From Bdellovibrionales bacterium (GTDB lineage: Bacteria > Bdellovibrionota > Bdellovibrionia > Bdellovibrionales > CAYMLA01): a stretch of 64,000 nt of DNA. Shown here in pieces: positions 1-64,000 of the stretch. The notes beneath the pieces were generated by a model. It had not been told where the DNA came from. It searched no databases and saw only the letters and a list, made by a program, of their open reading frames with translations. The stretch is taken from assembly GCA_965217115.1 (NCBI GenBank), contig OZ244239.1, positions 1,920,001-1,984,000 of the forward strand, written 5' to 3'. Made by a program: the position numbers and the translations under genes. Position 1 is the stretch's first letter; every line of letters starts with the position of its first letter.

Positions 1-7
1 AGGGACA

Positions 8-1213
8 GTGGTGCGTTTGGCTATTCTCCGCAAAACCGATGAGGGGAGTGAGAATTTTATAATCCCCATTGTTCGAGATAAAATTAAATTAGAGGATGAA
101 GCGGCGGCTGTGGATTACATAGAGCGTCAAAGAAGAGGAAAAAAACAAACAGTGGCTTTAGTGCATTTGCCCTCTTTTTATGCTGATTCCCGTCAGGGAG
201 GCCGCTCAAGTGCTGGTGATCTTAAGAAAATTTTAAAGGATGTGAAGAAGAAGAAGGTAGATGCGATGGTCTTAGATTTGTCTACTAACGGCGGCGGGAG
301 CCTTGATGATGCCGTGAAGATAGCAGGACTCTTTTTTAAGACAGGTAATGTGGTCAAGCAGAGCTCTCGTCAGAGAAAGCCGATTATTCTTAAAGACACT
401 GATGAAGATGTGAACTACACAGGTCCATTAGTTATTTTGACCAGTCGTCTAAGCGCGAGTGCGTCTGAGATTGTGGCAGGAACGTTGAAGGATTATAATC
501 GTGCTGTGATTGTGGGGAATGATCAAACTTTTGGCAAGGGAAGTGTGCAATCGGTGGCTCCTATTGCCAAAGAGATTGGGGCATTGAAGGTCACTGTGGG
601 AATGTTTTTTGTGCCTGGTGGTTATAGCACTCAGCATCAAGGGGTTATCTCTGATATAAAACTTCCCAGTGTCTATACGGTAGAAGATGTTGGAGAAGAT
701 CGCTTAGATTATTCTCTACCAGCAAAGAAGATTCCCCAGTTTTTATCAAAGAAAGCTTATGTGCGAAAAGGTTCTAAGCGCTGGAGTGAGATCACTCTTA
801 AAGTTATTAAGGACTTAAGAAAAAAATCACAAAAGCGTGTAGCTAGAAATAAGGATTTTAAAAAGATTAGAGATGATATAAAAGAGGCTTTAGCTAAGAA
901 GAACAAAAAAACAGTTCTTAGTGAAATATTAAAGAAGAAAGAAGATAAGAAGAAATTGACTCAAAAAACAACTGTCACCGCAAAAGGAAAAAATATTGGG
1001 AAGCAGGGAAAACAAGGCGTCTCCAAAGATGTGCCTGACAAGGTCCTAACCACCTATGAAGCGAGAAAGGAGCGTAAGAAGCGTAAGGCGCTTAAGAAGA
1101 AGGAATATCTTAAGAGAGCTGATATCAACGAGGCCATAGAGGTTGTTTTGGACTTGGCAGGAACAGAGTATAAAGTGATTTCTTCAAAGCTAAAAGCGGG
1201 AATAACGCACTAG
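8..1213 (+). CDS. Carboxyl-terminal processing protease (S41A, Prc/Tsp type), 5'-truncated by the window edge
   Basis: LDLSTNGGGSL, SASASE (catalytic Ser) and TFGKGSVQ (catalytic Lys) motifs; frame is open to the window start. Confidence 0.9.
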   Translation: MVRLAILRKTDEGSENFIIPIVRDKIKLEDEAAAVDYIERQRRGKKQTVALVHLPSFYADSRQGGRSSAGDLKKILKDVKKKKVDAMVLDLSTNGGGSLDDAVKIAGLFFKTGNVVKQSSRQRKPIILKDTDEDVNYTGPLVILTSRLSASASEIVAGTLKDYNRAVIVGNDQTFGKGSVQSVAPIAKEIGALKVTVGMFFVPGGYSTQHQGVISDIKLPSVYTVEDVGEDRLDYSLPAKKIPQFLSKKAYVRKGSKRWSEITLKVIKDLRKKSQKRVARNKDFKKIRDDIKEALAKKNKKTVLSEILKKKEDKKKLTQKTTVTAKGKNIGKQGKQGVSKDVPDKVLTTYEARKERKKRKALKKKEYLKRADINEAIEVVLDLAGTEYKVISSKLKAGITH

Positions 1214-1260
1214 GTCGACAACTTTCAACCCCTCTTCTCCTTCCTAATACTGTCGACTAT

Positions 1261-1289
1261 TTGACAAATATGGGGTGTCTCAGTATTTT
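1261..1289 (+). promoter_or_regulatory. Putative sigma70 promoter of the E1 alpha/beta operon
   Basis: TTGACA-N17-TATTTT about 50 bp upstream of the E1 alpha start. Confidence 0.55.
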
Positions 1290-1339
1290 CTCGGGGGCTA
1301 GAAGTTGTTTTAAAACAGCTTCTTATGGGAGAGACGGCC

Positions 1340-2353
1340 ATGGTCGGGGCAGCAGAGAGAGATCTCAAAAAAATAGCTAAGAGAGAAGTGTTGAGAATCC
1401 ATGATTACATGGTGAAGGCACGGGTTTTAGAGGATCGCTTGATTCGTATTTACAAGAAGGGAGATGCGTTTTTTTGGATTGGTGGCCCAGGGGAAGAGGC
1501 ACTTGGAGTTCCCCTTGGTTTGCATGTTAATGCTGGCAAAGGGTTTGATCACGACTGGTTGCATTTGCATTATCGTTGCACACCGACTTTGGTGGCTATG
1601 GGTATGGATATGGTTCATGCCATTCGTTTGATTATGAATCGCTCGACAGATCAGTGTACGGGAGGGCGAAACTTTAGCAATCATTATGCCTTCCCTGAGT
1701 ACAATGTAGCGCCAGTAACTTCACCCATTGAAATTCAGTACAGTGTCGCTATCGGAACGGCCCATGCCCAGTCGAGGTGTTCGGCTAAGGGCATTACGAT
1801 TGTTACAGGTGGAGATGCAGGAACGGCAGAGGGAGATTTTGCCAGTGCTTTGGTCTGGTCTTCGCGCAAAGGATCTGAGCTACCTATGTATATGATCGTG
1901 ACTAACAATCGTTGGGGAATTTCTACGAATTACTCAGGACAGCACGGAGAGGAATTTATTGCCGACCGTGGACGTGCTTTTGGAATAAAAGTGCAGACTT
2001 GTAATGGCAATGATCCCATTGAGAGTTATTTAAAATTACAAGAGGGGATGGAGTATATTCGCAAAACGGGTAAGCCTGTTTTAATGGAGGCATCTGTCTC
2101 TCGATTGTTCGGCCATTCGTCAGCTGATGGAGCTAATCGCCGTGAGGAGGAGTGTTCATTGGATACTTTTGAAAGTCGTTTGTTGAAGGCGGGGTATTTA
2201 AAAGAAGATGAAATAAAAAGCATTTGGAAAAAATACGATGAAGAAGCTAAGAGAGTAGAGGTGGAAGTTCGTCAGGAGCCATTGCCCAAAGCTGATTCTA
2301 TCTGGCAACATATCTATGTGAATTCTCAGAATGCAGATTGGAGGGGCTTCTAA
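1340..2353 (+). CDS. 2-oxoacid (probably branched-chain) dehydrogenase E1 alpha subunit
   Basis: TPP motif GDAGTAEGD...NN and RLFGHSSAD; start set at ATG 1340 after GGAGAG (ORF track 1325). Confidence 0.85.
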   Translation: MVGAAERDLKKIAKREVLRIHDYMVKARVLEDRLIRIYKKGDAFFWIGGPGEEALGVPLGLHVNAGKGFDHDWLHLHYRCTPTLVAMGMDMVHAIRLIMNRSTDQCTGGRNFSNHYAFPEYNVAPVTSPIEIQYSVAIGTAHAQSRCSAKGITIVTGGDAGTAEGDFASALVWSSRKGSELPMYMIVTNNRWGISTNYSGQHGEEFIADRGRAFGIKVQTCNGNDPIESYLKLQEGMEYIRKTGKPVLMEASVSRLFGHSSADGANRREEECSLDTFESRLLKAGYLKEDEIKSIWKKYDEEAKRVEVEVRQEPLPKADSIWQHIYVNSQNADWRGF

Positions 2354-3408
2354 TGGCAAATATGGCCCAATCCATTCGCATGGCTTTGCATAAAGCTGAG
2401 AGAGATCTGCAGTTGAAAGATATTTTTGGTCAAGATGTTGGAGAGCCGTTGGGCGGAGTCTTTACGGCCACTCAGGGTTTAGAAACCTCATGGAATACCC
2501 CACTTGATGAGAGGGGGATCATTGGCGCTGCCATTGGTATCGCGATGACAGGGGATCGTTGTGTTGCGGAGATTCAGTTCGTTGATTATATTTTTAATAC
2601 GATTGATTTGCTTAAATTAGCGGGAAATACTTTATGGTCCTCTAATGGTCAGTTCGCTCTACCCTTGACTGTAATGACTCCTGTAGGGGCGGGAATCTTT
2701 GGTTCTATTTATCACAGTCACAGTTTTGATGCCTGGGCGACGAGATTGCCTGGCTGGAAGGTGGTGATGCCCTCGAATCCAATGGATGCCTATGGCTTGC
2801 TTTTATCTGCCATAGAAGATCCAAACCCTGTGTTGTATTTGAAGCCTAAGGCTTTAATGAGGGTGCGTGGAGATGAATTACTTCCCGGTGAGCCAGAGGA
2901 TTTGAAAAAGTTAAAAGCTATGATTGATGCTCCTATTGGCGAGCGTTCTGGGTGGAAGGCTAAATGGCCAGAGATCAAGGATTTTCGAACACCTATTGGT
3001 GAGGGAAAGATAGTCCGTCAGGGGGAAAGTGCAACAGTTGTGACCTATGGTCGTCATGTTTTAATCTGCAAGGAAGCAGCTGATGAGTTGGCGCAAGAAG
3101 GGATGTCAGTGGAAGTCATTGATTTACGTTCGCTCTATCCTTACGATTGGCAATTGATAAAAAAATCAGTGACCAAGACAGGGCGTGTGCTTTTTGTGAA
3201 CGAAGACACTGAAGTGACTAATTTTGGTGAACATCTGTCCTATCGTGTGACCCAAGATTTATTCTATCAGTTAATGGCACGACCGAAAGTCTTAGCCGCT
3301 AAGAATATACCGGGTATTGGATTGCACCCTCACTTAGAAAATGCAACGATACCGCAAAAAAGTGATGTGATCAGAGAATTAAAAGATTTATTAGCGGAAG
3401 TTCCGTGA
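2353..3408 (+). CDS. 2-oxoacid dehydrogenase E1 beta subunit
   Basis: GQDVG..GGVF, NTPLDE, AEIQFVDY, HS, EVIDLRSLYPYD; TAATG coupling with alpha. Confidence 0.9.
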   Translation: MANMAQSIRMALHKAERDLQLKDIFGQDVGEPLGGVFTATQGLETSWNTPLDERGIIGAAIGIAMTGDRCVAEIQFVDYIFNTIDLLKLAGNTLWSSNGQFALPLTVMTPVGAGIFGSIYHSHSFDAWATRLPGWKVVMPSNPMDAYGLLLSAIEDPNPVLYLKPKALMRVRGDELLPGEPEDLKKLKAMIDAPIGERSGWKAKWPEIKDFRTPIGEGKIVRQGESATVVTYGRHVLICKEAADELAQEGMSVEVIDLRSLYPYDWQLIKKSVTKTGRVLFVNEDTEVTNFGEHLSYRVTQDLFYQLMARPKVLAAKNIPGIGLHPHLENATIPQKSDVIRELKDLLAEVP

Positions 3409-3444
3409 GTTGTTCTGGAGAATAATAAAGATGAGAAAGAAGAG

Positions 3445-4272
3445 ATGAGAAAGAAGAAAAGAGAAAGCAATGACAAATTGGAGCAGGGCTCTTTTGATAA
3501 GTATTATTATTATCAAAAATCAGTTCAGGGGCCTGAGGGTGATGTCATTTTTTTAAAGGATACTTATAAAGAATTGAGAAAAAAAAGCCCAAGAACAATG
3601 TGTGAGGATTTTTGTGGAACTTTTTCAATTTCCTGTGAGTGGGTGAAGTTAGGCTCTGAGTTTAAGGCTGTCTCAGTGGATATTGATTCTGATCCTATTG
3701 AATATGGCCGACAAAATTACCTGTCTCTTTTGAATGAAGATGAGAAGAGTCGAATTCAGGTTTTTGTATCCAGTGTTTTAGACAAAGCTTTACCTAAGGT
3801 GGATATCGTTTCGGCGATGAACTTCTCATATTTTCTTTTTAAGAAGAGATCGGAGTTAAAAGCTTATTTTGCTAGCGCTTATAGTAGAATTAATAATGAT
3901 GGTATTTTTCTTGTTGATTGTTTTGGCGGGAGCCAATGTCAGCAGTCTATCGAAGAGGAGACGGAGCATAAAGAGGAGAAATTCAGCTATTTTTGGGATC
4001 AAGATAGTTTTAATCCCGTAACCAATGAAGCTCAGTTTTACATCCATTTTAAACGCAAGGGTGAGAAAAAAAGAGAAAAAGTCTTTTCTTATGATTGGCG
4101 TATGTGGAGTATTTCAGAAATCCGTGAGGTCATGGAGGAAGTGGGTTTTAGTAAAACCTATGTTTATTGGGAAGGCACAACCAAAGATGGCGATGGGGAT
4201 GGCAAGTTTGTACAAACTCAAGTAGGGGAGGAGTGTGAGGCTTGGATTTCCTACATTGTCGCCAAAAAATGA
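3445..4272 (+). CDS. Class I SAM-dependent methyltransferase-like protein
   Basis: EDFCGT motif-I variant, VDID acidic motif II, NFSY, GIFLVD. Confidence 0.65.
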   Translation: MRKKKRESNDKLEQGSFDKYYYYQKSVQGPEGDVIFLKDTYKELRKKSPRTMCEDFCGTFSISCEWVKLGSEFKAVSVDIDSDPIEYGRQNYLSLLNEDEKSRIQVFVSSVLDKALPKVDIVSAMNFSYFLFKKRSELKAYFASAYSRINNDGIFLVDCFGGSQCQQSIEEETEHKEEKFSYFWDQDSFNPVTNEAQFYIHFKRKGEKKREKVFSYDWRMWSISEIREVMEEVGFSKTYVYWEGTTKDGDGDGKFVQTQVGEECEAWISYIVAKK

Positions 4273-5933
4273 TCTGAGATTTTGGCAAATGACGGCGTTT
4301 TTTAATGGGGCTTTATTATTAGGCTCAGACATTCGTTCGGCAGCGATGCTCGCAGGGAGAGCATGCGCACCAATCCGAACTCGCCGAATAACAAAACCCC
4401 ATTAAAAAACTTTCACTTGAAATCTAAGATTGACTGGGAACAGTGGGGTTTAAGAATAGAAAAAGGGACTTTAGTGGTCTGAGACTTGGACAAATGATCT
4501 GAGGTTTGGGCAAATGACGGCGTTTTTTAATGGGGCTTTATTATTAGGCTCAGACATTCGTTCGGCAGCGATGCTCGCAGGGCGAGCGTCGCACCAATCC
4601 GAACTCGCCTAATAACAAAACCCCATTAAAAAACTTTTATTTGAAATCTAAGATTGACTGGGAACAGTGGGGTTTAAGAACAAAAAAAAGGGACTTTAAT
4701 AATTCGAACTCATCTAATGATCTGAGATTTGGGCAAATGACGGCGTTTTTTAATGGGGCTTTATTATTAGGCTCAGACATTCGTTCGGCAGCGATGCTCG
4801 CGCTGCGAGCATGCGCACCAATCCGAACTCGCCGAATAACAAAACCCCATTAAAAAACTTTCACTTGAAATCTAAGATTGACTGGGAACAGTGGGATTTA
4901 AGAACAAAAAAAAGGGACTTTAATAATTCGAACTCATCTAATGATCTGAGATTTGGGGAAATGATGCGTTTTTTAATGCCCTCTCTTATTAAGCCCAAAT
5001 AAATGTTTAGGCGCACCGCCTACGCCGTTTTCAAAGGAGAGTTTTTTTAGATGGGATTTTATTATTAGGCTCAGACATTCGTTTGGCAGCGCTGCTCGCG
5101 CTGCGAGCGTCGCACCAATCCGAACTCGCCTAATAACAAAACCCCATTAAAAAACTTTTATTTGAAATCTAAGATTGACTGGGAACAGTGGGGTTTAAGA
5201 ACAAAAAAAAGGGACTTTAATAATTCGAACTCATCTAATGATCTGAGATTTGGGGAAATGATGCGTTTTTTAATGCCCTCTCTTATTAAGCCCAAATAAA
5301 TGTTTAGGCGCACCGCCTACGCCGTTTTCAAAGGAGAGTTTTTTTAGATGGGATTTTATTATTAGGCTCAGACATTCGTTTGGTAGCGATGCTCGCGCTG
5401 CGAGCATTGCACCAATCCGAACTCGCCGAATAACAAAACCCCATTAAAAAACTTTCACTTGAAATCTAAGATTGACTGGGGACAGCGGGGTTTAAGAATA
5501 GAAAAAGGGACTTTAATGGTCTGAGATTTGGGGAAATGATGCGTTTTTTTAATGCCCTCTCTTATTAATCCCAAATAAATGTTTAGGCGCACCGCCTACG
5601 CCGTTTTCAAAGGAGAGTTTTTTTAGATGGGGCTTTATTATTAAGCGAGTTCGGATTGGTGCGTATGCTCGCCCTGCGAGCATCGCTGCCGAACGAATGT
5701 CTGAGCGTAATAATGAAGGTCCATCTAAAAAAGCGGTTCATTTGCCAGAAACAAGCATGTTTGGGTGGACCGCCTACGCCGTTTTCAAAGGAGAGTTTTT
5801 TTAGATGGGGCTTTATTATTAAGCGAGTTCGGATTGGTGCGTATGCTCGCCCTGCGAGCATCGCTGCCGAACGAATGTGTGAGCGTAATAATGAAGGTCC
5901 ATCTAAAAAAACGGGTCATTGGCCAGAAACAAG
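4268..5933. repeat. Array of seven ~114-bp palindromic hairpin elements with two kinds of repeated linker
   Basis: Hairpins at 4297-4410, 4522-4634, 4745-4858, 5041-5155, 5338-5452 (core in one orientation) and 5618-5732, 5795-5912 (core inverted); near-identical linkers, no unique spacers. Confidence 0.95.
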
Positions 5934-6437
5934 CTCAGACATTGTGAAGAGCGGAGAGAGCTGCAAGTTTAGGTCATCGATTTTTTGAGAATCTTTTCCA
6001 CGATGTATAACACATAGGACGTGATCGATAATGGCATTTTGTTGGCGAAGAACTTTCGTGCTTTCAATGACTTGCCCTCCTGTGGTGATGACATCTTCTA
6101 TGATACAAACTTTTTTTCCGGAAAAATCAAAACCTTCGGCACTTTTACAAGTGCCATATTCTTTGGCAGATTTTCGAACAAAGATACAAGGAATTCCTGT
6201 GTGTAGGGAGAGAGCTGTACCAATGGGGATTCCTCCCATTTCTAAGGCAGCCAGAGCTTCTGTGTCTTGAGGTATGAGTTTAGCCATGTGTTGGGCGATT
6301 TCTTTTAGGAGGTGGGGTTGAGCTTCAAAACGATATTTATCAAAATACTCGCTTGAGCGTTGCCCTGATCGCAGGAGAAAATCCCCTGTAAGATAGGAGG
6401 CTTTGTGAATCTCTTGACCGAGTGTGTGTTTATTCAT
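5916..6437 (-). CDS. pyrE: Orotate phosphoribosyltransferase
   Basis: GDFLLRSG..S..YFDKY, FVRK..KEYG, PRPP motif IIEDVITTGG. Confidence 0.93.
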   Translation of the reverse strand: MNKHTLGQEIHKASYLTGDFLLRSGQRSSEYFDKYRFEAQPHLLKEIAQHMAKLIPQDTEALAALEMGGIPIGTALSLHTGIPCIFVRKSAKEYGTCKSAEGFDFSGKKVCIIEDVITTGGQVIESTKVLRQQNAIIDHVLCVIHRGKDSQKIDDLNLQLSPLFTMSELVSGQ

Positions 6438-7489
6438 TTTTTTACCTCATGTTTTTGTGAGTGTTGGGTTTTTTTTTGCTTTTGCCATTTTTCGAGTGCG
6501 TATTGTCTTAAGTCTGCAACTGAATCTAATTCATCGACGATTTCAACACCGAGTAGAGTTTCGATGGCATCCTCTAAGGTTACAATGCCAGTTGTATTTC
6601 CTTGGTTATCAATGACGAGAAACATATGTTCTTTTGTTTGGATAAAACGCCTGAGAGCATTTGCCACTGAGATACCTTCATCAACTTGTTTAATAGGGAT
6701 TTTTAATTGCTTTAGAGAGGTTTGATGTTTGTCTTGGGATGAAGCATCCATAATGGAATAGCGTAAAACTTGCCCTGTGACTTGATCAAGATGCTCGCTA
6801 TAAATAGGGATGCGTGAAAAGCGTATAGGTCGATGTTTTTGGATGGTTTGATCTACGGTGGTGTTTTCCTCCATAGCAAGAATGACTGAACGTGGAGTCA
6901 TAATGTCAGAGACATAAATCATATCTAATAGAAGTAGATTTTTAATGATGAGTGATTCCTTTTGATCGATGGCTCCTTCTTTAGAACTCATCTCAGCAGT
7001 GACAATGACTTCTTGCCTGGTAACAGATTGGCTTTCTGAATTAGAGATAGATTTAGAAATAATTTCTAAAAGAAGGACAACGGGGTAGGTAAAAAAGATC
7101 AATGCTTGAATGAGATAGGCACAACTCGGAGCTAGAGTTTTCCAGTAAGTGACCCCTAAGGTCTTAGGGATTATTTCAGAGAAAACAAGAATAGTTAGAG
7201 TGAGCACTCCTGAAGCTATGGCAACAAGTTCACTCCCGTATAATGAATGGACTTGTGCGCCAACTCCAGTGGCACCCACCATATTGGCGGCTGTATTGAC
7301 AGATAGAATAGCGGCAAGGGAGCGATCAATATTATCTTTGAGTTGTTGTAGGATAAAACCGCTTTTTCGACCCTCATTAGTGGCAACTTTTATATAAGCA
7401 GGGCTGGTGGATAGAATAACAGATTCTAAAGTGGAACATATAAAAGAAATACAGACAGTGATGAAGATGTAAATTACTAGAAGAGTCAT
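6434..7489 (-). CDS. CNNM/DUF21 + CBS-domain membrane protein (HlyC/CorC family)
   Basis: SFICSTLE, SEIIPKT, DIMTPR, FSRIPIY, GIVTLEDAIE. Confidence 0.88.
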   Translation of the reverse strand: MTLLVIYIFITVCISFICSTLESVILSTSPAYIKVATNEGRKSGFILQQLKDNIDRSLAAILSVNTAANMVGATGVGAQVHSLYGSELVAIASGVLTLTILVFSEIIPKTLGVTYWKTLAPSCAYLIQALIFFTYPVVLLLEIISKSISNSESQSVTRQEVIVTAEMSSKEGAIDQKESLIIKNLLLLDMIYVSDIMTPRSVILAMEENTTVDQTIQKHRPIRFSRIPIYSEHLDQVTGQVLRYSIMDASSQDKHQTSLKQLKIPIKQVDEGISVANALRRFIQTKEHMFLVIDNQGNTTGIVTLEDAIETLLGVEIVDELDSVADLRQYALEKWQKQKKTQHSQKHEVKK

Positions 7490-7623
7490 TTGTTAATGAC
7501 TCTTCTGTGAGTGCCAAATTGAAAAATTATCTTGTTCATACACTCCTAAATTTTAAATTCACAAGAAAACATTAGAAAAGATATTCTGTGAGAAGGGTCC
7601 ATCGTTATTAATGTTTGAAGACC

Positions 7624-9729
7624 CTATTTTTTTTCCTCTTCTCTTTTCTTTTGGTATTCCTTTGAGAGTTCTTCTTGAACGTTTCGAGGGCATTGGGAAT
7701 AACGAGTGAATTCCATAGTAAATTCCCCCTTACCTTGGGTTGCTGAACGAAGATCAGTAGAATAACCAAACATTTCGCTCAAAGGAATATCTGCTGTCAC
7801 GGTGACAAAGCCTTCGAGAGTCGTTGTGCCGCCAATGATACCACGGCGTTGATTGATTTGTCCCATGATAGAACCTTGGAACTCATCAGGAGCTTGAACT
7901 TCAAGCTTCATAAGAGGTTCTAGAGCAACTGGTTTAGCGTCTGCAACGGCTTGTTTCATCGCCTGTGCGGCGCATATTTTAAAGGCCATTTCACTGGAAT
8001 CGACATCGTGGTAGGCGCCATCTTCTAAGTCGACTTCAACGTTAACGACAGGGAAGCCAATAAGTTCCCCTTTAACCAAGGCCTCTTGAAAACCTTTTTC
8101 ACAGGAGGAAATATATTCTTTAGGGATACGACCGCCAGTGACTTTGTTGTTAAAGCGGAAGTTGGTTTCTTCGCCGTCACTAATAGGGCGAATATGACCG
8201 AGAACTTTTGCAAACTGCCCAGAACCACCCGTTTGTTTTTTATGAGTGTAGTCTAGGACGGCTTCAGAACCGATGGATTCACGGTAGGCGACTTGTGGTG
8301 CTCCCGTGATAACTTCGCACTCAAATTCCCGTTTCATACGTTCGACATAGACTTCTAAATGAAGCTCTCCCATGCCTTGAATAATGGTTTCGTTAGATTC
8401 TTCATCTCTTGATACGCGAAAGGTAGGATCTTCACGACGGAATTTTTGTAGGGCTTTAGAAAATTTAGCGGCTCCAGATTTTTCTTTAGGAGCGATGGCC
8501 AGAGAGATCACGGCATCTGGAACGTGCATAGAGGTCATACTGAAATTAACCTTGCCATCGGTGAACGTATCCCCAGAGGAACATTCGATACCAAAGAGGG
8601 CGACAATATCTCCAGATTCTGCTTGTTCAAGATCTTGCATCTCTTCAGAGTGCATGCGCACGAGTCGGGGGATTTTTACTTTTTTGCCGTTGGCGACGTT
8701 AATAATAAAATCACCTTTTGTCATTTTACCTTGGTAGATACGCATATAAGTGAGCTGACCAAAACGGCCGTCTTCTAGTTTAAAGGCTAAGGCCACAAGA
8801 GGTTTACTGGAGTCAGAGGCGAGTGTGACTTTTTCCTCATCCTTGTCTAGATCGAGCGCCGTGTTCTCTCTATCTTGTGGAGTGGGGAGATAGCGATTAA
8901 CACCATCGAGAAGAAGTTGAACTCCCTTGTTTTTAAAAGCTGAGCCACAGTAAACAGGGCAAAGTTTAAGGGCTAAAACTCCCTTACGAATAGCTCTGTC
9001 TAAGTCATCAGGACCAACTTCTTCTTCCATTAGAAATTTTTCACCAACTTCATCATCAAAATCAGCAGCGGCAGCGACAAGTTCTTGGCGAGCTGTTTTA
9101 GCGGCGTCAAGGATGTCCTCTGGAACATCAGTTTCAATGATCTCTTCTCCATCATCACCTTTAAAAGTGTAACCTTTCATGCGCACAAGGTCGACGACTC
9201 CTTGATGATTGTCCTCAAGACCAATAGGTAATTGTGCCATGACAGCGTTGAGTTTAAGTTTTTCAACCAAGGCATTCTTGACGCGAATAGGGTCTGCGCC
9301 TTGACGATCAAGTTTATTTATAAAAGCAATTCGCGGAACATTGTATCGTTTCATTTGACGATCGACAGTGATGGATTGTGATTGAACTCCTGATACGCCA
9401 CAGAGAACAAGAATAGCACCATCAAGAACACGCAAAGCTCTCTCCACCTCAATGGTGAAATCCACGTGGCCCGGGGTATCAATAATATTAACTGTGTGAT
9501 CTTTCCAGTGGACCTGTGTTGCGGCTGATTGGATGGTGATTCCTTTCTCTCTCTCTAAATCCATGGAATCCATTTTAGCGCCGACACCATCTTTACCTCT
9601 TACATCGTGTATAGAGTGAATGCGTCCACCGTAGAATAAAATACGCTCGGTAAGAGTTGTTTTTCCAGAGTCAATATGGGCGGAGATACCGATATTTCTA
9701 ACTTTTTCTAGATTCCATTCTGTTGTCAT
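7624..9729 (-). CDS. fusA: Elongation factor G (stand-alone, mitochondrial-EF-G1-like type)
   Basis: [32 protein letters not shown]; start set at ATG 9729 after GAGG. Confidence 0.97.
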
Positions 9730-9949
9730 TCTTGCAGTCCTCAATTAATTAATATGGGTTAATAGTTAAACGAGAATATCGTCAAAAAAATTATTTGTTG
9801 AAATTCTCTATAAAAAAACATAAGGAAGAGGGATAGCATAGGCCTGAACAAAGTGCAAAGCGAGTATAGCCCATAGTGGAGTCGCATTTTTATTAAAAAC
9901 CATTTGTTTTAGGGAATACCATAGTATTTTTAATAACTTAGAGGTCTTT

Positions 9950-10606
9950 GTGTTTAGGCAGAAAAAAGATTTAGAACCTTGCAAATACGGGTTTCCCAGT
10001 GTGGATCAGGCAGATAGTGATGGCGTGGTGTGTGTTGGTGGCGATCTTATGCCATCTACTCTGGTGGAGGCTTATTCCCGAGGGATTTTCCCCTGGCCCT
10101 TTGATAATGATGAGACCCAAATTCCTTGGTTCAGTCCTGAGGAGAGGGGGGTTTTGGAGTTCAAGGATCTTCACATACCGAGGAGTCTCCAAAAGAAGAT
10201 CGGTAAATCCCATTGGAAAATCACTTACGATAGGGCCTTTGACGAAGTTATTTCTGGTTGTTCGAGATCATCATCTTCTGATCAGAAGGGGACATGGCTT
10301 TATCCGTTTATGAAAAAGGCCTATATGAGTCTTCACGAAATGGGTTACGCCCACAGTGTTGAGTGCTGGAGTGGTGAGAAGTTGGTAGGAGGTTTGTACG
10401 GGGTTTTGACTGAGAATTTTTTCAGTGCTGAGAGTATGTTTTATTTAGAGTCAGGAGCTTCTAAATATTGCCTAGTAAAAACGGTGGAGCATTTGCAGAG
10501 CATTGGCCACCAGTGGATGGACATTCAAATGGTGACACCTGTGACAGAAAGTTTTGGAGGAAAGTACATCAGTCGTCAGAGTTTCTTGGAAAAGGTGTTT
10601 TTTTAA
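9950..10606 (+). CDS. aat: Leucyl/phenylalanyl-tRNA--protein transferase
   Basis: GGDL...AY..GIFPW, WFSP..R, HSVECW...LVGGLYG, ESMF...ASK. Confidence 0.95.
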   Translation: MFRQKKDLEPCKYGFPSVDQADSDGVVCVGGDLMPSTLVEAYSRGIFPWPFDNDETQIPWFSPEERGVLEFKDLHIPRSLQKKIGKSHWKITYDRAFDEVISGCSRSSSSDQKGTWLYPFMKKAYMSLHEMGYAHSVECWSGEKLVGGLYGVLTENFFSAESMFYLESGASKYCLVKTVEHLQSIGHQWMDIQMVTPVTESFGGKYISRQSFLEKVFF

Positions 10607-10616
10607 AGTGGCCTGT

Positions 10617-12026
10617 TTATTGGTTATAACCAAAGAGGTTTTTGGCTTTAATGACTTTTGCAATCTCCTCGGGAACAAATTCCTCCCACATGGGGTTATT
10701 CTCTTGCAGGAGCTGGCGAACTTTGGAAGAGTGCATAGAAACTTGTGTCAAGTCACAACCTAGAAGATTAACAATTTTATTGTTCTCCATAAGATAGTTG
10801 TAGAGATGTTTTAGCTGCGAGGGAGGGTTGAAGGTGCTGGCTGTTTGGCAACTCTCTTTAGTGTGTAGAGGGTAGACGTAGACAGTGGATTTTCCATTGA
10901 TCAACTTCCCAAAGGCTTCAAGAATTCCACCATTAAGATGGGAGTAGAACTCTTCATCAAAAAGTTTTTCTAGATGTCCAGCACCTATGACCATGCCAAT
11001 AGCATTTTGCGTGAAACGTCCAAGATAGTTTTTAACATCAACAAATAAAACGTAGTTTGAGATTAAGATCGTGTGCCCTAGGGAGGTGAGTGATTCTACC
11101 CGTTCGAGAAAATCTTGTATAGGGGTGTCTTTTGAACCCCCTTTGAGGCTTTGCATGGTGATCTCATTAACAATAATGATGTCTTCATGAGTGTCCGTGA
11201 GATTGTAGTCTTTTATAAATTGTTTTTCACCGTGGTTGAGGATATCCAAATTAACTTTAGTGAATGGCCTGAAGGACCCTCTTTGCAAGAGGATGGGTTT
11301 TTTATAGAAAACATCAGATGGTTGTTTTACGTTGCCATCGGACCCAAATAAGACAGCGTCAGTGAACCCTTGCTCAATGAGTTCCAAGCTCAATAACCGA
11401 TTATTAAAGTGATTGAGATTGGGACCGTCGGTGTGAATCATATCAATTTCAATTCTCTGCCGGTTGAGGTTTCCTGTTAGCGATGAAATAAAGTCACGAC
11501 TATTATCTAATTGATAAAAAGCGGCGTGGGTGAGATTAACGCCGAGTATCCCTATGGCCTCTTGTTGTTGCTGGTTATTGGTATCGTGTAGACGAACGTG
11601 AATGACGATTTGGTTACAAGGGGTGTTGGGCTGGGTTTGGAAACGAACTCCTAGCCAACCATGGCATTCGTTTGTGCCCTTAAAATTACGAGCGGCAACA
11701 GTGTCGGCAAAGGCAAAGAAGCATGTGTTATCTCCGCGAGTTTCGGAGAGTCTCTCTTGCAGGAGATTGAATTCATGTTCGAGCATTTTGTTAAGACGTG
11801 ACTCAACGACGTATCGGCCAGAGTCTTCTTTCCCGTAGATGTCATCGCTGAATTTCATATCGTAGGCGGAAATCGTCTTAGCAACGGTACCGGCGGCGCC
11901 TCCTGCTTGGAAAAAATAACGTGCGACTTCTTGGCCGGCACCAATTTCAGCAATACTGCCATAGATGTTGGAGTCGAGGTTGAGAGCAAGAGCTTTCTCT
12001 ATGGTGGAAGTATTGTGTGTATCCAT
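10617..12026 (-). CDS. Conserved protein: putative CinA-like N-terminal domain plus nucleotidyltransferase-like C-terminal domain
   Basis: AEIGAGQEV..AGGAAGT..K..SAY N-terminus; RGSFRPFT, and HSSKVR near the C-terminus, resemble NadD-type motifs. Confidence 0.5.
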   Translation of the reverse strand: MDTHNTSTIEKALALNLDSNIYGSIAEIGAGQEVARYFFQAGGAAGTVAKTISAYDMKFSDDIYGKEDSGRYVVESRLNKMLEHEFNLLQERLSETRGDNTCFFAFADTVAARNFKGTNECHGWLGVRFQTQPNTPCNQIVIHVRLHDTNNQQQQEAIGILGVNLTHAAFYQLDNSRDFISSLTGNLNRQRIEIDMIHTDGPNLNHFNNRLLSLELIEQGFTDAVLFGSDGNVKQPSDVFYKKPILLQRGSFRPFTKVNLDILNHGEKQFIKDYNLTDTHEDIIIVNEITMQSLKGGSKDTPIQDFLERVESLTSLGHTILISNYVLFVDVKNYLGRFTQNAIGMVIGAGHLEKLFDEEFYSHLNGGILEAFGKLINGKSTVYVYPLHTKESCQTASTFNPPSQLKHLYNYLMENNKIVNLLGCDLTQVSMHSSKVRQLLQENNPMWEEFVPEEIAKVIKAKNLFGYNQ

Positions 12027-12255
12027 GGTTACTTTATCGGTAAAAAGTGACTTAATATGACCTTCTACTAGATGTTTTCATGAATAGAATAGAGTTTAGT
12101 CTCATTTTGAGACGCTATGCTTCGTGGCTGTGCAGGTGCTTAACAGGTTGAATAATGACGGCTTAAATGAATAGCCGTGGAAAGATATTTGACCTAATTA
12201 TGAAGAAAAAGTAGAAACTGATGTGGGTTTTTGTAATTAATAATTGGGAGCAATT

Positions 12256-13371
12256 ATGGGTTTTCTTTTAGAAGGTTTGTGGATTTATGGAGCCGTTGGT
12301 GGGGTTTTTCTCCTAGGGCTAATATTTTTTTTCCAACGAACCCGAGCGAAGTTAAAAACAAAACAGCGGACGTTGTTATCGCCAGAAGAAAATCCATTGG
12401 ATCAATCCCCAGGGGAGAGAGCTCCTGAAGAGGTTCCATCTCAAGAAGCCTCACTAGATGAAGCATTAAAGAGCACAAAATCTCATTTCTTTGGACGTAT
12501 CCAGTCTTTGTTTTCTTCTAAGTCTGAATTGTCTTCTGATGATTTGGAAAGTTTGGAAGAGATTCTTTACACCAGTGATTTGGGTCCTCAAACGGTTCAG
12601 AAGTTACAGATGTCTCTTGAGGAGCAATTAGAAGGGAGTGATAAGTCTGACTTGCCCAGCGTTTGTAAGGCTATTGCTCAGTCGATGGAAGGTATTTTCT
12701 CTAAGGTGACGATTGATTTAGAGAATGAATTCAGTGTAGAGGATTTGCGTCAAGGGCCCCATGGGCTGTCTGTGTGGATGATTGTGGGAGTTAATGGTGC
12801 TGGCAAAACGACAACGATTGGTAAATTAGCATCACAGATGACGAGTCGTGGGAAAAAAGTTTTGGTGGCTGCGGGTGATACGTTCAGGGCAGCGGCTGAT
12901 ACGCAATTAAAGGTTTGGACTCAGAGAGCAGGGGCAGAGATGTTTAGTCCAGAAGGGGTTAAGGACCCTAGCGCCGTGGCTTTTGATGCTTGTCAAATGG
13001 CTCAAAGCCGAGGCTTTGAAGTGTTAATCATTGATACGGCAGGACGCCTGCACACCCAGGAAAATTTGATGGAAGAGTTAAAGAAAATGAAGAGAGTTAT
13101 TCAAAAGGTCATTCCAGACGGCCCCCAAGAGACTTTGATTGTTTTGGATGCCAATTCTGGACAGAATGCCCTCACTCAGGCGAGACAATTTCACGATGCG
13201 TTAGATTTGACAGGAGCTATTTTAACCAAGCTCGATGGTTCAGCCAAGGGAGGTGTGGCAGTGGGTTTGGCTTGTGAGCTAGGCCTACCCGTGCGCTTGA
13301 TCGGTGTAGGTGAAGGCATCGGTGATTTACGGGGCTTTGCAGCAAGAGAATTTGTCAATTCTATTCTCTAG
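12256..13371 (+). CDS. ftsY: SRP receptor FtsY with N-terminal membrane anchor
   Basis: GVNGAGKTTT, DTFRAAA, DTAGR, TKLDGSAKGG. Confidence 0.96.
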   Translation: MGFLLEGLWIYGAVGGVFLLGLIFFFQRTRAKLKTKQRTLLSPEENPLDQSPGERAPEEVPSQEASLDEALKSTKSHFFGRIQSLFSSKSELSSDDLESLEEILYTSDLGPQTVQKLQMSLEEQLEGSDKSDLPSVCKAIAQSMEGIFSKVTIDLENEFSVEDLRQGPHGLSVWMIVGVNGAGKTTTIGKLASQMTSRGKKVLVAAGDTFRAAADTQLKVWTQRAGAEMFSPEGVKDPSAVAFDACQMAQSRGFEVLIIDTAGRLHTQENLMEELKKMKRVIQKVIPDGPQETLIVLDANSGQNALTQARQFHDALDLTGAILTKLDGSAKGGVAVGLACELGLPVRLIGVGEGIGDLRGFAAREFVNSIL

Positions 13372-13478
13372 AAATACGAGGCCAGTTGACGCAGATGAAT
13401 ATCTCCGTTATCTATATATAGTGGTTTAGTTCCCATTAATGATCCATAAGCTGTTTTTTTTGGATCTAGGAGGAAATT

Positions 13479-13853
13479 TTGGAAAACGACTCTAAAAAGG
13501 ATAAAACGGTTTTCGAAACACAAATTGCAGGAATGAGTTTTAAGTTACGAACAGCTCACAATGAAGAAACAGTTAATGAGCTGGTAGATTTTGTAAATAA
13601 TAAGTTTCAACAGGCGTTGAAGGGAACAAAGAGCGGATCTGTAGCGAATGCCATTGTGTTGGCATCCCTTAATATTGCTGAAGAGTATATGATACTCAAA
13701 AAGAAGGCGAGCTTGGAACTTGATAATTTATTAGAAGAAACTCAAAAGATTTCCTCCGATTTGGAACTAGCCCACTGTTCTCAAAATGAGCAAGACAAGG
13801 TGTTGGAGACGGATCAGAGTGAAAGTAATAATAATTCATTTGCGAGTTGTTAG
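13479..13853 (+). CDS. zapA: Cell division protein ZapA
   Basis: IAG..F.L, AIVLASLNIAEE followed by a coiled coil; zapA-fau-rny synteny. Confidence 0.8.
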   Translation: MENDSKKDKTVFETQIAGMSFKLRTAHNEETVNELVDFVNNKFQQALKGTKSGSVANAIVLASLNIAEEYMILKKKASLELDNLLEETQKISSDLELAHCSQNEQDKVLETDQSESNNNSFASC

Positions 13854-13953
13854 CTCCTCTGGGTTTTTTTTGATCTGAATTCATCTGTCATTATGCTTTT
13901 TTAGAGAACTCTTATAACGACTGTCACTGCTTGTCAGTCCTAGGGGTTTTTGT

Positions 13954-14595
13954 ATGTCTTTGAAAGTAGACAAAGAGGTTTTAAGAAAGGCTTATCGACA
14001 AAAGCGTCGGGCCTTTGTTGAGAAATGTAAAATAAACAGTTCAGTTCAAGGGCTGCCTCAAGAATTGTCGATTCATAAAAGAGTTATTAAACAACTCAGT
14101 GGAGTGCTCACTGCCTTAGGGACAGATGGAAGTGTTTGGGGTTCTTATTTGGGCCATTTAAACAGTGAGTTGAATCTGGGATTGTTATCTCCATCGGATT
14201 TTGACGGCAAGTTGATAAGATGGGCGTATCCAGTGGTTGAGGGACAGAGACTACGGTTTTTTATTCCTCAAGATGGAGAGAAAAGCTTAAGGGTTGGGGC
14301 TTTGGGTATTTTAGAGCCAAATCCAGAATCATCAAAAGAAGTTTTTTTGCAAGATTTAGAAGGAGTCTTGGTTCCAGGTTTGGCTTTTGATTCCCATGGT
14401 GGACGATTGGGACAGGGAAAAGGGTTTTACGATAGATTTTTAAAAAATTTTAAAGGTGTAAAGGCAGGAATTGCTTATTCGGTACAGGTGAGTCAGGATT
14501 TTTTACCTGTTTCTGAGAGCGATATTCCTATGGATGTGTTGATAACAGAAGATGGGGTTATATCCCCGTCGCATAGGGTTCCATTGGGAGCCTAG
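13954..14595 (+). CDS. fau: 5-formyltetrahydrofolate cyclo-ligase
   Basis: GILEP, VLVPGLAFD..GGRLGQGKGFYDRFL, DIPMD.LITE. Confidence 0.93.
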   Translation: MSLKVDKEVLRKAYRQKRRAFVEKCKINSSVQGLPQELSIHKRVIKQLSGVLTALGTDGSVWGSYLGHLNSELNLGLLSPSDFDGKLIRWAYPVVEGQRLRFFIPQDGEKSLRVGALGILEPNPESSKEVFLQDLEGVLVPGLAFDSHGGRLGQGKGFYDRFLKNFKGVKAGIAYSVQVSQDFLPVSESDIPMDVLITEDGVISPSHRVPLGA

Positions 14596-14614
14596 ACAAA
14601 GAAGGTAGAGAGAT

Positions 14615-16198
14615 ATGGAAAGCATAAGTATGATAATGATGATTTTAGTTGGGATAGTAGGGTCCGTTGCTGGAGCGGGAATTGTTTTTTTAGTTAAAAA
14701 GAAACAGGAAAAGGATAACAAGAGGTCGGCAAAAGTAGAAGCTAATCGAATTGTGAACCGTGCAAAGTCAGAAGTGTCGCGTATGGAACGTGATGCTAAG
14801 AATAAGGCCAAAGATTTTGAATCTCGCGCACGTAAGAATGCAGAGACAGAGATTCAAAAGCAAAAGCAAAAATTGCAAAATATTGAGAAAGATCTCGATA
14901 GTAAGAAGAAACATATTGCAAGCAAGATGGAATCTTGTGATGAAGAGATTGCTCAGAAGATTCAAGATGTGGAAGAGAGAGAGAAATTGGTTAAATCGGC
15001 CAAGATTCGCTTGAAAGAGTTGGAAGATCAATCAGAGAAGAAGTTAGTTTCTCTAAGAGAGAAACTTGTTGTGGCTGCAGGAATGTCACCTGAGGAAGCT
15101 AAAAGAGAATTGGTAGAGGCAATGAAGGGCGAGGCTAAGAAAGAAGCTGATAAGTTGGCCTTGCAAATTGAAGTAGAGACGAATGCTGAGGCTGAGAAGA
15201 ATGCGAAGAAGATATTGAGCTTAGCTATATCCCGTTACGCGGGAGATTATGTTGCTGAACGCACGGTGACGGTGGTGGCACTGCCCTCGGATGAGATTAA
15301 GGGTAAGATCATCGGTCGAGAGGGAAGAAATATTCGAACTCTAGAGTCTCTGTGTGGTGTTGATTTAATTGTGGACGATACGCCAGAGGCGGTGGTGATC
15401 GCGGGTTTTGATCCTGTTCGTCGTGTGGTGGCTAAGGAGGCTTTGACTCGTTTGATTGAAGATGGTCGTGTTCACCCTGCCCGTATTGAAGAGATTGTAG
15501 AGAAGGTTAAAACTGAAATATTCCGTGGAATTCGTGAAGCTGGTGAACGGGCGATGATGGATCTTGGTCTTCAAGATGTGCATCCTGAGATTGTGAATCT
15601 TGTTGGTGCCTTGAAATACAGAACGTCCTACACACAGAATCAATACACCCATGTGCTTGAAGTGGGTTTTTTCTGTGGAATTATGGCCGCTGAGTTAGGA
15701 TTGAGTGTGAAGAAGGCGAGACGTGCAGGAGTGTTCCACGATATCGGTAAGGCATTGGATCACAGTATTGAAGGAAGTCATGCTGTGATTGGAGCTGATT
15801 TTATTAAAAAATATGGAGAAGCTCCAGATATTGTCCATGCAGTGAGGGCGCATCATGAGGATGTTCAGCCAGAGACGGCCTTGGCTTTTCTGGTTATTGC
15901 TGGGGATAAATTATCAGGTGCGCGTCCAGGGGCTCGTCGCTCGATGATGCAATCTTATATTCAGCGCTTAGAGGATTTAGAATCCATTGCCAATAGCTTT
16001 GATGGCGTAATTCGTAGTTTTGCTTTGCAGGCAGGCCGTGAAATCCGTGTGATGGTGGAGGGCGCCCGTGTGACTGATGAACATGCTTTAATGATGAGTC
16101 GTGATATTGCTCGCAAGATTGAGAGTGAATTAGTTTATCCTGGACAGATCAAGGTGACAGTGGTGAGAGAGACACGCGCGGTTGAACATGCGAGGTAA
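14615..16198 (+). CDS. rny: Ribonuclease Y
   Basis: N-terminal TM, coiled coil, KH motif [15 protein letters not shown] motif [13 protein letters not shown]. Confidence 0.97.
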
Positions 16199-16200
16199 TC

Positions 16201-17427
16201 GTGGCATTTCAAGAGCCTAATGAACAATTGCGACAGCTTAAGAAAGGAGCTGTCGATCTTGTTTCTGAACAGGAATTATTAAAGAAGCTAGAAATATCTT
16301 TTAAGGAAAATCGCCCGCTTCGTATCAAGGCGGGGTTTGATCCCACTCGTCCTGATTTACATTTAGGACATACGGTATTGTTGAATAAAATGCGTCAGTT
16401 TCAGAATTTGGGACATCATTGTATTTTTCTAATTGGTGATTTTACGGGGATGATTGGTGATCCCAGTGGGCGCAATGAAGCACGACCAGCGTTAACGAAG
16501 AGAGATGTGGCGGAGAATGCTAAAACTTATGCCAGACAGGTTTTTAAAATTCTCGACTCTAAGAAAACAGAGGTGTCCTACAATTCCCATTGGATGGATA
16601 AGTTTCAGGCTCAGGATTTTATTAAGCTCTCCTCTCAATACACAGTGGCGCGTATGTTAGAGAGAGATGATTTTGAAAAGCGTTACAAAGGTGGCATGGC
16701 GATTAATATCCATGAATTCTTATATCCCCTTGTGCAAGGTTATGATTCGGTGGCTTTAAAAGCCGATGTGGAGTTGGGGGGAACGGATCAGAAGTTTAAT
16801 TTACTTTTAGGTCGTGATATTCAAAAATCTTATGCTCATAGCCCTCAGTGTATTTTAACGGTTCCTATCTTAGAGGGCTTGGATGGAGTGCAGAAAATGT
16901 CTAAGAGTTATGACAATTACATTGGTGTTGAGGACTCTCCTAAAGACATGTTTGGTAAAACGATGCGGGTGTCTGATGAATTGATGATTCGTTACTACGA
17001 GCTTTTAACGGATATTGATGTGGATGGGTTGGAAAAATTAAAAAATGAAATTTCTAATGGAACAAAGCACCCTCGTCAGGCCAAGGTGGAATTGGCTCAA
17101 ACTCTTATTGAGCGGTTTTACGATAAAAAAGCGGCTGTGAATGCACTTGTGGAATTTGAAAGAATTTTTATAAAGAAGGGCTTACCCGATGATATCCCTG
17201 AGATGACCGTATCTGTGGAAAAAGAGATCTGGATTTGCAAATTAATGGTGGATGCTCAGTTAGCGGGGTCAACCAGTGAGGCTAGGCGTTTGGTAAAAGG
17301 TAATGCTGTGGAGAGAGATGGTAAAAAGTGTTTAGACCCTCAAGTTAAATGGAATTTAGAAGAAGGGCAGGAATTTGTTTTAAAGGCTGGAAAAAAGAAA
17401 TTTGTTAAGATTATGGTGCGGGCCTAA
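16201..17427 (+). CDS. tyrS: Tyrosine--tRNA ligase
   Basis: [27 protein letters not shown]-terminal S4 domain. Confidence 0.97.
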
Positions 17428-17459
17428 GCTCACATAACAAACGTAGAGGATTTTTAATA

Positions 17460-18224
17460 ATGAAGATAAAATTTGTTCCTCAAGATAAAGAGTTTGAAAT
17501 TGATTCTAATGAGAGTGTTCTTGAAGTCGCTAAGAGAAACGGTATTTTTATTAAGTATTTGTGCAATGGTCAGGCGAGTTGTGCTGAATGTCGTATTCGC
17601 ATCACTAAGGGTGAACATAATGTTGTGAGTCCTAATGCTAAGGAAATCAGTCAAATCGGTTCTATGTATTATGTTGATAACCGTCGTTTGGCTTGTCAAA
17701 TTAAGTGTTTTGGAGATGTTGAAATTGACACCTCTGACCATGTTGGCAAGGAGGGGACAACGGTTAAAAAGGCCCGTGGCGCTAAGGAAGAGTCCAGTGC
17801 TGTCACAGGTCAGATGTTTGCTTCTCGTAGTGCAGTGGATGAAGATGAAAGACAGGCCAATGAATTGGTGATGAAGCAGGAGAGAGAGCAGCTTCTGCGA
17901 AAGTTAAAGACAGAGAGGGGAAGCCAGAGCAGTGGTTTTTATGATAGTCTGAAATCTGGTGTGGATTACCGAGAGTATGATGCTGACAAAGACCAACGTA
18001 AAAATAAAAATCATCGTAATAACAATAGCAGTAGAAACGACAAGTGGGATGACGATGAGAAAGAATTGGATCTGAGTAAAGTGGATGAGAATAAAGATTT
18101 AGATGTGACAGGTCAGGGAGCAAAGGGGCGTAACCGTCGTAACAACAATCGTCGTCGTCGTAACCATACTGCGAGCAATAGAAATAATAAAAACAGCAGC
18201 ACTAAGAATGATCGTAAAAAATAA
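17460..18224 (+). CDS. 2Fe-2S ferredoxin-domain protein with long low-complexity C-terminal tail
   Basis: CNGQASCAEC...RLACQ; the remainder is charged and N/R-rich. Confidence 0.8.
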   Translation: MKIKFVPQDKEFEIDSNESVLEVAKRNGIFIKYLCNGQASCAECRIRITKGEHNVVSPNAKEISQIGSMYYVDNRRLACQIKCFGDVEIDTSDHVGKEGTTVKKARGAKEESSAVTGQMFASRSAVDEDERQANELVMKQEREQLLRKLKTERGSQSSGFYDSLKSGVDYREYDADKDQRKNKNHRNNNSSRNDKWDDDEKELDLSKVDENKDLDVTGQGAKGRNRRNNNRRRRNHTASNRNNKNSSTKNDRKK

Positions 18225-18277
18225 CTAACATCTGCATAACGCTCGATAGTGTATTGCAGACGTGGCTGTATAAGTTG

Positions 18278-19012
18278 TTATGGGATATAATAAGTTTCAG
18301 CATCAAGATTTTCCCACGAGCCGTCTTTTTTTATCTTAGGAATAACTCGCCCTTTTTGGTAAAGAAGCTGTTTGTCTTTTTTTCTGAAGGTAAAATACAA
18401 AGGATCAACCAGCTTAGAAATAAGCCAGCTAGAGCCAGACATTTTAACGGTAATGACAGGTTCCCCATTGAGCTTGCCTTCCTTAATTTTTTTGTATGTG
18501 AAGCCAACGGTCTCTCGACGACTCATAACTCCAAATCTAGTTTTGACTGATTTACCTGAAAGTATCTTCTGCCAATGCTTTTGTAGATAGGGGACCATGG
18601 TTGGTCCAACAATAAAATTATCTGTTTTTTTCTCTCTAGATATTTTATTTCCACCATTCTGCTTTTTATAATGAAAGATAACCATCCCTTCTTTTATTTC
18701 TATTTTCCCCTTGGTGTTGATCTGTTTTTGCTCGAGAGTGAGACTTGAGAAGTTTCCTCTCTTATCATATTTCATGTCTTGTTCTAGGGCAATTCCACCG
18801 GTGGCATTTTTATAAACAGTCTTTACCTTTATTCCCGTAGCGCCCTTAGAAAAGTTCCTATACATCTTAAAAAGAACGTCTTTCTTGTGAGAGTCCATCT
18901 TATAAATAGTTCCTATTAATTTTTCTTTAGCAGATTGACCTTCAAAAGAAAAAGAAATTAAAACAAGGAAGGCGAATGTTTTTAAATAGATTGTCACGTC
19001 AATACTCTCCAA
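18278..19012 (-). CDS. Hypothetical exported protein
   Basis: 244-aa ORF, signal-like N-terminus, beta-strand-like pattern; start uncertain. Confidence 0.65.
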   Translation of the reverse strand: MESIDVTIYLKTFAFLVLISFSFEGQSAKEKLIGTIYKMDSHKKDVLFKMYRNFSKGATGIKVKTVYKNATGGIALEQDMKYDKRGNFSSLTLEQKQINTKGKIEIKEGMVIFHYKKQNGGNKISREKKTDNFIVGPTMVPYLQKHWQKILSGKSVKTRFGVMSRRETVGFTYKKIKEGKLNGEPVITVKMSGSSWLISKLVDPLYFTFRKKDKQLLYQKGRVIPKIKKDGSWENLDAETYYIP

Positions 19013-19085
19013 AAAGTTAAAAAGGTTATTCTCTATAAAGAGTATAGCCTTGTTTTAATTAAAATCTCAAGTAATGAAGGAAAAG

Positions 19086-19415
19086 TTAAACACTGAAAGA
19101 AATGCCGCATCCACAGGACTTAGCAGCATTTGGATTCTCAAAAGTAAACCCATTGCCGTTTAAGCCACCATCGTAATCTAAGGTCATTCCTATAAGGTAA
19201 AGATAGCTCTCTTGATCGACCACGACCTTCTCACCGTCATGTTCAAACTCATGATCCTTCGAGTCTTTCTCATTTCCAAAATCCATTTTATAGGACATTC
19301 CTGAACACCCCCCTTTCTTAATCAACACTCTGATAAAAGAGTCTGGTGTTAAAGAAGAGTCTTCTTCTTTGAGATTTTTGATTTTTTTAATAGCTTTTTC
19401 AGTCAAATGAATCAT
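19086..19415 (-). CDS. iscA: Fe-S cluster A-type carrier (IscA/ErpA)
   Basis: GGCSGMSY and CGCG.SF. Confidence 0.9.
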   Translation of the reverse strand: MIHLTEKAIKKIKNLKEEDSSLTPDSFIRVLIKKGGCSGMSYKMDFGNEKDSKDHEFEHDGEKVVVDQESYLYLIGMTLDYDGGLNGNGFTFENPNAAKSCGCGISFSV

Positions 19416-19484
19416 AGCTCGACTCTACCATGATTGGGAATAAAGGTAAAATATAAAAGAATAATATAAAAGAATAATAGAAAA

Positions 19485-20645
19485 TTAGACTGTTTTCCGG
19501 CTTTTAGTATAAGCATTAATTAAAACCTCAGCAGCTTTCTCAATGTGTGCTGCCGTTGTCCAGCGTCCCAGCCCAAGGCGATAGGTTGTTCGTGTAGAAT
19601 CATCGCTGAGGCCAATGGCTTTGAGGACGTAGCTTCCGGCCGTTGAGGCTGAGGAACAGGCTGAGCCAGTGCTCACAGCGATAGGACTCAAGTGGAGAAG
19701 CATCTCGTCAGGGTTGACGCCAGAAAACGAGAGATTTGCGTTATGGGAGAGGCGCTTCGTAGGATGGCCATTTACTTTTATGTCAGGAATAGAATTTCGT
19801 ACTTTCTCGACAAGTAGGTTTCGAAGGCCTTCAAGTCGACTATTCTCTTCAGCCATTTTTTCTATGGCTATTTCACAGGCTTTACCAAGACCTACAATAC
19901 CGGGAACATTGACAGTCCCTGAACGTAAATCCCTCTCCTGACCACCGCCGATAATTAATGGTTCTAAAAAACATTTAGGAGATTGGCTGCGGATAAAGAG
20001 AGCGCCACTCCCTTTAGGCCCGTAGATCTTATGCGCAGAGAGAGAGAGGAAATCGATTCCTAAGTCATTTACATCTATAAATATCTTCCCAATAGCTTGG
20101 GTGGCATCTGTGTGAAAAAAAACATCATTGGCTTTTGCGACCTTACCAATCTCTTTAATGGGATTAATAGTACCAATTTCATTATTGGCAAAAATAACAC
20201 TTATAAGAATAGTGTTGCTCTTTATGGCATTTTTAATTTGTTCAGCTGAGATTTGTCCATACTGATCTACAGGGAGAATGGTGAGTTCTGCACCTTGCTT
20301 ATGGGCTCTAGAAAATGGTTGTAGAATCGATTTGTGCTCGGCATTGGTGGTTATGATATGAGGTTTTCCCGGTCCTGCCCATTGATTTAAAATGCCTTGT
20401 AAAACCCAATTATTAGCTTCTGTAGCTCCGCTAGTAAAAGTAATCTCTTTGGGTTTAGCTCCGAGAATATTGGAAACCTGTTTACGTGCAGTATTGATAG
20501 CTGTATTTCCATCCCAACCATAGGAGTGCATGGAGCTTGATGGGTTGCCAAAAATTTTTGTAAAAAATGGGAGCATAGTTTCAAGAACGAGAGGGTCTAC
20601 GGGGGTAGTTGCGTGGTAGTCCAAGTAAATTGGCATATCAGTCAT
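19485..20645 (-). CDS. iscS: Cysteine desulfurase
   Basis: YLDYHATTP, FTSGATE, SAHKIYGPKG, STGSACSS. Confidence 0.92.
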   Translation of the reverse strand: MTDMPIYLDYHATTPVDPLVLETMLPFFTKIFGNPSSSMHSYGWDGNTAINTARKQVSNILGAKPKEITFTSGATEANNWVLQGILNQWAGPGKPHIITTNAEHKSILQPFSRAHKQGAELTILPVDQYGQISAEQIKNAIKSNTILISVIFANNEIGTINPIKEIGKVAKANDVFFHTDATQAIGKIFIDVNDLGIDFLSLSAHKIYGPKGSGALFIRSQSPKCFLEPLIIGGGQERDLRSGTVNVPGIVGLGKACEIAIEKMAEENSRLEGLRNLLVEKVRNSIPDIKVNGHPTKRLSHNANLSFSGVNPDEMLLHLSPIAVSTGSACSSASTAGSYVLKAIGLSDDSTRTTYRLGLGRWTTAAHIEKAAEVLINAYTKSRKTV

Positions 20646-20909
20646 TCGTTTTCCCTCAGTGTGTCAATATCTAATTTGTAACCACTTCAACGTGTTTTTA
20701 ACCGAAAGACTTTAAAAACAGGCCTAAGACGTGACTCTATTCTAATATCTGGTGGAGGTTTTTTTGACAAGATAAAAGAGCTTTTTTTGCCAGAGGTTTG
20801 CAGGATAAAAGAAGGTGTGAATTGTTTAGGAATCGTTGGCAAGGACTTGTCATTTTAGATCTTTGTGTTATATCCCATGTGTCAATTCCCTATTAATTTG
20901 GAGATGATT

Positions 20910-22115
20910 GTGAATGATTTTCGTGAATTAGACCTCTTTAATCCCACAGAAGAACACACAATGTTGCGTGAAATGGTTGCGACTTTCACCCAAACGGAAG
21001 TAGAGCCGCAGGCCGAGGAATATGATCGAGAGGAAAAATTTAATCTAAAGTTATTTAGAAAACTAGGCACACTGGGTTTATTGGGAATCACCGTTCCTGA
21101 AGAGTTTGGTGGCTCAGGGATGGATGCAGTGGCGGCTGTTATTGCCCATGAAGAGATATCCTATTCTGATCCAGGGTTTTGCTTAGCCTACCTGGCCCAT
21201 GCGATGCTTTGTACAAATAACATAGCTGTTAACGCTAGTGATGAGCAAAAGAGAAAATACCTACCAAAGCTTTGTTCAGGGGAATTTATTGGCGCCATGG
21301 CAATATCTGAGCCCCATGTAGGTACGGATGTCTTGGGCATGAGCACGACGGCTGTTAAAAACACTGAGGGTTATCTTATAAATGGTGAAAAAATGTGGAT
21401 TACTAATGGGGCTGTCGATGACCAAAAGACCCTCTGTGATTGTGTGTTAGTTTATGCCAAAACAGGTGAAAAAAATGGCAGAGCATTACTCTCAACATTC
21501 ATTGTCGATAAGAGAGATTCTGGATTTTTAGTTGGACAAAAGATAAAGGGAAAACTGGGAATGCGAGGTTCCAATACGGCTGAGTTGGTTTTTCAAAACT
21601 GCAATGTTTCATCGAAGTCCATTATTGGAGAAGAAGGCGACTCTATGTTACACATGATGAAAAATCTAGAGATTGAGAGATTAACCCTGGCTGCTCAAAG
21701 TATTGGTATAGCCCGTCGTTGCATAGATGTGATGGTGAAGTACTCTAATGAGCGAATTGCTTTTGGCAAGGAGCTATCTTATTTTGGTCAGATACAAAAA
21801 TATATTGGTGAGAGTTACGCTGAGTATAAGGCGGCAAAGACCTATGTGTACAATACGGCAAGGGCCTTAAGTCTTTCAAATCATGGTCATCGTTTGGATT
21901 CGGACGGAGTAAAACTTGTTGCAACGACGATGGCTAAGAGTGTAGCTGATCGAGCGATTCAAGTTCTAGGTGGTTATGGTTACGTGTCAGAGTATGTGGT
22001 GGAAAGACTTTGGAGAGATGCTAAACTATTAGAAATCGGTGGAGGAACTTTAGAGGCTCATCAGAAAAACATCACCTATGATTTATCTAAAAGTGACTTA
22101 AAAAGTGTTCTTTGA
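20910..22115 (+). CDS. Acyl-CoA dehydrogenase (isovaleryl-CoA dehydrogenase-like)
   Basis: AISEP.VGTD, KMWITNG, KLGMRGSNT, QVLGGYGY, EIGGGT; GTG 20910 after GGAG (ORF track 20865). Confidence 0.9.
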   Translation: MNDFRELDLFNPTEEHTMLREMVATFTQTEVEPQAEEYDREEKFNLKLFRKLGTLGLLGITVPEEFGGSGMDAVAAVIAHEEISYSDPGFCLAYLAHAMLCTNNIAVNASDEQKRKYLPKLCSGEFIGAMAISEPHVGTDVLGMSTTAVKNTEGYLINGEKMWITNGAVDDQKTLCDCVLVYAKTGEKNGRALLSTFIVDKRDSGFLVGQKIKGKLGMRGSNTAELVFQNCNVSSKSIIGEEGDSMLHMMKNLEIERLTLAAQSIGIARRCIDVMVKYSNERIAFGKELSYFGQIQKYIGESYAEYKAAKTYVYNTARALSLSNHGHRLDSDGVKLVATTMAKSVADRAIQVLGGYGYVSEYVVERLWRDAKLLEIGGGTLEAHQKNITYDLSKSDLKSVL

Positions 22116-23031
22116 GGGGCCTGAAAAGAAGGTTGAAGTTATTATTAAAAAATCGTGGGGGTCTCTACGAGAAATACCTAAGAGGACTTGGAAAGATATT
22201 GTTCACAAAGCTAAGGCTTGTATCCTATCTCAAGTGAGTAACGAACATTGTGACGCTTATCTTTTGTCAGAGTCTAGTTTGTTTGTGTACAATGACCATT
22301 TTGTGATGATCACCTGTGGAACGACAACTCTGGTGGAAGCTGTTACGGAGTTTCTAAAAACAGTGCCAGTGGATAATATCGAGACTCTTATCTATGAGCG
22401 TAAGAACGAGCATTTTCCCCATTACCAGAAGTCAAATTTTTTTGAAGACATATATAAATTAGAAAAAATCTTACCAGGAAAAGCATGGCAGTTTGGTGAT
22501 GAAGACAACCATCACCTTCTATTATTCCAGATGGGCAGTTCGTATCAGCCTGAAGAGGATGATATGACCGTAGAGGTTTTAATGCATGGGATTCAAGGGG
22601 AAGCTAAAACTTTTTTTAAAGATATACATCAGTCTAAAGAAAAAATAAAAAAATTAAAAATAGCGGATATTTTTTCTGGTTTCTTGGTAGATGACCATTT
22701 GTTTGAGCCATTGGGTTATTCTTTGAATGCCATAAAAGAAAACTGGTATTACACAATTCATGTGACTCCAGAAGAACTAGGTTCCTATGTGAGCTTTGAG
22801 ACTAATTATTTTTTACAAGAAAGCTTGCACGAGATTGTCGAAAAGGTTTTAGCGATATTTCAGCCAGAATCTTGTGATGTGATTGTTTTCCATAAAGAGC
22901 AGAGAGGTGTTGAGGATTTAAAAGGTTATCGTTTACGAAGTCACATCGAAGAATATTTAGGTGGATACAGTGTTTCATTTAAGCATTTTTATCAACCACA
23001 GTTGGGGCCGAAAAGGGCATTTAGGGTTTAA
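22105..23031 (+). CDS. speD: S-adenosylmethionine decarboxylase proenzyme, eukaryote-type
   Basis: FEGPEK, YLLSESSLFV (self-cleavage site), TCGTT, GYSLN, TIHVTPE..SYVSFE. Confidence 0.88.
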   Translation: MFFEGPEKKVEVIIKKSWGSLREIPKRTWKDIVHKAKACILSQVSNEHCDAYLLSESSLFVYNDHFVMITCGTTTLVEAVTEFLKTVPVDNIETLIYERKNEHFPHYQKSNFFEDIYKLEKILPGKAWQFGDEDNHHLLLFQMGSSYQPEEDDMTVEVLMHGIQGEAKTFFKDIHQSKEKIKKLKIADIFSGFLVDDHLFEPLGYSLNAIKENWYYTIHVTPEELGSYVSFETNYFLQESLHEIVEKVLAIFQPESCDVIVFHKEQRGVEDLKGYRLRSHIEEYLGGYSVSFKHFYQPQLGPKRAFRV

Positions 23032-23080
23032 TCTTCTATTAAAAATAAAAAAGGCCTCGATCTTAACGATCGAAGCCTAA
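23025..23080 (-). terminator. Rho-independent terminator block, copy 1 (duplicated at 25747-25802)
   Basis: Minus strand AGGCTTCGATC-GTTAA-GATCGAGGCCT followed by a T-tract. Confidence 0.8.
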
Positions 23081-23110
23081 GAAGATTATTTAAACAAGAC
23101 CAATGGGAAC

Positions 23111-23482
23111 CTACCAGTCTCCAAATTTTTTATCGATGGCGTCACCAATAAGATCTCCAAGACCACTGTCGGTGCCTTCCTGCTCACAAACCATGTAGTC
23201 TTCATTATTTTTAAGTCTACGACAGACATTAGCATCAGATTTACTCCAGAAATCCACATGACCGCTGCATGCAGACGCCGCTTTGGATCTAGCTACAGCT
23301 AAAGTTTTGCCCTTACCTTCATAGTAGGATCTTCGACCAAAAGTATTAATTGGAGGATCATAGTGGCAGACCCACTCTCCTTCATCACCATCTATAAGTT
23401 TACCAAAAACATCTCCTAGTTTGTTAGCAAAAACGCTTCCTGATACCAAAAGAACACTTAATACGATTAATGCTTTTTTCAT
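23111..23482 (-). CDS. Small secreted Cys-containing hypothetical protein
   Basis: Signal peptide MKKALIVLSVLLVSGSVFA, 4 Cys, GGAGG RBS. Confidence 0.8.
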   Translation of the reverse strand: MKKALIVLSVLLVSGSVFANKLGDVFGKLIDGDEGEWVCHYDPPINTFGRRSYYEGKGKTLAVARSKAASACSGHVDFWSKSDANVCRRLKNNEDYMVCEQEGTDSGLGDLIGDAIDKKFGDW

Positions 23483-23726
23483 TTACATGCCTCCCATGTT
23501 TTTTTATAAGTTAAGCCAAGGGTTGTAGTCTAAAAAAAATTTTGAGCCAAGTTATTCTGGTTATTCTGGAGGCTTTGAATTTTTTACAAAAAACGGGGTG
23601 TACATACCTCCATGTCTTCTCTATGATGGGAAGCAAATTGAAGGGCCATTTTTTTAATGCACTTTATTAGAGAACTAACCTAAGGTAGAACGTCAATGAT
23701 TTCTTTGTTTAATAGAGGTTTGATTT

Positions 23727-24629
23727 ATGGATAATGAGAATGAAATGCTTTATCGACATGCCGATATGTGGGTGACAGAGAAGTACAAAGATCTCTTGAG
23801 AATATCCTACCGTATTAAGAAAACTTTATATTCTGAGCGAAGTGATTTTCAACAAATAGATATGGTAGACACTTTGGGATATGGTAAAATGTTACTCAAT
23901 GATGGGCTGGTTATGGTGACAGAGCGTGATGAATTTGCCTATCACGACATGATAGCACATGTGCCTTTATTTGTGCATCCCGATCCTAAAAAGGTTCTGG
24001 TGATTGGTGGAGGTGATGGCGGAACGATTCGTGAAGTTTTGCGCCATAAGAGTGTCGAGAAAGCTTGTTTAATCGAAATAGACCCTTGCGTCTTAGAGGC
24101 CTGTGAAAAACATATACCGCAGATGGCTAGTGCCTTAAAAGATAAACGATGCGTGGTTCGAGTAGAGGATGGGGTTAAGTTTGTCTCTGAGACAAAGGAT
24201 AGGTTTGATGTTATTATTATAGATTCAACCGATCCTATTGGACCAGCAACACCCTTGTTCGGCGAAGAGTTCTATAAAAACGTGAAGGGAATTCTTAAAG
24301 ATAAAAATGGCATTGTTGTCTCTCAGGGAGAATCACCTTTTTATGGTGTTGTAGAACAGAAATCCTTATTAAAGGTCTTGAAGACACAGTTTGAGAGAGT
24401 TCATATGTATAATTTTTCTAATATGACTTATCCAGGGGGGTTGTGGTCCTTTACATTTTCCTCTGATGCCATTTGTCCTATTGCTGATTTTAAGAGAGAG
24501 CGAGTGAAGTTATCTAAAATGGAGTTTCAATACTATAATGCAGATATTCACAAAGGGGCATTTTTTCTACCACAATTTCAGAGAGAAAACTTTAAGGGTA
24601 TTTTGTCAGATCTACCAGGGGAATTTTAA
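23727..24629 (+). CDS. speE: Polyamine aminopropyltransferase (spermidine synthase)
   Basis: DEFAYHDM, VLVIGGGDGG, EID, DVIIIDSTDP, TYPGG.W. Confidence 0.95.
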   Translation: MDNENEMLYRHADMWVTEKYKDLLRISYRIKKTLYSERSDFQQIDMVDTLGYGKMLLNDGLVMVTERDEFAYHDMIAHVPLFVHPDPKKVLVIGGGDGGTIREVLRHKSVEKACLIEIDPCVLEACEKHIPQMASALKDKRCVVRVEDGVKFVSETKDRFDVIIIDSTDPIGPATPLFGEEFYKNVKGILKDKNGIVVSQGESPFYGVVEQKSLLKVLKTQFERVHMYNFSNMTYPGGLWSFTFSSDAICPIADFKRERVKLSKMEFQYYNADIHKGAFFLPQFQRENFKGILSDLPGEF

Positions 24630-25325
24630 TTGGCGAATCTTCGTTTTCCCTATAGCGATCCTCTAAAATATCAAGGGTATAGTTTTAGTGTAGATAAGGT
24701 GTTGTCCACTGTTGGCGAGATGCTCACGCAAGAGCGTCGACAGAAAATCACCGAAATCGTAGAGGACCGTACCTACAATGTGTGCCTTGTTCTAGATCAG
24801 ATTTATGACAGGGGAAATGCCAGTGCAGTTATGCGTTCGGCGGAAGCGATGGGGTATCAAACGATTCATGTGATTGAAACAGATGAAAAATTTAAGGAAG
24901 CCAATCGCGTGACTCAAGGAGCTGATAAGTGGCTTCATATTGAAAGGTGGAAGACCCCTATGGGTTGTGTTCAGCGTTTGAAAGCAGAGGGGTATCAAAT
25001 TTGCGCGACAAGCCTGGAGGCGAGTGTACCTATATCAGAGGTTGACTTCACTCAACCGACAGCGTTGGTTCTGGGTAACGAAAAAGAGGGAGTGTGTCAG
25101 GAGATATTAACTCATTCTGATGTTAATGTGATTTTGCCAATGCAAGGCTTTGTTCAGAGTTACAATATTTCGGTTGCAGGAGCTTTATGTTGTTATCATA
25201 TATATCAAGATCGTGTGAGACGTCAGGGCTTCCATGGGGACTTAAGTTCTCAAGAAAAGGAAATATTAAAAGCCCATTATTTTTTACGTTCTCAACCATT
25301 AGGGGTTGATGTTTTAAATCTATAG
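24630..25325 (+). CDS. trmH: tRNA (guanosine-2'-O)-methyltransferase, SpoU/TrmH family
   Basis: [32 protein letters not shown]. Confidence 0.85.
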
Positions 25326-25333
25326 GAGTTTTT

Positions 25334-25723
25334 ATGTCTAAAGAGAGTCAAGAAGCAAATAAATATGGAACGGAAATAATTAAAAATAATAGATTGGAGG
25401 CCTTTGAGAATAGGACCCAGGTTCGTCGGTACACGGTTGATTTTAATTGTCCTGAGTTTACGTGTCTTTGTCCAATATCAGGCTTTCCAGATTTTGCAAC
25501 AATCAATATATCTTATGTTCCTGACAAGCAATGCGTGGAGTTGAAATCGTTAAAACTTTATCTTAATAGTTTTAGAGATAAAAATATTTACCACGAGGAT
25601 GTAACAAATATTATCCTACAGGATTTAATAGATCTACTGGACCCTTGGGAGGTTAAGGTAGAGGGAGACTTTAATGTGCGTGGTAATATTAAAACTGTTG
25701 TTACGGCATCCCATGCAAAATAA
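25334..25723 (+). CDS. queF: preQ0 reductase (7-cyano-7-deazaguanine reductase)
   Basis: [28 protein letters not shown]. Confidence 0.95.
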
Positions 25724-25746
25724 ATGCACTCACTTTAGAGGGGAGC

Positions 25747-25802
25747 GGTTTAATCTTCTATTAAAAACAAAAAAGGCCTCGATCTTAATAATCGAAGCCT
25801 AA
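25747..25802 (-). terminator. Rho-independent terminator block, copy 2
   Basis: 53 of 56 nt identical to 23025-23080 by manual alignment. Confidence 0.8.
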
Positions 25803-25843
25803 AGACATTAAATCAGTCAGTGTGACCTTGAGAAACTAAAATA

Positions 25844-26290
25844 TTAGTCGTCTTCATTTTTAAGGATGAGTTTTACATATTTAGTCGATATTGCAACCCC
25901 CTCACTATGAAGACAGATATAGTGTTTTCCATCAGAAGGCAGTATGGTGACAGCTTTGTCTTGATCAATGATGAGATCATCGGCTTGATCTTGCTCCTCA
26001 TACTGCAAAATATTAAGTTCGTTGTCGCTATCACACGGGCCTTCAATATTATTCTTCTGATTGTAAGTGCATTCGTCAACTGCAGAGTAGAGAGAATAGC
26101 CTCGTAGAAACGCAACTTTTTTATCATTCACTTTCTTTATGAGAAGAGTGCAATAATTCTTCTTATAACCCGGCGGTTCGTCTGGATTGCTTGAATCAGT
26201 CGCAGAGGAGCCTCCTCCTGAACAATGGGTAAGAAAAACTGTGAGACCTATGTATAGGATCGTTTTTGTTAAATAACTTGTCGCTTTCAC
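25844..26290 (-). CDS. Hypothetical lipoprotein
   Basis: Lipobox-like LTHC followed by SGGGSS linker; AGGAG RBS. Confidence 0.75.
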   Translation of the reverse strand: MKATSYLTKTILYIGLTVFLTHCSGGGSSATDSSNPDEPPGYKKNYCTLLIKKVNDKKVAFLRGYSLYSAVDECTYNQKNNIEGPCDSDNELNILQYEEQDQADDLIIDQDKAVTILPSDGKHYICLHSEGVAISTKYVKLILKNEDD

Positions 26291-26336
26291 TGTATTAAAC
26301 TCCTTAGTCGAAATCCCAGTCGTTGAGACTTATAAA

Positions 26337-26353
26337 AGCAAAGAGTGTACCAA
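26337..26353 (-). promoter_or_regulatory. Putative sigma54 promoter of the lipoprotein gene
   Basis: Minus strand TTGGTACACTCTTTGCT = GG-N10-GC, about 47 bp upstream of the start. Confidence 0.55.
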
Positions 26354-26639
26354 GTGAAAATGGACCTAAGGCTAAGAAAGTCTGGTTTTTTGTTTAAAGA
26401 CTCTCAGGTGTATAAAAGATATTTGTTTTTCTTAAGATTTCAGGAGTTATTCCCGTTGTTTTTCCATATAACTGGCTTCCTTTAATGGGCAACCCTATGA
26501 TTAGAGAGTGCCTGTCGTTTAGATCTGCGACGAAAGTCTCGTTAATTTTGAAAAAAACCTGGGCAAACTGTAATTTTTTGTCGATTTATTGCACTTACTT
26601 GGGTAGAGACTAAATATAATTAAAAACAAGGGAGATATC

Positions 26640-29098
<2,459 letters not shown>

Positions 29099-29130
29099 TT
29101 AGATGAATAGGCAAGATGTCGTTCGGAGAT

Positions 29131-30126
29131 TCATGCTATGTCGCAATGGGCAATTGATGATGAATGTCTTCGGTACCATTGCCTGTCAGGAGGGAGAAGA
29201 TCATCTAAGGATTCGTTGTTGAAGTGGGCTTCAACTTTGTTAAGGGATTCTAAAGAAGATTTTCTGAGTGCTTCGTTCGTTGTCACTCCTAGATGGGGTG
29301 AGAGGATGACATTGTCACAATGGAGTAGGGGGTGACCGAGAGGGAGAGGTTCCTGTTCAAACACATCTAAACAAGCACCTGCTATGATTTTTTTTTGCAG
29401 AGCTTCTACGAGGTGACCTTCGTGAACGGTAGAACCACGGCAAGCATTTATGAGAAGACACCGTGGGGGCATCTTAATTAAATTATTCTTATTTATCATG
29501 TGATGCGTTTCCTGGGTGAGGGGAACGTGAAGGGTGACGACATCAGAGTTTCTAAGCAGATCATCTAACTGTGAATAGCGCGTGTAGTTTAAGTTTTCCC
29601 CGTTCACATATGGGTCATGGTATTGAATTTGGCAGCCATAAGCTTTGAGTATACGGGCCACGTGCTGCCCGATGCGGCCCATGCCGACAACACCTATTTT
29701 TTTTCCTTCTAATTCAGAGCCTATTAACTGTGAGCGATCCCAGTGGGCTGAGTGAATTTGTTTCGTCGCTTGGAATATTTTTTTAAAGAAACAATGGAGT
29801 AATAACAAGGTGAGCTCTGCAGTGCTGGCAATATGAGCATTGGGCGTGTGCGCAGTGGCGATGTTAGATTTTCGTGTTGCATCTAAATCAATGTGATCAA
29901 AACCACTAGTGGCCGTAATAATAAGTTCTAGATGGGGGCAGAGTTTTAAAAAATCGGTTGTGATTTTTGTTTGTGAACGAATGATAATGGCGTTTGCAGT
30001 TTGCAATTGCCGTTGAATTTCTTTTTCTGTTGGCCCAGCGATTTCGATATCAAAGGGCCAGGGCTTCTCTTTAAGGAGTGTTTTATCAAAGCGGCCAATA
30101 ATAAGAGTTTTTGGTTGATTTTCCAT
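29131..30126 (-). CDS. D-isomer-specific 2-hydroxyacid dehydrogenase (SerA-like, no ACT domain)
   Basis: GMGRIG, LHVPLT.ET, INACRG, LDVFEQEP, SPHLG. Confidence 0.88.
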   Translation of the reverse strand: MENQPKTLIIGRFDKTLLKEKPWPFDIEIAGPTEKEIQRQLQTANAIIIRSQTKITTDFLKLCPHLELIITATSGFDHIDLDATRKSNIATAHTPNAHIASTAELTLLLLHCFFKKIFQATKQIHSAHWDRSQLIGSELEGKKIGVVGMGRIGQHVARILKAYGCQIQYHDPYVNGENLNYTRYSQLDDLLRNSDVVTLHVPLTQETHHMINKNNLIKMPPRCLLINACRGSTVHEGHLVEALQKKIIAGACLDVFEQEPLPLGHPLLHCDNVILSPHLGVTTNEALRKSSLESLNKVEAHFNNESLDDLLPPDRQWYRRHSSSIAHCDIA

Positions 30127-30132
30127 GGGTGC

Positions 30133-31275
30133 TTATTCGTACTGGCTTAGAGGTTTAAGGGTTAAGAGCGATTTTTCTAATTGATTCTCAGTGATACTAG
30201 GGATTGTTTTTTGTAGGGCGATAAACAAGAGTTCGTAATTTTTTTTAGTAATATATCCCATGTGTCCAATACGTAGAATTTTACCCTTTAACTGGTCTTG
30301 TCCTCCCATGGTAGTCATGTCATGAATTTGTTCTAATTGGGAACGAACAGTCTGGCTGTCTATGGAGCCTTCGGGAAGTTCAACGGCAGTTAAAGAGGGG
30401 CTTGGGTGAAGGGGGAAAATTTTAAACCCCATTTCTAAAAGTCCTTGGCGCACACACTGAGCTCTTAGGGAGACTTTATTAAGATGTTGTTTCAGAGATG
30501 GAGTTAATAGCTCCTGTAAAGCGGAATGTAGGCTTCTTATTAAAGTAACAGGAGAGCTAAAGTGAGTTTGTCTCTTCTTGTAAGATTTAAACTCAGCTTC
30601 GAGGTCCCAATAAAATTTAGGGCAGGAGGATTTTCGTGACGCTTGCCATGCTTTTTCTGAAAGGCAGATGAAGGAAAGCCCTGTCGGAAGCATGAAAGCT
30701 TTTTGTGAACCGGCAATTAAAACATCAATACCCCATTTATCAAATGGGAGATCATAGGCGCCGACAGCTGTGATACCATCGACAATGAAGAGGGTTGATT
30801 GATATTGATGCTGTAAAATTTGACCGATGTCTTTGATTGGATGAATAGCTCCTGTGCTTGTTTCGCAAGCTTGTGTGATGACGGCACGACACTGAGGATT
30901 TTCCTTAAGGAGGGATTTTATTTTCTCAATCTCTGCGCTCTCTCCCCAGGAAACAGCATAGGGGATGACTTCAACTCCGTAGGCTTGACATATCTGTGAC
31001 CAGCGTTGTCCAAACTTACCTGACTCAATAACGATGACTTGTTCTTTAGGTGATAGGGTATTAACTATGGCGGCTTCCATAGCTCCACTTCCAGTTGAAC
31101 ATAAAGTGAGAACGGGCTGTTCGGTTTGGAAAACCTTCTTGAGATTTTGTGCAACATTTTGAAAAATCTCTTCAAACTCTGGAGTGCGATGATGAATTAT
31201 TGGCTGAGATAAGGTCTCTAGAATTTTTGGTGAACAGGGAACTGGGCCTGGTGTGAGGAGATTTTTGTGACTCAT
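30133..31275 (-). CDS. Class V PLP aminotransferase (serine-pyruvate/alanine-glyoxylate type)
   Basis: LLTPGP, GSGAMEAA, ETSTG, GSQKAFMLPTG, RIGHMG; start set at MSHKN (31275). Confidence 0.9.
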   Translation of the reverse strand: MSHKNLLTPGPVPCSPKILETLSQPIIHHRTPEFEEIFQNVAQNLKKVFQTEQPVLTLCSTGSGAMEAAIVNTLSPKEQVIVIESGKFGQRWSQICQAYGVEVIPYAVSWGESAEIEKIKSLLKENPQCRAVITQACETSTGAIHPIKDIGQILQHQYQSTLFIVDGITAVGAYDLPFDKWGIDVLIAGSQKAFMLPTGLSFICLSEKAWQASRKSSCPKFYWDLEAEFKSYKKRQTHFSSPVTLIRSLHSALQELLTPSLKQHLNKVSLRAQCVRQGLLEMGFKIFPLHPSPSLTAVELPEGSIDSQTVRSQLEQIHDMTTMGGQDQLKGKILRIGHMGYITKKNYELLFIALQKTIPSITENQLEKSLLTLKPLSQYE

Positions 31276-31319
31276 TATCCCATTCTCATTGTTAGAGGAA
31301 AAGACGTCAAGTAGAGATG

Positions 31320-31492
31320 GTCCCATTTCCACGTCCAACACGCTCTATAGAGTTCTTTTATGGGGTCTTCCATCTTTAGTTCATATCAGACAATGACTGG
31401 ACTAATGTCGATAGCCAAGTCTAAAAATAGGCCCCATGTTCTCTATAGAGCAAGGGGTGTGCTCGACTCTTCTGAAACATACTGCGATGGGC
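31320..31492. ncRNA. Candidate ~170-nt rod-like structured RNA or leader (unclassified)
   Basis: Nested complementary blocks CCCAT/ATGGG, GCTCTATAGAG/CTCTATAGAGC, ATGGGGTCT/AGGCCCCAT, TTTAG/CTAAA, TATCAGACA/TGTCGATA. Confidence 0.4.
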
Positions 31493-31571
31493 ATAGGCAA
31501 AATATTTTTCTTTAAAACACTCTGTCAGTTAGAGTAGTATATTGCATGTTTTGTGAAAAAAGGAGTTTTTA

Positions 31572-34238
31572 GTGCAACCGCAGAAAATATATTTAAAAGA
31601 TTATCAGAGATCAGATTTTCTTATTGAAACCGTGACGATTCAATTTGATCTTTACGAAAGTCATACGCGAGTTACGAATGAGATGGTTTTTTATCAAAAT
31701 AAAGAGATAGAGAGAATATCTAATGATCTCTCTCTGGATGGAGATGGTTTAGAAATTTTGAGTCTAAAAATAATGTCAATAGAGGATTCAGATGCGTCTA
31801 ATGGTGAATGGAATGTGTTAAAGGAAACAGAGTACAGCAAGTCTAAGAATGGGTTAAAGATATGTCATGTTCCAGAGAAATTTAAGTTGCAAGTGGTAAC
31901 AAAGATTTTTCCGGAGAAGAACACTTCCTGTGAGGGTCTTTATAAATCTGATGGATTTTATGTGACTCAAAATGAAGCTCAGGGTTTTCGTAAAATAACT
32001 TACTTCCTCGATCGTCCAGATGTGATGTCATTGTATAAAACGGTAATAACTGCGGATAAAGAAAAGTACCCTGTCTTGTTATCCAATGGGAATTTGCTAG
32101 AAGAAAAAACTTTGCAGGGAGGTCGCCATCAAGTTGTGTGGGAAGACCCTTTTAAGAAGCCTTGCTATCTTTATGCACTTGTGGCTGGGGACATGGGCAT
32201 GATTAGAGGTGCGTTTGTAACAAAGAGTGGGCGCCATGTAGATTTACGTATTTATAGCAATAGAGGAAACGAAGATCGTTGTTCTTATGCGATGGAGTCT
32301 TTGCAGCGTTCAATGAAGTGGGATGAAGAGCGCTTTGGCTTAGAGTATGATTTGGATATTTATATGATTGTGGCAGTGAATAGTTTTAATGCAGGAGCGA
32401 TGGAGAACAAAGGGTTGAATATTTTCAATGCGAGCTATGTTTTGGTAGATTCGCAGACAGCGACAGATAGTGATTTTCGCAATGTAGAAGCTGTGGTAGG
32501 CCATGAGTATTTTCATAATTGGACTGGAAATCGTATTACGTTGAGAGATTGGTTTCAGTTAAGCTTAAAAGAAGGACTAACGGTGTTTAGAGATCAGGAG
32601 TTTGTCTCTGACCTCCACTCTCGAAGTGTAAAAAGAATTGATGATGCGAAGCACCTGCGGAATAGCCAATTTGCTGAGGACGCTGGTCCGATGGCCCATC
32701 CTGTGAGACCAGAGTCGGTGTTTTCTGTGGATAATCTTTTTTCATTAACGATTTATGAGAAAGGAGCTGAGCTTATTCGCATGCTTTATACTTTCTTGGG
32801 GAGAGAGGGGTTTTGCCAAGGGATAGGTAAGTATGTGGAGCTTTACGATGGGCAGGCGGTGACGACAGATAATTTCATACATGCTATGGAGTTGTCTAGT
32901 GGTCGTGAGTTTTCTCAATTTTGTCGTTGGTACAGTCAAGCAGGGACTCCAAAATTATCTGTTCAAGGTGATTATAATGAAAAGGATCAAGTCTATACAC
33001 TAGAGATGGAGCAGTCTTGTGAGTCCACTCCAGATCAACCGGGGGACTTAAAAGAACCTTTTTATTTTCCTTTATCAATGGGTCTTTTAGGGGAGGATGG
33101 CGAAGAGCTAAATTTAGTTATTAATGGTAAAAATTTAGGAAAAGAGGCAACGTTGACAGTTTCAGAGAGAAGGCATCTTTTTAAGTTTGAGGGTGTAAAG
33201 AGAAAACCTATCCCGTCTTTCTTAAGAGAATTCTCCAGTCCGATTCATTTAGAGTTTAATTATAGCGATGATGAGTTGAGTTTTTTAATGGTTCATGAAA
33301 AAGACTCTTTTGTTCAATGGGAGGCGATGCAAGAGTTGACCTTGCGTGTGCTTAGAGAAAAAGTCGATCCTCTCAGAGATGGAAGCGGGGAAACTGAGGC
33401 TTTGGCTAGTTATTTACAGGCTTATGGGGCCTTGTTAAAGAGAGAAGATTTAGATTTAGCTTATAAAGCACAGCTCATAGAGCTTCCGAATTTGAGTTAT
33501 TTAGCAGAGACAATTGGGTGGCATCATTTGGAGAGGGTCTGCGAAGCCAGAGTTTTCTTATCGAGGGCTTTATTTGAGATCTATGAAAGGTCCTTTTTGG
33601 ATATTTATAGCCGTTTAAATATTGTGAATGACTATGATTTATCTCACGCAGAGATAGGGCGTAGAAGCTTAAAAAAATGTTGTCTGCAGTTTTTATTAGA
33701 GGGATCGGAGAGTTACAATGCTCTTGGTGTAGAGCAATTTAAGAAAGCTAATAATATGACAGACAAATTAAGTGCTTTATCAGCGCTATCTCGTAGAGAG
33801 AGTTCTGAGGCTTCAAAACTGCGGGAAGAATTTTATAATGAGTACAAAGGTAAGCCGTTGGTTTTTAATAAATTTTTAAAAGTAGTGGCTCACGCTGAAT
33901 CTACGGGTTTAGATGAGTTAAGGGAAGTGGCAGAGCTTCCTGAATTTGACATGAATAATCCTAATTGTGTTCACAGTCTTTTCCATGGGTTTGCCTCTCA
34001 AAATATAAAGTCATTCCATAATGGGGATAATGACTGTTATGGTTTTTTTGTGAACTTAATCTCAGACAGAGATAGGGAAAATGCCCATGTCGGGTCTCGT
34101 TTGGCTTCGGTGTTTAATATATGGAAAAAATTGAGTATTGAACGCCAGGAAAGAATAGAGCCGCTGCTTAAAGGCCTTATTGATGGTGGCAAATTGTCAA
34201 GTAATAGCTACGAAATAATTTCTAAAAGTTTTCCGTGA
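31572..34238 (+). CDS. pepN: Aminopeptidase N
   Basis: GAMENKGLN, HEYFHNWTGNR..E zinc motif, YEKGAE. Confidence 0.97.
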   Translation: MQPQKIYLKDYQRSDFLIETVTIQFDLYESHTRVTNEMVFYQNKEIERISNDLSLDGDGLEILSLKIMSIEDSDASNGEWNVLKETEYSKSKNGLKICHVPEKFKLQVVTKIFPEKNTSCEGLYKSDGFYVTQNEAQGFRKITYFLDRPDVMSLYKTVITADKEKYPVLLSNGNLLEEKTLQGGRHQVVWEDPFKKPCYLYALVAGDMGMIRGAFVTKSGRHVDLRIYSNRGNEDRCSYAMESLQRSMKWDEERFGLEYDLDIYMIVAVNSFNAGAMENKGLNIFNASYVLVDSQTATDSDFRNVEAVVGHEYFHNWTGNRITLRDWFQLSLKEGLTVFRDQEFVSDLHSRSVKRIDDAKHLRNSQFAEDAGPMAHPVRPESVFSVDNLFSLTIYEKGAELIRMLYTFLGREGFCQGIGKYVELYDGQAVTTDNFIHAMELSSGREFSQFCRWYSQAGTPKLSVQGDYNEKDQVYTLEMEQSCESTPDQPGDLKEPFYFPLSMGLLGEDGEELNLVINGKNLGKEATLTVSERRHLFKFEGVKRKPIPSFLREFSSPIHLEFNYSDDELSFLMVHEKDSFVQWEAMQELTLRVLREKVDPLRDGSGETEALASYLQAYGALLKREDLDLAYKAQLIELPNLSYLAETIGWHHLERVCEARVFLSRALFEIYERSFLDIYSRLNIVNDYDLSHAEIGRRSLKKCCLQFLLEGSESYNALGVEQFKKANNMTDKLSALSALSRRESSEASKLREEFYNEYKGKPLVFNKFLKVVAHAESTGLDELREVAELPEFDMNNPNCVHSLFHGFASQNIKSFHNGDNDCYGFFVNLISDRDRENAHVGSRLASVFNIWKKLSIERQERIEPLLKGLIDGGKLSSNSYEIISKSFP

Positions 34239-34464
34239 TTTTTTGAATATAATTATGGGCTTTTTATGGGGGTGGGTGGGAATTCTCTTCTGGAGCTATT
34301 CCCTAATCCCATTGTTTTTATTGATAAAAGGGAGTTTGAAGGGGGAGGGGCTAAAAAATAACGCGTAGAGTCACAGGATTGAGCTATAGTTGGAGTTTTC
34401 ACAAAAAAAAATGTACTCTTTATACCTACTTTGCGAACCTTTTCTGGGGGAGCTAAGGGGGGTC

Positions 34465-35196
34465 ATGCTTAGATTTAGAAAATTGGAAACAGAGGCAGAT
34501 CTACAGGAATTCTGTGATAGTTACGGTCGTTCTGTTAGCAAGAGAATCGGCGAAAATTATCGCACCACCCTAGCTGGAGCGATGAAAAAGACGAAGGTCG
34601 TTGGGGTTTACCAGAACGGAGAGATGATTGGTGGTTATGCTCTGAGTAAAGTGCCCCACACAGCACTGGGCCTTCTCACTGAAGAGAATAAAAATAAAAT
34701 GAGAGAGATGGCACCTCTTGAGTCGTTCTGCGATTTAGGGAGTATTTGGAAAAAAAAGGGATTCTCAAAGTTTCTTTTTAAGAATATTGTCTGGCCTAGA
34801 ATTATGTTGGAGACTCTTTTCTTTTATCCTAGCAAGAAAAACATCATCGGTTATGTGGCGACAGGACATGGTCGAGCAGATGCCTACTTTCTTGCGAAGC
34901 CAGTCTATCTACAAAACTCAACTGTTACGGGTGAGGTGAATGTTTTTGTTTTAGATAGAAAAACTTTATTACTTGCTTTTTTGGCGGCCTTCCTCGTTGA
35001 GTCGTTTGTAAAACCTTTTAAGCGTTTAATAAAAAAAACCCACACTCCCCCAGAGAGCAAACAAGTTTTTAAACAGAATTTAGATTTCGACTTTAAGGAA
35101 GATAGCCAAAGAGATAAAGGTCGAGATAGAGATAGAGATAGAGATGTCCTTCCTCAAGAGGAAGGGTTTAAAGAAGATTTTAGTGATCTCACTTAA
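34465..35196 (+). CDS. Hypothetical protein, possible GNAT-like fold
   Basis: MLRFRKLET.ADL..F start and VVGVYQNGEMIGGY beta-hairpin pattern; ATG 34465 after a G-rich RBS. Confidence 0.55.
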   Translation: MLRFRKLETEADLQEFCDSYGRSVSKRIGENYRTTLAGAMKKTKVVGVYQNGEMIGGYALSKVPHTALGLLTEENKNKMREMAPLESFCDLGSIWKKKGFSKFLFKNIVWPRIMLETLFFYPSKKNIIGYVATGHGRADAYFLAKPVYLQNSTVTGEVNVFVLDRKTLLLAFLAAFLVESFVKPFKRLIKKTHTPPESKQVFKQNLDFDFKEDSQRDKGRDRDRDRDVLPQEEGFKEDFSDLT

Positions 35197-35884
35197 AAGG
35201 GAGTTTCTTCTCGAAATTTTCTCGGTTTTCTTTATTCTCTTTATTCCTGGTATTGTTTGGGGCATCACATTTTTATTTGCAATTCAGTCTTTCCAAGAAG
35301 CGCGATACGAGGCCCTTCTTCTTTTACCTTTTGTGGCCTCTTTAACCTGTATATTAGTGGTCTTTCTTTTTAGGCTTCTATTGCCTAAATTAAAGCCAGG
35401 AATTTATGACACCAAGACAGATTTAATGCCTGTTTTTTGGTATCTCCATATGTGTCTCAACAGAGGTGCTATATCAACAGGGCTTTTGTTTATTATCAGA
35501 AGTTCCAATATTTTAAAATATCTCCATTTAAAAGCTCTTGGTGCTAAAGTGGCTTATACTGCCAAGTACTCAATGGATTTGGTGATTTCAGACCCCTCCT
35601 TAGTTACTATAGAAAGTGATGTTGCTATAGGAGGGCAGTGTTTCATAGCTTCTCACCTTGTCATTGGTAGAAGACTTGTCTTAGGAAAGGTTCATTTAAA
35701 AAGAGGGGCCTTTATTGCTTATGGGAATGTGATCGCTCAAGGAACTGTTGTTGGAGAAAAAGCTGTCATTGGTATTGGGAATTATCTTTATCGAGATAAA
35801 ATTCCAGACAACGAGAAGCTTGGTCGTTTCGCTTGGTCAAAAGGGTCTCCTAAAGCTCGAGAAGCTACTGGACAAAAACCATAG
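35144..35884 (+). CDS. Membrane-anchored left-handed beta-helix (hexapeptide) acyltransferase-like protein
   Basis: Two TM segments, LKPGIY, LGAKV, DPSLVTIESDVAIG...ASH, hexapeptide repeats; start may be GTG near 35183. Confidence 0.75.
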   Translation: MSFLKRKGLKKILVISLKREFLLEIFSVFFILFIPGIVWGITFLFAIQSFQEARYEALLLLPFVASLTCILVVFLFRLLLPKLKPGIYDTKTDLMPVFWYLHMCLNRGAISTGLLFIIRSSNILKYLHLKALGAKVAYTAKYSMDLVISDPSLVTIESDVAIGGQCFIASHLVIGRRLVLGKVHLKRGAFIAYGNVIAQGTVVGEKAVIGIGNYLYRDKIPDNEKLGRFAWSKGSPKAREATGQKP

Positions 35885-36130
35885 AAAATCTTATCAGCCC
35901 AGGCTTTATGGAATTCAATCAGCACGACAGATGAGTTGTTCACAATAAGTGCAGTCATTCAAAATAGCCTGACAGACTCCTATGAACCCCCTTGGGCTTT
36001 AGGAAAAGAACCTGACTCCGCCTTTGTTAACTATGGGTTTGGCCTATGATAATAAATGAAGTGACCTCTTTTAAGGGATGTTCTAGAATATAGCAGATTT
36101 AAACCTTTCTTTGCTGGAGTTGGAGGAATA

Positions 36131-37666
36131 GTGATCAAACTCTCTCAGATATTTATTCTTAGTTTCAGTGTATTTTTTCTTCAAACCTCTGTTGTTTCGG
36201 CTAATCTTTCTGGAGATGCTAAGGGGATTTTGAAGGTTTTGCCACAGAAAAAACTTACTTTAGACATGGTTCTTCAGCAGGGTCTGAACTCAGACAGTTT
36301 TGAAATCATTGGAGTTCAAGGATTGCAAAAGGAATTATTGAATTTTTCAAGAAGAGCCCCCCTGGCCGTGGGGTTTTCAGGCCGTATCGTCGAGGGGAGT
36401 GATAAATCGTCGCCCCATCGCCCTGGCTCATCTTACAACGCCCAGTCTCTAATAGGTGCTCTAAGTGTGAGTAAGGCTTTTTTATCAGGAACATCTCTCT
36501 CGTTGCAGTCTAATTATCAGAACATAGATTCTCGTTCCACATCCTTTCTAGGGCAAGGTGACGGAATCCACTCTCAGTATCATGAGAATAAAATTGTATT
36601 CAATCTAAGACAGGATTTGTGGAAAAATTCTTTTGGTTATGCCACGAGAAAATCTTTGGAATCCTTAGAGGTCCAAGAGAGAAATGTGACTAACGAAGTT
36701 TCTGTGAATATCGAGAATTGGGCCTATGAGCTCTTGCATAACTACTACAACACCTGGTTGTTTCAATCTAGAGTTAAGGTTGAGGAAGAAAATGATCAAC
36801 GGCAGAGGCGGTTGCGTAAAGTCACGAAGTTGAAACTTCAGAGGGGGACAGCCGAGAGACCAGATTTTTTACAGGCTAAGAGCGCTGAGAAAAACACTTA
36901 CCAAAATTTAAAGAGGGCAGAGCAGGATTTGGGCAATATGTGGCGTCATCTCGTTGTGACATTAAAATTCCCTGAAAAGTGGTTGGATATAGATCCGCTT
37001 TTAGTTTCCATAGAATTGGATGAACCTATTCCTCAAGCTGAGAGTTTTTGTCGACAACCACTTGATTTAGGTTCTAATTTAAAAATAATTTCTTTGAGGG
37101 AAAAATCTAAGGCGGCTCGGTTGAATCTAGCTGCGGCCAAAAACAAGCTATTGCCTGATGTTTATTTTGGACTAAAGCTGACATCTAATGGAGTTAAATC
37201 TGCAGATGGGGGTTATCCTCTTAAAGACTCGTTGGAGAATAAAAACAGGGGAGTGTTTGTAGAACTAGGTGTTTCTATTCCTATGGGCAATTATGAGAAT
37301 AAAGCAAACCTTGTTAGAGCGACGATGAGTGAAAGATCCACAAGATATAGTTTATCAAATATAGAGGGAGATTTGAAAATCAATTGGAAGGGTCAGTGTT
37401 TGAATTTAAAACGCTTGATAGAGAAGAGAGAAAAATTAAAATCAATCCGTATGATGCAAAAACAGAGGGTTGAATTAGAAGAAAAACGTTTTCGTGTGGG
37501 ACAGGTCGCTATATTTAATGTAATTCAGGCGGGCAATGACGCTGCCTTGGCAGATTTTTCGTTGAAACGATCAGAAGTAGAGGTGCGTTTATCTGCTTGG
37601 GAAATATTAAAAATGGGTGGAGAGTTGACGGCCCATCTTAAAAAATTGATGGGTAATAGAAAATGA
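36131..37666 (+). CDS. TolC-family outer membrane efflux protein
   Basis: Signal peptide, LRQDLWKN, LLPDV, GVSIP, RFRVG, helical repeats. Confidence 0.8.
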   Translation: MIKLSQIFILSFSVFFLQTSVVSANLSGDAKGILKVLPQKKLTLDMVLQQGLNSDSFEIIGVQGLQKELLNFSRRAPLAVGFSGRIVEGSDKSSPHRPGSSYNAQSLIGALSVSKAFLSGTSLSLQSNYQNIDSRSTSFLGQGDGIHSQYHENKIVFNLRQDLWKNSFGYATRKSLESLEVQERNVTNEVSVNIENWAYELLHNYYNTWLFQSRVKVEEENDQRQRRLRKVTKLKLQRGTAERPDFLQAKSAEKNTYQNLKRAEQDLGNMWRHLVVTLKFPEKWLDIDPLLVSIELDEPIPQAESFCRQPLDLGSNLKIISLREKSKAARLNLAAAKNKLLPDVYFGLKLTSNGVKSADGGYPLKDSLENKNRGVFVELGVSIPMGNYENKANLVRATMSERSTRYSLSNIEGDLKINWKGQCLNLKRLIEKREKLKSIRMMQKQRVELEEKRFRVGQVAIFNVIQAGNDAALADFSLKRSEVEVRLSAWEILKMGGELTAHLKKLMGNRK

Positions 37667-40600
37667 AATGGCTAATTGATTACTTTGCACGGCAGGGGAT
37701 TTTTTCCAATGTAATTACTTTTTTGGTATTTATTCTTGGAATTCTGTCATTAATAACAATCAATCGAGAGGCTTTTCCCAATATCAAATTTGATATGATT
37801 GTCGTGAACACGATCTATCCTGGAGCCTCCTCTGAAGAGGTGGAGAAATTGGTGACAAACCCCTTGGAGCAAGAATTTAAGAGTATTGACGGTGTAAAGA
37901 AGATAACTTCTGTTTCTATTGAGAGTCGCAGTTCTATTATATTGCAATTAGATCCGGATCAAACGACAGAGGAAGACGCGAGGCGTGACGTTCGAGAGGC
38001 ACTGGACCGTGTAACAGATTTACCGGCTGGAGCTGAGAATCCGTTGATTGTAGTTATAAATAGCAAGGTAACACCAACCATAGAAGTGACATTGAGTAGT
38101 AAGCCCAACAATCGATTGAGTGAAGATCAAATGAGAGAGCAGGTAAAACTTGTAGAGGAAAAGCTACATGAATTATCTGGTGTGAGTCGTATTAGCAGAA
38201 ATGGCTATAGAAAAAGAGAGATTAAAGTAAAAGCGAATCTTTTAAAGTTGCAAAGTTATCATATCTCTTTACAGGATTTAATAAGGGTACTGGGGGCGGA
38301 GAACTCTTCTATTCCAGGGGGTGTTTTTCAATCTAAGGTGACTGGTAAAAATATACTGATTCGAACAGTGGGTGATTTTTTAAATACGGATGATGTGGGC
38401 GACACAATTATTCGATCAAATGCTTTGGGACAGGTTGTTCGTGTAAGAGATGTTGCTAAGGTGAGCATGGGGTTTGAGGAAGCCAAGGTGATCTATCATT
38501 CTGGTGGCAAAAAAGCTATTAATTTAGTGATTTTTAAAAAAGATGGAGCCGATGCGATCGATCTAGTGAATCTTATAAAGCAAGAGCTTGATCAAGATAA
38601 AGCGAGTTTTCATAAGGGGCTAGAAGTTAATTATGTAAATGATCTATCCTATTACATTCGTCGTCGCTTGTCTGTTCTATCGAGCAATATGCTCATTGGT
38701 TTAGTGTTAGTATTGACTATTTTATCTTTTATTTTACCAGGGAGAGTGGCTTTAATCACTTCGTTGGGAATTCCATTTTCATTTTTTGCCACATTTCTTT
38801 ATTTTGGGAATATGGGGATATCATTAAACCTTTTGACCATGATTGGTTTAATTATTGTGGTTGGAATGTTAGTGGATGATGCCGTAGTTGTTACAGAGAA
38901 TGTGCAAAGATACGCAGAAAAAGGTTTGTCTCCTATGGATGCGGCGATTAAGGGCACTCAGCAAATATGGGCGCCAGTGACGGCCTCAGTGATGACAACA
39001 GTTGTGGCTTTCACGCCTATGCTGTTTATGTCTGGAATTACAGGGAAGTTCATGAAATTTATTCCCCTTGGAGTGATCTTAGCATTGCTTTTTAGTTTGT
39101 ATGAATGTTTTTTTATTTTGCCCCATCATCTGGCGAATTGGATAAAAAAGGGAGATTCTGAAAAAGCTCAACAGAGAAAACTGGTCAAGTGGTGGAATCA
39201 AAGAGCCATTCCTAGTTATGGGCATTTTATGAAAAAGGTGCTGGAGCGTCGCTATCTGGTGGTGTCGATTTCATTTGCATTGTTCTTGGCAACGATTTTT
39301 TTGGCGACAAGGATGACATTTATTTTATTTCCGGCAAGTGGGGTAGAGGTTTTCCAAATTCGCTTTGATGCTCCCCTTGGGACTTCGATGGATAAAACAT
39401 TGGAGATAATAAAGCCTATAGAAGCTATTGTGGCAAAATTAAGAAAAGATGAAGTAAAGAATTTTACAACTCAAGTAGGGCTTCAACAGGAGAATCCGAC
39501 TGATCCGAGTACAAAGCGTGGAGATGAGTACGGACAGATTAATGTTTATCTGACTCCAGCAACAAGTAGAGAGCGTCGAGCCGATGAGATTATTGATGAT
39601 CTAAGAAAGAGGGTAGGGAAAATACCTGGATTGGAGAAGTTGACGTATTCACAGAAACAGGGGGGGCCTCCTGTTGGGAAAGCTGTGAGTTTAGGTGTTC
39701 GGGGGAAGTCCTACCAAGATATTTTACCAGCGGTGGAATCGGTGAAGGCTTTTTTAAAGACAATTAAGGGGACTTTTGATGTTGATGACTCTTATTTGGT
39801 GGGTAAGTCAGAGTTACAGATAAAAGTGGATTCAGTGGAGGCGGCGGCGGCATCATTGTCTCTGGCCAGTATTGGTAACTCTGTTCGTGCGGCCTATGAA
39901 GGTGTGGTGGCAACGAGTATCCGTGAATTGGATGAAAAGATTGATGTTCGAGTCTCTCTGGAAAACCAAGAAAAAGACTCTAAATCATCTTTGATGTCCA
40001 TGCTCATTCCTAATCAAAGAGGAAACTTAGTCGCTTTAAATCGTGTGGCGCGTTTGGAGCACTCTGAAGGGGTAGCGCTCTATGAGCACGAAAACAATCA
40101 ACGTCAAGTGAAGGTGACGGCAGGAGTAAATGAGAAGGTAACAAGCTCTGGAGAGGTCAATAGTTTACTACGTTCTGAGTTGAATAATTTCCGTCAAAAG
40201 CACTCGAATGTTGATTATTTCTTTGGTGGAGAGGACCAAGATAGCAGAGATAGCATAGCTTCTTTGACGAAAGCATTTGTCATCGCTGCCATGGGTATTT
40301 TTATGATTCTAATATTAACTTTTAGAAATATTTTTCAACCTTTTTTAGTTCTTTTTGTGACAATTCCCTTGGGGATCATGACTGTGGTTTGGACATTTTA
40401 TCTCCATGGTCGTCCATTGACATTTTTAGGAATGTTGGGAGTTGTAGCGCTAGCGGGGGTGATTGTGAACAATGCCATTGTTCTGGTGTCGTTTATTAAT
40501 GAAGAGCGGAAAAATGGTGTAGACCGCTTTACGAGTATTGTTAACGGGGCTAAGATGCGTTTACGTCCGATATTTTTGACAACTTTGACGACTGTGGCGG

Positions 40601-40788
40601 GGATTTTGCCGACGGCCTACGGTTGGGGAGGGCTTGACCCTTTTGTGGTGCCGATAGCTCTTGGTTTGGGATGGGGTATTTTCTTTGGAGCATTTCTAAC
40701 AACGATTGTATTTCCAGCGAGTTTAGCGGTATTAGATGATATTCATATTCTTATAAATAAAAAACTCTCCCATATCTTTGGAATATAG
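37663..40788 (+). CDS. RND efflux transporter permease (AcrB/AcrD/AcrF family)
   Basis: YPGAS.EEVE, GMLVDDAVVV.EN, GVIVNNAI, RLRPIFLT. Confidence 0.95.
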   Translation: MKWLIDYFARQGIFSNVITFLVFILGILSLITINREAFPNIKFDMIVVNTIYPGASSEEVEKLVTNPLEQEFKSIDGVKKITSVSIESRSSIILQLDPDQTTEEDARRDVREALDRVTDLPAGAENPLIVVINSKVTPTIEVTLSSKPNNRLSEDQMREQVKLVEEKLHELSGVSRISRNGYRKREIKVKANLLKLQSYHISLQDLIRVLGAENSSIPGGVFQSKVTGKNILIRTVGDFLNTDDVGDTIIRSNALGQVVRVRDVAKVSMGFEEAKVIYHSGGKKAINLVIFKKDGADAIDLVNLIKQELDQDKASFHKGLEVNYVNDLSYYIRRRLSVLSSNMLIGLVLVLTILSFILPGRVALITSLGIPFSFFATFLYFGNMGISLNLLTMIGLIIVVGMLVDDAVVVTENVQRYAEKGLSPMDAAIKGTQQIWAPVTASVMTTVVAFTPMLFMSGITGKFMKFIPLGVILALLFSLYECFFILPHHLANWIKKGDSEKAQQRKLVKWWNQRAIPSYGHFMKKVLERRYLVVSISFALFLATIFLATRMTFILFPASGVEVFQIRFDAPLGTSMDKTLEIIKPIEAIVAKLRKDEVKNFTTQVGLQQENPTDPSTKRGDEYGQINVYLTPATSRERRADEIIDDLRKRVGKIPGLEKLTYSQKQGGPPVGKAVSLGVRGKSYQDILPAVESVKAFLKTIKGTFDVDDSYLVGKSELQIKVDSVEAAAASLSLASIGNSVRAAYEGVVATSIRELDEKIDVRVSLENQEKDSKSSLMSMLIPNQRGNLVALNRVARLEHSEGVALYEHENNQRQVKVTAGVNEKVTSSGEVNSLLRSELNNFRQKHSNVDYFFGGEDQDSRDSIASLTKAFVIAAMGIFMILILTFRNIFQPFLVLFVTIPLGIMTVVWTFYLHGRPLTFLGMLGVVALAGVIVNNAIVLVSFINEERKNGVDRFTSIVNGAKMRLRPIFLTTLTTVAGILPTAYGWGGLDPFVVPIALGLGWGIFFGAFLTTIVFPASLAVLDDIHILINKKLSHIFGI

Positions 40789-40882
40789 CCATGGCAGTTG
40801 TACTGATCAGATAGAGAGATATTAAGAGCACTCTTCTCCTGAAAGACTTGCATCCTTTTGGAGTGCCTGGCAATCTATTGTT

Positions 40883-42901
40883 ATGAGACTCCGTTTTTGT
40901 TTAATTACCGTGTTAGTCCTATTTTTAACGTCCTGCTTTTCAACTCTAAGTAAGAAGAAGGGCGATTCTGTCACTTCTCAAAAATTAGTTTCTAGTGAAG
41001 AACTAAAATATGAGAGTGTGACTTCTTTGAAAAAAAAATGTCATAGCCTTATTCCTGGAGCTTGTCTGCTTTATGGGAAAAAGCTCTTAAAGAGAGGGAA
41101 ATGGAGACAGGCCAAGAGTGCCTTTTTTAAAATGTGCCGACGGGAAGATTCTGAGGGTTGTGCTCAGTATGTGTTACTTGTTTTACTGGAGAAGCAAACG
41201 AAAAGCTTAGATCGTTTGCACAAAATTATAGACAGTCATTGCGTGGGGGGAGCCAAAGAGTCTTGCTATGCCCAGGGAAAAATTTTCCTCTTACAAGAGA
41301 AGAAAGAAGAGGCAATGAGACTTTTTAAGGGAGCTTGTGAAGATGAATTGGCGGTGGCTTGTTTGGAATTGGGTAGAGGCTACAGGGAACAGAAAGAATT
41401 TAGTGATGCTCAGATTTGGTTAAATCGAGGCTGTGACTACGAAGAGCCGTTGGCTTGTTTAGAGCTTGCCGAAATTTATGAGAAAGAGAATAAAAAGAAG
41501 AGTGCCATTGATTTTTATGAAAAGGCTTGTGAGCAGGGGGGAGATGAAAACTGTTTGCAAATGAGCCTTTTTCATATTCGCATGGGTGAGAGAAAACTAG
41601 CTCAAAAGGAACTAACTATTTCATGCAGTGCGGGCTTTGTGAGAGCTTGTGCCTATTTAGGAAAGAGCCTTTTGGCGGACAATCAGCAATCAAGAGGTGA
41701 GAAAATATTAAATGAAGTCTGTGGGGAAAAAGAGGTTCTAGGGTGTTTATTCCGTGGAATCTCCTTGGAGAGCCAGGGCCTTGGACAGAGATCAATGGAG
41801 TTTTATGAGAAATCTTGTAAATTGAACAGTGATGAAGGCTGTCAGCTCTTTGCACGGGCCTTGTCGTTGAGTCGTGATAAGAAGATGGTGACGAAGCTAG
41901 AAGAGTTCTGTCAGCAGGGAAGAGAGAGCTTTTGTTTAGGTTTGGGAAAGTTCTTTGAGAATTTAGGGCAAAATGAAAGTGCTGTTCTTGAGTATGATAA
42001 AATTTGTCAGAGGGGTGTTTTTAAGGGATGTTTGCGAAAAGCTGTTGTTTTAGAGAGTCAGGGTAAGGACGATGGGGTTGAAAAGGTTTACCAGAGGGGT
42101 TGTCAAAACGGGGACCTTGAGGCTTGTTCTTATTTGGGGAATAGGTATGAGAAGTCTAAAGATGTGGGAATTGCTGAATCGTTTTATAGAAAGGCTTGTA
42201 ATAAAAAAATAGCGATTGGTTGTGCTTACTTGGCTCGTTTTTATGAGCGTAGGGGCAATAATGAAGAGACGCAGAAGTATTACTTATTGGGATGCAAAGA
42301 GGGGTATGGAGTTGGGTGTTACCACTTGAGTTTAATTTATGGGAAAAAGAAGAAAAAGAGAGAGTCTTTGTCCTATGCTAAGAAAGGTTGTTATTATGGT
42401 GACAGTCTTAGTTGTAACTTAGTTGCGTTGAATTTACAGAGCAAGGGGGAGCATCAGGAATCTTTAGAACTATTTGAGAGAAGTTGTGCTAAAAACAATC
42501 TGGAAGCTTGCCGAGAGTTGGGTAAAATATATGGTTTTTTAGGTGAAGTGAGTAAGGCGAAGGAAGTTCTGGAGAAATCTTGTTTGCAAGAAGACACCAT
42601 GGCATGTCAGTTTTTGGGTGAACTTTATTGGAAGAACAAGAAATTAGATCAAGCGGGAAAGTATTACAAGAAGGGTTGTGATAAGAAAGGAGCTGTAAGC
42701 TGTACGAAATTAGGAGATTACTATGAAAAGATTGATAAGTGGAAGAAGTCCCATAAACATTACCATGAGGGCTGTCAGTTAGGAGATGCCATTGGTTGTG
42801 TGAATTATGCAATTAACCTGCGTAGTGAAGGGAATAATAAGAAGGCCAAGAAGTATTTCAAAAAAGCTTGTGATTTGGGTGAGACAACTTACTGCCAATA
42901 G
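40883..42901 (+). CDS. Cys-rich Sel1-like repeat lipoprotein
   Basis: Lipobox LTSC; many KAC..G...AC..LG repeats of about 34 aa. Confidence 0.85.
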   Translation: MRLRFCLITVLVLFLTSCFSTLSKKKGDSVTSQKLVSSEELKYESVTSLKKKCHSLIPGACLLYGKKLLKRGKWRQAKSAFFKMCRREDSEGCAQYVLLVLLEKQTKSLDRLHKIIDSHCVGGAKESCYAQGKIFLLQEKKEEAMRLFKGACEDELAVACLELGRGYREQKEFSDAQIWLNRGCDYEEPLACLELAEIYEKENKKKSAIDFYEKACEQGGDENCLQMSLFHIRMGERKLAQKELTISCSAGFVRACAYLGKSLLADNQQSRGEKILNEVCGEKEVLGCLFRGISLESQGLGQRSMEFYEKSCKLNSDEGCQLFARALSLSRDKKMVTKLEEFCQQGRESFCLGLGKFFENLGQNESAVLEYDKICQRGVFKGCLRKAVVLESQGKDDGVEKVYQRGCQNGDLEACSYLGNRYEKSKDVGIAESFYRKACNKKIAIGCAYLARFYERRGNNEETQKYYLLGCKEGYGVGCYHLSLIYGKKKKKRESLSYAKKGCYYGDSLSCNLVALNLQSKGEHQESLELFERSCAKNNLEACRELGKIYGFLGEVSKAKEVLEKSCLQEDTMACQFLGELYWKNKKLDQAGKYYKKGCDKKGAVSCTKLGDYYEKIDKWKKSHKHYHEGCQLGDAIGCVNYAINLRSEGNNKKAKKYFKKACDLGETTYCQ

Positions 42902-42919
42902 AGAAAGTTTAAGAGAGGG

Positions 42920-43192
42920 TTAGCCTGTTTTTTCTGTTTTCTTGTAGGTTCCACGGCGATATTGCTGGAGATTGGGATAATCGCAGATTTTCTTAGAGAT
43001 CATTTCAATGACCTCTTCTCTAAGGTCTTGCTCGATTTCGTTTAATGCAGATTCAACGATACCTCCTTGCTGCATAAGAAGATATATGTATTCAGTCACG
43101 ACGTGATGGATGAGTTCCTGTTCATGGTCAAATTTTATTTGAGAAGAATGGATGTGTTTGTCAAAAATTTGATAAAGAGGATCGTCGTTCAT
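42920..43192 (-). CDS. Small hypothetical protein
   Basis: 90-aa ORF filling the gap between flanking genes. Confidence 0.6.
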   Translation of the reverse strand: MNDDPLYQIFDKHIHSSQIKFDHEQELIHHVVTEYIYLLMQQGGIVESALNEIEQDLREEVIEMISKKICDYPNLQQYRRGTYKKTEKTG

Positions 43193-43327
43193 TTGTCTAT
43201 TCTAACAAATATTTCCATTAAATGAAGGGCCAGGTAGGTTTTTATCTAAAAGCTGGCCTATGGTTTTTATTTTAATTTTTATTTGGTTTTGTGGCACTTT
43301 GAGGAGAAGTCCTTTATAATTAGTAAC

Positions 43328-44593
43328 ATGAAGCTATCATCACTTAATTTTTTAGAGTTAGAGCACTTTTGCTCACTAGCTCAATGTCTAGTAGACGGAC
43401 GTGTTCAAGAGGTGTGGACCAACCAAAGAGGAGTGGGGTTCTTTGTTTGGAAAACTCAAAAGAGCGCTTGGTTGTGGTTTGATTTAACCCCAAAAACTCC
43501 TTTTCCTGCCTTAATAGAATGCAAGAGACTTCCCTTTGTGAAGAAGATAAAGCCTTTGGGATTGTTTGTGAAATCTCATGTTGTGGGTAATAGTATTAAG
43601 CGTATTTATTGTAAAGAGAAAATGGGAAGAGTCATTTTTATAGAAGGAGATACTTTTTCCTTAGAAATCCGTTTATTCCCCCATGGGCAAAATTTAATTG
43701 TAAAAACAGCTGAAAAATCTATTAGTTGGCTTCGAGTTAAGGCTCTTAAAGGTGGCAGTTCTAAAGAGTTACAGATGGAAACCAGAGATCTACAAGAGCT
43801 TCAGGAAGTTTGGCTTAAATCTTTACGGGAAGAGAGAGGGGCAGGACAAGGTGTTGCTGGTAAAGACAAGAGCTTGTTATCGATTCTGAAGAGAGATCTC
43901 TTAAAAAAAGAAAAAGCTTTAGTGAAAATAAAAGAGAGCTTAGAAGAAAGATTGAGCAATGACTGGCTAATTTTGGGTAAGTTATTACAGGAAAAGCAGA
44001 GTTTGAACATTTCAGAAAAATGGAAGACATGGATTAATGAACAGGAGTCATTGTCGTTTAATATTCAAATGTGCTTTGAGAAGCATAAGAGTCAAAAGAA
44101 AAAAATCGTAGGAACTCGTGAGAGAATAGGGATGTTAAAAGATGAAATAAATCTGATAAAAAATAAAATAGAAAACTTTGATCTGAAGGGTAGTGAGAAT
44201 AACATTCAAATCGTTAAGAGCGAGAAAAGTTTCTTGCGTCAGGCCGAAGCTAAGGGGAAAAAGCTAGTTTTATCTCAAGGCAAAGAGGCTGTTATCGGAA
44301 AATCGGCTAGGGATAATTTGGCGATTTTGCGCAGAGCCAAGCCTTGGTTTCTTTGGGTGCATATTAAGGATAGTCCAGGGGCCTATGGAGTTGTACTTTG
44401 TCAGCGTAAGCAGGTGGTGACGGATGAGGAATTGCGGCAAGTTTGCCGTTGGTTGCTAAAAGAATCTAAGGAGAAGGGAGAGGGGAGCTTTGATTTCCTT
44501 ATAGCTGAATGTCGATACATCACTCCTATCAAGGGTGATCGAATTGGGCGTGTGACATATAAAAATGAGCGAGTAATTACGGTTGGTATTTAA
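43328..44593 (+). CDS. NFACT/RqcH-like protein with C-terminal NFACT-R (DUF814) domain
   Basis: IGKSARDN..I, LWVH.KD.PGAYG; central coiled coil; start set at MKLSS. Confidence 0.7.
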   Translation: MKLSSLNFLELEHFCSLAQCLVDGRVQEVWTNQRGVGFFVWKTQKSAWLWFDLTPKTPFPALIECKRLPFVKKIKPLGLFVKSHVVGNSIKRIYCKEKMGRVIFIEGDTFSLEIRLFPHGQNLIVKTAEKSISWLRVKALKGGSSKELQMETRDLQELQEVWLKSLREERGAGQGVAGKDKSLLSILKRDLLKKEKALVKIKESLEERLSNDWLILGKLLQEKQSLNISEKWKTWINEQESLSFNIQMCFEKHKSQKKKIVGTRERIGMLKDEINLIKNKIENFDLKGSENNIQIVKSEKSFLRQAEAKGKKLVLSQGKEAVIGKSARDNLAILRRAKPWFLWVHIKDSPGAYGVVLCQRKQVVTDEELRQVCRWLLKESKEKGEGSFDFLIAECRYITPIKGDRIGRVTYKNERVITVGI

Positions 44594-44672
44594 AAATACG
44601 GGGCATTTTTTCTTCAGTTGAGAAAGGCAAGAAAAGATAGACTTATACACAGTCGCTTAGTAGCATTTATGT

Positions 44673-45599
44673 ATGATCTGCGTGGAGAGGCTGAGTAAAT
44701 TTTACGGCAATTATAAGGCCTTGGACAGAGTGTCCTTTACGATCAAAGAAGGTTCTTTAGTGGGACTTCTTGGAGCTAACGGGGCTGGTAAAACGACATT
44801 AATGGATGTTCTTGCTGGAGTCACTCACTATCAAGAGGGGGCAGTGTCTATTGATGGAGAGATGGTTGGAGATAGCCTTTCGGTGAAAGAAAAACTAGGT
44901 TATCTTCCTGATCAACCGCCGCTGTATTTAGATATGACTGTTAGTAATTACTTGCGGTATGTTGGGATTTTAAAAAGAGTTACACCGGAAAGAATCAATC
45001 AGAGAGTTGAAGATGTTTTAGGAAAACTAGAACTAGAGGATTACGCTCAATGTATTATTGAAAAATTGTCAAAAGGGTATCGTCAACGGGTGGGAATTGC
45101 ACAAGCTCTGATAAATAATCCTAAGATTCTTATTCTGGATGAGCCGACGGTGGCCCTTGACCCTCGGCAAAGAGCGCAGGTGAAGGATCTAGTTAAATCT
45201 CTAAAGAGAGATCATACGATTTTGCTTTCTACGCATATTTTATCTGACGTAGAGGATATCTGTGATGAGGTGGTTTTAATTTCAGAGGGTAAATTAAAAA
45301 CAAGGGGTTCTCTGGAGTCGTTATCAAAGATTGATGATGGTGGAGAAACCATCTTCCATTTAAGTCTAAGCAGTGATGTAAAAGTTAAAGAGCTTTTTTT
45401 GATCGATGAAGTAAAAGATGTAAAGAAAATTTCTCAGAAAAAATGGCAAATTTCTTTTATGAAAAATGAAAACGAGAGATCGAGTGCTTCGGATCGCTAT
45501 TTAGAAATTTTAGCTCGTCATAGTTGGGGGATTCGTGAGTATGTTTGTGCATCTAAAAACCTAGAGAACCTTTTTTTTACAGATGAGAATGTAAAATGA
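44673..45599 (+). CDS. ABC transporter ATP-binding protein (GldA-like)
   Basis: GANGAGKTT, LSKGYRQR, LILDEPT, STH. Confidence 0.93.
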   Translation: MICVERLSKFYGNYKALDRVSFTIKEGSLVGLLGANGAGKTTLMDVLAGVTHYQEGAVSIDGEMVGDSLSVKEKLGYLPDQPPLYLDMTVSNYLRYVGILKRVTPERINQRVEDVLGKLELEDYAQCIIEKLSKGYRQRVGIAQALINNPKILILDEPTVALDPRQRAQVKDLVKSLKRDHTILLSTHILSDVEDICDEVVLISEGKLKTRGSLESLSKIDDGGETIFHLSLSSDVKVKELFLIDEVKDVKKISQKKWQISFMKNENERSSASDRYLEILARHSWGIREYVCASKNLENLFFTDENVK

Positions 45600-46363
45600 T
45601 CTTTGAAATATGGAAAAAAGAGATAAAATCGTTGTTTTTATCACCAGGGTTGTATGTTGTGTTTTCTCTTTGCGCATCATTGTTTAGTTGGAGATTCTTG
45701 ATTAACTTGCAATATTTTGCACAGAACTATCAGAATCAGGTTTTTCAACTAGGTCAGGCAAATTACTCTATGCATATTCATTTTGGATTGTTTGCAGGGC
45801 ATTTATCATACCTGAATTTGGTGTTTATTCTCTTTACCCCCGTTTTGACCATGAAATTATTGGCAGAAGAGAAAAGATCGGGAAGTTTAAAGTTGTTATT
45901 CTCCAGCCCAATTTCTTCGTGGCAAATTATTGGAGGTAAGTACTTGGCAGCAGTGACATTGATGTTCTGTGTGCTTCTTTTGTCTTTTTTATTTCCCCTT
46001 ATTTGCGTATTTTTTGCGGAAGTGGATTGGATTTTATTATTGGGATCTTATTTCGGTATGTTTCTTCTAGGGTGTTTGTATGTGGGTATAGGAATATTTA
46101 GTTCATCGTTAGGGTCATCGGTGATGGTGTCGTTAATTTTGGGAATTTTTCTCAATGTAATGGTTTGGTTTTTGGGTGTTAATGCAGAGATGGCTGACAG
46201 TCAATGGATACGGGAAGCTTTGCAACATTTATCTTTGAATTATCACATCTCGGGTATGATTCAGGGTGTGTTTCATCTAAGTGCTGTGGTCTTTTTTGCA
46301 AGTCTGACGGGGCTATTTTTACTATTGTCTGAGACATTTTTGCAATTTTTGAAGTGGAAGTAA
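45596..46363 (+). CDS. ABC-2 permease (GldF-like)
   Basis: Multiple TMs, LTMKLLAEEKRSGS, GKYLA. Confidence 0.88.
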   Translation: MIFEIWKKEIKSLFLSPGLYVVFSLCASLFSWRFLINLQYFAQNYQNQVFQLGQANYSMHIHFGLFAGHLSYLNLVFILFTPVLTMKLLAEEKRSGSLKLLFSSPISSWQIIGGKYLAAVTLMFCVLLLSFLFPLICVFFAEVDWILLLGSYFGMFLLGCLYVGIGIFSSSLGSSVMVSLILGIFLNVMVWFLGVNAEMADSQWIREALQHLSLNYHISGMIQGVFHLSAVVFFASLTGLFLLLSETFLQFLKWK

Positions 46364-46364
46364 A

Positions 46365-47903
46365 ATGGGCGGGTTATTAAAGGTTTATTCTATATTATTA
46401 CTCCTAAGTCTTTTGTCTTATGTTATGGGTCGGTACACTTTAGGCTATTTCATTCCTTTTTTCTGGTTGCCCATTGGCTTAAGTGCACTCCTCTTTGTTT
46501 TAATATTATTTCATCTGCGAGAGAAAATCGTATTGTTCTTTAGAATGAAATCAACTCACCATAGAGTAAGCGCAGGTAGTAAGCTGTTTTTGATTATGTG
46601 CTTTGTGGCTTTTTTGAATTTTTTATCGGTTCGCTACAATGTAAGTTATGATTTTTCGCCAGAACAGATGAATTCTTTGAGTGTGTCTTCTTTTGGAGTT
46701 TTGCAGAAATTAGAGGAACAGGCAAAAATCGTGTTCTTTTATCGTCAAGGTGAGCAGAAGAGCCAGGCTGAAAAGCACAAGTTTGTGAATTTAATGCGTA
46801 AATATCAGGATGTAACATCAAAATTAGAGGTCAATTTTGTTGAGGTGACAGAAAACCCAGATATAGCTAAACGTTTTGGAGTGGATAAGGGAGCAGGTGT
46901 TGTTTTTGTAGAATACAAAGGTCATCGGAGCCGTGTTGATCGAGTAGCAGAGGCTGATGTGACAAGTGCGTTGAACATTGTGACGGAGAGGGGGCCAAAG
47001 GAGAAGGTTTATTTTTTAACAGGCCATGGGGAAAAAGAAGATCAAGACCCTTCATCGTTAGATGGAATTAAATCATCTGTATACTTATTAGAGGGCAATG
47101 GCTATCTTCTTAAAAAACTGAGTTTAATCACAAAAACTCGTGTCCCAGAGGAGGTCAAGACGCTTTTTATTATTGGCCCTCAGGAAAGTTTTCTAGAGCA
47201 TGAGGTGGAGGCATTGATCAAATATGTGCAAAGGGGGGGGAGTCTGTTTTTAGCTTTGGATCATACTGTTGCCAGAGGTGTATCATCTTTAAAGCCATTG
47301 TTAAATTTTTTGGGTATCGAATATAAAAATCATTATGTTATTGGAATGACTCAAACATCTAATGGGTGGGCTTTGACACCGAAGCTGACGTTGGCGACAG
47401 CGTTTAATTCTCAGAACCCTTTAACCAGTGAATTTAAAGAGGGAGAGTATGCCGTTTTTCGCACTCCAGGGTCTTTAGTTATAAAAAAAGCTAAAACGAA
47501 CAAAGTAAAAAAGAGAGTCAGTACTTTATTGAGTACAGGGGTGGATGTTCGTGCTTTGGGCTCTTTGGATTTGAAGGGAATCCAGAAAAAAGGACCATTT
47601 TCTTTAGCTATGTTGATGAAATTAGGAAAAAGGGCATCTAAGGTTGTGGTGGTGGCTTCGAGTAGTTTTATGACCAATCAACTGTGGAGTCATGGCGTAA
47701 ACAGAGATTTTTTTCTTAAAGTAACTTCTTTTTTAACGGGCAGTAAGAATCAGGTGAAGGTAGAGCCTCCCCATTGGCGTTTGGGCAGATTTTCACTAAC
47801 TCCTGACGGGTTTAATCTTTATGCGTTGCTTTTTGCTGTGCCCTTACCTATTGTTTTATTAGGAATGGCTATTTTTCGTTACATACGTAGAAAAGGTATT
47901 TAG
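46365..47903 (+). CDS. GldG-family ABC auxiliary component
   Basis: YDFS...NSLS, VYFLTGHGE, GGSLF, N..F, C-terminal TM. Confidence 0.85.
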   Translation: MGGLLKVYSILLLLSLLSYVMGRYTLGYFIPFFWLPIGLSALLFVLILFHLREKIVLFFRMKSTHHRVSAGSKLFLIMCFVAFLNFLSVRYNVSYDFSPEQMNSLSVSSFGVLQKLEEQAKIVFFYRQGEQKSQAEKHKFVNLMRKYQDVTSKLEVNFVEVTENPDIAKRFGVDKGAGVVFVEYKGHRSRVDRVAEADVTSALNIVTERGPKEKVYFLTGHGEKEDQDPSSLDGIKSSVYLLEGNGYLLKKLSLITKTRVPEEVKTLFIIGPQESFLEHEVEALIKYVQRGGSLFLALDHTVARGVSSLKPLLNFLGIEYKNHYVIGMTQTSNGWALTPKLTLATAFNSQNPLTSEFKEGEYAVFRTPGSLVIKKAKTNKVKKRVSTLLSTGVDVRALGSLDLKGIQKKGPFSLAMLMKLGKRASKVVVVASSSFMTNQLWSHGVNRDFFLKVTSFLTGSKNQVKVEPPHWRLGRFSLTPDGFNLYALLFAVPLPIVLLGMAIFRYIRRKGI

Positions 47904-47911
47904 GGGAAAAA

Positions 47912-48934
47912 ATGGAAACATTGATTTCAAGATCACCGACACGAGTGGATTTATCGGGTGGGACGTTGGATATGTGGCCTATTTATACCTTTCTAGGAAT
48001 GGCTTGTACGGTGAATTTGGCCATTGATATTTGGACCGAAGCGCGATTAACTCCACAATTAGACTCACAGTCACGGTCTAAAAAAAACATTCGTATTATC
48101 TCCAATGATTTAAATTTAGATATGGCGTTCGCTTCTTTAGAGGATTTTTTTAAGAATGTTGACCCTCGTTTGTCTCTGTATCGACCTGTATTGGAGTATT
48201 GGAGGCCTGAATATGGGTTTACCTTGGAGACGAGTTCGCAAAGCCCCGTGGGGGGTGGGTTGGGTGGCAGCTCTTCTTTGATAATCAGTTTGTTGAAAGT
48301 TTTTAGTAAATGGTTGGGCAAAGAGAAGGGGATAAATTCTGATGTGGATTTTCTGGTGAGATTGGCTGCAAATATGGAAGCTCACTTGTTGGGAACACCG
48401 ACGGGGACGCAGGATTATTACCCTGCAATATCGGGTGGAATGAGTATTATACATTATGGAGTGGATGGTGTTGAGCAGAAGATATTGAAAAATGATTTAT
48501 CAGAGCTTCAGCAACATCTTGTTTTGGTTTATACTGGAAAGCCCCACCATTCAGGTTTAAATAACTGGGATGTATTGAAGAGGTTTGTTGAGAAAGAAAG
48601 TAAAACGATGATTGCTCTTGAAAAATTAAAAAATGTGTCTCAGCGTATGGCGGAGGCTTGTCAGTCTTCTAGTTGGGATAAACTACCTGGGCTTTTTAAT
48701 GAAGAGTATGAATGGCGTTTACAACTTTCTCCTGAGTTTGCGAGCGATGAAATTGAAAAATTAGGTCATTTGGTAAAAGATTTAGGAGTTAAAGGAATAA
48801 AGATTTGTGGAGCAGGGGGTGGTGGATGTGTTTTGCTTTATGTTCCTCTTGAAAAAAGAGAGACGGTTGTGGAAAATTGTGAAACTCATGGCTTTACTGT
48901 TTTACGAATGAATCCTGTGGGGGAGTTGAGTTAG
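47912..48934 (+). CDS. GHMP-family sugar kinase (HddA-like)
   Basis: PTRVDLSGGTLD, PVGGGLGGSSS, GTQDY, KICGAGGGG. Confidence 0.85.
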   Translation: METLISRSPTRVDLSGGTLDMWPIYTFLGMACTVNLAIDIWTEARLTPQLDSQSRSKKNIRIISNDLNLDMAFASLEDFFKNVDPRLSLYRPVLEYWRPEYGFTLETSSQSPVGGGLGGSSSLIISLLKVFSKWLGKEKGINSDVDFLVRLAANMEAHLLGTPTGTQDYYPAISGGMSIIHYGVDGVEQKILKNDLSELQQHLVLVYTGKPHHSGLNNWDVLKRFVEKESKTMIALEKLKNVSQRMAEACQSSSWDKLPGLFNEEYEWRLQLSPEFASDEIEKLGHLVKDLGVKGIKICGAGGGGCVLLYVPLEKRETVVENCETHGFTVLRMNPVGELS

Positions 48935-48936
48935 AC

Positions 48937-49770
48937 ATGTCAAAAAAGAAAAGCTCCCCACAGGTTGTGCGGTCCATTGGAATTTCGTTAGGAGGTGCTA
49001 AGAGCTTTCGAACCAATGTTGTTATTTTTGAGTTTTATCCTAGCCAAGATCAGGTTTTTCTTAAACAACTTTATTGTAACATCCGTGATGAGAAAGAGAT
49101 ATCTTCGGACAACCAGGTGCTAGAGATCATTAATAACGAGAAGAAAGTTGAGGCGGTGGTTTTTGATGTGCCTTTGAGTTTGCCTAAGGCTTTGCGTTGT
49201 GGGGTGAATTGTCCAGGGTATGATGTGTGCGACTGCACAGAGGTGGCTTGGATTCGTAGTTACTATGAAGAGAGAAATAAGAAAATGAGGCCTAAGAAGA
49301 ATTTTACACCCTATACTCAGAGAAGCTGTGATATTTACCTATCAACAGAGTTAGGGGAGAAGTTTAATATTCCAGATGCTTTGGGATCAAATTTAGCTCC
49401 TCTTACAGCAAGAGCGATGTATCTAAAAAACATGACATCATTGCCGTGTGAAGAGACATTTGCACGTGCTTCTTTGTGGCGATTGGGTAGAAATTTGAAA
49501 ATAAATAAATCCCATTTGAGATTTTATAAGCACGCTGTGATGGGCGATGAGAGCAGAGGTGCTATCCTCAAGAGCATAGAAAATAGCAAGATGGTTTTTA
49601 TCTACGAGCAAGACCGTAAAATGTTGATTGATAACCCCGGGTGTTTTGAAGCTTTTATCTGTGGCCTAGTGGGATATTTAAAATATCAAAGGCAATTACA
49701 GAAACGCCCTAAAGGCTTTCCTGGAAGGTCAGTTTGGCCTCTATTGCCTTCTGAGGTACTACCTTTGTAG
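48937..49770 (+). CDS. DUF429-like (RNase H-fold) protein
   Basis: IGISLGG, VFDVPL.LP, C-terminal EAFIC. Confidence 0.55.
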   Translation: MSKKKSSPQVVRSIGISLGGAKSFRTNVVIFEFYPSQDQVFLKQLYCNIRDEKEISSDNQVLEIINNEKKVEAVVFDVPLSLPKALRCGVNCPGYDVCDCTEVAWIRSYYEERNKKMRPKKNFTPYTQRSCDIYLSTELGEKFNIPDALGSNLAPLTARAMYLKNMTSLPCEETFARASLWRLGRNLKINKSHLRFYKHAVMGDESRGAILKSIENSKMVFIYEQDRKMLIDNPGCFEAFICGLVGYLKYQRQLQKRPKGFPGRSVWPLLPSEVLPL

Positions 49771-49851
49771 AGAATTTGAAGTATTTTTTTTGCATATTTC
49801 TTGGGCGTGAAGGTACTATATTATTTCGTTTAGAGTTGAGGGGAAATATTT

Positions 49852-50928
49852 ATGGCAAAATGGAGAGAGGTGGCAAATATTTCAGGAGATGTTGTGTTTT
49901 TTGATTATGTTACTAGTGGCAAGGGAAGAGGTGCAGAAGAGGTTTTTGTTTGGGATTTGGATAAAACATATTTAGACACTCGTTGGGGCTCATTAAAAGA
50001 GTTGTTAAGAACAGCGATGGAGCGAGCTTTTCAGAAGAAAAATATTCCAGGGACGAGTTCTCTCTTAAAAGCCTTAAGTCTAAGCTGGATTGAAGCACGA
50101 GGAGTGGATTATTTCCCTATTTATTTTATTACAGCCTCTCCTCCTCAAATAGAAAAGAAAATTAATCAAAAATTAATTTTAGATGGCATACAGCCTTTTG
50201 GATGTTTTTTTAAAGATAACCTACAGAATCTTCACCCGAAACGTATGTGGCGTTTAACGAATCAAGTTGGATATAAATTGCAAGCTCTACTGCAATTACG
50301 CTGTGAATTGCGTGAGGACGTGAGACAGATATTTTGGGGAGATGACAGTGAATCGGATGCGATTATTTATAATCTGTATTCAGATATTTGTTCCAGACGA
50401 CTCGATGACAAGGAGTTACGTTATATTTTAAAATCTTTACATGTGGTTGGTGAGCAGACGGAAAGTATTTTAAGATTACGTGAAAAAATCCCTAAACAGG
50501 ACCCCGTGGACAAGATATATATTAATTTGGCGACAGATACGGACCCTGATTATTATTTAAAGTTTGGTCGCCGTACGCTTCCGACGACAAACACTTTTCA
50601 AGCGGCGGTGGATTTATTTCAAGATGGTCGCTTAGGGGCTGAACAGGTTTTACATGTGGCTCAAGATATGAAGATGAATTATGGTTTTACAAATGAGGAG
50701 ATAGAGAGAAGCTTTGACGAGTTGGTACGTCGTCAGGTTTTGAGTCGTCCCAGTGCTGAGGGGTTGTTGCCTTATCTTCAGAAAGAAGGCTTTGTGCCTT
50801 TGGAGTATGAACACTCAGTTCAGCCTTTAGAAGTGCTGAAACAGGAAGGTGAAATGATCGTGGAGCTTGAAGGTGTTTTTGAACCGTGGGTTCCAGAGAG
50901 AATTGATTATTTGCATGATTATCGCTAA
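49852..50928 (+). CDS. HAD-superfamily phosphatase (App1/lipin-like)
   Basis: WDLDKT (DxDxT), FITASP, K, GDDSESD. Confidence 0.65.
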   Translation: MAKWREVANISGDVVFFDYVTSGKGRGAEEVFVWDLDKTYLDTRWGSLKELLRTAMERAFQKKNIPGTSSLLKALSLSWIEARGVDYFPIYFITASPPQIEKKINQKLILDGIQPFGCFFKDNLQNLHPKRMWRLTNQVGYKLQALLQLRCELREDVRQIFWGDDSESDAIIYNLYSDICSRRLDDKELRYILKSLHVVGEQTESILRLREKIPKQDPVDKIYINLATDTDPDYYLKFGRRTLPTTNTFQAAVDLFQDGRLGAEQVLHVAQDMKMNYGFTNEEIERSFDELVRRQVLSRPSAEGLLPYLQKEGFVPLEYEHSVQPLEVLKQEGEMIVELEGVFEPWVPERIDYLHDYR

Positions 50929-50936
50929 GGAAGTGT

Positions 50937-51278
50937 TTGATGTGGTTATTTATTGGTAAGATATTGGTAGCAGCTATTTTAATCAGTACTGTGTCTTGGC
51001 TATCAGGGAAAAAGACAGCGTTAGCAGGTTTTTTGGCGGCACTGCCTTTAACGACTCTGATTGCTTTGGCTTTTTCTCACATTGAGTGGGGGAATCAGAG
51101 ACAATCGGTGGAATTTGCTAAGAATATTTTTTTAGCAGTGCCTTTGTCACTGTTGTTTTTCCTTCCCTTTCTATTGGCTCAAAGATGGAACCTTAGTTTC
51201 TGGACTTGTTATGGGAGTGGAGTTTTTCTATTGGGAATAGGGTACTGTGTCCACTCCCACTTAGCACGGTCACTGTAA
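50937..51278 (+). CDS. Small membrane protein (DUF3147-like)
   Basis: Four TMs, AGFLAALPLTTL. Confidence 0.7.
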   Translation: MMWLFIGKILVAAILISTVSWLSGKKTALAGFLAALPLTTLIALAFSHIEWGNQRQSVEFAKNIFLAVPLSLLFFLPFLLAQRWNLSFWTCYGSGVFLLGIGYCVHSHLARSL

Positions 51279-51320
51279 TTCCGTAGTCAGGGCATAGAAT
51301 TTATAAGGTTTCCATATTGT

Positions 51321-51344
51321 GGTTCTTTGTGATAAATAGTGGAA
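51321..51344 (+). repeat. 24-bp direct repeat, copy 1
   Basis: GGTTCTTTGTGATAAATAGTGGAA, identical to 52038-52061. Confidence 0.9.
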
Positions 51345-51404
51345 TATAGTAATTCTAGCTACTTACCCTAAAGGTCGTTTTAAATAGCAAGCTCCTGAAA
51401 ACAC

Positions 51405-51435
51405 AAAAATGGCCTCCAAGGTAGGAAGCCATTTT
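51405..51435 (-). terminator. Rho-independent terminator of the 51475-51885 gene
   Basis: Minus strand AAAATGGCTTCC-TACCTT-GGAGGCCATTTTT. Confidence 0.7.
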
Positions 51436-51474
51436 AAAACTCTGAGTTTTGTGATTTTTAATTCGTCTCAGAAA

Positions 51475-51885
51475 CTAGTGAAGAATGAACCCGTTTTTAT
51501 CGTAAACTTGGTTTCCATCTTGAAAGCCATCTATATTTTTATTTGTTAATAAATTAACTTTTCCAGAAATAGGCCACTCAAAATCATAAAACGACCCATA
51601 TTGCCAAGCCACAAAGAAATATTCTATCACAGTAAAGATTCCATCTGGACCACATGTGTCCATTTGTGCTATTCTTGATTTTTGTGCAATTGGCTGAACT
51701 TTAGACATTCTTATCGCTTCGTTATAGCATTCTTCAACTGTATTAAGCTCTTTGACTAAAGTTCTCGCGGATGTCTTTTCGATACAGCCGTATTCAACAC
51801 TAATTTTCTTGAATTCGAGAAAACACCGTGAAGCAAAAGATGAAGTCGATACTAACAACAATAAACTTAATAAAATAATTTTCAT
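51475..51885 (-). CDS. Small secreted Cys-containing hypothetical protein
   Basis: Signal peptide MKIILLSLLLLVSTSSFA, 4 Cys, GGGAG RBS. Confidence 0.8.
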   Translation of the reverse strand: MKIILLSLLLLVSTSSFASRCFLEFKKISVEYGCIEKTSARTLVKELNTVEECYNEAIRMSKVQPIAQKSRIAQMDTCGPDGIFTVIEYFFVAWQYGSFYDFEWPISGKVNLLTNKNIDGFQDGNQVYDKNGFILH

Positions 51886-52037
51886 TTCAATCTCCCTGTA
51901 GTTTAGATACTATTGCTATTGCCATTACTATTCCAAGATCAGGTCGAAATTAACAAAGGTTGAGTGTTTTTCTCTGCTCAGAAAATAGACAGGCCTTATA
52001 AGAGAGACAAAAATTGTCATAATTTTGTTTTTCTGAG

Positions 52038-52061
52038 GGTTCTTTGTGATAAATAGTGGAA
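52038..52061 (+). repeat. 24-bp direct repeat, copy 2
   Basis: Identical to 51321-51344. Confidence 0.9.
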
Positions 52062-52103
52062 CTGTTCCCAAGAGATCCATTGACCCATTGATTGAATACG
52101 GCC

Positions 52104-52552
52104 TTTTTTTCTAGAGTCTCTCCCAAAAGAATCCAGTTCTTTTCGGCGAGTTTGGCTTGGCGACTTCCATTGCATTTCCCTGCAATGGAAGGTGACAAAC
52201 GGATGTTTGAGCAAGAAAAGGGCTGGATTCTTTTGGGAGAGACTCTAGAAAAAAAACGACTCATTAGAAAAAAACTGCCTCCACCATTGTTTGTCATATG
52301 TTTGTCATAAAGAATCCAGATAGTTCAAGAAAACTATAAGAGCCTTCTCCCTAGAATATCTCCCAAAAGAATCCAGTTCTTTTCGGCGAGTTTGGCTTGG
52401 CGACTTCCATTGCATTTCTTTGCAATGGGAGGTGACAAACGAATGTTTGAGCAAGAAAAGGGCTGGATTCTTTTGGGAGAGACTCTAGAAAAAAAACAGC
52501 TCATCAGAAAAAAACTGCCTCCACTATTGTTTGCCTGTTTGCCATAAAGAAT
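52104..52552 (+). repeat. Two tandem ~150-bp palindromic hairpin elements (period 240 bp), same core as the 4.3-5.9 kb array
   Basis: Arms 52104-52144 and 52215-52255 form a 41-bp stem with two T.G pairs; apical CTTCCATTGCA/TGCAATGGAAG; second copy 52351-52496. Confidence 0.95.
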
Positions 52553-52746
52553 TTCCATTATTCCTTGTAGATGCCTAATAATGGCAATCTGTGCAGAAGC
52601 TAGACAGGTCGAAACCCCTCAAATGCCGATAAATTGATATCTGAGCTATTTTCCTAGGGGCATAAAATGTGTATTTTATACCTCTTGAACCCCTTGAAGT
52701 TAACGATATCAACCAAATTTAAGGGAAGATAGAGGCTATAGATACA

Positions 52747-53532
52747 ATGAAAACACTATTTTCTCAGTACATTCAAAAAGAGTTACTTGAACGTTGTCAG
52801 AGAAACCCTGCCTATTCTCTGCGTTCGTTAGGTAAGAGTTTGAGTGTGCCTCCTTCTAGCCTTTCTGAGTGGATGAGTGGCAAGAGAGCACCTAAGATGG
52901 AACATGCAGAGAGCATCCTAAAACTATTAGAGTGTCCCCAAGAAAAAGTAAAAGAAATTCTTTGGGAAATTAAAATTTCAGATATTTCCAAAGAGTTGAT
53001 GATCAAGGAGAATATAGAAAAAATTGAAGCAGAATTTGATTCTTCTAGACTAGAGAAAGATATTTTTAAAATGATTTCTAACTGGTATTGCTATGCCATT
53101 GTGAACCTTGTTGAGTTAGAAAATTTTGAATATAGCGTTAAATTTATAGTAAAAACTTTAGGTATTACTGAAGAAGAAGCTCAAGATGCTTTGAAGGTAT
53201 TGCTTAATACTGGAATATTGGTAGAGGAGTCAGGAACCCTAAAGGCTAGCGGAAATAATTTATCTACACAAACAGGTGTTCCCGATCAATCAATTAGAGA
53301 TTTTCACAGACAGATATTATCTCTGGCTCAGGGAGCGTTAGGTCATGTGCCAGTTCAAGATAGAGATTTTACCAATATAATGATGCCCATTAATGTTAAA
53401 AGTATTAATCAAGTAAAAAAAGAAATTACGACCTTTCGGCGTAAAATTTGTAAATTACTTGAGAACGGAGAGAAGACAGAGGTTTATAATCTGTCAATAC
53501 AGTTATTTCCTGTGACGGGGAGGAGTTCATGA
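52747..53532 (+). CDS. TIGR02147/DUF4423-family HTH protein
   Basis: RNPAYSLRSLG..L....SSLSE..SGKR HTH; ISNWY..AI; IRDFHRQ.L; RDFT; VYNL.IQLFP. Confidence 0.85.
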   Translation: MKTLFSQYIQKELLERCQRNPAYSLRSLGKSLSVPPSSLSEWMSGKRAPKMEHAESILKLLECPQEKVKEILWEIKISDISKELMIKENIEKIEAEFDSSRLEKDIFKMISNWYCYAIVNLVELENFEYSVKFIVKTLGITEEEAQDALKVLLNTGILVEESGTLKASGNNLSTQTGVPDQSIRDFHRQILSLAQGALGHVPVQDRDFTNIMMPINVKSINQVKKEITTFRRKICKLLENGEKTEVYNLSIQLFPVTGRSS

Positions 53533-55091
53533 AGAGTGTATTTGTCTCTATTATTGTGATGGTTTTTGTTAACAGTGGATCATTGGCTACGGAATATGTG
53601 GGTTTTCCAGATAGCGTCAATCTTTTGAACGGGTTTTATTTTTTAGATACTTTTGATGAAAGCTCAGAAGTTGAAAGAAAATGGAGGTCGAGATTATTGG
53701 GTGAAGATATTGATGATTATAAAAAAATTATTGATGCAATTGGGGTAGAGCAAATGTTGGGTACAGAGACGGGTAATGGCGGAGATGAAATACGTGATTT
53801 CTTTATTCATGAAGCCATTAAATTAATGGCAGTTTTGGAGAAGCGGCTTGTTTTTCGTTTGTACTATGGCCAATTTATTTGGCCTATGGATTTTTCTAAG
53901 AAAATTAATATTAAAAATATAAAACTGGCCAGTGAGTCTCCTCTTATTGATAATGGTGGTTCTGTTGTGAGTGCACTTGTACTTGATACTAAAAAGCAAG
54001 AAGATTTACGGTCATTGAAAAAATACACTGATGTCTCAAGCCCTTATCTAGATAGATATCTTATCTTAGATTCAAATATTTGGCGGGGGAAAATTAAAAC
54101 TTATGGTAAAAGTCCTTTTCCAACACAGAGGCTCATCATCCATGAAATTTTACGTCTCAATAATGTCAAAGATGATAATTACATTGTGACTGAACAGATA
54201 ATCAAGCAAATGAGAACAAATGTGTCAAAGTTGCCAAATCCCTCTTATAAGATGCACATCGATAATTGGTTAAATCATCCAGATTTTAAAATGAGTAAGT
54301 TGTCTAAAGTTAACCCTCATTTAGCAAAAGAAGTTTCTGACGATTTAATTCAATTGGATTTGGCAAGCCGTTTCAAAGAGTTAGTTTTTTTCCACATTGA
54401 TGAAGGAAAATTGCGGGAGTATCATTTTCAAGGGAAAGGTGATTTATTAGAGAGTTTCTCCCATTTAATTAGACGGGCACAGAATTCCATAGATTCTATT
54501 GAAATCGTGGAAAATAATATCGATAGGTATCAATATTCTATTGAACAAAGACTTTATTCAGCGCATCTTTTCTCAGATAGGCTAAGAAATAATAAAATAA
54601 AGTTATTGAAAACTGTTTCGTTCTTATTTGATCAGTATTGGGGGACATTTTTAAAAATTTTCGAAACGATGAATAGAGATTCTCTTTTGACAAGAAAAGG
54701 TGTTTTGTTTTGTGAGAATCAATTCTCTGCAGGAGACACTCAAAGGGTTCGTGTTCAATCTACTGGAGTAGGAAGTGATATTTTGAGGGTGATACTTACT
54801 CAGAAAACACGAGATCCTGTTGCACAAGTGATTGGGGGCAATTTTAGATTTGATAGATCTAATGCTAAGAATAATATCTATGGGCTAGTGAATTTAACGG
54901 GAGAGAGTCAAAAATCTAGAAATGGGGTAGATATGATCCTTCGTCTTAATCAGGAACTTCTTAAGGAAAAAGACAAGGTTCCTGCTCACTTGGTTATTTA
55001 TAATTTTTTAAACTATAAAGACAGCACTATTCCCTTATTTTGCACTAATAAATCAGAGGGAGTCGATGTGACTCGTTTTCATACAAAATAA
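53529..55091 (+). CDS. Hypothetical secreted protein with GxExGNGGD motif
   Basis: Signal-like N-terminus, GTETGNGGD, LIIHEILR; ATGA-coupled to the TIGR02147 gene. Confidence 0.75.
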   Translation: MKSVFVSIIVMVFVNSGSLATEYVGFPDSVNLLNGFYFLDTFDESSEVERKWRSRLLGEDIDDYKKIIDAIGVEQMLGTETGNGGDEIRDFFIHEAIKLMAVLEKRLVFRLYYGQFIWPMDFSKKINIKNIKLASESPLIDNGGSVVSALVLDTKKQEDLRSLKKYTDVSSPYLDRYLILDSNIWRGKIKTYGKSPFPTQRLIIHEILRLNNVKDDNYIVTEQIIKQMRTNVSKLPNPSYKMHIDNWLNHPDFKMSKLSKVNPHLAKEVSDDLIQLDLASRFKELVFFHIDEGKLREYHFQGKGDLLESFSHLIRRAQNSIDSIEIVENNIDRYQYSIEQRLYSAHLFSDRLRNNKIKLLKTVSFLFDQYWGTFLKIFETMNRDSLLTRKGVLFCENQFSAGDTQRVRVQSTGVGSDILRVILTQKTRDPVAQVIGGNFRFDRSNAKNNIYGLVNLTGESQKSRNGVDMILRLNQELLKEKDKVPAHLVIYNFLNYKDSTIPLFCTNKSEGVDVTRFHTK

Positions 55092-55093
55092 TG

Positions 55094-55900
55094 TTAAAAC
55101 AAATTCAGAGGGTAGCTCACGTCAATAGCTTCTCCTGGAAAAGGTTTAATGCGGATGCGATTAAAAATAGTTTGTACGCATCTATGAAAGTCTTTTGCAT
55201 TAATAAAACTACTATTGAGAATTTTAGTATTAGCTAAAACCCCTTTAGGCAGAGCGATGAAGTGAACTGTGATTTTTCCGCCATTTTTGAGGTTGGGGTA
55301 TCTGCGTAGATAAGAGGCGTAACATCTCTGTATGTAGAGATATCCTTTTTGGTCCTTAATGGCTTGTTTTAGAGAATCATTGGTCAAAGGGGCTAAAAGG
55401 TTTGTGGGTTTTTTCTTGCGAGTCGAAATTATTTTTAGTTTAGAGATAGGAGTTGTCGAGAAATTTTCAGGGCTGTAGAGTTCTCCTTGATACTCAATTT
55501 TAATAAATTTTGTACGCCCTTTTCTTAGAACTGTGAAATTTCCTGAAAATAATCGAATGAGAGTCACTTGTGATAGTGACGGATGACTTGGTAGTAATTG
55601 CAAGGCGCTGTTCTCTAAAAATTTTATTCTATAGCCGCTGGGAAAGCCAATAGTGATTGAACTCTTATTGGGAACGGTGATTTGATTCATGGGAAATAAA
55701 GATCGCCTTGGGGAGGCTTCAAGAAATTTACCGTCTGCCCATATTTTCACTGGCCCTTGCACAGATTGAATTTGTCCAAGGGGAGAGATTGATTGGTTGG
55801 GTGGTGTATCTCTGCTGATAAATGATGTGAGTTGTCCTGAGAATAAGATCAGAGAAATACCGAGAATAAGCATGGCGGATAGCAAGATGACTCGTGACAT
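55094..55900 (-). CDS. Membrane-anchored FecR-like + AgmX/PglI-type TonB-C domain protein
   Basis: N-terminal TM; C-terminal IQRCY...GKITVHF...RCV...YPL.F. Confidence 0.7.
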   Translation of the reverse strand: MSRVILLSAMLILGISLILFSGQLTSFISRDTPPNQSISPLGQIQSVQGPVKIWADGKFLEASPRRSLFPMNQITVPNKSSITIGFPSGYRIKFLENSALQLLPSHPSLSQVTLIRLFSGNFTVLRKGRTKFIKIEYQGELYSPENFSTTPISKLKIISTRKKKPTNLLAPLTNDSLKQAIKDQKGYLYIQRCYASYLRRYPNLKNGGKITVHFIALPKGVLANTKILNSSFINAKDFHRCVQTIFNRIRIKPFPGEAIDVSYPLNLF

Positions 55901-55911
55901 TCTATTTGCTT

Positions 55912-56241
55912 TTATTTTGTGGTCTTTTCTTCAGGAAGATTTTTAGAAGTGTCTTTTGTTACGGGCGATTGAACTTTTACTGGGTTATAACTATCCAAGA
56001 CACTGGAGTTTTGTTTTGAGCTGTAATAGGCAAGGAAAATACTCGTTCCAGCAAAAATGATTGCAATGATACGAGTTGCTTTAACGAGTATGCCGCTAGC
56101 TCCAGAGGCTCCGAGTAGGCTGCTAGAGCTGCCACCACCTGTGAGTCCACCCATACCGTCATTTTTAGGGTCTTGAATAAGAACGAGAAGAATTAAAAGA
56201 ACGGCGATAACAATATGAATGGTTGTAAAAAGTGTTAGCAT
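55912..56241 (-). CDS. secG: Preprotein translocase subunit SecG
   Basis: Two TMs with VLIQ.PK and Gly/Ser linker, KATR; ATG 56241 after GGAGG. Confidence 0.9.
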   Translation of the reverse strand: MLTLFTTIHIVIAVLLILLVLIQDPKNDGMGGLTGGGSSSSLLGASGASGILVKATRIIAIIFAGTSIFLAYYSSKQNSSVLDSYNPVKVQSPVTKDTSKNLPEEKTTK

Positions 56242-56470
56242 TTGTGTTTCCTCCAAAACGGGGAGTATAGGGGGTTAGCTACTGAGTTGTCCACAAGAAT
56301 TTAGGAAATTCTACTAAATATGTTTATAATCCTCTCTGGTGAATTACATTGAAAACCCAGTATGGCGAGGCGTGTCTAAGTTCTTTGCTCTCTTCTGGTT
56401 TGATGTGTGGTGGCTATATATGCTAATTGTTTGTAAAAAATAAACGTCTGTTTTTGGAGTTACAGTAGAG

Positions 56471-57094
56471 ATGCCTTTTGTTGTGTTTGAAGGATTAGAT
56501 GGTTGTGGTAAATCGACTTTGCTAAAGAAGTTGCAGGTTTTTTTAGAGAGTAATTCACAGAAAGTCACTGTTAGTCGTGAGCCTGGGGGGACAGAGTTAG
56601 GTCGTACGATTCGTCAGCTTTTATTAAGCCATTCTCTTGATCCACCTGTGGCCAAGGCAGAGGTGTTGCTCTATCTTGCCGACCGCGCTCAACATGTAGA
56701 GACGTTGATTCGTCCTTCTTTGACTCAAGGACATTGGGTTTTGTCTGATCGTTTTAAAGGGAGCACCGTTGCTTTCCAGGAAGGGGGGCGGAGTTTGCAG
56801 TCAGAGCAGATTCGTCAACTTAATGATTTTGCTGTTTCTGGGTGCGATGCTGATTTGACTGTGTTGTTGGATTTATCTGTTGAGGAGAGTCAATCGAGAA
56901 TTAATCAAAGGGGTGGGGAGCAGGATCGTTTGGAATCAGAAAGCCTAGAGTTTCACCAGAGGGTTCGTCAGAGCTTTCTGCGTCAAGCCAAGGAAGAGAA
57001 AAACTGGTTAGTACTCGATGCTGTGTGCACGCCAGATGAATTATTTACGAATTTAAAAAGTGAGTTTAAGAGGAGAGGATGGGACGAATTTTAG
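56471..57094 (+). CDS. tmk: Thymidylate kinase
   Basis: FEGLDGCGKST, REPGGT, ADRAQH, DRF. Confidence 0.96.
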   Translation: MPFVVFEGLDGCGKSTLLKKLQVFLESNSQKVTVSREPGGTELGRTIRQLLLSHSLDPPVAKAEVLLYLADRAQHVETLIRPSLTQGHWVLSDRFKGSTVAFQEGGRSLQSEQIRQLNDFAVSGCDADLTVLLDLSVEESQSRINQRGGEQDRLESESLEFHQRVRQSFLRQAKEEKNWLVLDAVCTPDELFTNLKSEFKRRGWDEF

Positions 57095-58068
57095 ACAGTG
57101 TTTTAGGACACGAAGGTCAAATCAGCTCTCTTTTGCAAGTGATTGAGGCGGGGCGATTGCCTTCGACATTGCTTTTTTGTGGGTTAGAGGGAGTTGGCAA
57201 GAAAAAGGTGGCCTTGGCAATGGCGCAGATCCTGGTTTGCGAAAAGAGAGAGGGCTGTGGAGAGTGTCCTCCCTGTGTGCGTCTTGATAATGGTCAGAGC
57301 GAATCGTTGCTGCTGATCTCTCAGGAGAAGAGAGGTTCTTTGATTAAGGCGGAGGAAAGCCGTCAGGTTTTGAAGTTTCTTCGCTTAAAAATGGATGGGG
57401 GCTGTTCTCGGGTGATTGTCATTGATGGTGCAGATCGATTGAACCCCCATGCAGCCAATATTTTGCTTAAGACTTTGGAGGAGCCTCCTGAGAGGACCTA
57501 CTTTATATTGATTGCCAGTGGCTTGGGAGCTGTCTTGCCGACGATCCGTTCCCGTTCACAGGTGATCCGTTTCTCTCCTTTATCTAATGGGATATTAAAA
57601 AAATACGTTCATTCAAAAGGGGGGGGGCCAGAAGACGGAGTTATTGCAGACTGGATTATTGATGCCAGTGGTGGCTCTCTGGGAAAATTAGAGAGAATGG
57701 GGGATGGTTCATGGGGAGAGGTAAGACAAGCGGCCATGAATTTTATGAGTGGGGCTTTGAATGGGAATATGGATTATTTTCACTCTCTGAAGGGTCTAGT
57801 TAGAGATAGGGAAGAGGCACTTTTTATGAGTCGCTGGTTACAGACTGTCTTGCGTGATGGACTTTGGGCAAAGACCCATAGTGAGGGCTGGCTAAATGGT
57901 GATTGTCAGGGTATGGTGGATTATCTTGCACAAATGAGGGCGAGGAGTTTACTTGAGATGGCTGATGGGGCCAAGGGTGTGGAGATTGGGATCCAAGCAA
58001 ATTTTGATAGAACTCTTTTGTTTGAAGATCTTTGGTATAAGTATCGTGATGTTATGAATTTGTCGTGA
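57079..58068 (+). CDS. holB: DNA polymerase III delta-prime subunit
   Basis: G.EGVGK, C..C..C zinc site, AANILLKTLEEP, LPTIRSR. Confidence 0.93.
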   Translation: MGRILDSVLGHEGQISSLLQVIEAGRLPSTLLFCGLEGVGKKKVALAMAQILVCEKREGCGECPPCVRLDNGQSESLLLISQEKRGSLIKAEESRQVLKFLRLKMDGGCSRVIVIDGADRLNPHAANILLKTLEEPPERTYFILIASGLGAVLPTIRSRSQVIRFSPLSNGILKKYVHSKGGGPEDGVIADWIIDASGGSLGKLERMGDGSWGEVRQAAMNFMSGALNGNMDYFHSLKGLVRDREEALFMSRWLQTVLRDGLWAKTHSEGWLNGDCQGMVDYLAQMRARSLLEMADGAKGVEIGIQANFDRTLLFEDLWYKYRDVMNLS

Positions 58069-58114
58069 CTTAGATTTTATTAATGAATAGCTACGTTGGT
58101 TAAAGGAAGTAATT

Positions 58115-59176
58115 TTGGAAAAAGAAGAGACACAAGAAATTGAAGATATAGCTAAGAACACTATTAAGAGCGTACCCCGTTTAAAAGGTAAAGTTCTGGA
58201 TACCGAGGGTATTCCCAGTTGGATTTATGAATTGGAGGAAGAGGAGAGAGAGTTTATCCGTATTGCGGGAATCGCTTTTAATGAAACAGGACGAGTGTTT
58301 GATTACAATGCTGGTGAGCTAGATTTACAAATAGGTACATTGGTCGTGGCAGAGGTTCCAGAAAAGGGTTTGATGATAGGGAGAATTGCCAAGCCTCCTT
58401 TGAAAATCGATAACACTGAGTTGAAATTAAAACTCCGTCATATCTCGCGTATAGCAACGGAGAAGGACGAAGAGGATTATGAGAGGCAAAAAAACAAAGA
58501 GGAGTTGGCTTACGATTATGCCACGTCTTATATTTCTCAATTAAAGTTGGATATGCAATTATTGAGAGTGGATTTTACTTTGGACAGTCGCAAGGCTTTG
58601 GTTTACTTCAGTGCTGAAAACCGTGTGGATTTCCGTGAGTTGTTAAAAATGTTAGTTAGAGATTTAAAATCCCGAGTGGAGTTACGCCAAGTCGGAGTGA
58701 GAGATCAGACAAAAATGGAAGGGGCCTTAGGGGCCTGCGGAGTGGAGGCATGCTGCAGTCGCTTTATTGGTAAGTTTCATGGTGTGAGCATAAAAATGGC
58801 TAAGGTTCAAAATCTATCGTTGAAACCGACGAAGGTCAGTGGAGTTTGTGGCCGTTTGAAGTGTTGTTTGGCCTATGAATATAAGGTTTATCAGGAGGGA
58901 ATTAAGAAAGTTCCCAAAAAAGGTAAATGTGTTTCTTGCGGTAGTAAGTGTGGAGTGGTGCAGGATGTGGATGTTTTGCGTGAATTGGTGACGATTTTAT
59001 CAAATGACGGAACGGTTCACGTGGTGAAGGCCAAGGATGTGGTAGAAGTGGGACGAGATGGCAAGCCGTTTCCTAAGGAAAAAATGGTGGCGACAACTGA
59101 CGAAGATGTTTTGCGTGACCAAATTCTTTCACAAACAGAGCAGGTGGAAGAAAACAATAGCGATGAAGCGAATTAG
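58115..59176 (+). CDS. ricT: PSP1-domain protein RicT (YaaT)
   Basis: RVDFRELL, GACG..ACC, SIKMAK.QNLSL, SGVCGRLKCCL.YE. Confidence 0.92.
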   Translation: MEKEETQEIEDIAKNTIKSVPRLKGKVLDTEGIPSWIYELEEEEREFIRIAGIAFNETGRVFDYNAGELDLQIGTLVVAEVPEKGLMIGRIAKPPLKIDNTELKLKLRHISRIATEKDEEDYERQKNKEELAYDYATSYISQLKLDMQLLRVDFTLDSRKALVYFSAENRVDFRELLKMLVRDLKSRVELRQVGVRDQTKMEGALGACGVEACCSRFIGKFHGVSIKMAKVQNLSLKPTKVSGVCGRLKCCLAYEYKVYQEGIKKVPKKGKCVSCGSKCGVVQDVDVLRELVTILSNDGTVHVVKAKDVVEVGRDGKPFPKEKMVATTDEDVLRDQILSQTEQVEENNSDEAN

Positions 59177-59178
59177 AA

Positions 59179-59994
59179 ATGGAGTGGATTGATATTCACA
59201 CCCATTTGAATTTTCTTGAAGGAACACCTGAGGAGGCTATCCAGAGAGCCAGGCAGGTGGGGGTTGAGAGGATGATCACTATTGGCACAGAGCCAGAGGA
59301 TCACTCGATTGTTCTGGATTTAGCGCGAAAATTTTCTCCCCATGTGTTTTGTACTTTAGGGGTTCATCCCCATGAGGCGAAGAAATACGATGATTTGGTC
59401 GAGACATTCTTGCGCAAGAATCTTCCCGATAGAAGAGTTGTTGCTGTGGCTGAAATTGGTTTGGATTATTACTATGACAGCAGTCCTCGGGATGTACAGA
59501 GGGATGTTTTTCGTCGTCAGTTAGAGTTGGCTTGTGAGTTTGATTTGCCGATTGAGATTCATACCCGTGATGCGGAAGAGGACACGGTGAAAATTTTAAA
59601 AGAATTTTCAGGGAGAGTTCGCGGAGTGATTCATTGTTTTACGGGGACTCAATACTTAGCTGATGAAGCTTTGGCCTTGGGTTATAATATTTCGTTCAGT
59701 GGTATTGTGACCTTTCGAAGTGCAGAGTCTTTGCGAGAAGTGTTAAAGACGGTGCCCTTAGATCGTCTTCATGTGGAGACGGACGCTCCTTATCTAGCTC
59801 CAGTTCCCCATCGCGGTAAGAAGAATGAACCTGCTTTTGTGGTAGACACGGCGAAATTGGTGGCAGAGATCAAGGGTGTCTCTTTGCAGGAGCTTTGTGA
59901 TCAGACCAGAGCCAATGCTCTGGCGATGTTTCCAAAATTAGTTTGGATTCGTTCACCACAAGAAGTCCAAGAGAATCCAGAAGAGTCTCTTTAA
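59179..59994 (+). CDS. tatD: TatD-family hydrolase
   Basis: DIHTH, GVHPH, EIGLDYY, HCFTG, ETDAPYL. Confidence 0.93.
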   Translation: MEWIDIHTHLNFLEGTPEEAIQRARQVGVERMITIGTEPEDHSIVLDLARKFSPHVFCTLGVHPHEAKKYDDLVETFLRKNLPDRRVVAVAEIGLDYYYDSSPRDVQRDVFRRQLELACEFDLPIEIHTRDAEEDTVKILKEFSGRVRGVIHCFTGTQYLADEALALGYNISFSGIVTFRSAESLREVLKTVPLDRLHVETDAPYLAPVPHRGKKNEPAFVVDTAKLVAEIKGVSLQELCDQTRANALAMFPKLVWIRSPQEVQENPEESL

Positions 59995-60071
59995 AAGCAC
60001 GTCTCTCTTTGCCCAAATCAAATATTTGTGGTACACCCCTGAAGTGAATTCTAGTTATTTGGAGGCTGATT

Positions 60072-61076
60072 TTGTCTAAATTAAAAGTGGGTATTAATGG
60101 TTTTGGTCGTATTGGTCGTGTTCTGCTTCGTGCGGGATTTGATCAGATAGATATCGCTGGAATTAACTGCGTAGGTGATCCAAAAACCTATGCACATTTG
60201 TTAAAATATGATTCTAGCCATGGAGCCTTTAATAAAGATGTGTCTGTCGGAGAAGGGTGTTTAATTATTGATGGAAAAAGAATCCCTGTGAGTTCAACTT
60301 ATAAGCCAGAGGAGATTCCTTGGTCTGATTGGGGAGTGGATGTTGTCTTGGAGTGTACAGGTGCTTTTAATAAGAGAGAGCAGGTGTTAAAGCACATTGA
60401 GGTGGGAGCGAAAAAAGTGATTGTTTCAGCTCCCTTCTCAGAGGCTGACTTAACCCTTGTCTATGGAGTGAACCACACTCAGTACAATCATGGGAAGCAT
60501 CATGTGATTAGTAATGCTTCTTGCACGACAAATTGCCTGGCTCCTTTGGCCAAGGTCCTACAGGAAGAATTTGGTATTCATTATGGAATGATGACCACGA
60601 TTCACTCCTACACCAATGATCAGAAAGTTTTGGACACTCCCCATAAGGATTTGCGTCGAGCCAGAACGGCGGCAGTGAATATGATTCCGACGACAACGGG
60701 TGCGGCGAAGGCTGTGGGTTTAGTTCTGCCTGAATTAGCAGGTAAAGTCGATGGGTTTGCTATTCGTGTACCGACGCCTAATGTGAGTTTAGTGGACTTT
60801 ACTTTTGAATCAGTGAAGGCGATTTCAAAAGAGAGTATAAATGCGGCGATTAAGAAATCAGCCGATAGTTCTTTGAAGGGAGTTCTGTCCTATACGAATG
60901 AGCCATTGGTGAGTTCTGATTTTATGAGTGATGTCCATAGCTCTGTTGTCGATTTGGATTTGACGATGGCGGTGTCGGATAAAATGGGAAAGGTGATTTC
61001 TTGGTATGACAATGAAATGGGTTTTTCTAGGCGTATGATAGATATTGTTAAATATATGCAATCTCAAGGTCTATAG
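60072..61076 (+). CDS. gap: Glyceraldehyde-3-phosphate dehydrogenase
   Basis: GINGFGRIGR, SNASCTTNC, SWYDNE. Confidence 0.97.
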   Translation: MSKLKVGINGFGRIGRVLLRAGFDQIDIAGINCVGDPKTYAHLLKYDSSHGAFNKDVSVGEGCLIIDGKRIPVSSTYKPEEIPWSDWGVDVVLECTGAFNKREQVLKHIEVGAKKVIVSAPFSEADLTLVYGVNHTQYNHGKHHVISNASCTTNCLAPLAKVLQEEFGIHYGMMTTIHSYTNDQKVLDTPHKDLRRARTAAVNMIPTTTGAAKAVGLVLPELAGKVDGFAIRVPTPNVSLVDFTFESVKAISKESINAAIKKSADSSLKGVLSYTNEPLVSSDFMSDVHSSVVDLDLTMAVSDKMGKVISWYDNEMGFSRRMIDIVKYMQSQGL

Positions 61077-61077
61077 A

Positions 61078-62325
61078 ATGCAATCTGTAGGGATGGCGAC
61101 AGGCTTGGATAAAATTACTTGCATGGATGAGCTGTCTTTAGATGGGAAGAGAGTTTTTCTACGTTTAGACTTAAATGTTCCTTTGCGTGATGGAGAGATT
61201 AAAGACGAGACTCGTATTCGTGCGTGTTTACCGACGATTCGCTATATTCTTGATCATGGCGGAAAATTAGTCGTAGGATCTCATTTAGGCCGACCTAAAG
61301 GAGAAGAAGATCGTCAAAAATTATCTTTAGAACCCGTGGCAAAGCGTCTAGGTGAACTCTTAGAGATAGAAGTTTTTCTGATGGAAGATATTTTAGGTCA
61401 AGCTCCACAGCAATTACTCAATGGTTTAAGATCAAGCCAAATAATTATGTTAGAGAATCTACGTTTTGTGGATGAGGAGATTAAAAATTCCCAAGAGATG
61501 GCTGTGATAATTGCGAGCTACATTGATATCTATATCAATGACGCCTTTGGAGCTTGTCACCGCGCCCATGGGAGTATTTCGGCCTTGGCCAAAGAGGTTG
61601 AACAAAGAGTGGTGGGATTTTTAATTCGCAAAGAAGTGGAGATGTTAGATCAGGTCATTTATCAATCGACGAATCCTTTTGTTGTTATCTTGGGTGGTTC
61701 TAAGGTGAGTGACAAAATTGGTGTATTTGAAAATCTTATGGAGAAGGTGGATACTTTTATTGTTGGAGGCGCGATGGCCTACACTTTTTTAAAAGCCAAG
61801 GGCGTGAGCGTGGGAGATTCTTTAGTGGAGCGAGATTATCTGACTTTCGCCAAAGAAATAATTCGTTCTCTGGAGACACGAGGAAAAAAGCTTTTATTGC
61901 CTGTGGATCATATAGTGGCGGAAAACCTTAATGCCGAAGAGACAGCTCGGATAAATGAATCTGAAAATATAGAGAGAGGATGGATGGGTTTAGACATCGG
62001 CCCTCGATCTACTGAACTTTTTATTGAAGAGATAAGCAAGGCTAAAACGATTTTCTGGAATGGTCCGATGGGAGTGTTTGAAAAAGAAGTTTATAGTAAA
62101 GGAACTTTTTCTGTGGCTCAGGCTGTGGCCGATAATGGTGGGTTAACTGTTGTTGGTGGAGGAGATTCGGTAGCGGCGACAAATGCTGCGGGTGTTGCCG
62201 ATAAGATGACTCATATTTCTACGGGTGGTGGCGCGAGCTTGGAATACTTACAAGGTGATAAGTTACCGGGGCTTGAAGCTTTGCGCAAGACGGGTCGTGA
62301 GGGTGTGACGCCAACCCTGAGCTAG
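61078..62325 (+). CDS. pgk: Phosphoglycerate kinase
   Basis: RLDLNVP, SHLGRP, LENLRF, NDAFG..HRAH, ISTGGGASLE; start uncertain (61078 or 61093). Confidence 0.97.
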   Translation: MQSVGMATGLDKITCMDELSLDGKRVFLRLDLNVPLRDGEIKDETRIRACLPTIRYILDHGGKLVVGSHLGRPKGEEDRQKLSLEPVAKRLGELLEIEVFLMEDILGQAPQQLLNGLRSSQIIMLENLRFVDEEIKNSQEMAVIIASYIDIYINDAFGACHRAHGSISALAKEVEQRVVGFLIRKEVEMLDQVIYQSTNPFVVILGGSKVSDKIGVFENLMEKVDTFIVGGAMAYTFLKAKGVSVGDSLVERDYLTFAKEIIRSLETRGKKLLLPVDHIVAENLNAEETARINESENIERGWMGLDIGPRSTELFIEEISKAKTIFWNGPMGVFEKEVYSKGTFSVAQAVADNGGLTVVGGGDSVAATNAAGVADKMTHISTGGGASLEYLQGDKLPGLEALRKTGREGVTPTLS

Positions 62326-62362
62326 TGAAGTTTTCTTTACAAACCGTTGGAGAAGGTGGAAT

Positions 62363-63175
62363 TTGATGAGAGATTTTATTTGCGCTGCAAACTGGAAATT
62401 AAATAAAACACCTAGAGAGGCTCAAAGATATTGCGAGACTCTTCTCAAGGATGACTTCGTAAAAGATCATTTGATACAAGGCAATCAGAGGGATATTGCC
62501 AATGGATTGAAATGTGCGATTTTCCCACCTGCCTACAACTGGAATGTTGTTTCGAGTACTTTGGATAAAACTCAAATTCATTGGGGCCCGCAGAATTGCT
62601 ATGCAGAGAAATCGGGAGCCTTTACAGGAGAAAATTCTGCCCATGTCGCAAAAGAGATGGGGGCTAGTTATGTGCTTGTGGGGCATAGTGAAAGGCGTCA
62701 GTTGTTTTTAGAGAATAATGATTCTATATCGGATAAGATAGAGGCATTTCAAGGAGTGAATCTTATTCCTATCTTGTGTGTTGGAGAAACTTTGCAGCAA
62801 CGACAAAGCGGACAAGCTAATCATGTTGTCGGTGAGCAGTTAAGGTGTGGTTTAGCAAAGGTGGATTTTTCTAAGAAGTTTGTCGTGGCCTATGAACCAG
62901 TGTGGGCGATTGGCACAGGAGAAGTGGCTTCTTTGGAGCAGGTGGAAGAAGCCCATAAAGGTATTGGTCAGATATTGTTAGAAATAGCTAGTGATAGGGG
63001 GGGCAATGGGGCTCCCGAGAACTTCCGTGGGACAGTGTCGATTCTTTACGGTGGAAGCGTAAAACCAGATAATGCCAAGGCATTGGGTGAGTTGATAAAT
63101 GTGGATGGATTTCTTGTCGGTGGAGCCTCTTTAGAGCCAGAGAGCTTTTTATCAATACTTAAATCATCTAAATAG
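62363..63175 (+). CDS. tpiA: Triosephosphate isomerase
   Basis: ANWK, GHSERR, AYEPVWAIGTG, YGGSV, LVGGAS. Confidence 0.97.
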   Translation: MMRDFICAANWKLNKTPREAQRYCETLLKDDFVKDHLIQGNQRDIANGLKCAIFPPAYNWNVVSSTLDKTQIHWGPQNCYAEKSGAFTGENSAHVAKEMGASYVLVGHSERRQLFLENNDSISDKIEAFQGVNLIPILCVGETLQQRQSGQANHVVGEQLRCGLAKVDFSKKFVVAYEPVWAIGTGEVASLEQVEEAHKGIGQILLEIASDRGGNGAPENFRGTVSILYGGSVKPDNAKALGELINVDGFLVGGASLEPESFLSILKSSK

Positions 63176-63258
63176 ATTTATTCGCTTAAATGTTTCATAA
63201 TGAGGCATTAGTGCAGGTTGAATTGTGTTGTTTCTGATTAAGGCTCTAGAATATAGAG

Positions 63259-63486
63259 ATGAATAATTTAACCCATGTTCGGCGTTGCCATGTTTGTGGA
63301 GAGGTTTCTGAAAATAAGGAACAAGATGTTGAGCGCTGTAACCACTGTAAAAAACCTCTGGCCCAGTTCTGTTTTTTTGACGATCGCCGTGTCCTGCCTC
63401 TTTCGGATGATAGAAAGGCAGGAGATATTTTAGATGCTTATCAACCCATCCGTGGTTTAACTGCCTATTGGGATCATGCAGCTTAG
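63259..63486 (+). CDS. Small zinc-ribbon hypothetical protein
   Basis: CHVC...CNHC. Confidence 0.65.
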   Translation: MNNLTHVRRCHVCGEVSENKEQDVERCNHCKKPLAQFCFFDDRRVLPLSDDRKAGDILDAYQPIRGLTAYWDHAA

Positions 63487-63495
63487 TAGGCTTTT

Positions 63496-63999
63496 CTAAA
63501 TTTCACTAAAACTCACCTGAATCCATCCATCATTTTCGTTGTGGAAAAAGACATTTTCACCGAGGCGGGTTTTTTCGATTTCTTTCAGAGATAGAATGTT
63601 CTTTAATTGCCCGCTGATTTGGGACAATTGATCAACAATGCTCTCCTGTGTATAATGAGTGATCTGATTTAAATGAAAATCGGTACTTAAGCTCTCAAAA
63701 ATTTTTTTTGGAATATATCGAAACCTATCGTTAACTAATTCAAAGGGGATAAGAGACTCTAGAATTAAGGCATTTCTGTGGTTATGGGATTTAAACGAAT
63801 CAATAATCTTCCAGAGGTCATCTGATTTGATATAGTAAGAAATTCCTTCGGCAATAAGGAGAGTGGGAAGATTTGAGTTCCATCCAGCATGGCATAATTT
63901 TTCTCGGAGTATTTCCGTATCAGTTATATCTGCGGTGAGGCACTGAATATTATTGATTTGATTAAGAAGGTTTTTCTTAGTGTCCATATTATCAAGGTC
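63496..63999 (-). CDS. LCM/O-methyltransferase-like class I SAM methyltransferase, 5'-truncated by the window edge
   Basis: DL..M..K, ADIT, PTLLIAEGISYY; frame is open to the window end. Confidence 0.7.
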   Translation of the reverse strand, partial: DLDNMDTKKNLLNQINNIQCLTADITDTEILREKLCHAGWNSNLPTLLIAEGISYYIKSDDLWKIIDSFKSHNHRNALILESLIPFELVNDRFRYIPKKIFESLSTDFHLNQITHYTQESIVDQLSQISGQLKNILSLKEIEKTRLGENVFFHNENDGWIQVSFSEI

Positions 64000-64000
64000 G

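Follow-up and report, generated by a model that had tools for sequence, protein, structure and literature searches.

Several described systems resemble, each in part, the hairpins considered here. REPINs conserve two terminal REP palindromes and are treated together with RAYT (TnpA-REP) transposases in the available text of Bertels and Rainey (2011, PMC3116915). TIRtrons/TIRYT and CGTC-type REPs are the subject of Di Nocera et al. (2013, PMC3733652), in the available part of which the name Bdellovibrio has 0 occurrences. In a kink-turn, a standard 3-nt bulge lies 5' of tandem G.A/A.G pairs; other lengths appear only as non-standard in the accessible sections of Huang and Lilley (2016, PMC5061560). 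Quasi-palindrome template switching, as outlined in the sections of PMC7202029 used here, perfects imperfect inverted repeats via nascent-strand copying.

A family of hairpins from a Bdellovibrionales bacterium can be compared with each of these. As with the REPINs in the available text of PMC3116915, the copies are extragenic, long, multi-copy hairpins in tandem higher-order arrays, with no target duplication found here and with a self-complementary, weakly conserved segment whose two sides change in compensation. Unlike REPINs as presented there, they are built inside-out: a central asymmetric loop is conserved, the outer arms vary, and there are no paired terminal REP palindromes. They also differ from REPINs in having no GTAG tag, and no RAYT gene is found in the copy-richest genomes or beside the copies examined. 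Unlike the TIRtrons/TIRYT covered by the same part of PMC3733652, they do not flank Y1 genes and bear neither a GTAG nor a CGTC tag. On the strand that reads GCGAG, two helices are separated by a bulge and then G.A and A.G pairs, which recalls the kink-turn; a 4-nt bulge, a canonical helix closed by G.U, replacement of GA/GA in some lineages and the lack of an L7Ae protein in the carriers searched set it apart from the motif in those sections of PMC5061560. Template switching of the kind set out in the sections used of PMC7202029 accounts for the concerted, transversion-rich change of the arms, but as a host mutational process it leaves the retained loop and the spread unexplained. Retron non-coding RNAs (msr-msd) lie between a1/a2 arms directly upstream of a reverse transcriptase (RT), whereas these copies are dispersed and the type VI retron locus of the same genome has no match to the element model. 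The best reading is that of an orphan, inside-out REPIN-like element, predicted to be mobile as a single strand.

Nine hairpins and their family

The window is the whole stretch of DNA analysed, 64,000 nucleotides of a 2.17-Mb genome (G000). An earlier note had placed nine copies of a single structured element at two distant loci, and the cores lie where it put them: a degenerate 17-mer has nine exact matches in the window and one with 3 mismatches, against 1.13 expected by chance at 3 mismatches or fewer, and 0 of 100 shuffles reach ten.

Locus 1 holds the type A cores. On the minus strand, copy 1 (4323..4384) has arms of about 26 bp at about 4297-4322 and 4385-4410, and the stop codon of the open reading frame (ORF) at 3445-4272 is 51 nt away from the end of the core. 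Copies 2 (4548..4608) and 3 (4771..4832) follow on the same strand, with tandem units of about 223-225 nt at copy 2. Copy 4 (5069..5129, minus) lies in a 297-nt unit and is likely recombinant, because its 3' arm is similar to the arm family of copies 6 and 7; copy 5 (5366..5426, minus) has the same chimeric arms. The opposite orientation is found in copy 6 (5645..5706, plus), with a 178-nt unit, and copy 7 (5823..5884, plus), with the stop of a phosphoribosyltransferase gene (5916-6437) 32 nt from the end of its core. A 5' motif, CCRYTGTTCCCAG, lies 62 nt before the core at 4434..4446 (minus) and repeats at 4658-4670, 4882-4894, 5179-5191 and 5476-5488; of the 61 type A copies in G000, 54 have it at -60 to -64.

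Locus 2 holds two type B cores on the plus strand. Copy 8 (52146..52212) has 41-bp arms at 52104-52144 and 52215-52255, and copy 9 (52386..52452) has arms at 52351-52384 and 52455-52495. The reported core identities between the loci, 13/15 and 15/17, are correct, and the arm lengths (about 26 versus 41 bp) agree with those first given. The common 3' flank AAAAAA(C/G)N3-4TCAT is present in seven of the nine copies and missing from copies 4 and 5. Four DNA sequencing runs, from one sample that is possibly the assembly source, span both loci; no joint that cleanly skips the element was seen in them, a result uninformative on excision.

The core, 5'-RAGTTY-stem-GNATGTYYGA-3', folds on the GCGAG strand, and the apical stem and outer arms vary around it. 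This strand gives the better fold, both as RNA and as DNA, in 3 of 3 window stretches folded. The helix change once read as compensatory (GTTCG/CGAAC versus GTTTG/CAAAC) is in the wrong register, its key pair being unpaired in 29 of 39 aligned sequences; copies 4 and 5 already have GTTCG opposite CAAAC. The register that fits the alignment is TTGGY/RCCRA plus YG/CG, with G15.U71 in 39 of 39 sequences and Y26.G61 as U.G in 25 and C-G in 14. In this register the bulge is GTYY (4 nt). The proposed tandem GA/GA is common but variable: G271 has AA facing GAA, and GCA occurs in G007, G385 and three G000 copies. Weighted by genome, the tandem G.A/A.G has left G in 87% and A in 93%, and right G and A in 98% each, the variants being A or an inserted C. 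Resemblance to a K-turn is thus only loose, given the bulge length, the G.U closing pair, the variable GA/GA and the lack of L7Ae in five carrier genomes. A bias of G.T over A.C in the arms on this strand is significant in locus-1-type copies, at 35 versus 9 distinct events (p=1e-4). Neither foreign arms (26 versus 20, p=0.46) nor locus-2-type copies (11 versus 8 distinct) show it significantly.

G000 has 101-105 family members, the nine hairpins of the window included; 61 copies are type A and about 40 are type B. Of 151 Bdellovibrionales genomes, 21 carry the family, at 1 to more than 100 copies each, as against 0 of 127 genomes from outside the order. Its presence is patchy even within a genus, as in G466, with 46 matches versus none in four congeners. 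The type A 5' motif is seen in G000 and G276 only and is not general among carriers. Viral contigs searched with the pattern gave 0 matches, and phage and plasmid collections did not match the family; pattern matches without arms were scored as chance (5 of 19 metagenome and 1 of 14 GTDB matches). No Rfam covariance model reaches its gathering score in the window, the best at locus 1 having E=4.9, and the family is not described in the literature searched on Bdellovibrio and Bdellovibrionales repeats, inverted target duplication and IS1595 MITEs (subscription papers and supplements lay outside its scope). The hairpins are a Bdellovibrionales-restricted, non-coding repeat, apparently not yet described, an order-wide repeat of predatory bacteria with the architecture of a REPIN reversed.

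Two unrelated decaying repeats could have come to look alike by chance, and the loci do have in common only about 32 nt of core and short flank motifs. This has a negligible probability and is already refuted by the 105 model matches in G000, by 20 further genomes whose matches share the fold and the two-sided changes, and by the 5' motif and TCAT flank common to types A and B. The claim of one structured family at both loci is borne out by a conserved strand-specific fold, changes on both sides of the inner helix and of the closing pairs, G.U pairs retained on the GCGAG strand and the 21 carrier genomes; an Rfam match or a lack of further copies, which would have counted against it, did not turn up.

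Arms and genomic setting

Most copies lie behind the 3' ends of genes or tRNAs, with the 3' arm of the core facing the gene. For 50 of 61 type A copies, the mRNA of the gene upstream reads the GCGAG strand, and orientation is identical at 8 of 8 tRNA-adjacent loci. At two tRNA loci of G005 (L152 and L154), no flanking gene reads this strand because the neighbour on the 5' side points away. Within one genus, the tRNA-Phe locus (25 of 30 loci, those with the tRNA) is filled in 2, empty in 20 and too short in 3. Three filled tRNA-Phe alleles have unrelated, perfect arms of 19-24 bp directly after CCA, and empty alleles have 4-9 bp; all 25 trailers of the genus begin with TT. Target duplication was not detected in G466 (3.85 versus 3.98 in the null). 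Clustering of neighbouring genes over carrier loci, with 63 neighbour ORFs of G466 compared with G000 only, returned housekeeping families and no mobile-element gene family recurring beside elements across genomes.

Within a copy the arms pair almost perfectly, and between copies they diverge. In G466, 1127 of 1136 outer-arm pairs are Watson-Crick and 3 are G.T (27 copies with arms of at least 15 bp; 8 excluded), while the apical stem has 37 G.T versus 1 A.C. Identity between the 35 G466 copies compared is 0.95-0.99 in the core, 0.78 in the apical part, 0.43 in the arms and 0.33 in the flanks. Conservation is likewise central in 17 type A clusters (core 0.91/0.84 versus arm 0.59 and right end 0.47). 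Nearest type A copies differ by 68 double changes from one Watson-Crick pair to another, versus 73 one-sided and 10 other changes; 12.8 doubles are expected if the arm sides are independent, and 35 of the 68 are transversions without a wobble intermediate. The arms thus look copied or templated one from the other, beyond what selection alone would give. They can be taken as a natural record of template-switch copying at 40-90 bp, 99% paired, a scale rarely documented in bacteria.

Double changes may also be inherited in part, or spread via conversion between copies.

Perfect arms reach 76 bp, and the inner arm ends are A-rich. At 4 of 8 tRNA-adjacent loci the far arm terminates in the complement of the tRNA's CCA. 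The length of the 3' arm correlates with the distance to the gene end (rho 0.45, p=1e-4, n=69; 5' side 0.09, n=33), but arm ends at gene ends show no excess over constraint alone (conditional permutation, p=0.25), and arms overlapping coding ends do not reveal the direction of copying. In G276, one host stop codon is supplied by the element's arm. The 5' arms of G466 are C-poor, T/G-rich and unlike native post-stop DNA.

Reiterations in the 5' flanks of type A copies begin without exception at the 5' motif and extend to varying depths: motif only (up to 10 times), motif and half arm, motif, arm and half core, or whole copies. Their junctions have short microhomologies by eye. Outside G000 the C-rich 5' flank is weak (p=0.052). 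In G000, small islands of accessory genes are bracketed by type A copies, which gives the family a possible part in gene turnover.

Competing readings and the search for an enzyme

A link to HUH/RAYT transposases, suggested earlier, is not supported. Although 117 of the 151 Bdellovibrionales genomes have Y1 genes, an order-specific HMM built from 18 Y1 proteins finds nothing in six frames of G000, no Y1 gene was found in G466, G276 or G438, and no core lies within about 1.5 kb of the 18 Y1 genes of carriers G005, G011 and G271. A weak Y1 match in G000 at 870734 is a spurious frame over two ordinary genes. Retron VI RT, IS110, GIY-YIG, L7Ae and IS1595 were each checked, and none tracks the element: IS110 is missing from G000 and G466, the two copy-richest genomes, and GIY-YIG in G000 is a single long UvrC-sized protein. 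There is no multi-copy transposase among G000 paralogues. G000 has three tyrosine recombinases, the one inspected lying in an integrative island away from the type A arrays, and attC/CALIN ends (RYYYAAC...GTTRRRY) were not seen by eye. Since the two copy-richest genomes have no recognisable REP-type transposase, the recogniser of the loop could be a new single-strand DNA or RNA processing enzyme.

The explanation put forward, to which we give just under an even chance, is joint: the fixed loop would be where a transposase, since lost from this genome, recognised the single strand, the arms would be kept complementary by templated copying, and the locus-2 form is enclosed by a miniature inverted-repeat transposon. 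Quasi-palindrome template switching is the probable mechanism: while DNA is being replicated, or once it has been nicked, a nascent 3' end would fold back and take the opposite arm as its template. Such copying should make the arms change jointly, stay near-perfect and sometimes extend into host DNA, for instance the CCA of a tRNA; it should also erase the lopsided loop unless the loop is selected. The loop might be selected because an enzyme acting in trans recognises it in single-stranded DNA and inserts the unit with no target duplication; REP-associated tyrosine transposases acting on REPINs may offer an analogy. Locus-1 arrays would have expanded via local duplication and recombination between cores.

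Several observations count against the proposed explanation. G000 and G466 have no candidate enzyme, yet the cores of G466 appear young, and no mobile-element gene family recurs beside the elements. Evidence on which way copying ran conflicts, since anti-CCA ends point from host to element and G466 5' arms are unlike native post-stop DNA. The lack of excess of arm ends at gene ends and the possible inheritance or conversion of double changes also weigh against it, and conservation of G.U fits RNA as well as DNA.

The loop could instead be a functional RNA motif (a k-turn-like protein site, a 3'-end stabiliser or a termination aid at convergent gene ends) that benefits the host and spreads passively by recombination or hitch-hiking, its arms homogenised by host template switching. 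This is unlikely, but the strongest of the rivals: RNA folding yields the covarying register directly, G15.U71 is retained on one strand throughout, the bulge with G.A/A.G after it is similar to a k-turn as defined in the accessible sections of PMC5061560, upstream mRNAs read the GCGAG strand at most type A copies, and a dedicated enzyme is unnecessary. It sits poorly with the two G005 tRNA loci, with the range of copy number and patchiness within genera, and with the departures from a k-turn noted above, absence of L7Ae included. Slightly more doubtful is a new class of small mobile element, whose fixed lopsided loop would direct nicking and fold-back DNA synthesis. Such an element would generate its own arms, one flank being copied into the other with host sequence as far as the CCA of a tRNA included; its targets would be tRNAs and highly expressed genes, at their 3' ends, and it would be driven by host enzymes alone or by an enzyme that belongs to none of the known Y1, IS110, DDE and RT families.

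It is improbable that the core alone is mobile, inserting at AAAN sites behind highly transcribed genes with fold-back synthesis that leaves an inverted target-site duplication. The three tRNA-Phe alleles with unrelated arms directly after CCA, the anti-CCA ends, the A-rich inner ends and the long perfect arms all fit; however, in type A of G000 and in G470, G276 and G466 the variable arm is flanked by conserved element-derived ends and so cannot be target DNA, and the stop codon supplied in G276, the arm composition of G466 and the non-significant arm-length test also speak against it. A retro-element, in which read-through RNA is reverse-transcribed, the GCGAG strand is cDNA and re-priming yields the 5'-anchored shortened repeats upstream of type A copies, is likewise improbable. 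Those reiterations of variable depth and the fixed orientation behind tRNAs agree with it, but the sole RT of G000 is a type VI retron enzyme with an HTH partner, from a family in 9 of 151 genomes of which 3 are carriers; G276 has no RT, the junction microhomologies fit replication slippage, and the C-rich flank is weak beyond G000.

Type B as a miniature transposon

Locus 2 is a miniature transposon with terminal inverted repeats (TIRs) and 8-bp target-site duplications that encloses the hairpin, a feature the earlier note overlooked. The arms of type B are fixed across 40 copies for this reason. The TIRs are roughly 25 bp and the elements 212-522 nt long, with nested internal deletions; 29 of 30 paired TIR ends enclose the 5' motif of the core. 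Duplications of 8 bp are exact at 16 of the 30 sites and have at most one mismatch at 20, and lengths of 6, 7, 9 and 10 bp occur at 1, 2, 1 and 0 sites.

DDE insertion sequences of the IS1595, IS6 or IS1 type make 8-bp duplications and have 5'-GG ends, and MITEs derive from them. Bacterial MITEs of this kind are like type B in their TIRs of about 25 bp and their 8-bp duplications, a likeness limited to type B in G000. The type B TIR occurs in 0 of 40 relatives. Among IS1595-family sequences no autonomous partner with type B ends was found, only a truncated frame; the IS1595 fragment at G000:877003 has no type B TIR nearby. One unit enclosed by such TIRs would have spread to about 40 copies via a DDE transposase that makes 8-bp duplications, a case of one small element captured and spread by another.

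The window copy (52038..52553, plus strand) contains both cores, with its left TIR starting at 52038, its right TIR ending at 52553 and an internal right TIR ending at 52316. Its flanks differ from an exact 8-bp duplication by 5 mismatches, and it is among the 10 sites without duplication. A solitary left TIR lies at 51321..51345 (plus), upstream of a 136-aa ORF.

Range and fold of the hairpin family

The nine hairpin cores of the window belong to a real family, which is apparently undescribed in the literature searched. Each core has a fixed asymmetric loop and lies between long outer arms and an apical stem. All nine are present where the earlier note had placed them, and a degenerate 17-mer of the core has nine exact matches in the window against 1.13 expected at three or fewer mismatches. 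The whole genome (G000; one contig, 2.17 Mb, 99.4% complete), of which the window is 1920001-1984000, contains 101 copies in 50 clusters by motif scan, 61 of type A (the locus-1 form) and 40 of type B (the locus-2 form), and 105 by a covariance model built from 39 sequences. The further copies that the earlier note had proposed to look for are found with this model in 21 of 151 genomes of the order Bdellovibrionales (18 of 69 genera); there were no matches in 127 genomes sampled from the phylum outside the order. In a GTDB-wide scan for the exact pattern, 13 of 14 loci came from records titled Bdellovibrionales or its families, the remaining one being without arms, and 14 of 19 metagenome pattern matches were members of the family. 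It was not found in viral contigs, phages or plasmids, and no match was found in Rfam.

The compensatory helix first proposed, GTTYG/CRAAC, is in the wrong register: 29 of 39 sequences leave Y18-R64 unpaired, and the pairing is already broken in two locus-1 copies. The 39-sequence alignment supports TTGGY/RCCRA plus YG/CG and GT/AT. The pairs T23-R64, Y26-G61 and Y18-G68 are formed in all 39 sequences, as G.U where variable, and RNA folding of the window copies yields the TTGGY/RCCRA register unaided. Among 79 distinct further copies, whose alignment was fitted to the covariance model and is hence biased toward the modelled structure, two-sided changes are seen at each of the five pairs of the inner helix, with 97.9% paired; slid-register controls on the same copies drop to 29-49%. 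The two closing pairs of the core covary (GC/CG/AU/UA), and its fixed part is 5'-RAGTTY facing GNATGTYYGA. Retention of G.U marks the GCGAG strand as the folded strand, which fits RNA and single-stranded DNA alike.

The loop had also been called loosely K-turn-like. It does loosely resemble the kink-turn as defined in PMC5061560, and the likeness goes no further: the bulge is 4 nt long, the closing pair is G.U, GA/GA has variants, and L7Ae was not found in five genomes carrying the hairpin. At G000:C1:412749, 417015 and 1026556 (loci L191 and L192) the core takes a third form, in which a C is inserted and a pair adjoining the loop has undergone a compensatory change from G-C to T-A.

Type A units and the type B miniature transposon

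Type A is the family proper. At locus 1 (window 4323-5884), two convergent genes enclose a tandem array of seven copies, of which five are on the minus strand and two on the plus strand; the flanking stop codons lie 51 and 32 nt beyond the outermost cores. Of the 61 type A copies, 54 have a 5' motif placed 60-64 nt ahead of the core, and 59 have arms of 24-36 bp. Across 17 clusters, likeness is 0.84-0.91 in the core and 0.59 in the arms. Upstream of many copies there are truncated repeats, every one of which starts at the 5' motif (G000:C1:427500-428100, 1657400-1657800, 1814900-1818400 and 1908600-1913700); they comprise 11-13-nt units repeated up to 10 times, a 66-nt unit repeated four times and half elements. 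Type A clusters often bracket accessory genes, including a RES/Xre pair, LysR, ankyrin and LRR proteins. Inside the locus-1 units lies a GTAG-tagged REP-like hairpin, GTAGGCGGTGCGCCTA on the reverse strand (window 5005-5025, 5302-5322, 5581-5601 and, partially, 5770-5781), whose 12-mer occurs genome-wide only at these four places.

Locus 2 (window 52038-52553) has two copies with 41-bp arms, as had been stated, and its hairpin is a passenger inside a MITE. Type B copies reach out to TIRs beginning GGTTCTTTGTGATAAATAGTGG, with 30 paired ends spanning 212-522 nt. An 8-bp target duplication is exact at 16 of these and has at most one mismatch at 20; every other length accounts for 0-2 cases. Duplications of 8 bp and GG ends are features of IS1595, IS6 or IS1 types. 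No partner IS with the MITE ends was found in G000, where a truncated IS1595-family frame lacks these ends, and the TIR was found in 0 of 40 relatives. Because the type A 5' motif and TCAT flank are found just inside the TIRs, type B was likely derived from a type A unit. When the leading strand is assigned from GC-skew origin and terminus, it coincides with the GCGAG strand in 31 of 40 MITE-borne type B cores and in 24 of 61 type A cores, the latter being clustered. The type B bias is unexplained for a DDE-type element.

The window MITE copy lacks a clean 8-bp duplication. A solitary left TIR of the same kind starts at 51321 and may form a composite unit (51321-52553) with a 136-aa ORF (51475-51885) and the MITE; the outer flanks of this unit look like a decayed duplication. 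A similar solitary TIR lies at G000:2041717. Adjoining the MITE is a diverged second repeat (52580-52720) holding a simple hairpin that ends TCTGAGC, and its roughly six relatives in the genome (69-78% identity) are often beside type A or B copies. A duplicated 2.3-kb block, found at G000:C1:12621-14894 and 1589449-1591725 (96% identity, 1.58 Mb apart), carries a 535-aa gene together with a type B MITE.

Concerted arms and their origin

Nearest type A copies differ by 68 double changes from one Watson-Crick pair to another (35 transversions; 12.8 doubles expected), a count that conversion between copies may inflate, alongside 73 one-sided and 10 other changes. In G466, with G000 the copy-richest genome, the covariance model has 46 matches, and none in four congeners. 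Its outer arms are Watson-Crick at 1127 of 1136 pairs (27 of 35 copies), and between-copy likeness is 0.43 in arms, 0.33 in flanks and 0.95-0.99 in the core. The apical stem of the same copies has 37 G.T versus 1 A.C.

Tentatively, an orphan single-strand mobile element with templated arms is ranked ahead of three rivals. A less probable reading is that the loop is an RNA motif. The wobble-rich apical stem can be put down to selection on a fold, which is harder to reconcile with outer arms of 30-90 bp that are free of wobble and specific to their locus. Arms of this kind are accounted for by template switching at quasi-palindromes (PMC7202029). The arms look copied, and templated copying is a strong inference; at tRNA genes this copying would run on into host DNA. 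Eight loci adjoin tRNAs, all in one orientation. At four of them (L137, L217, L123 and L052, the last adjoining a partial tRNA copy) the far arm finishes with bases complementary to the tRNA CCA; of the others, two pair over 1-2 nt and two fall short of it. In one genus the tRNA-Phe gene is visible in 25 of 30 loci, of which 2 are filled, 20 empty, with hairpins of 4-9 bp, and 3 too short.

An inverted duplication made at insertion is improbable. In four genomes the variable arm is flanked on both sides by ends that derive from the element, and arms end at gene ends no oftener than constraint allows (p=0.25). Arms overlapping coding ends do not show the direction of copying. G466 arms are also poor in C, which 64 native post-stop stretches are not, and some words recur between copies. 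Least probable is a retro-element: the G000 reverse transcriptase belongs to a type VI retron, a family that 9 of 151 genomes possess, carriers accounting for 3 of the 9.

The mobile-element reading would make the hairpin work like a REPIN (PMC3116915); it differs in lacking the two conserved ends of REPINs, and no cognate RAYT was found for it. Recognition of single-stranded DNA and mobility of type A are weak inferences.

Placement and candidate enzymes

Of 108 foreign copies, 59 have their 3' side and 24 their 5' side faced by a stop codon no more than 100 nt away; for tRNA 3' ends the corresponding counts are 7 and 0. No target duplication was seen at G466 copies. Three genomes have elements close to flagellin-like genes, and in two an element lies upstream of lpxC (G007 L179, G011 L188, L075; G000 L015, G276 L182); these are possibly hot spots or old shared insertions.

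The suggested link to an HUH (Y1/RAYT) transposase is not supported. Of 151 genomes of the order, 117 have Y1 genes, yet none was found in G000, G466, G276 or G438, and no core lies near any of 18 Y1 genes of carriers. IS110 was not found in G000 or G466, nor did neighbouring genes reveal a recurring mobile-element gene beside hairpin copies. Any driving enzyme may be an unannotated one.

Three genomes (G005, G011 and G271; L076-L095) have order-specific, multi-copy divergent Y1 (RAYT-like) genes without the hairpin beside them; across the order sample a genome has as many as 27 such genes. The type VI retron (HTH and RT) is present in both copy-richest genomes (G000:C1:1868366-1869599, L190; G466 L171:4981-6268), that of G466 in an island 2.2 kb from an element. 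In G470, two reverse transcriptases (L196, L200) are each preceded by a small ORF, which by eye we take to be Avd accessory protein-like, and this suggests diversity-generating retroelements.

Two 64-nt terminator-like repeats, 91% identical, lie behind the SAM decarboxylase and QueF genes of the window (23025-23088 and 25747-25810).
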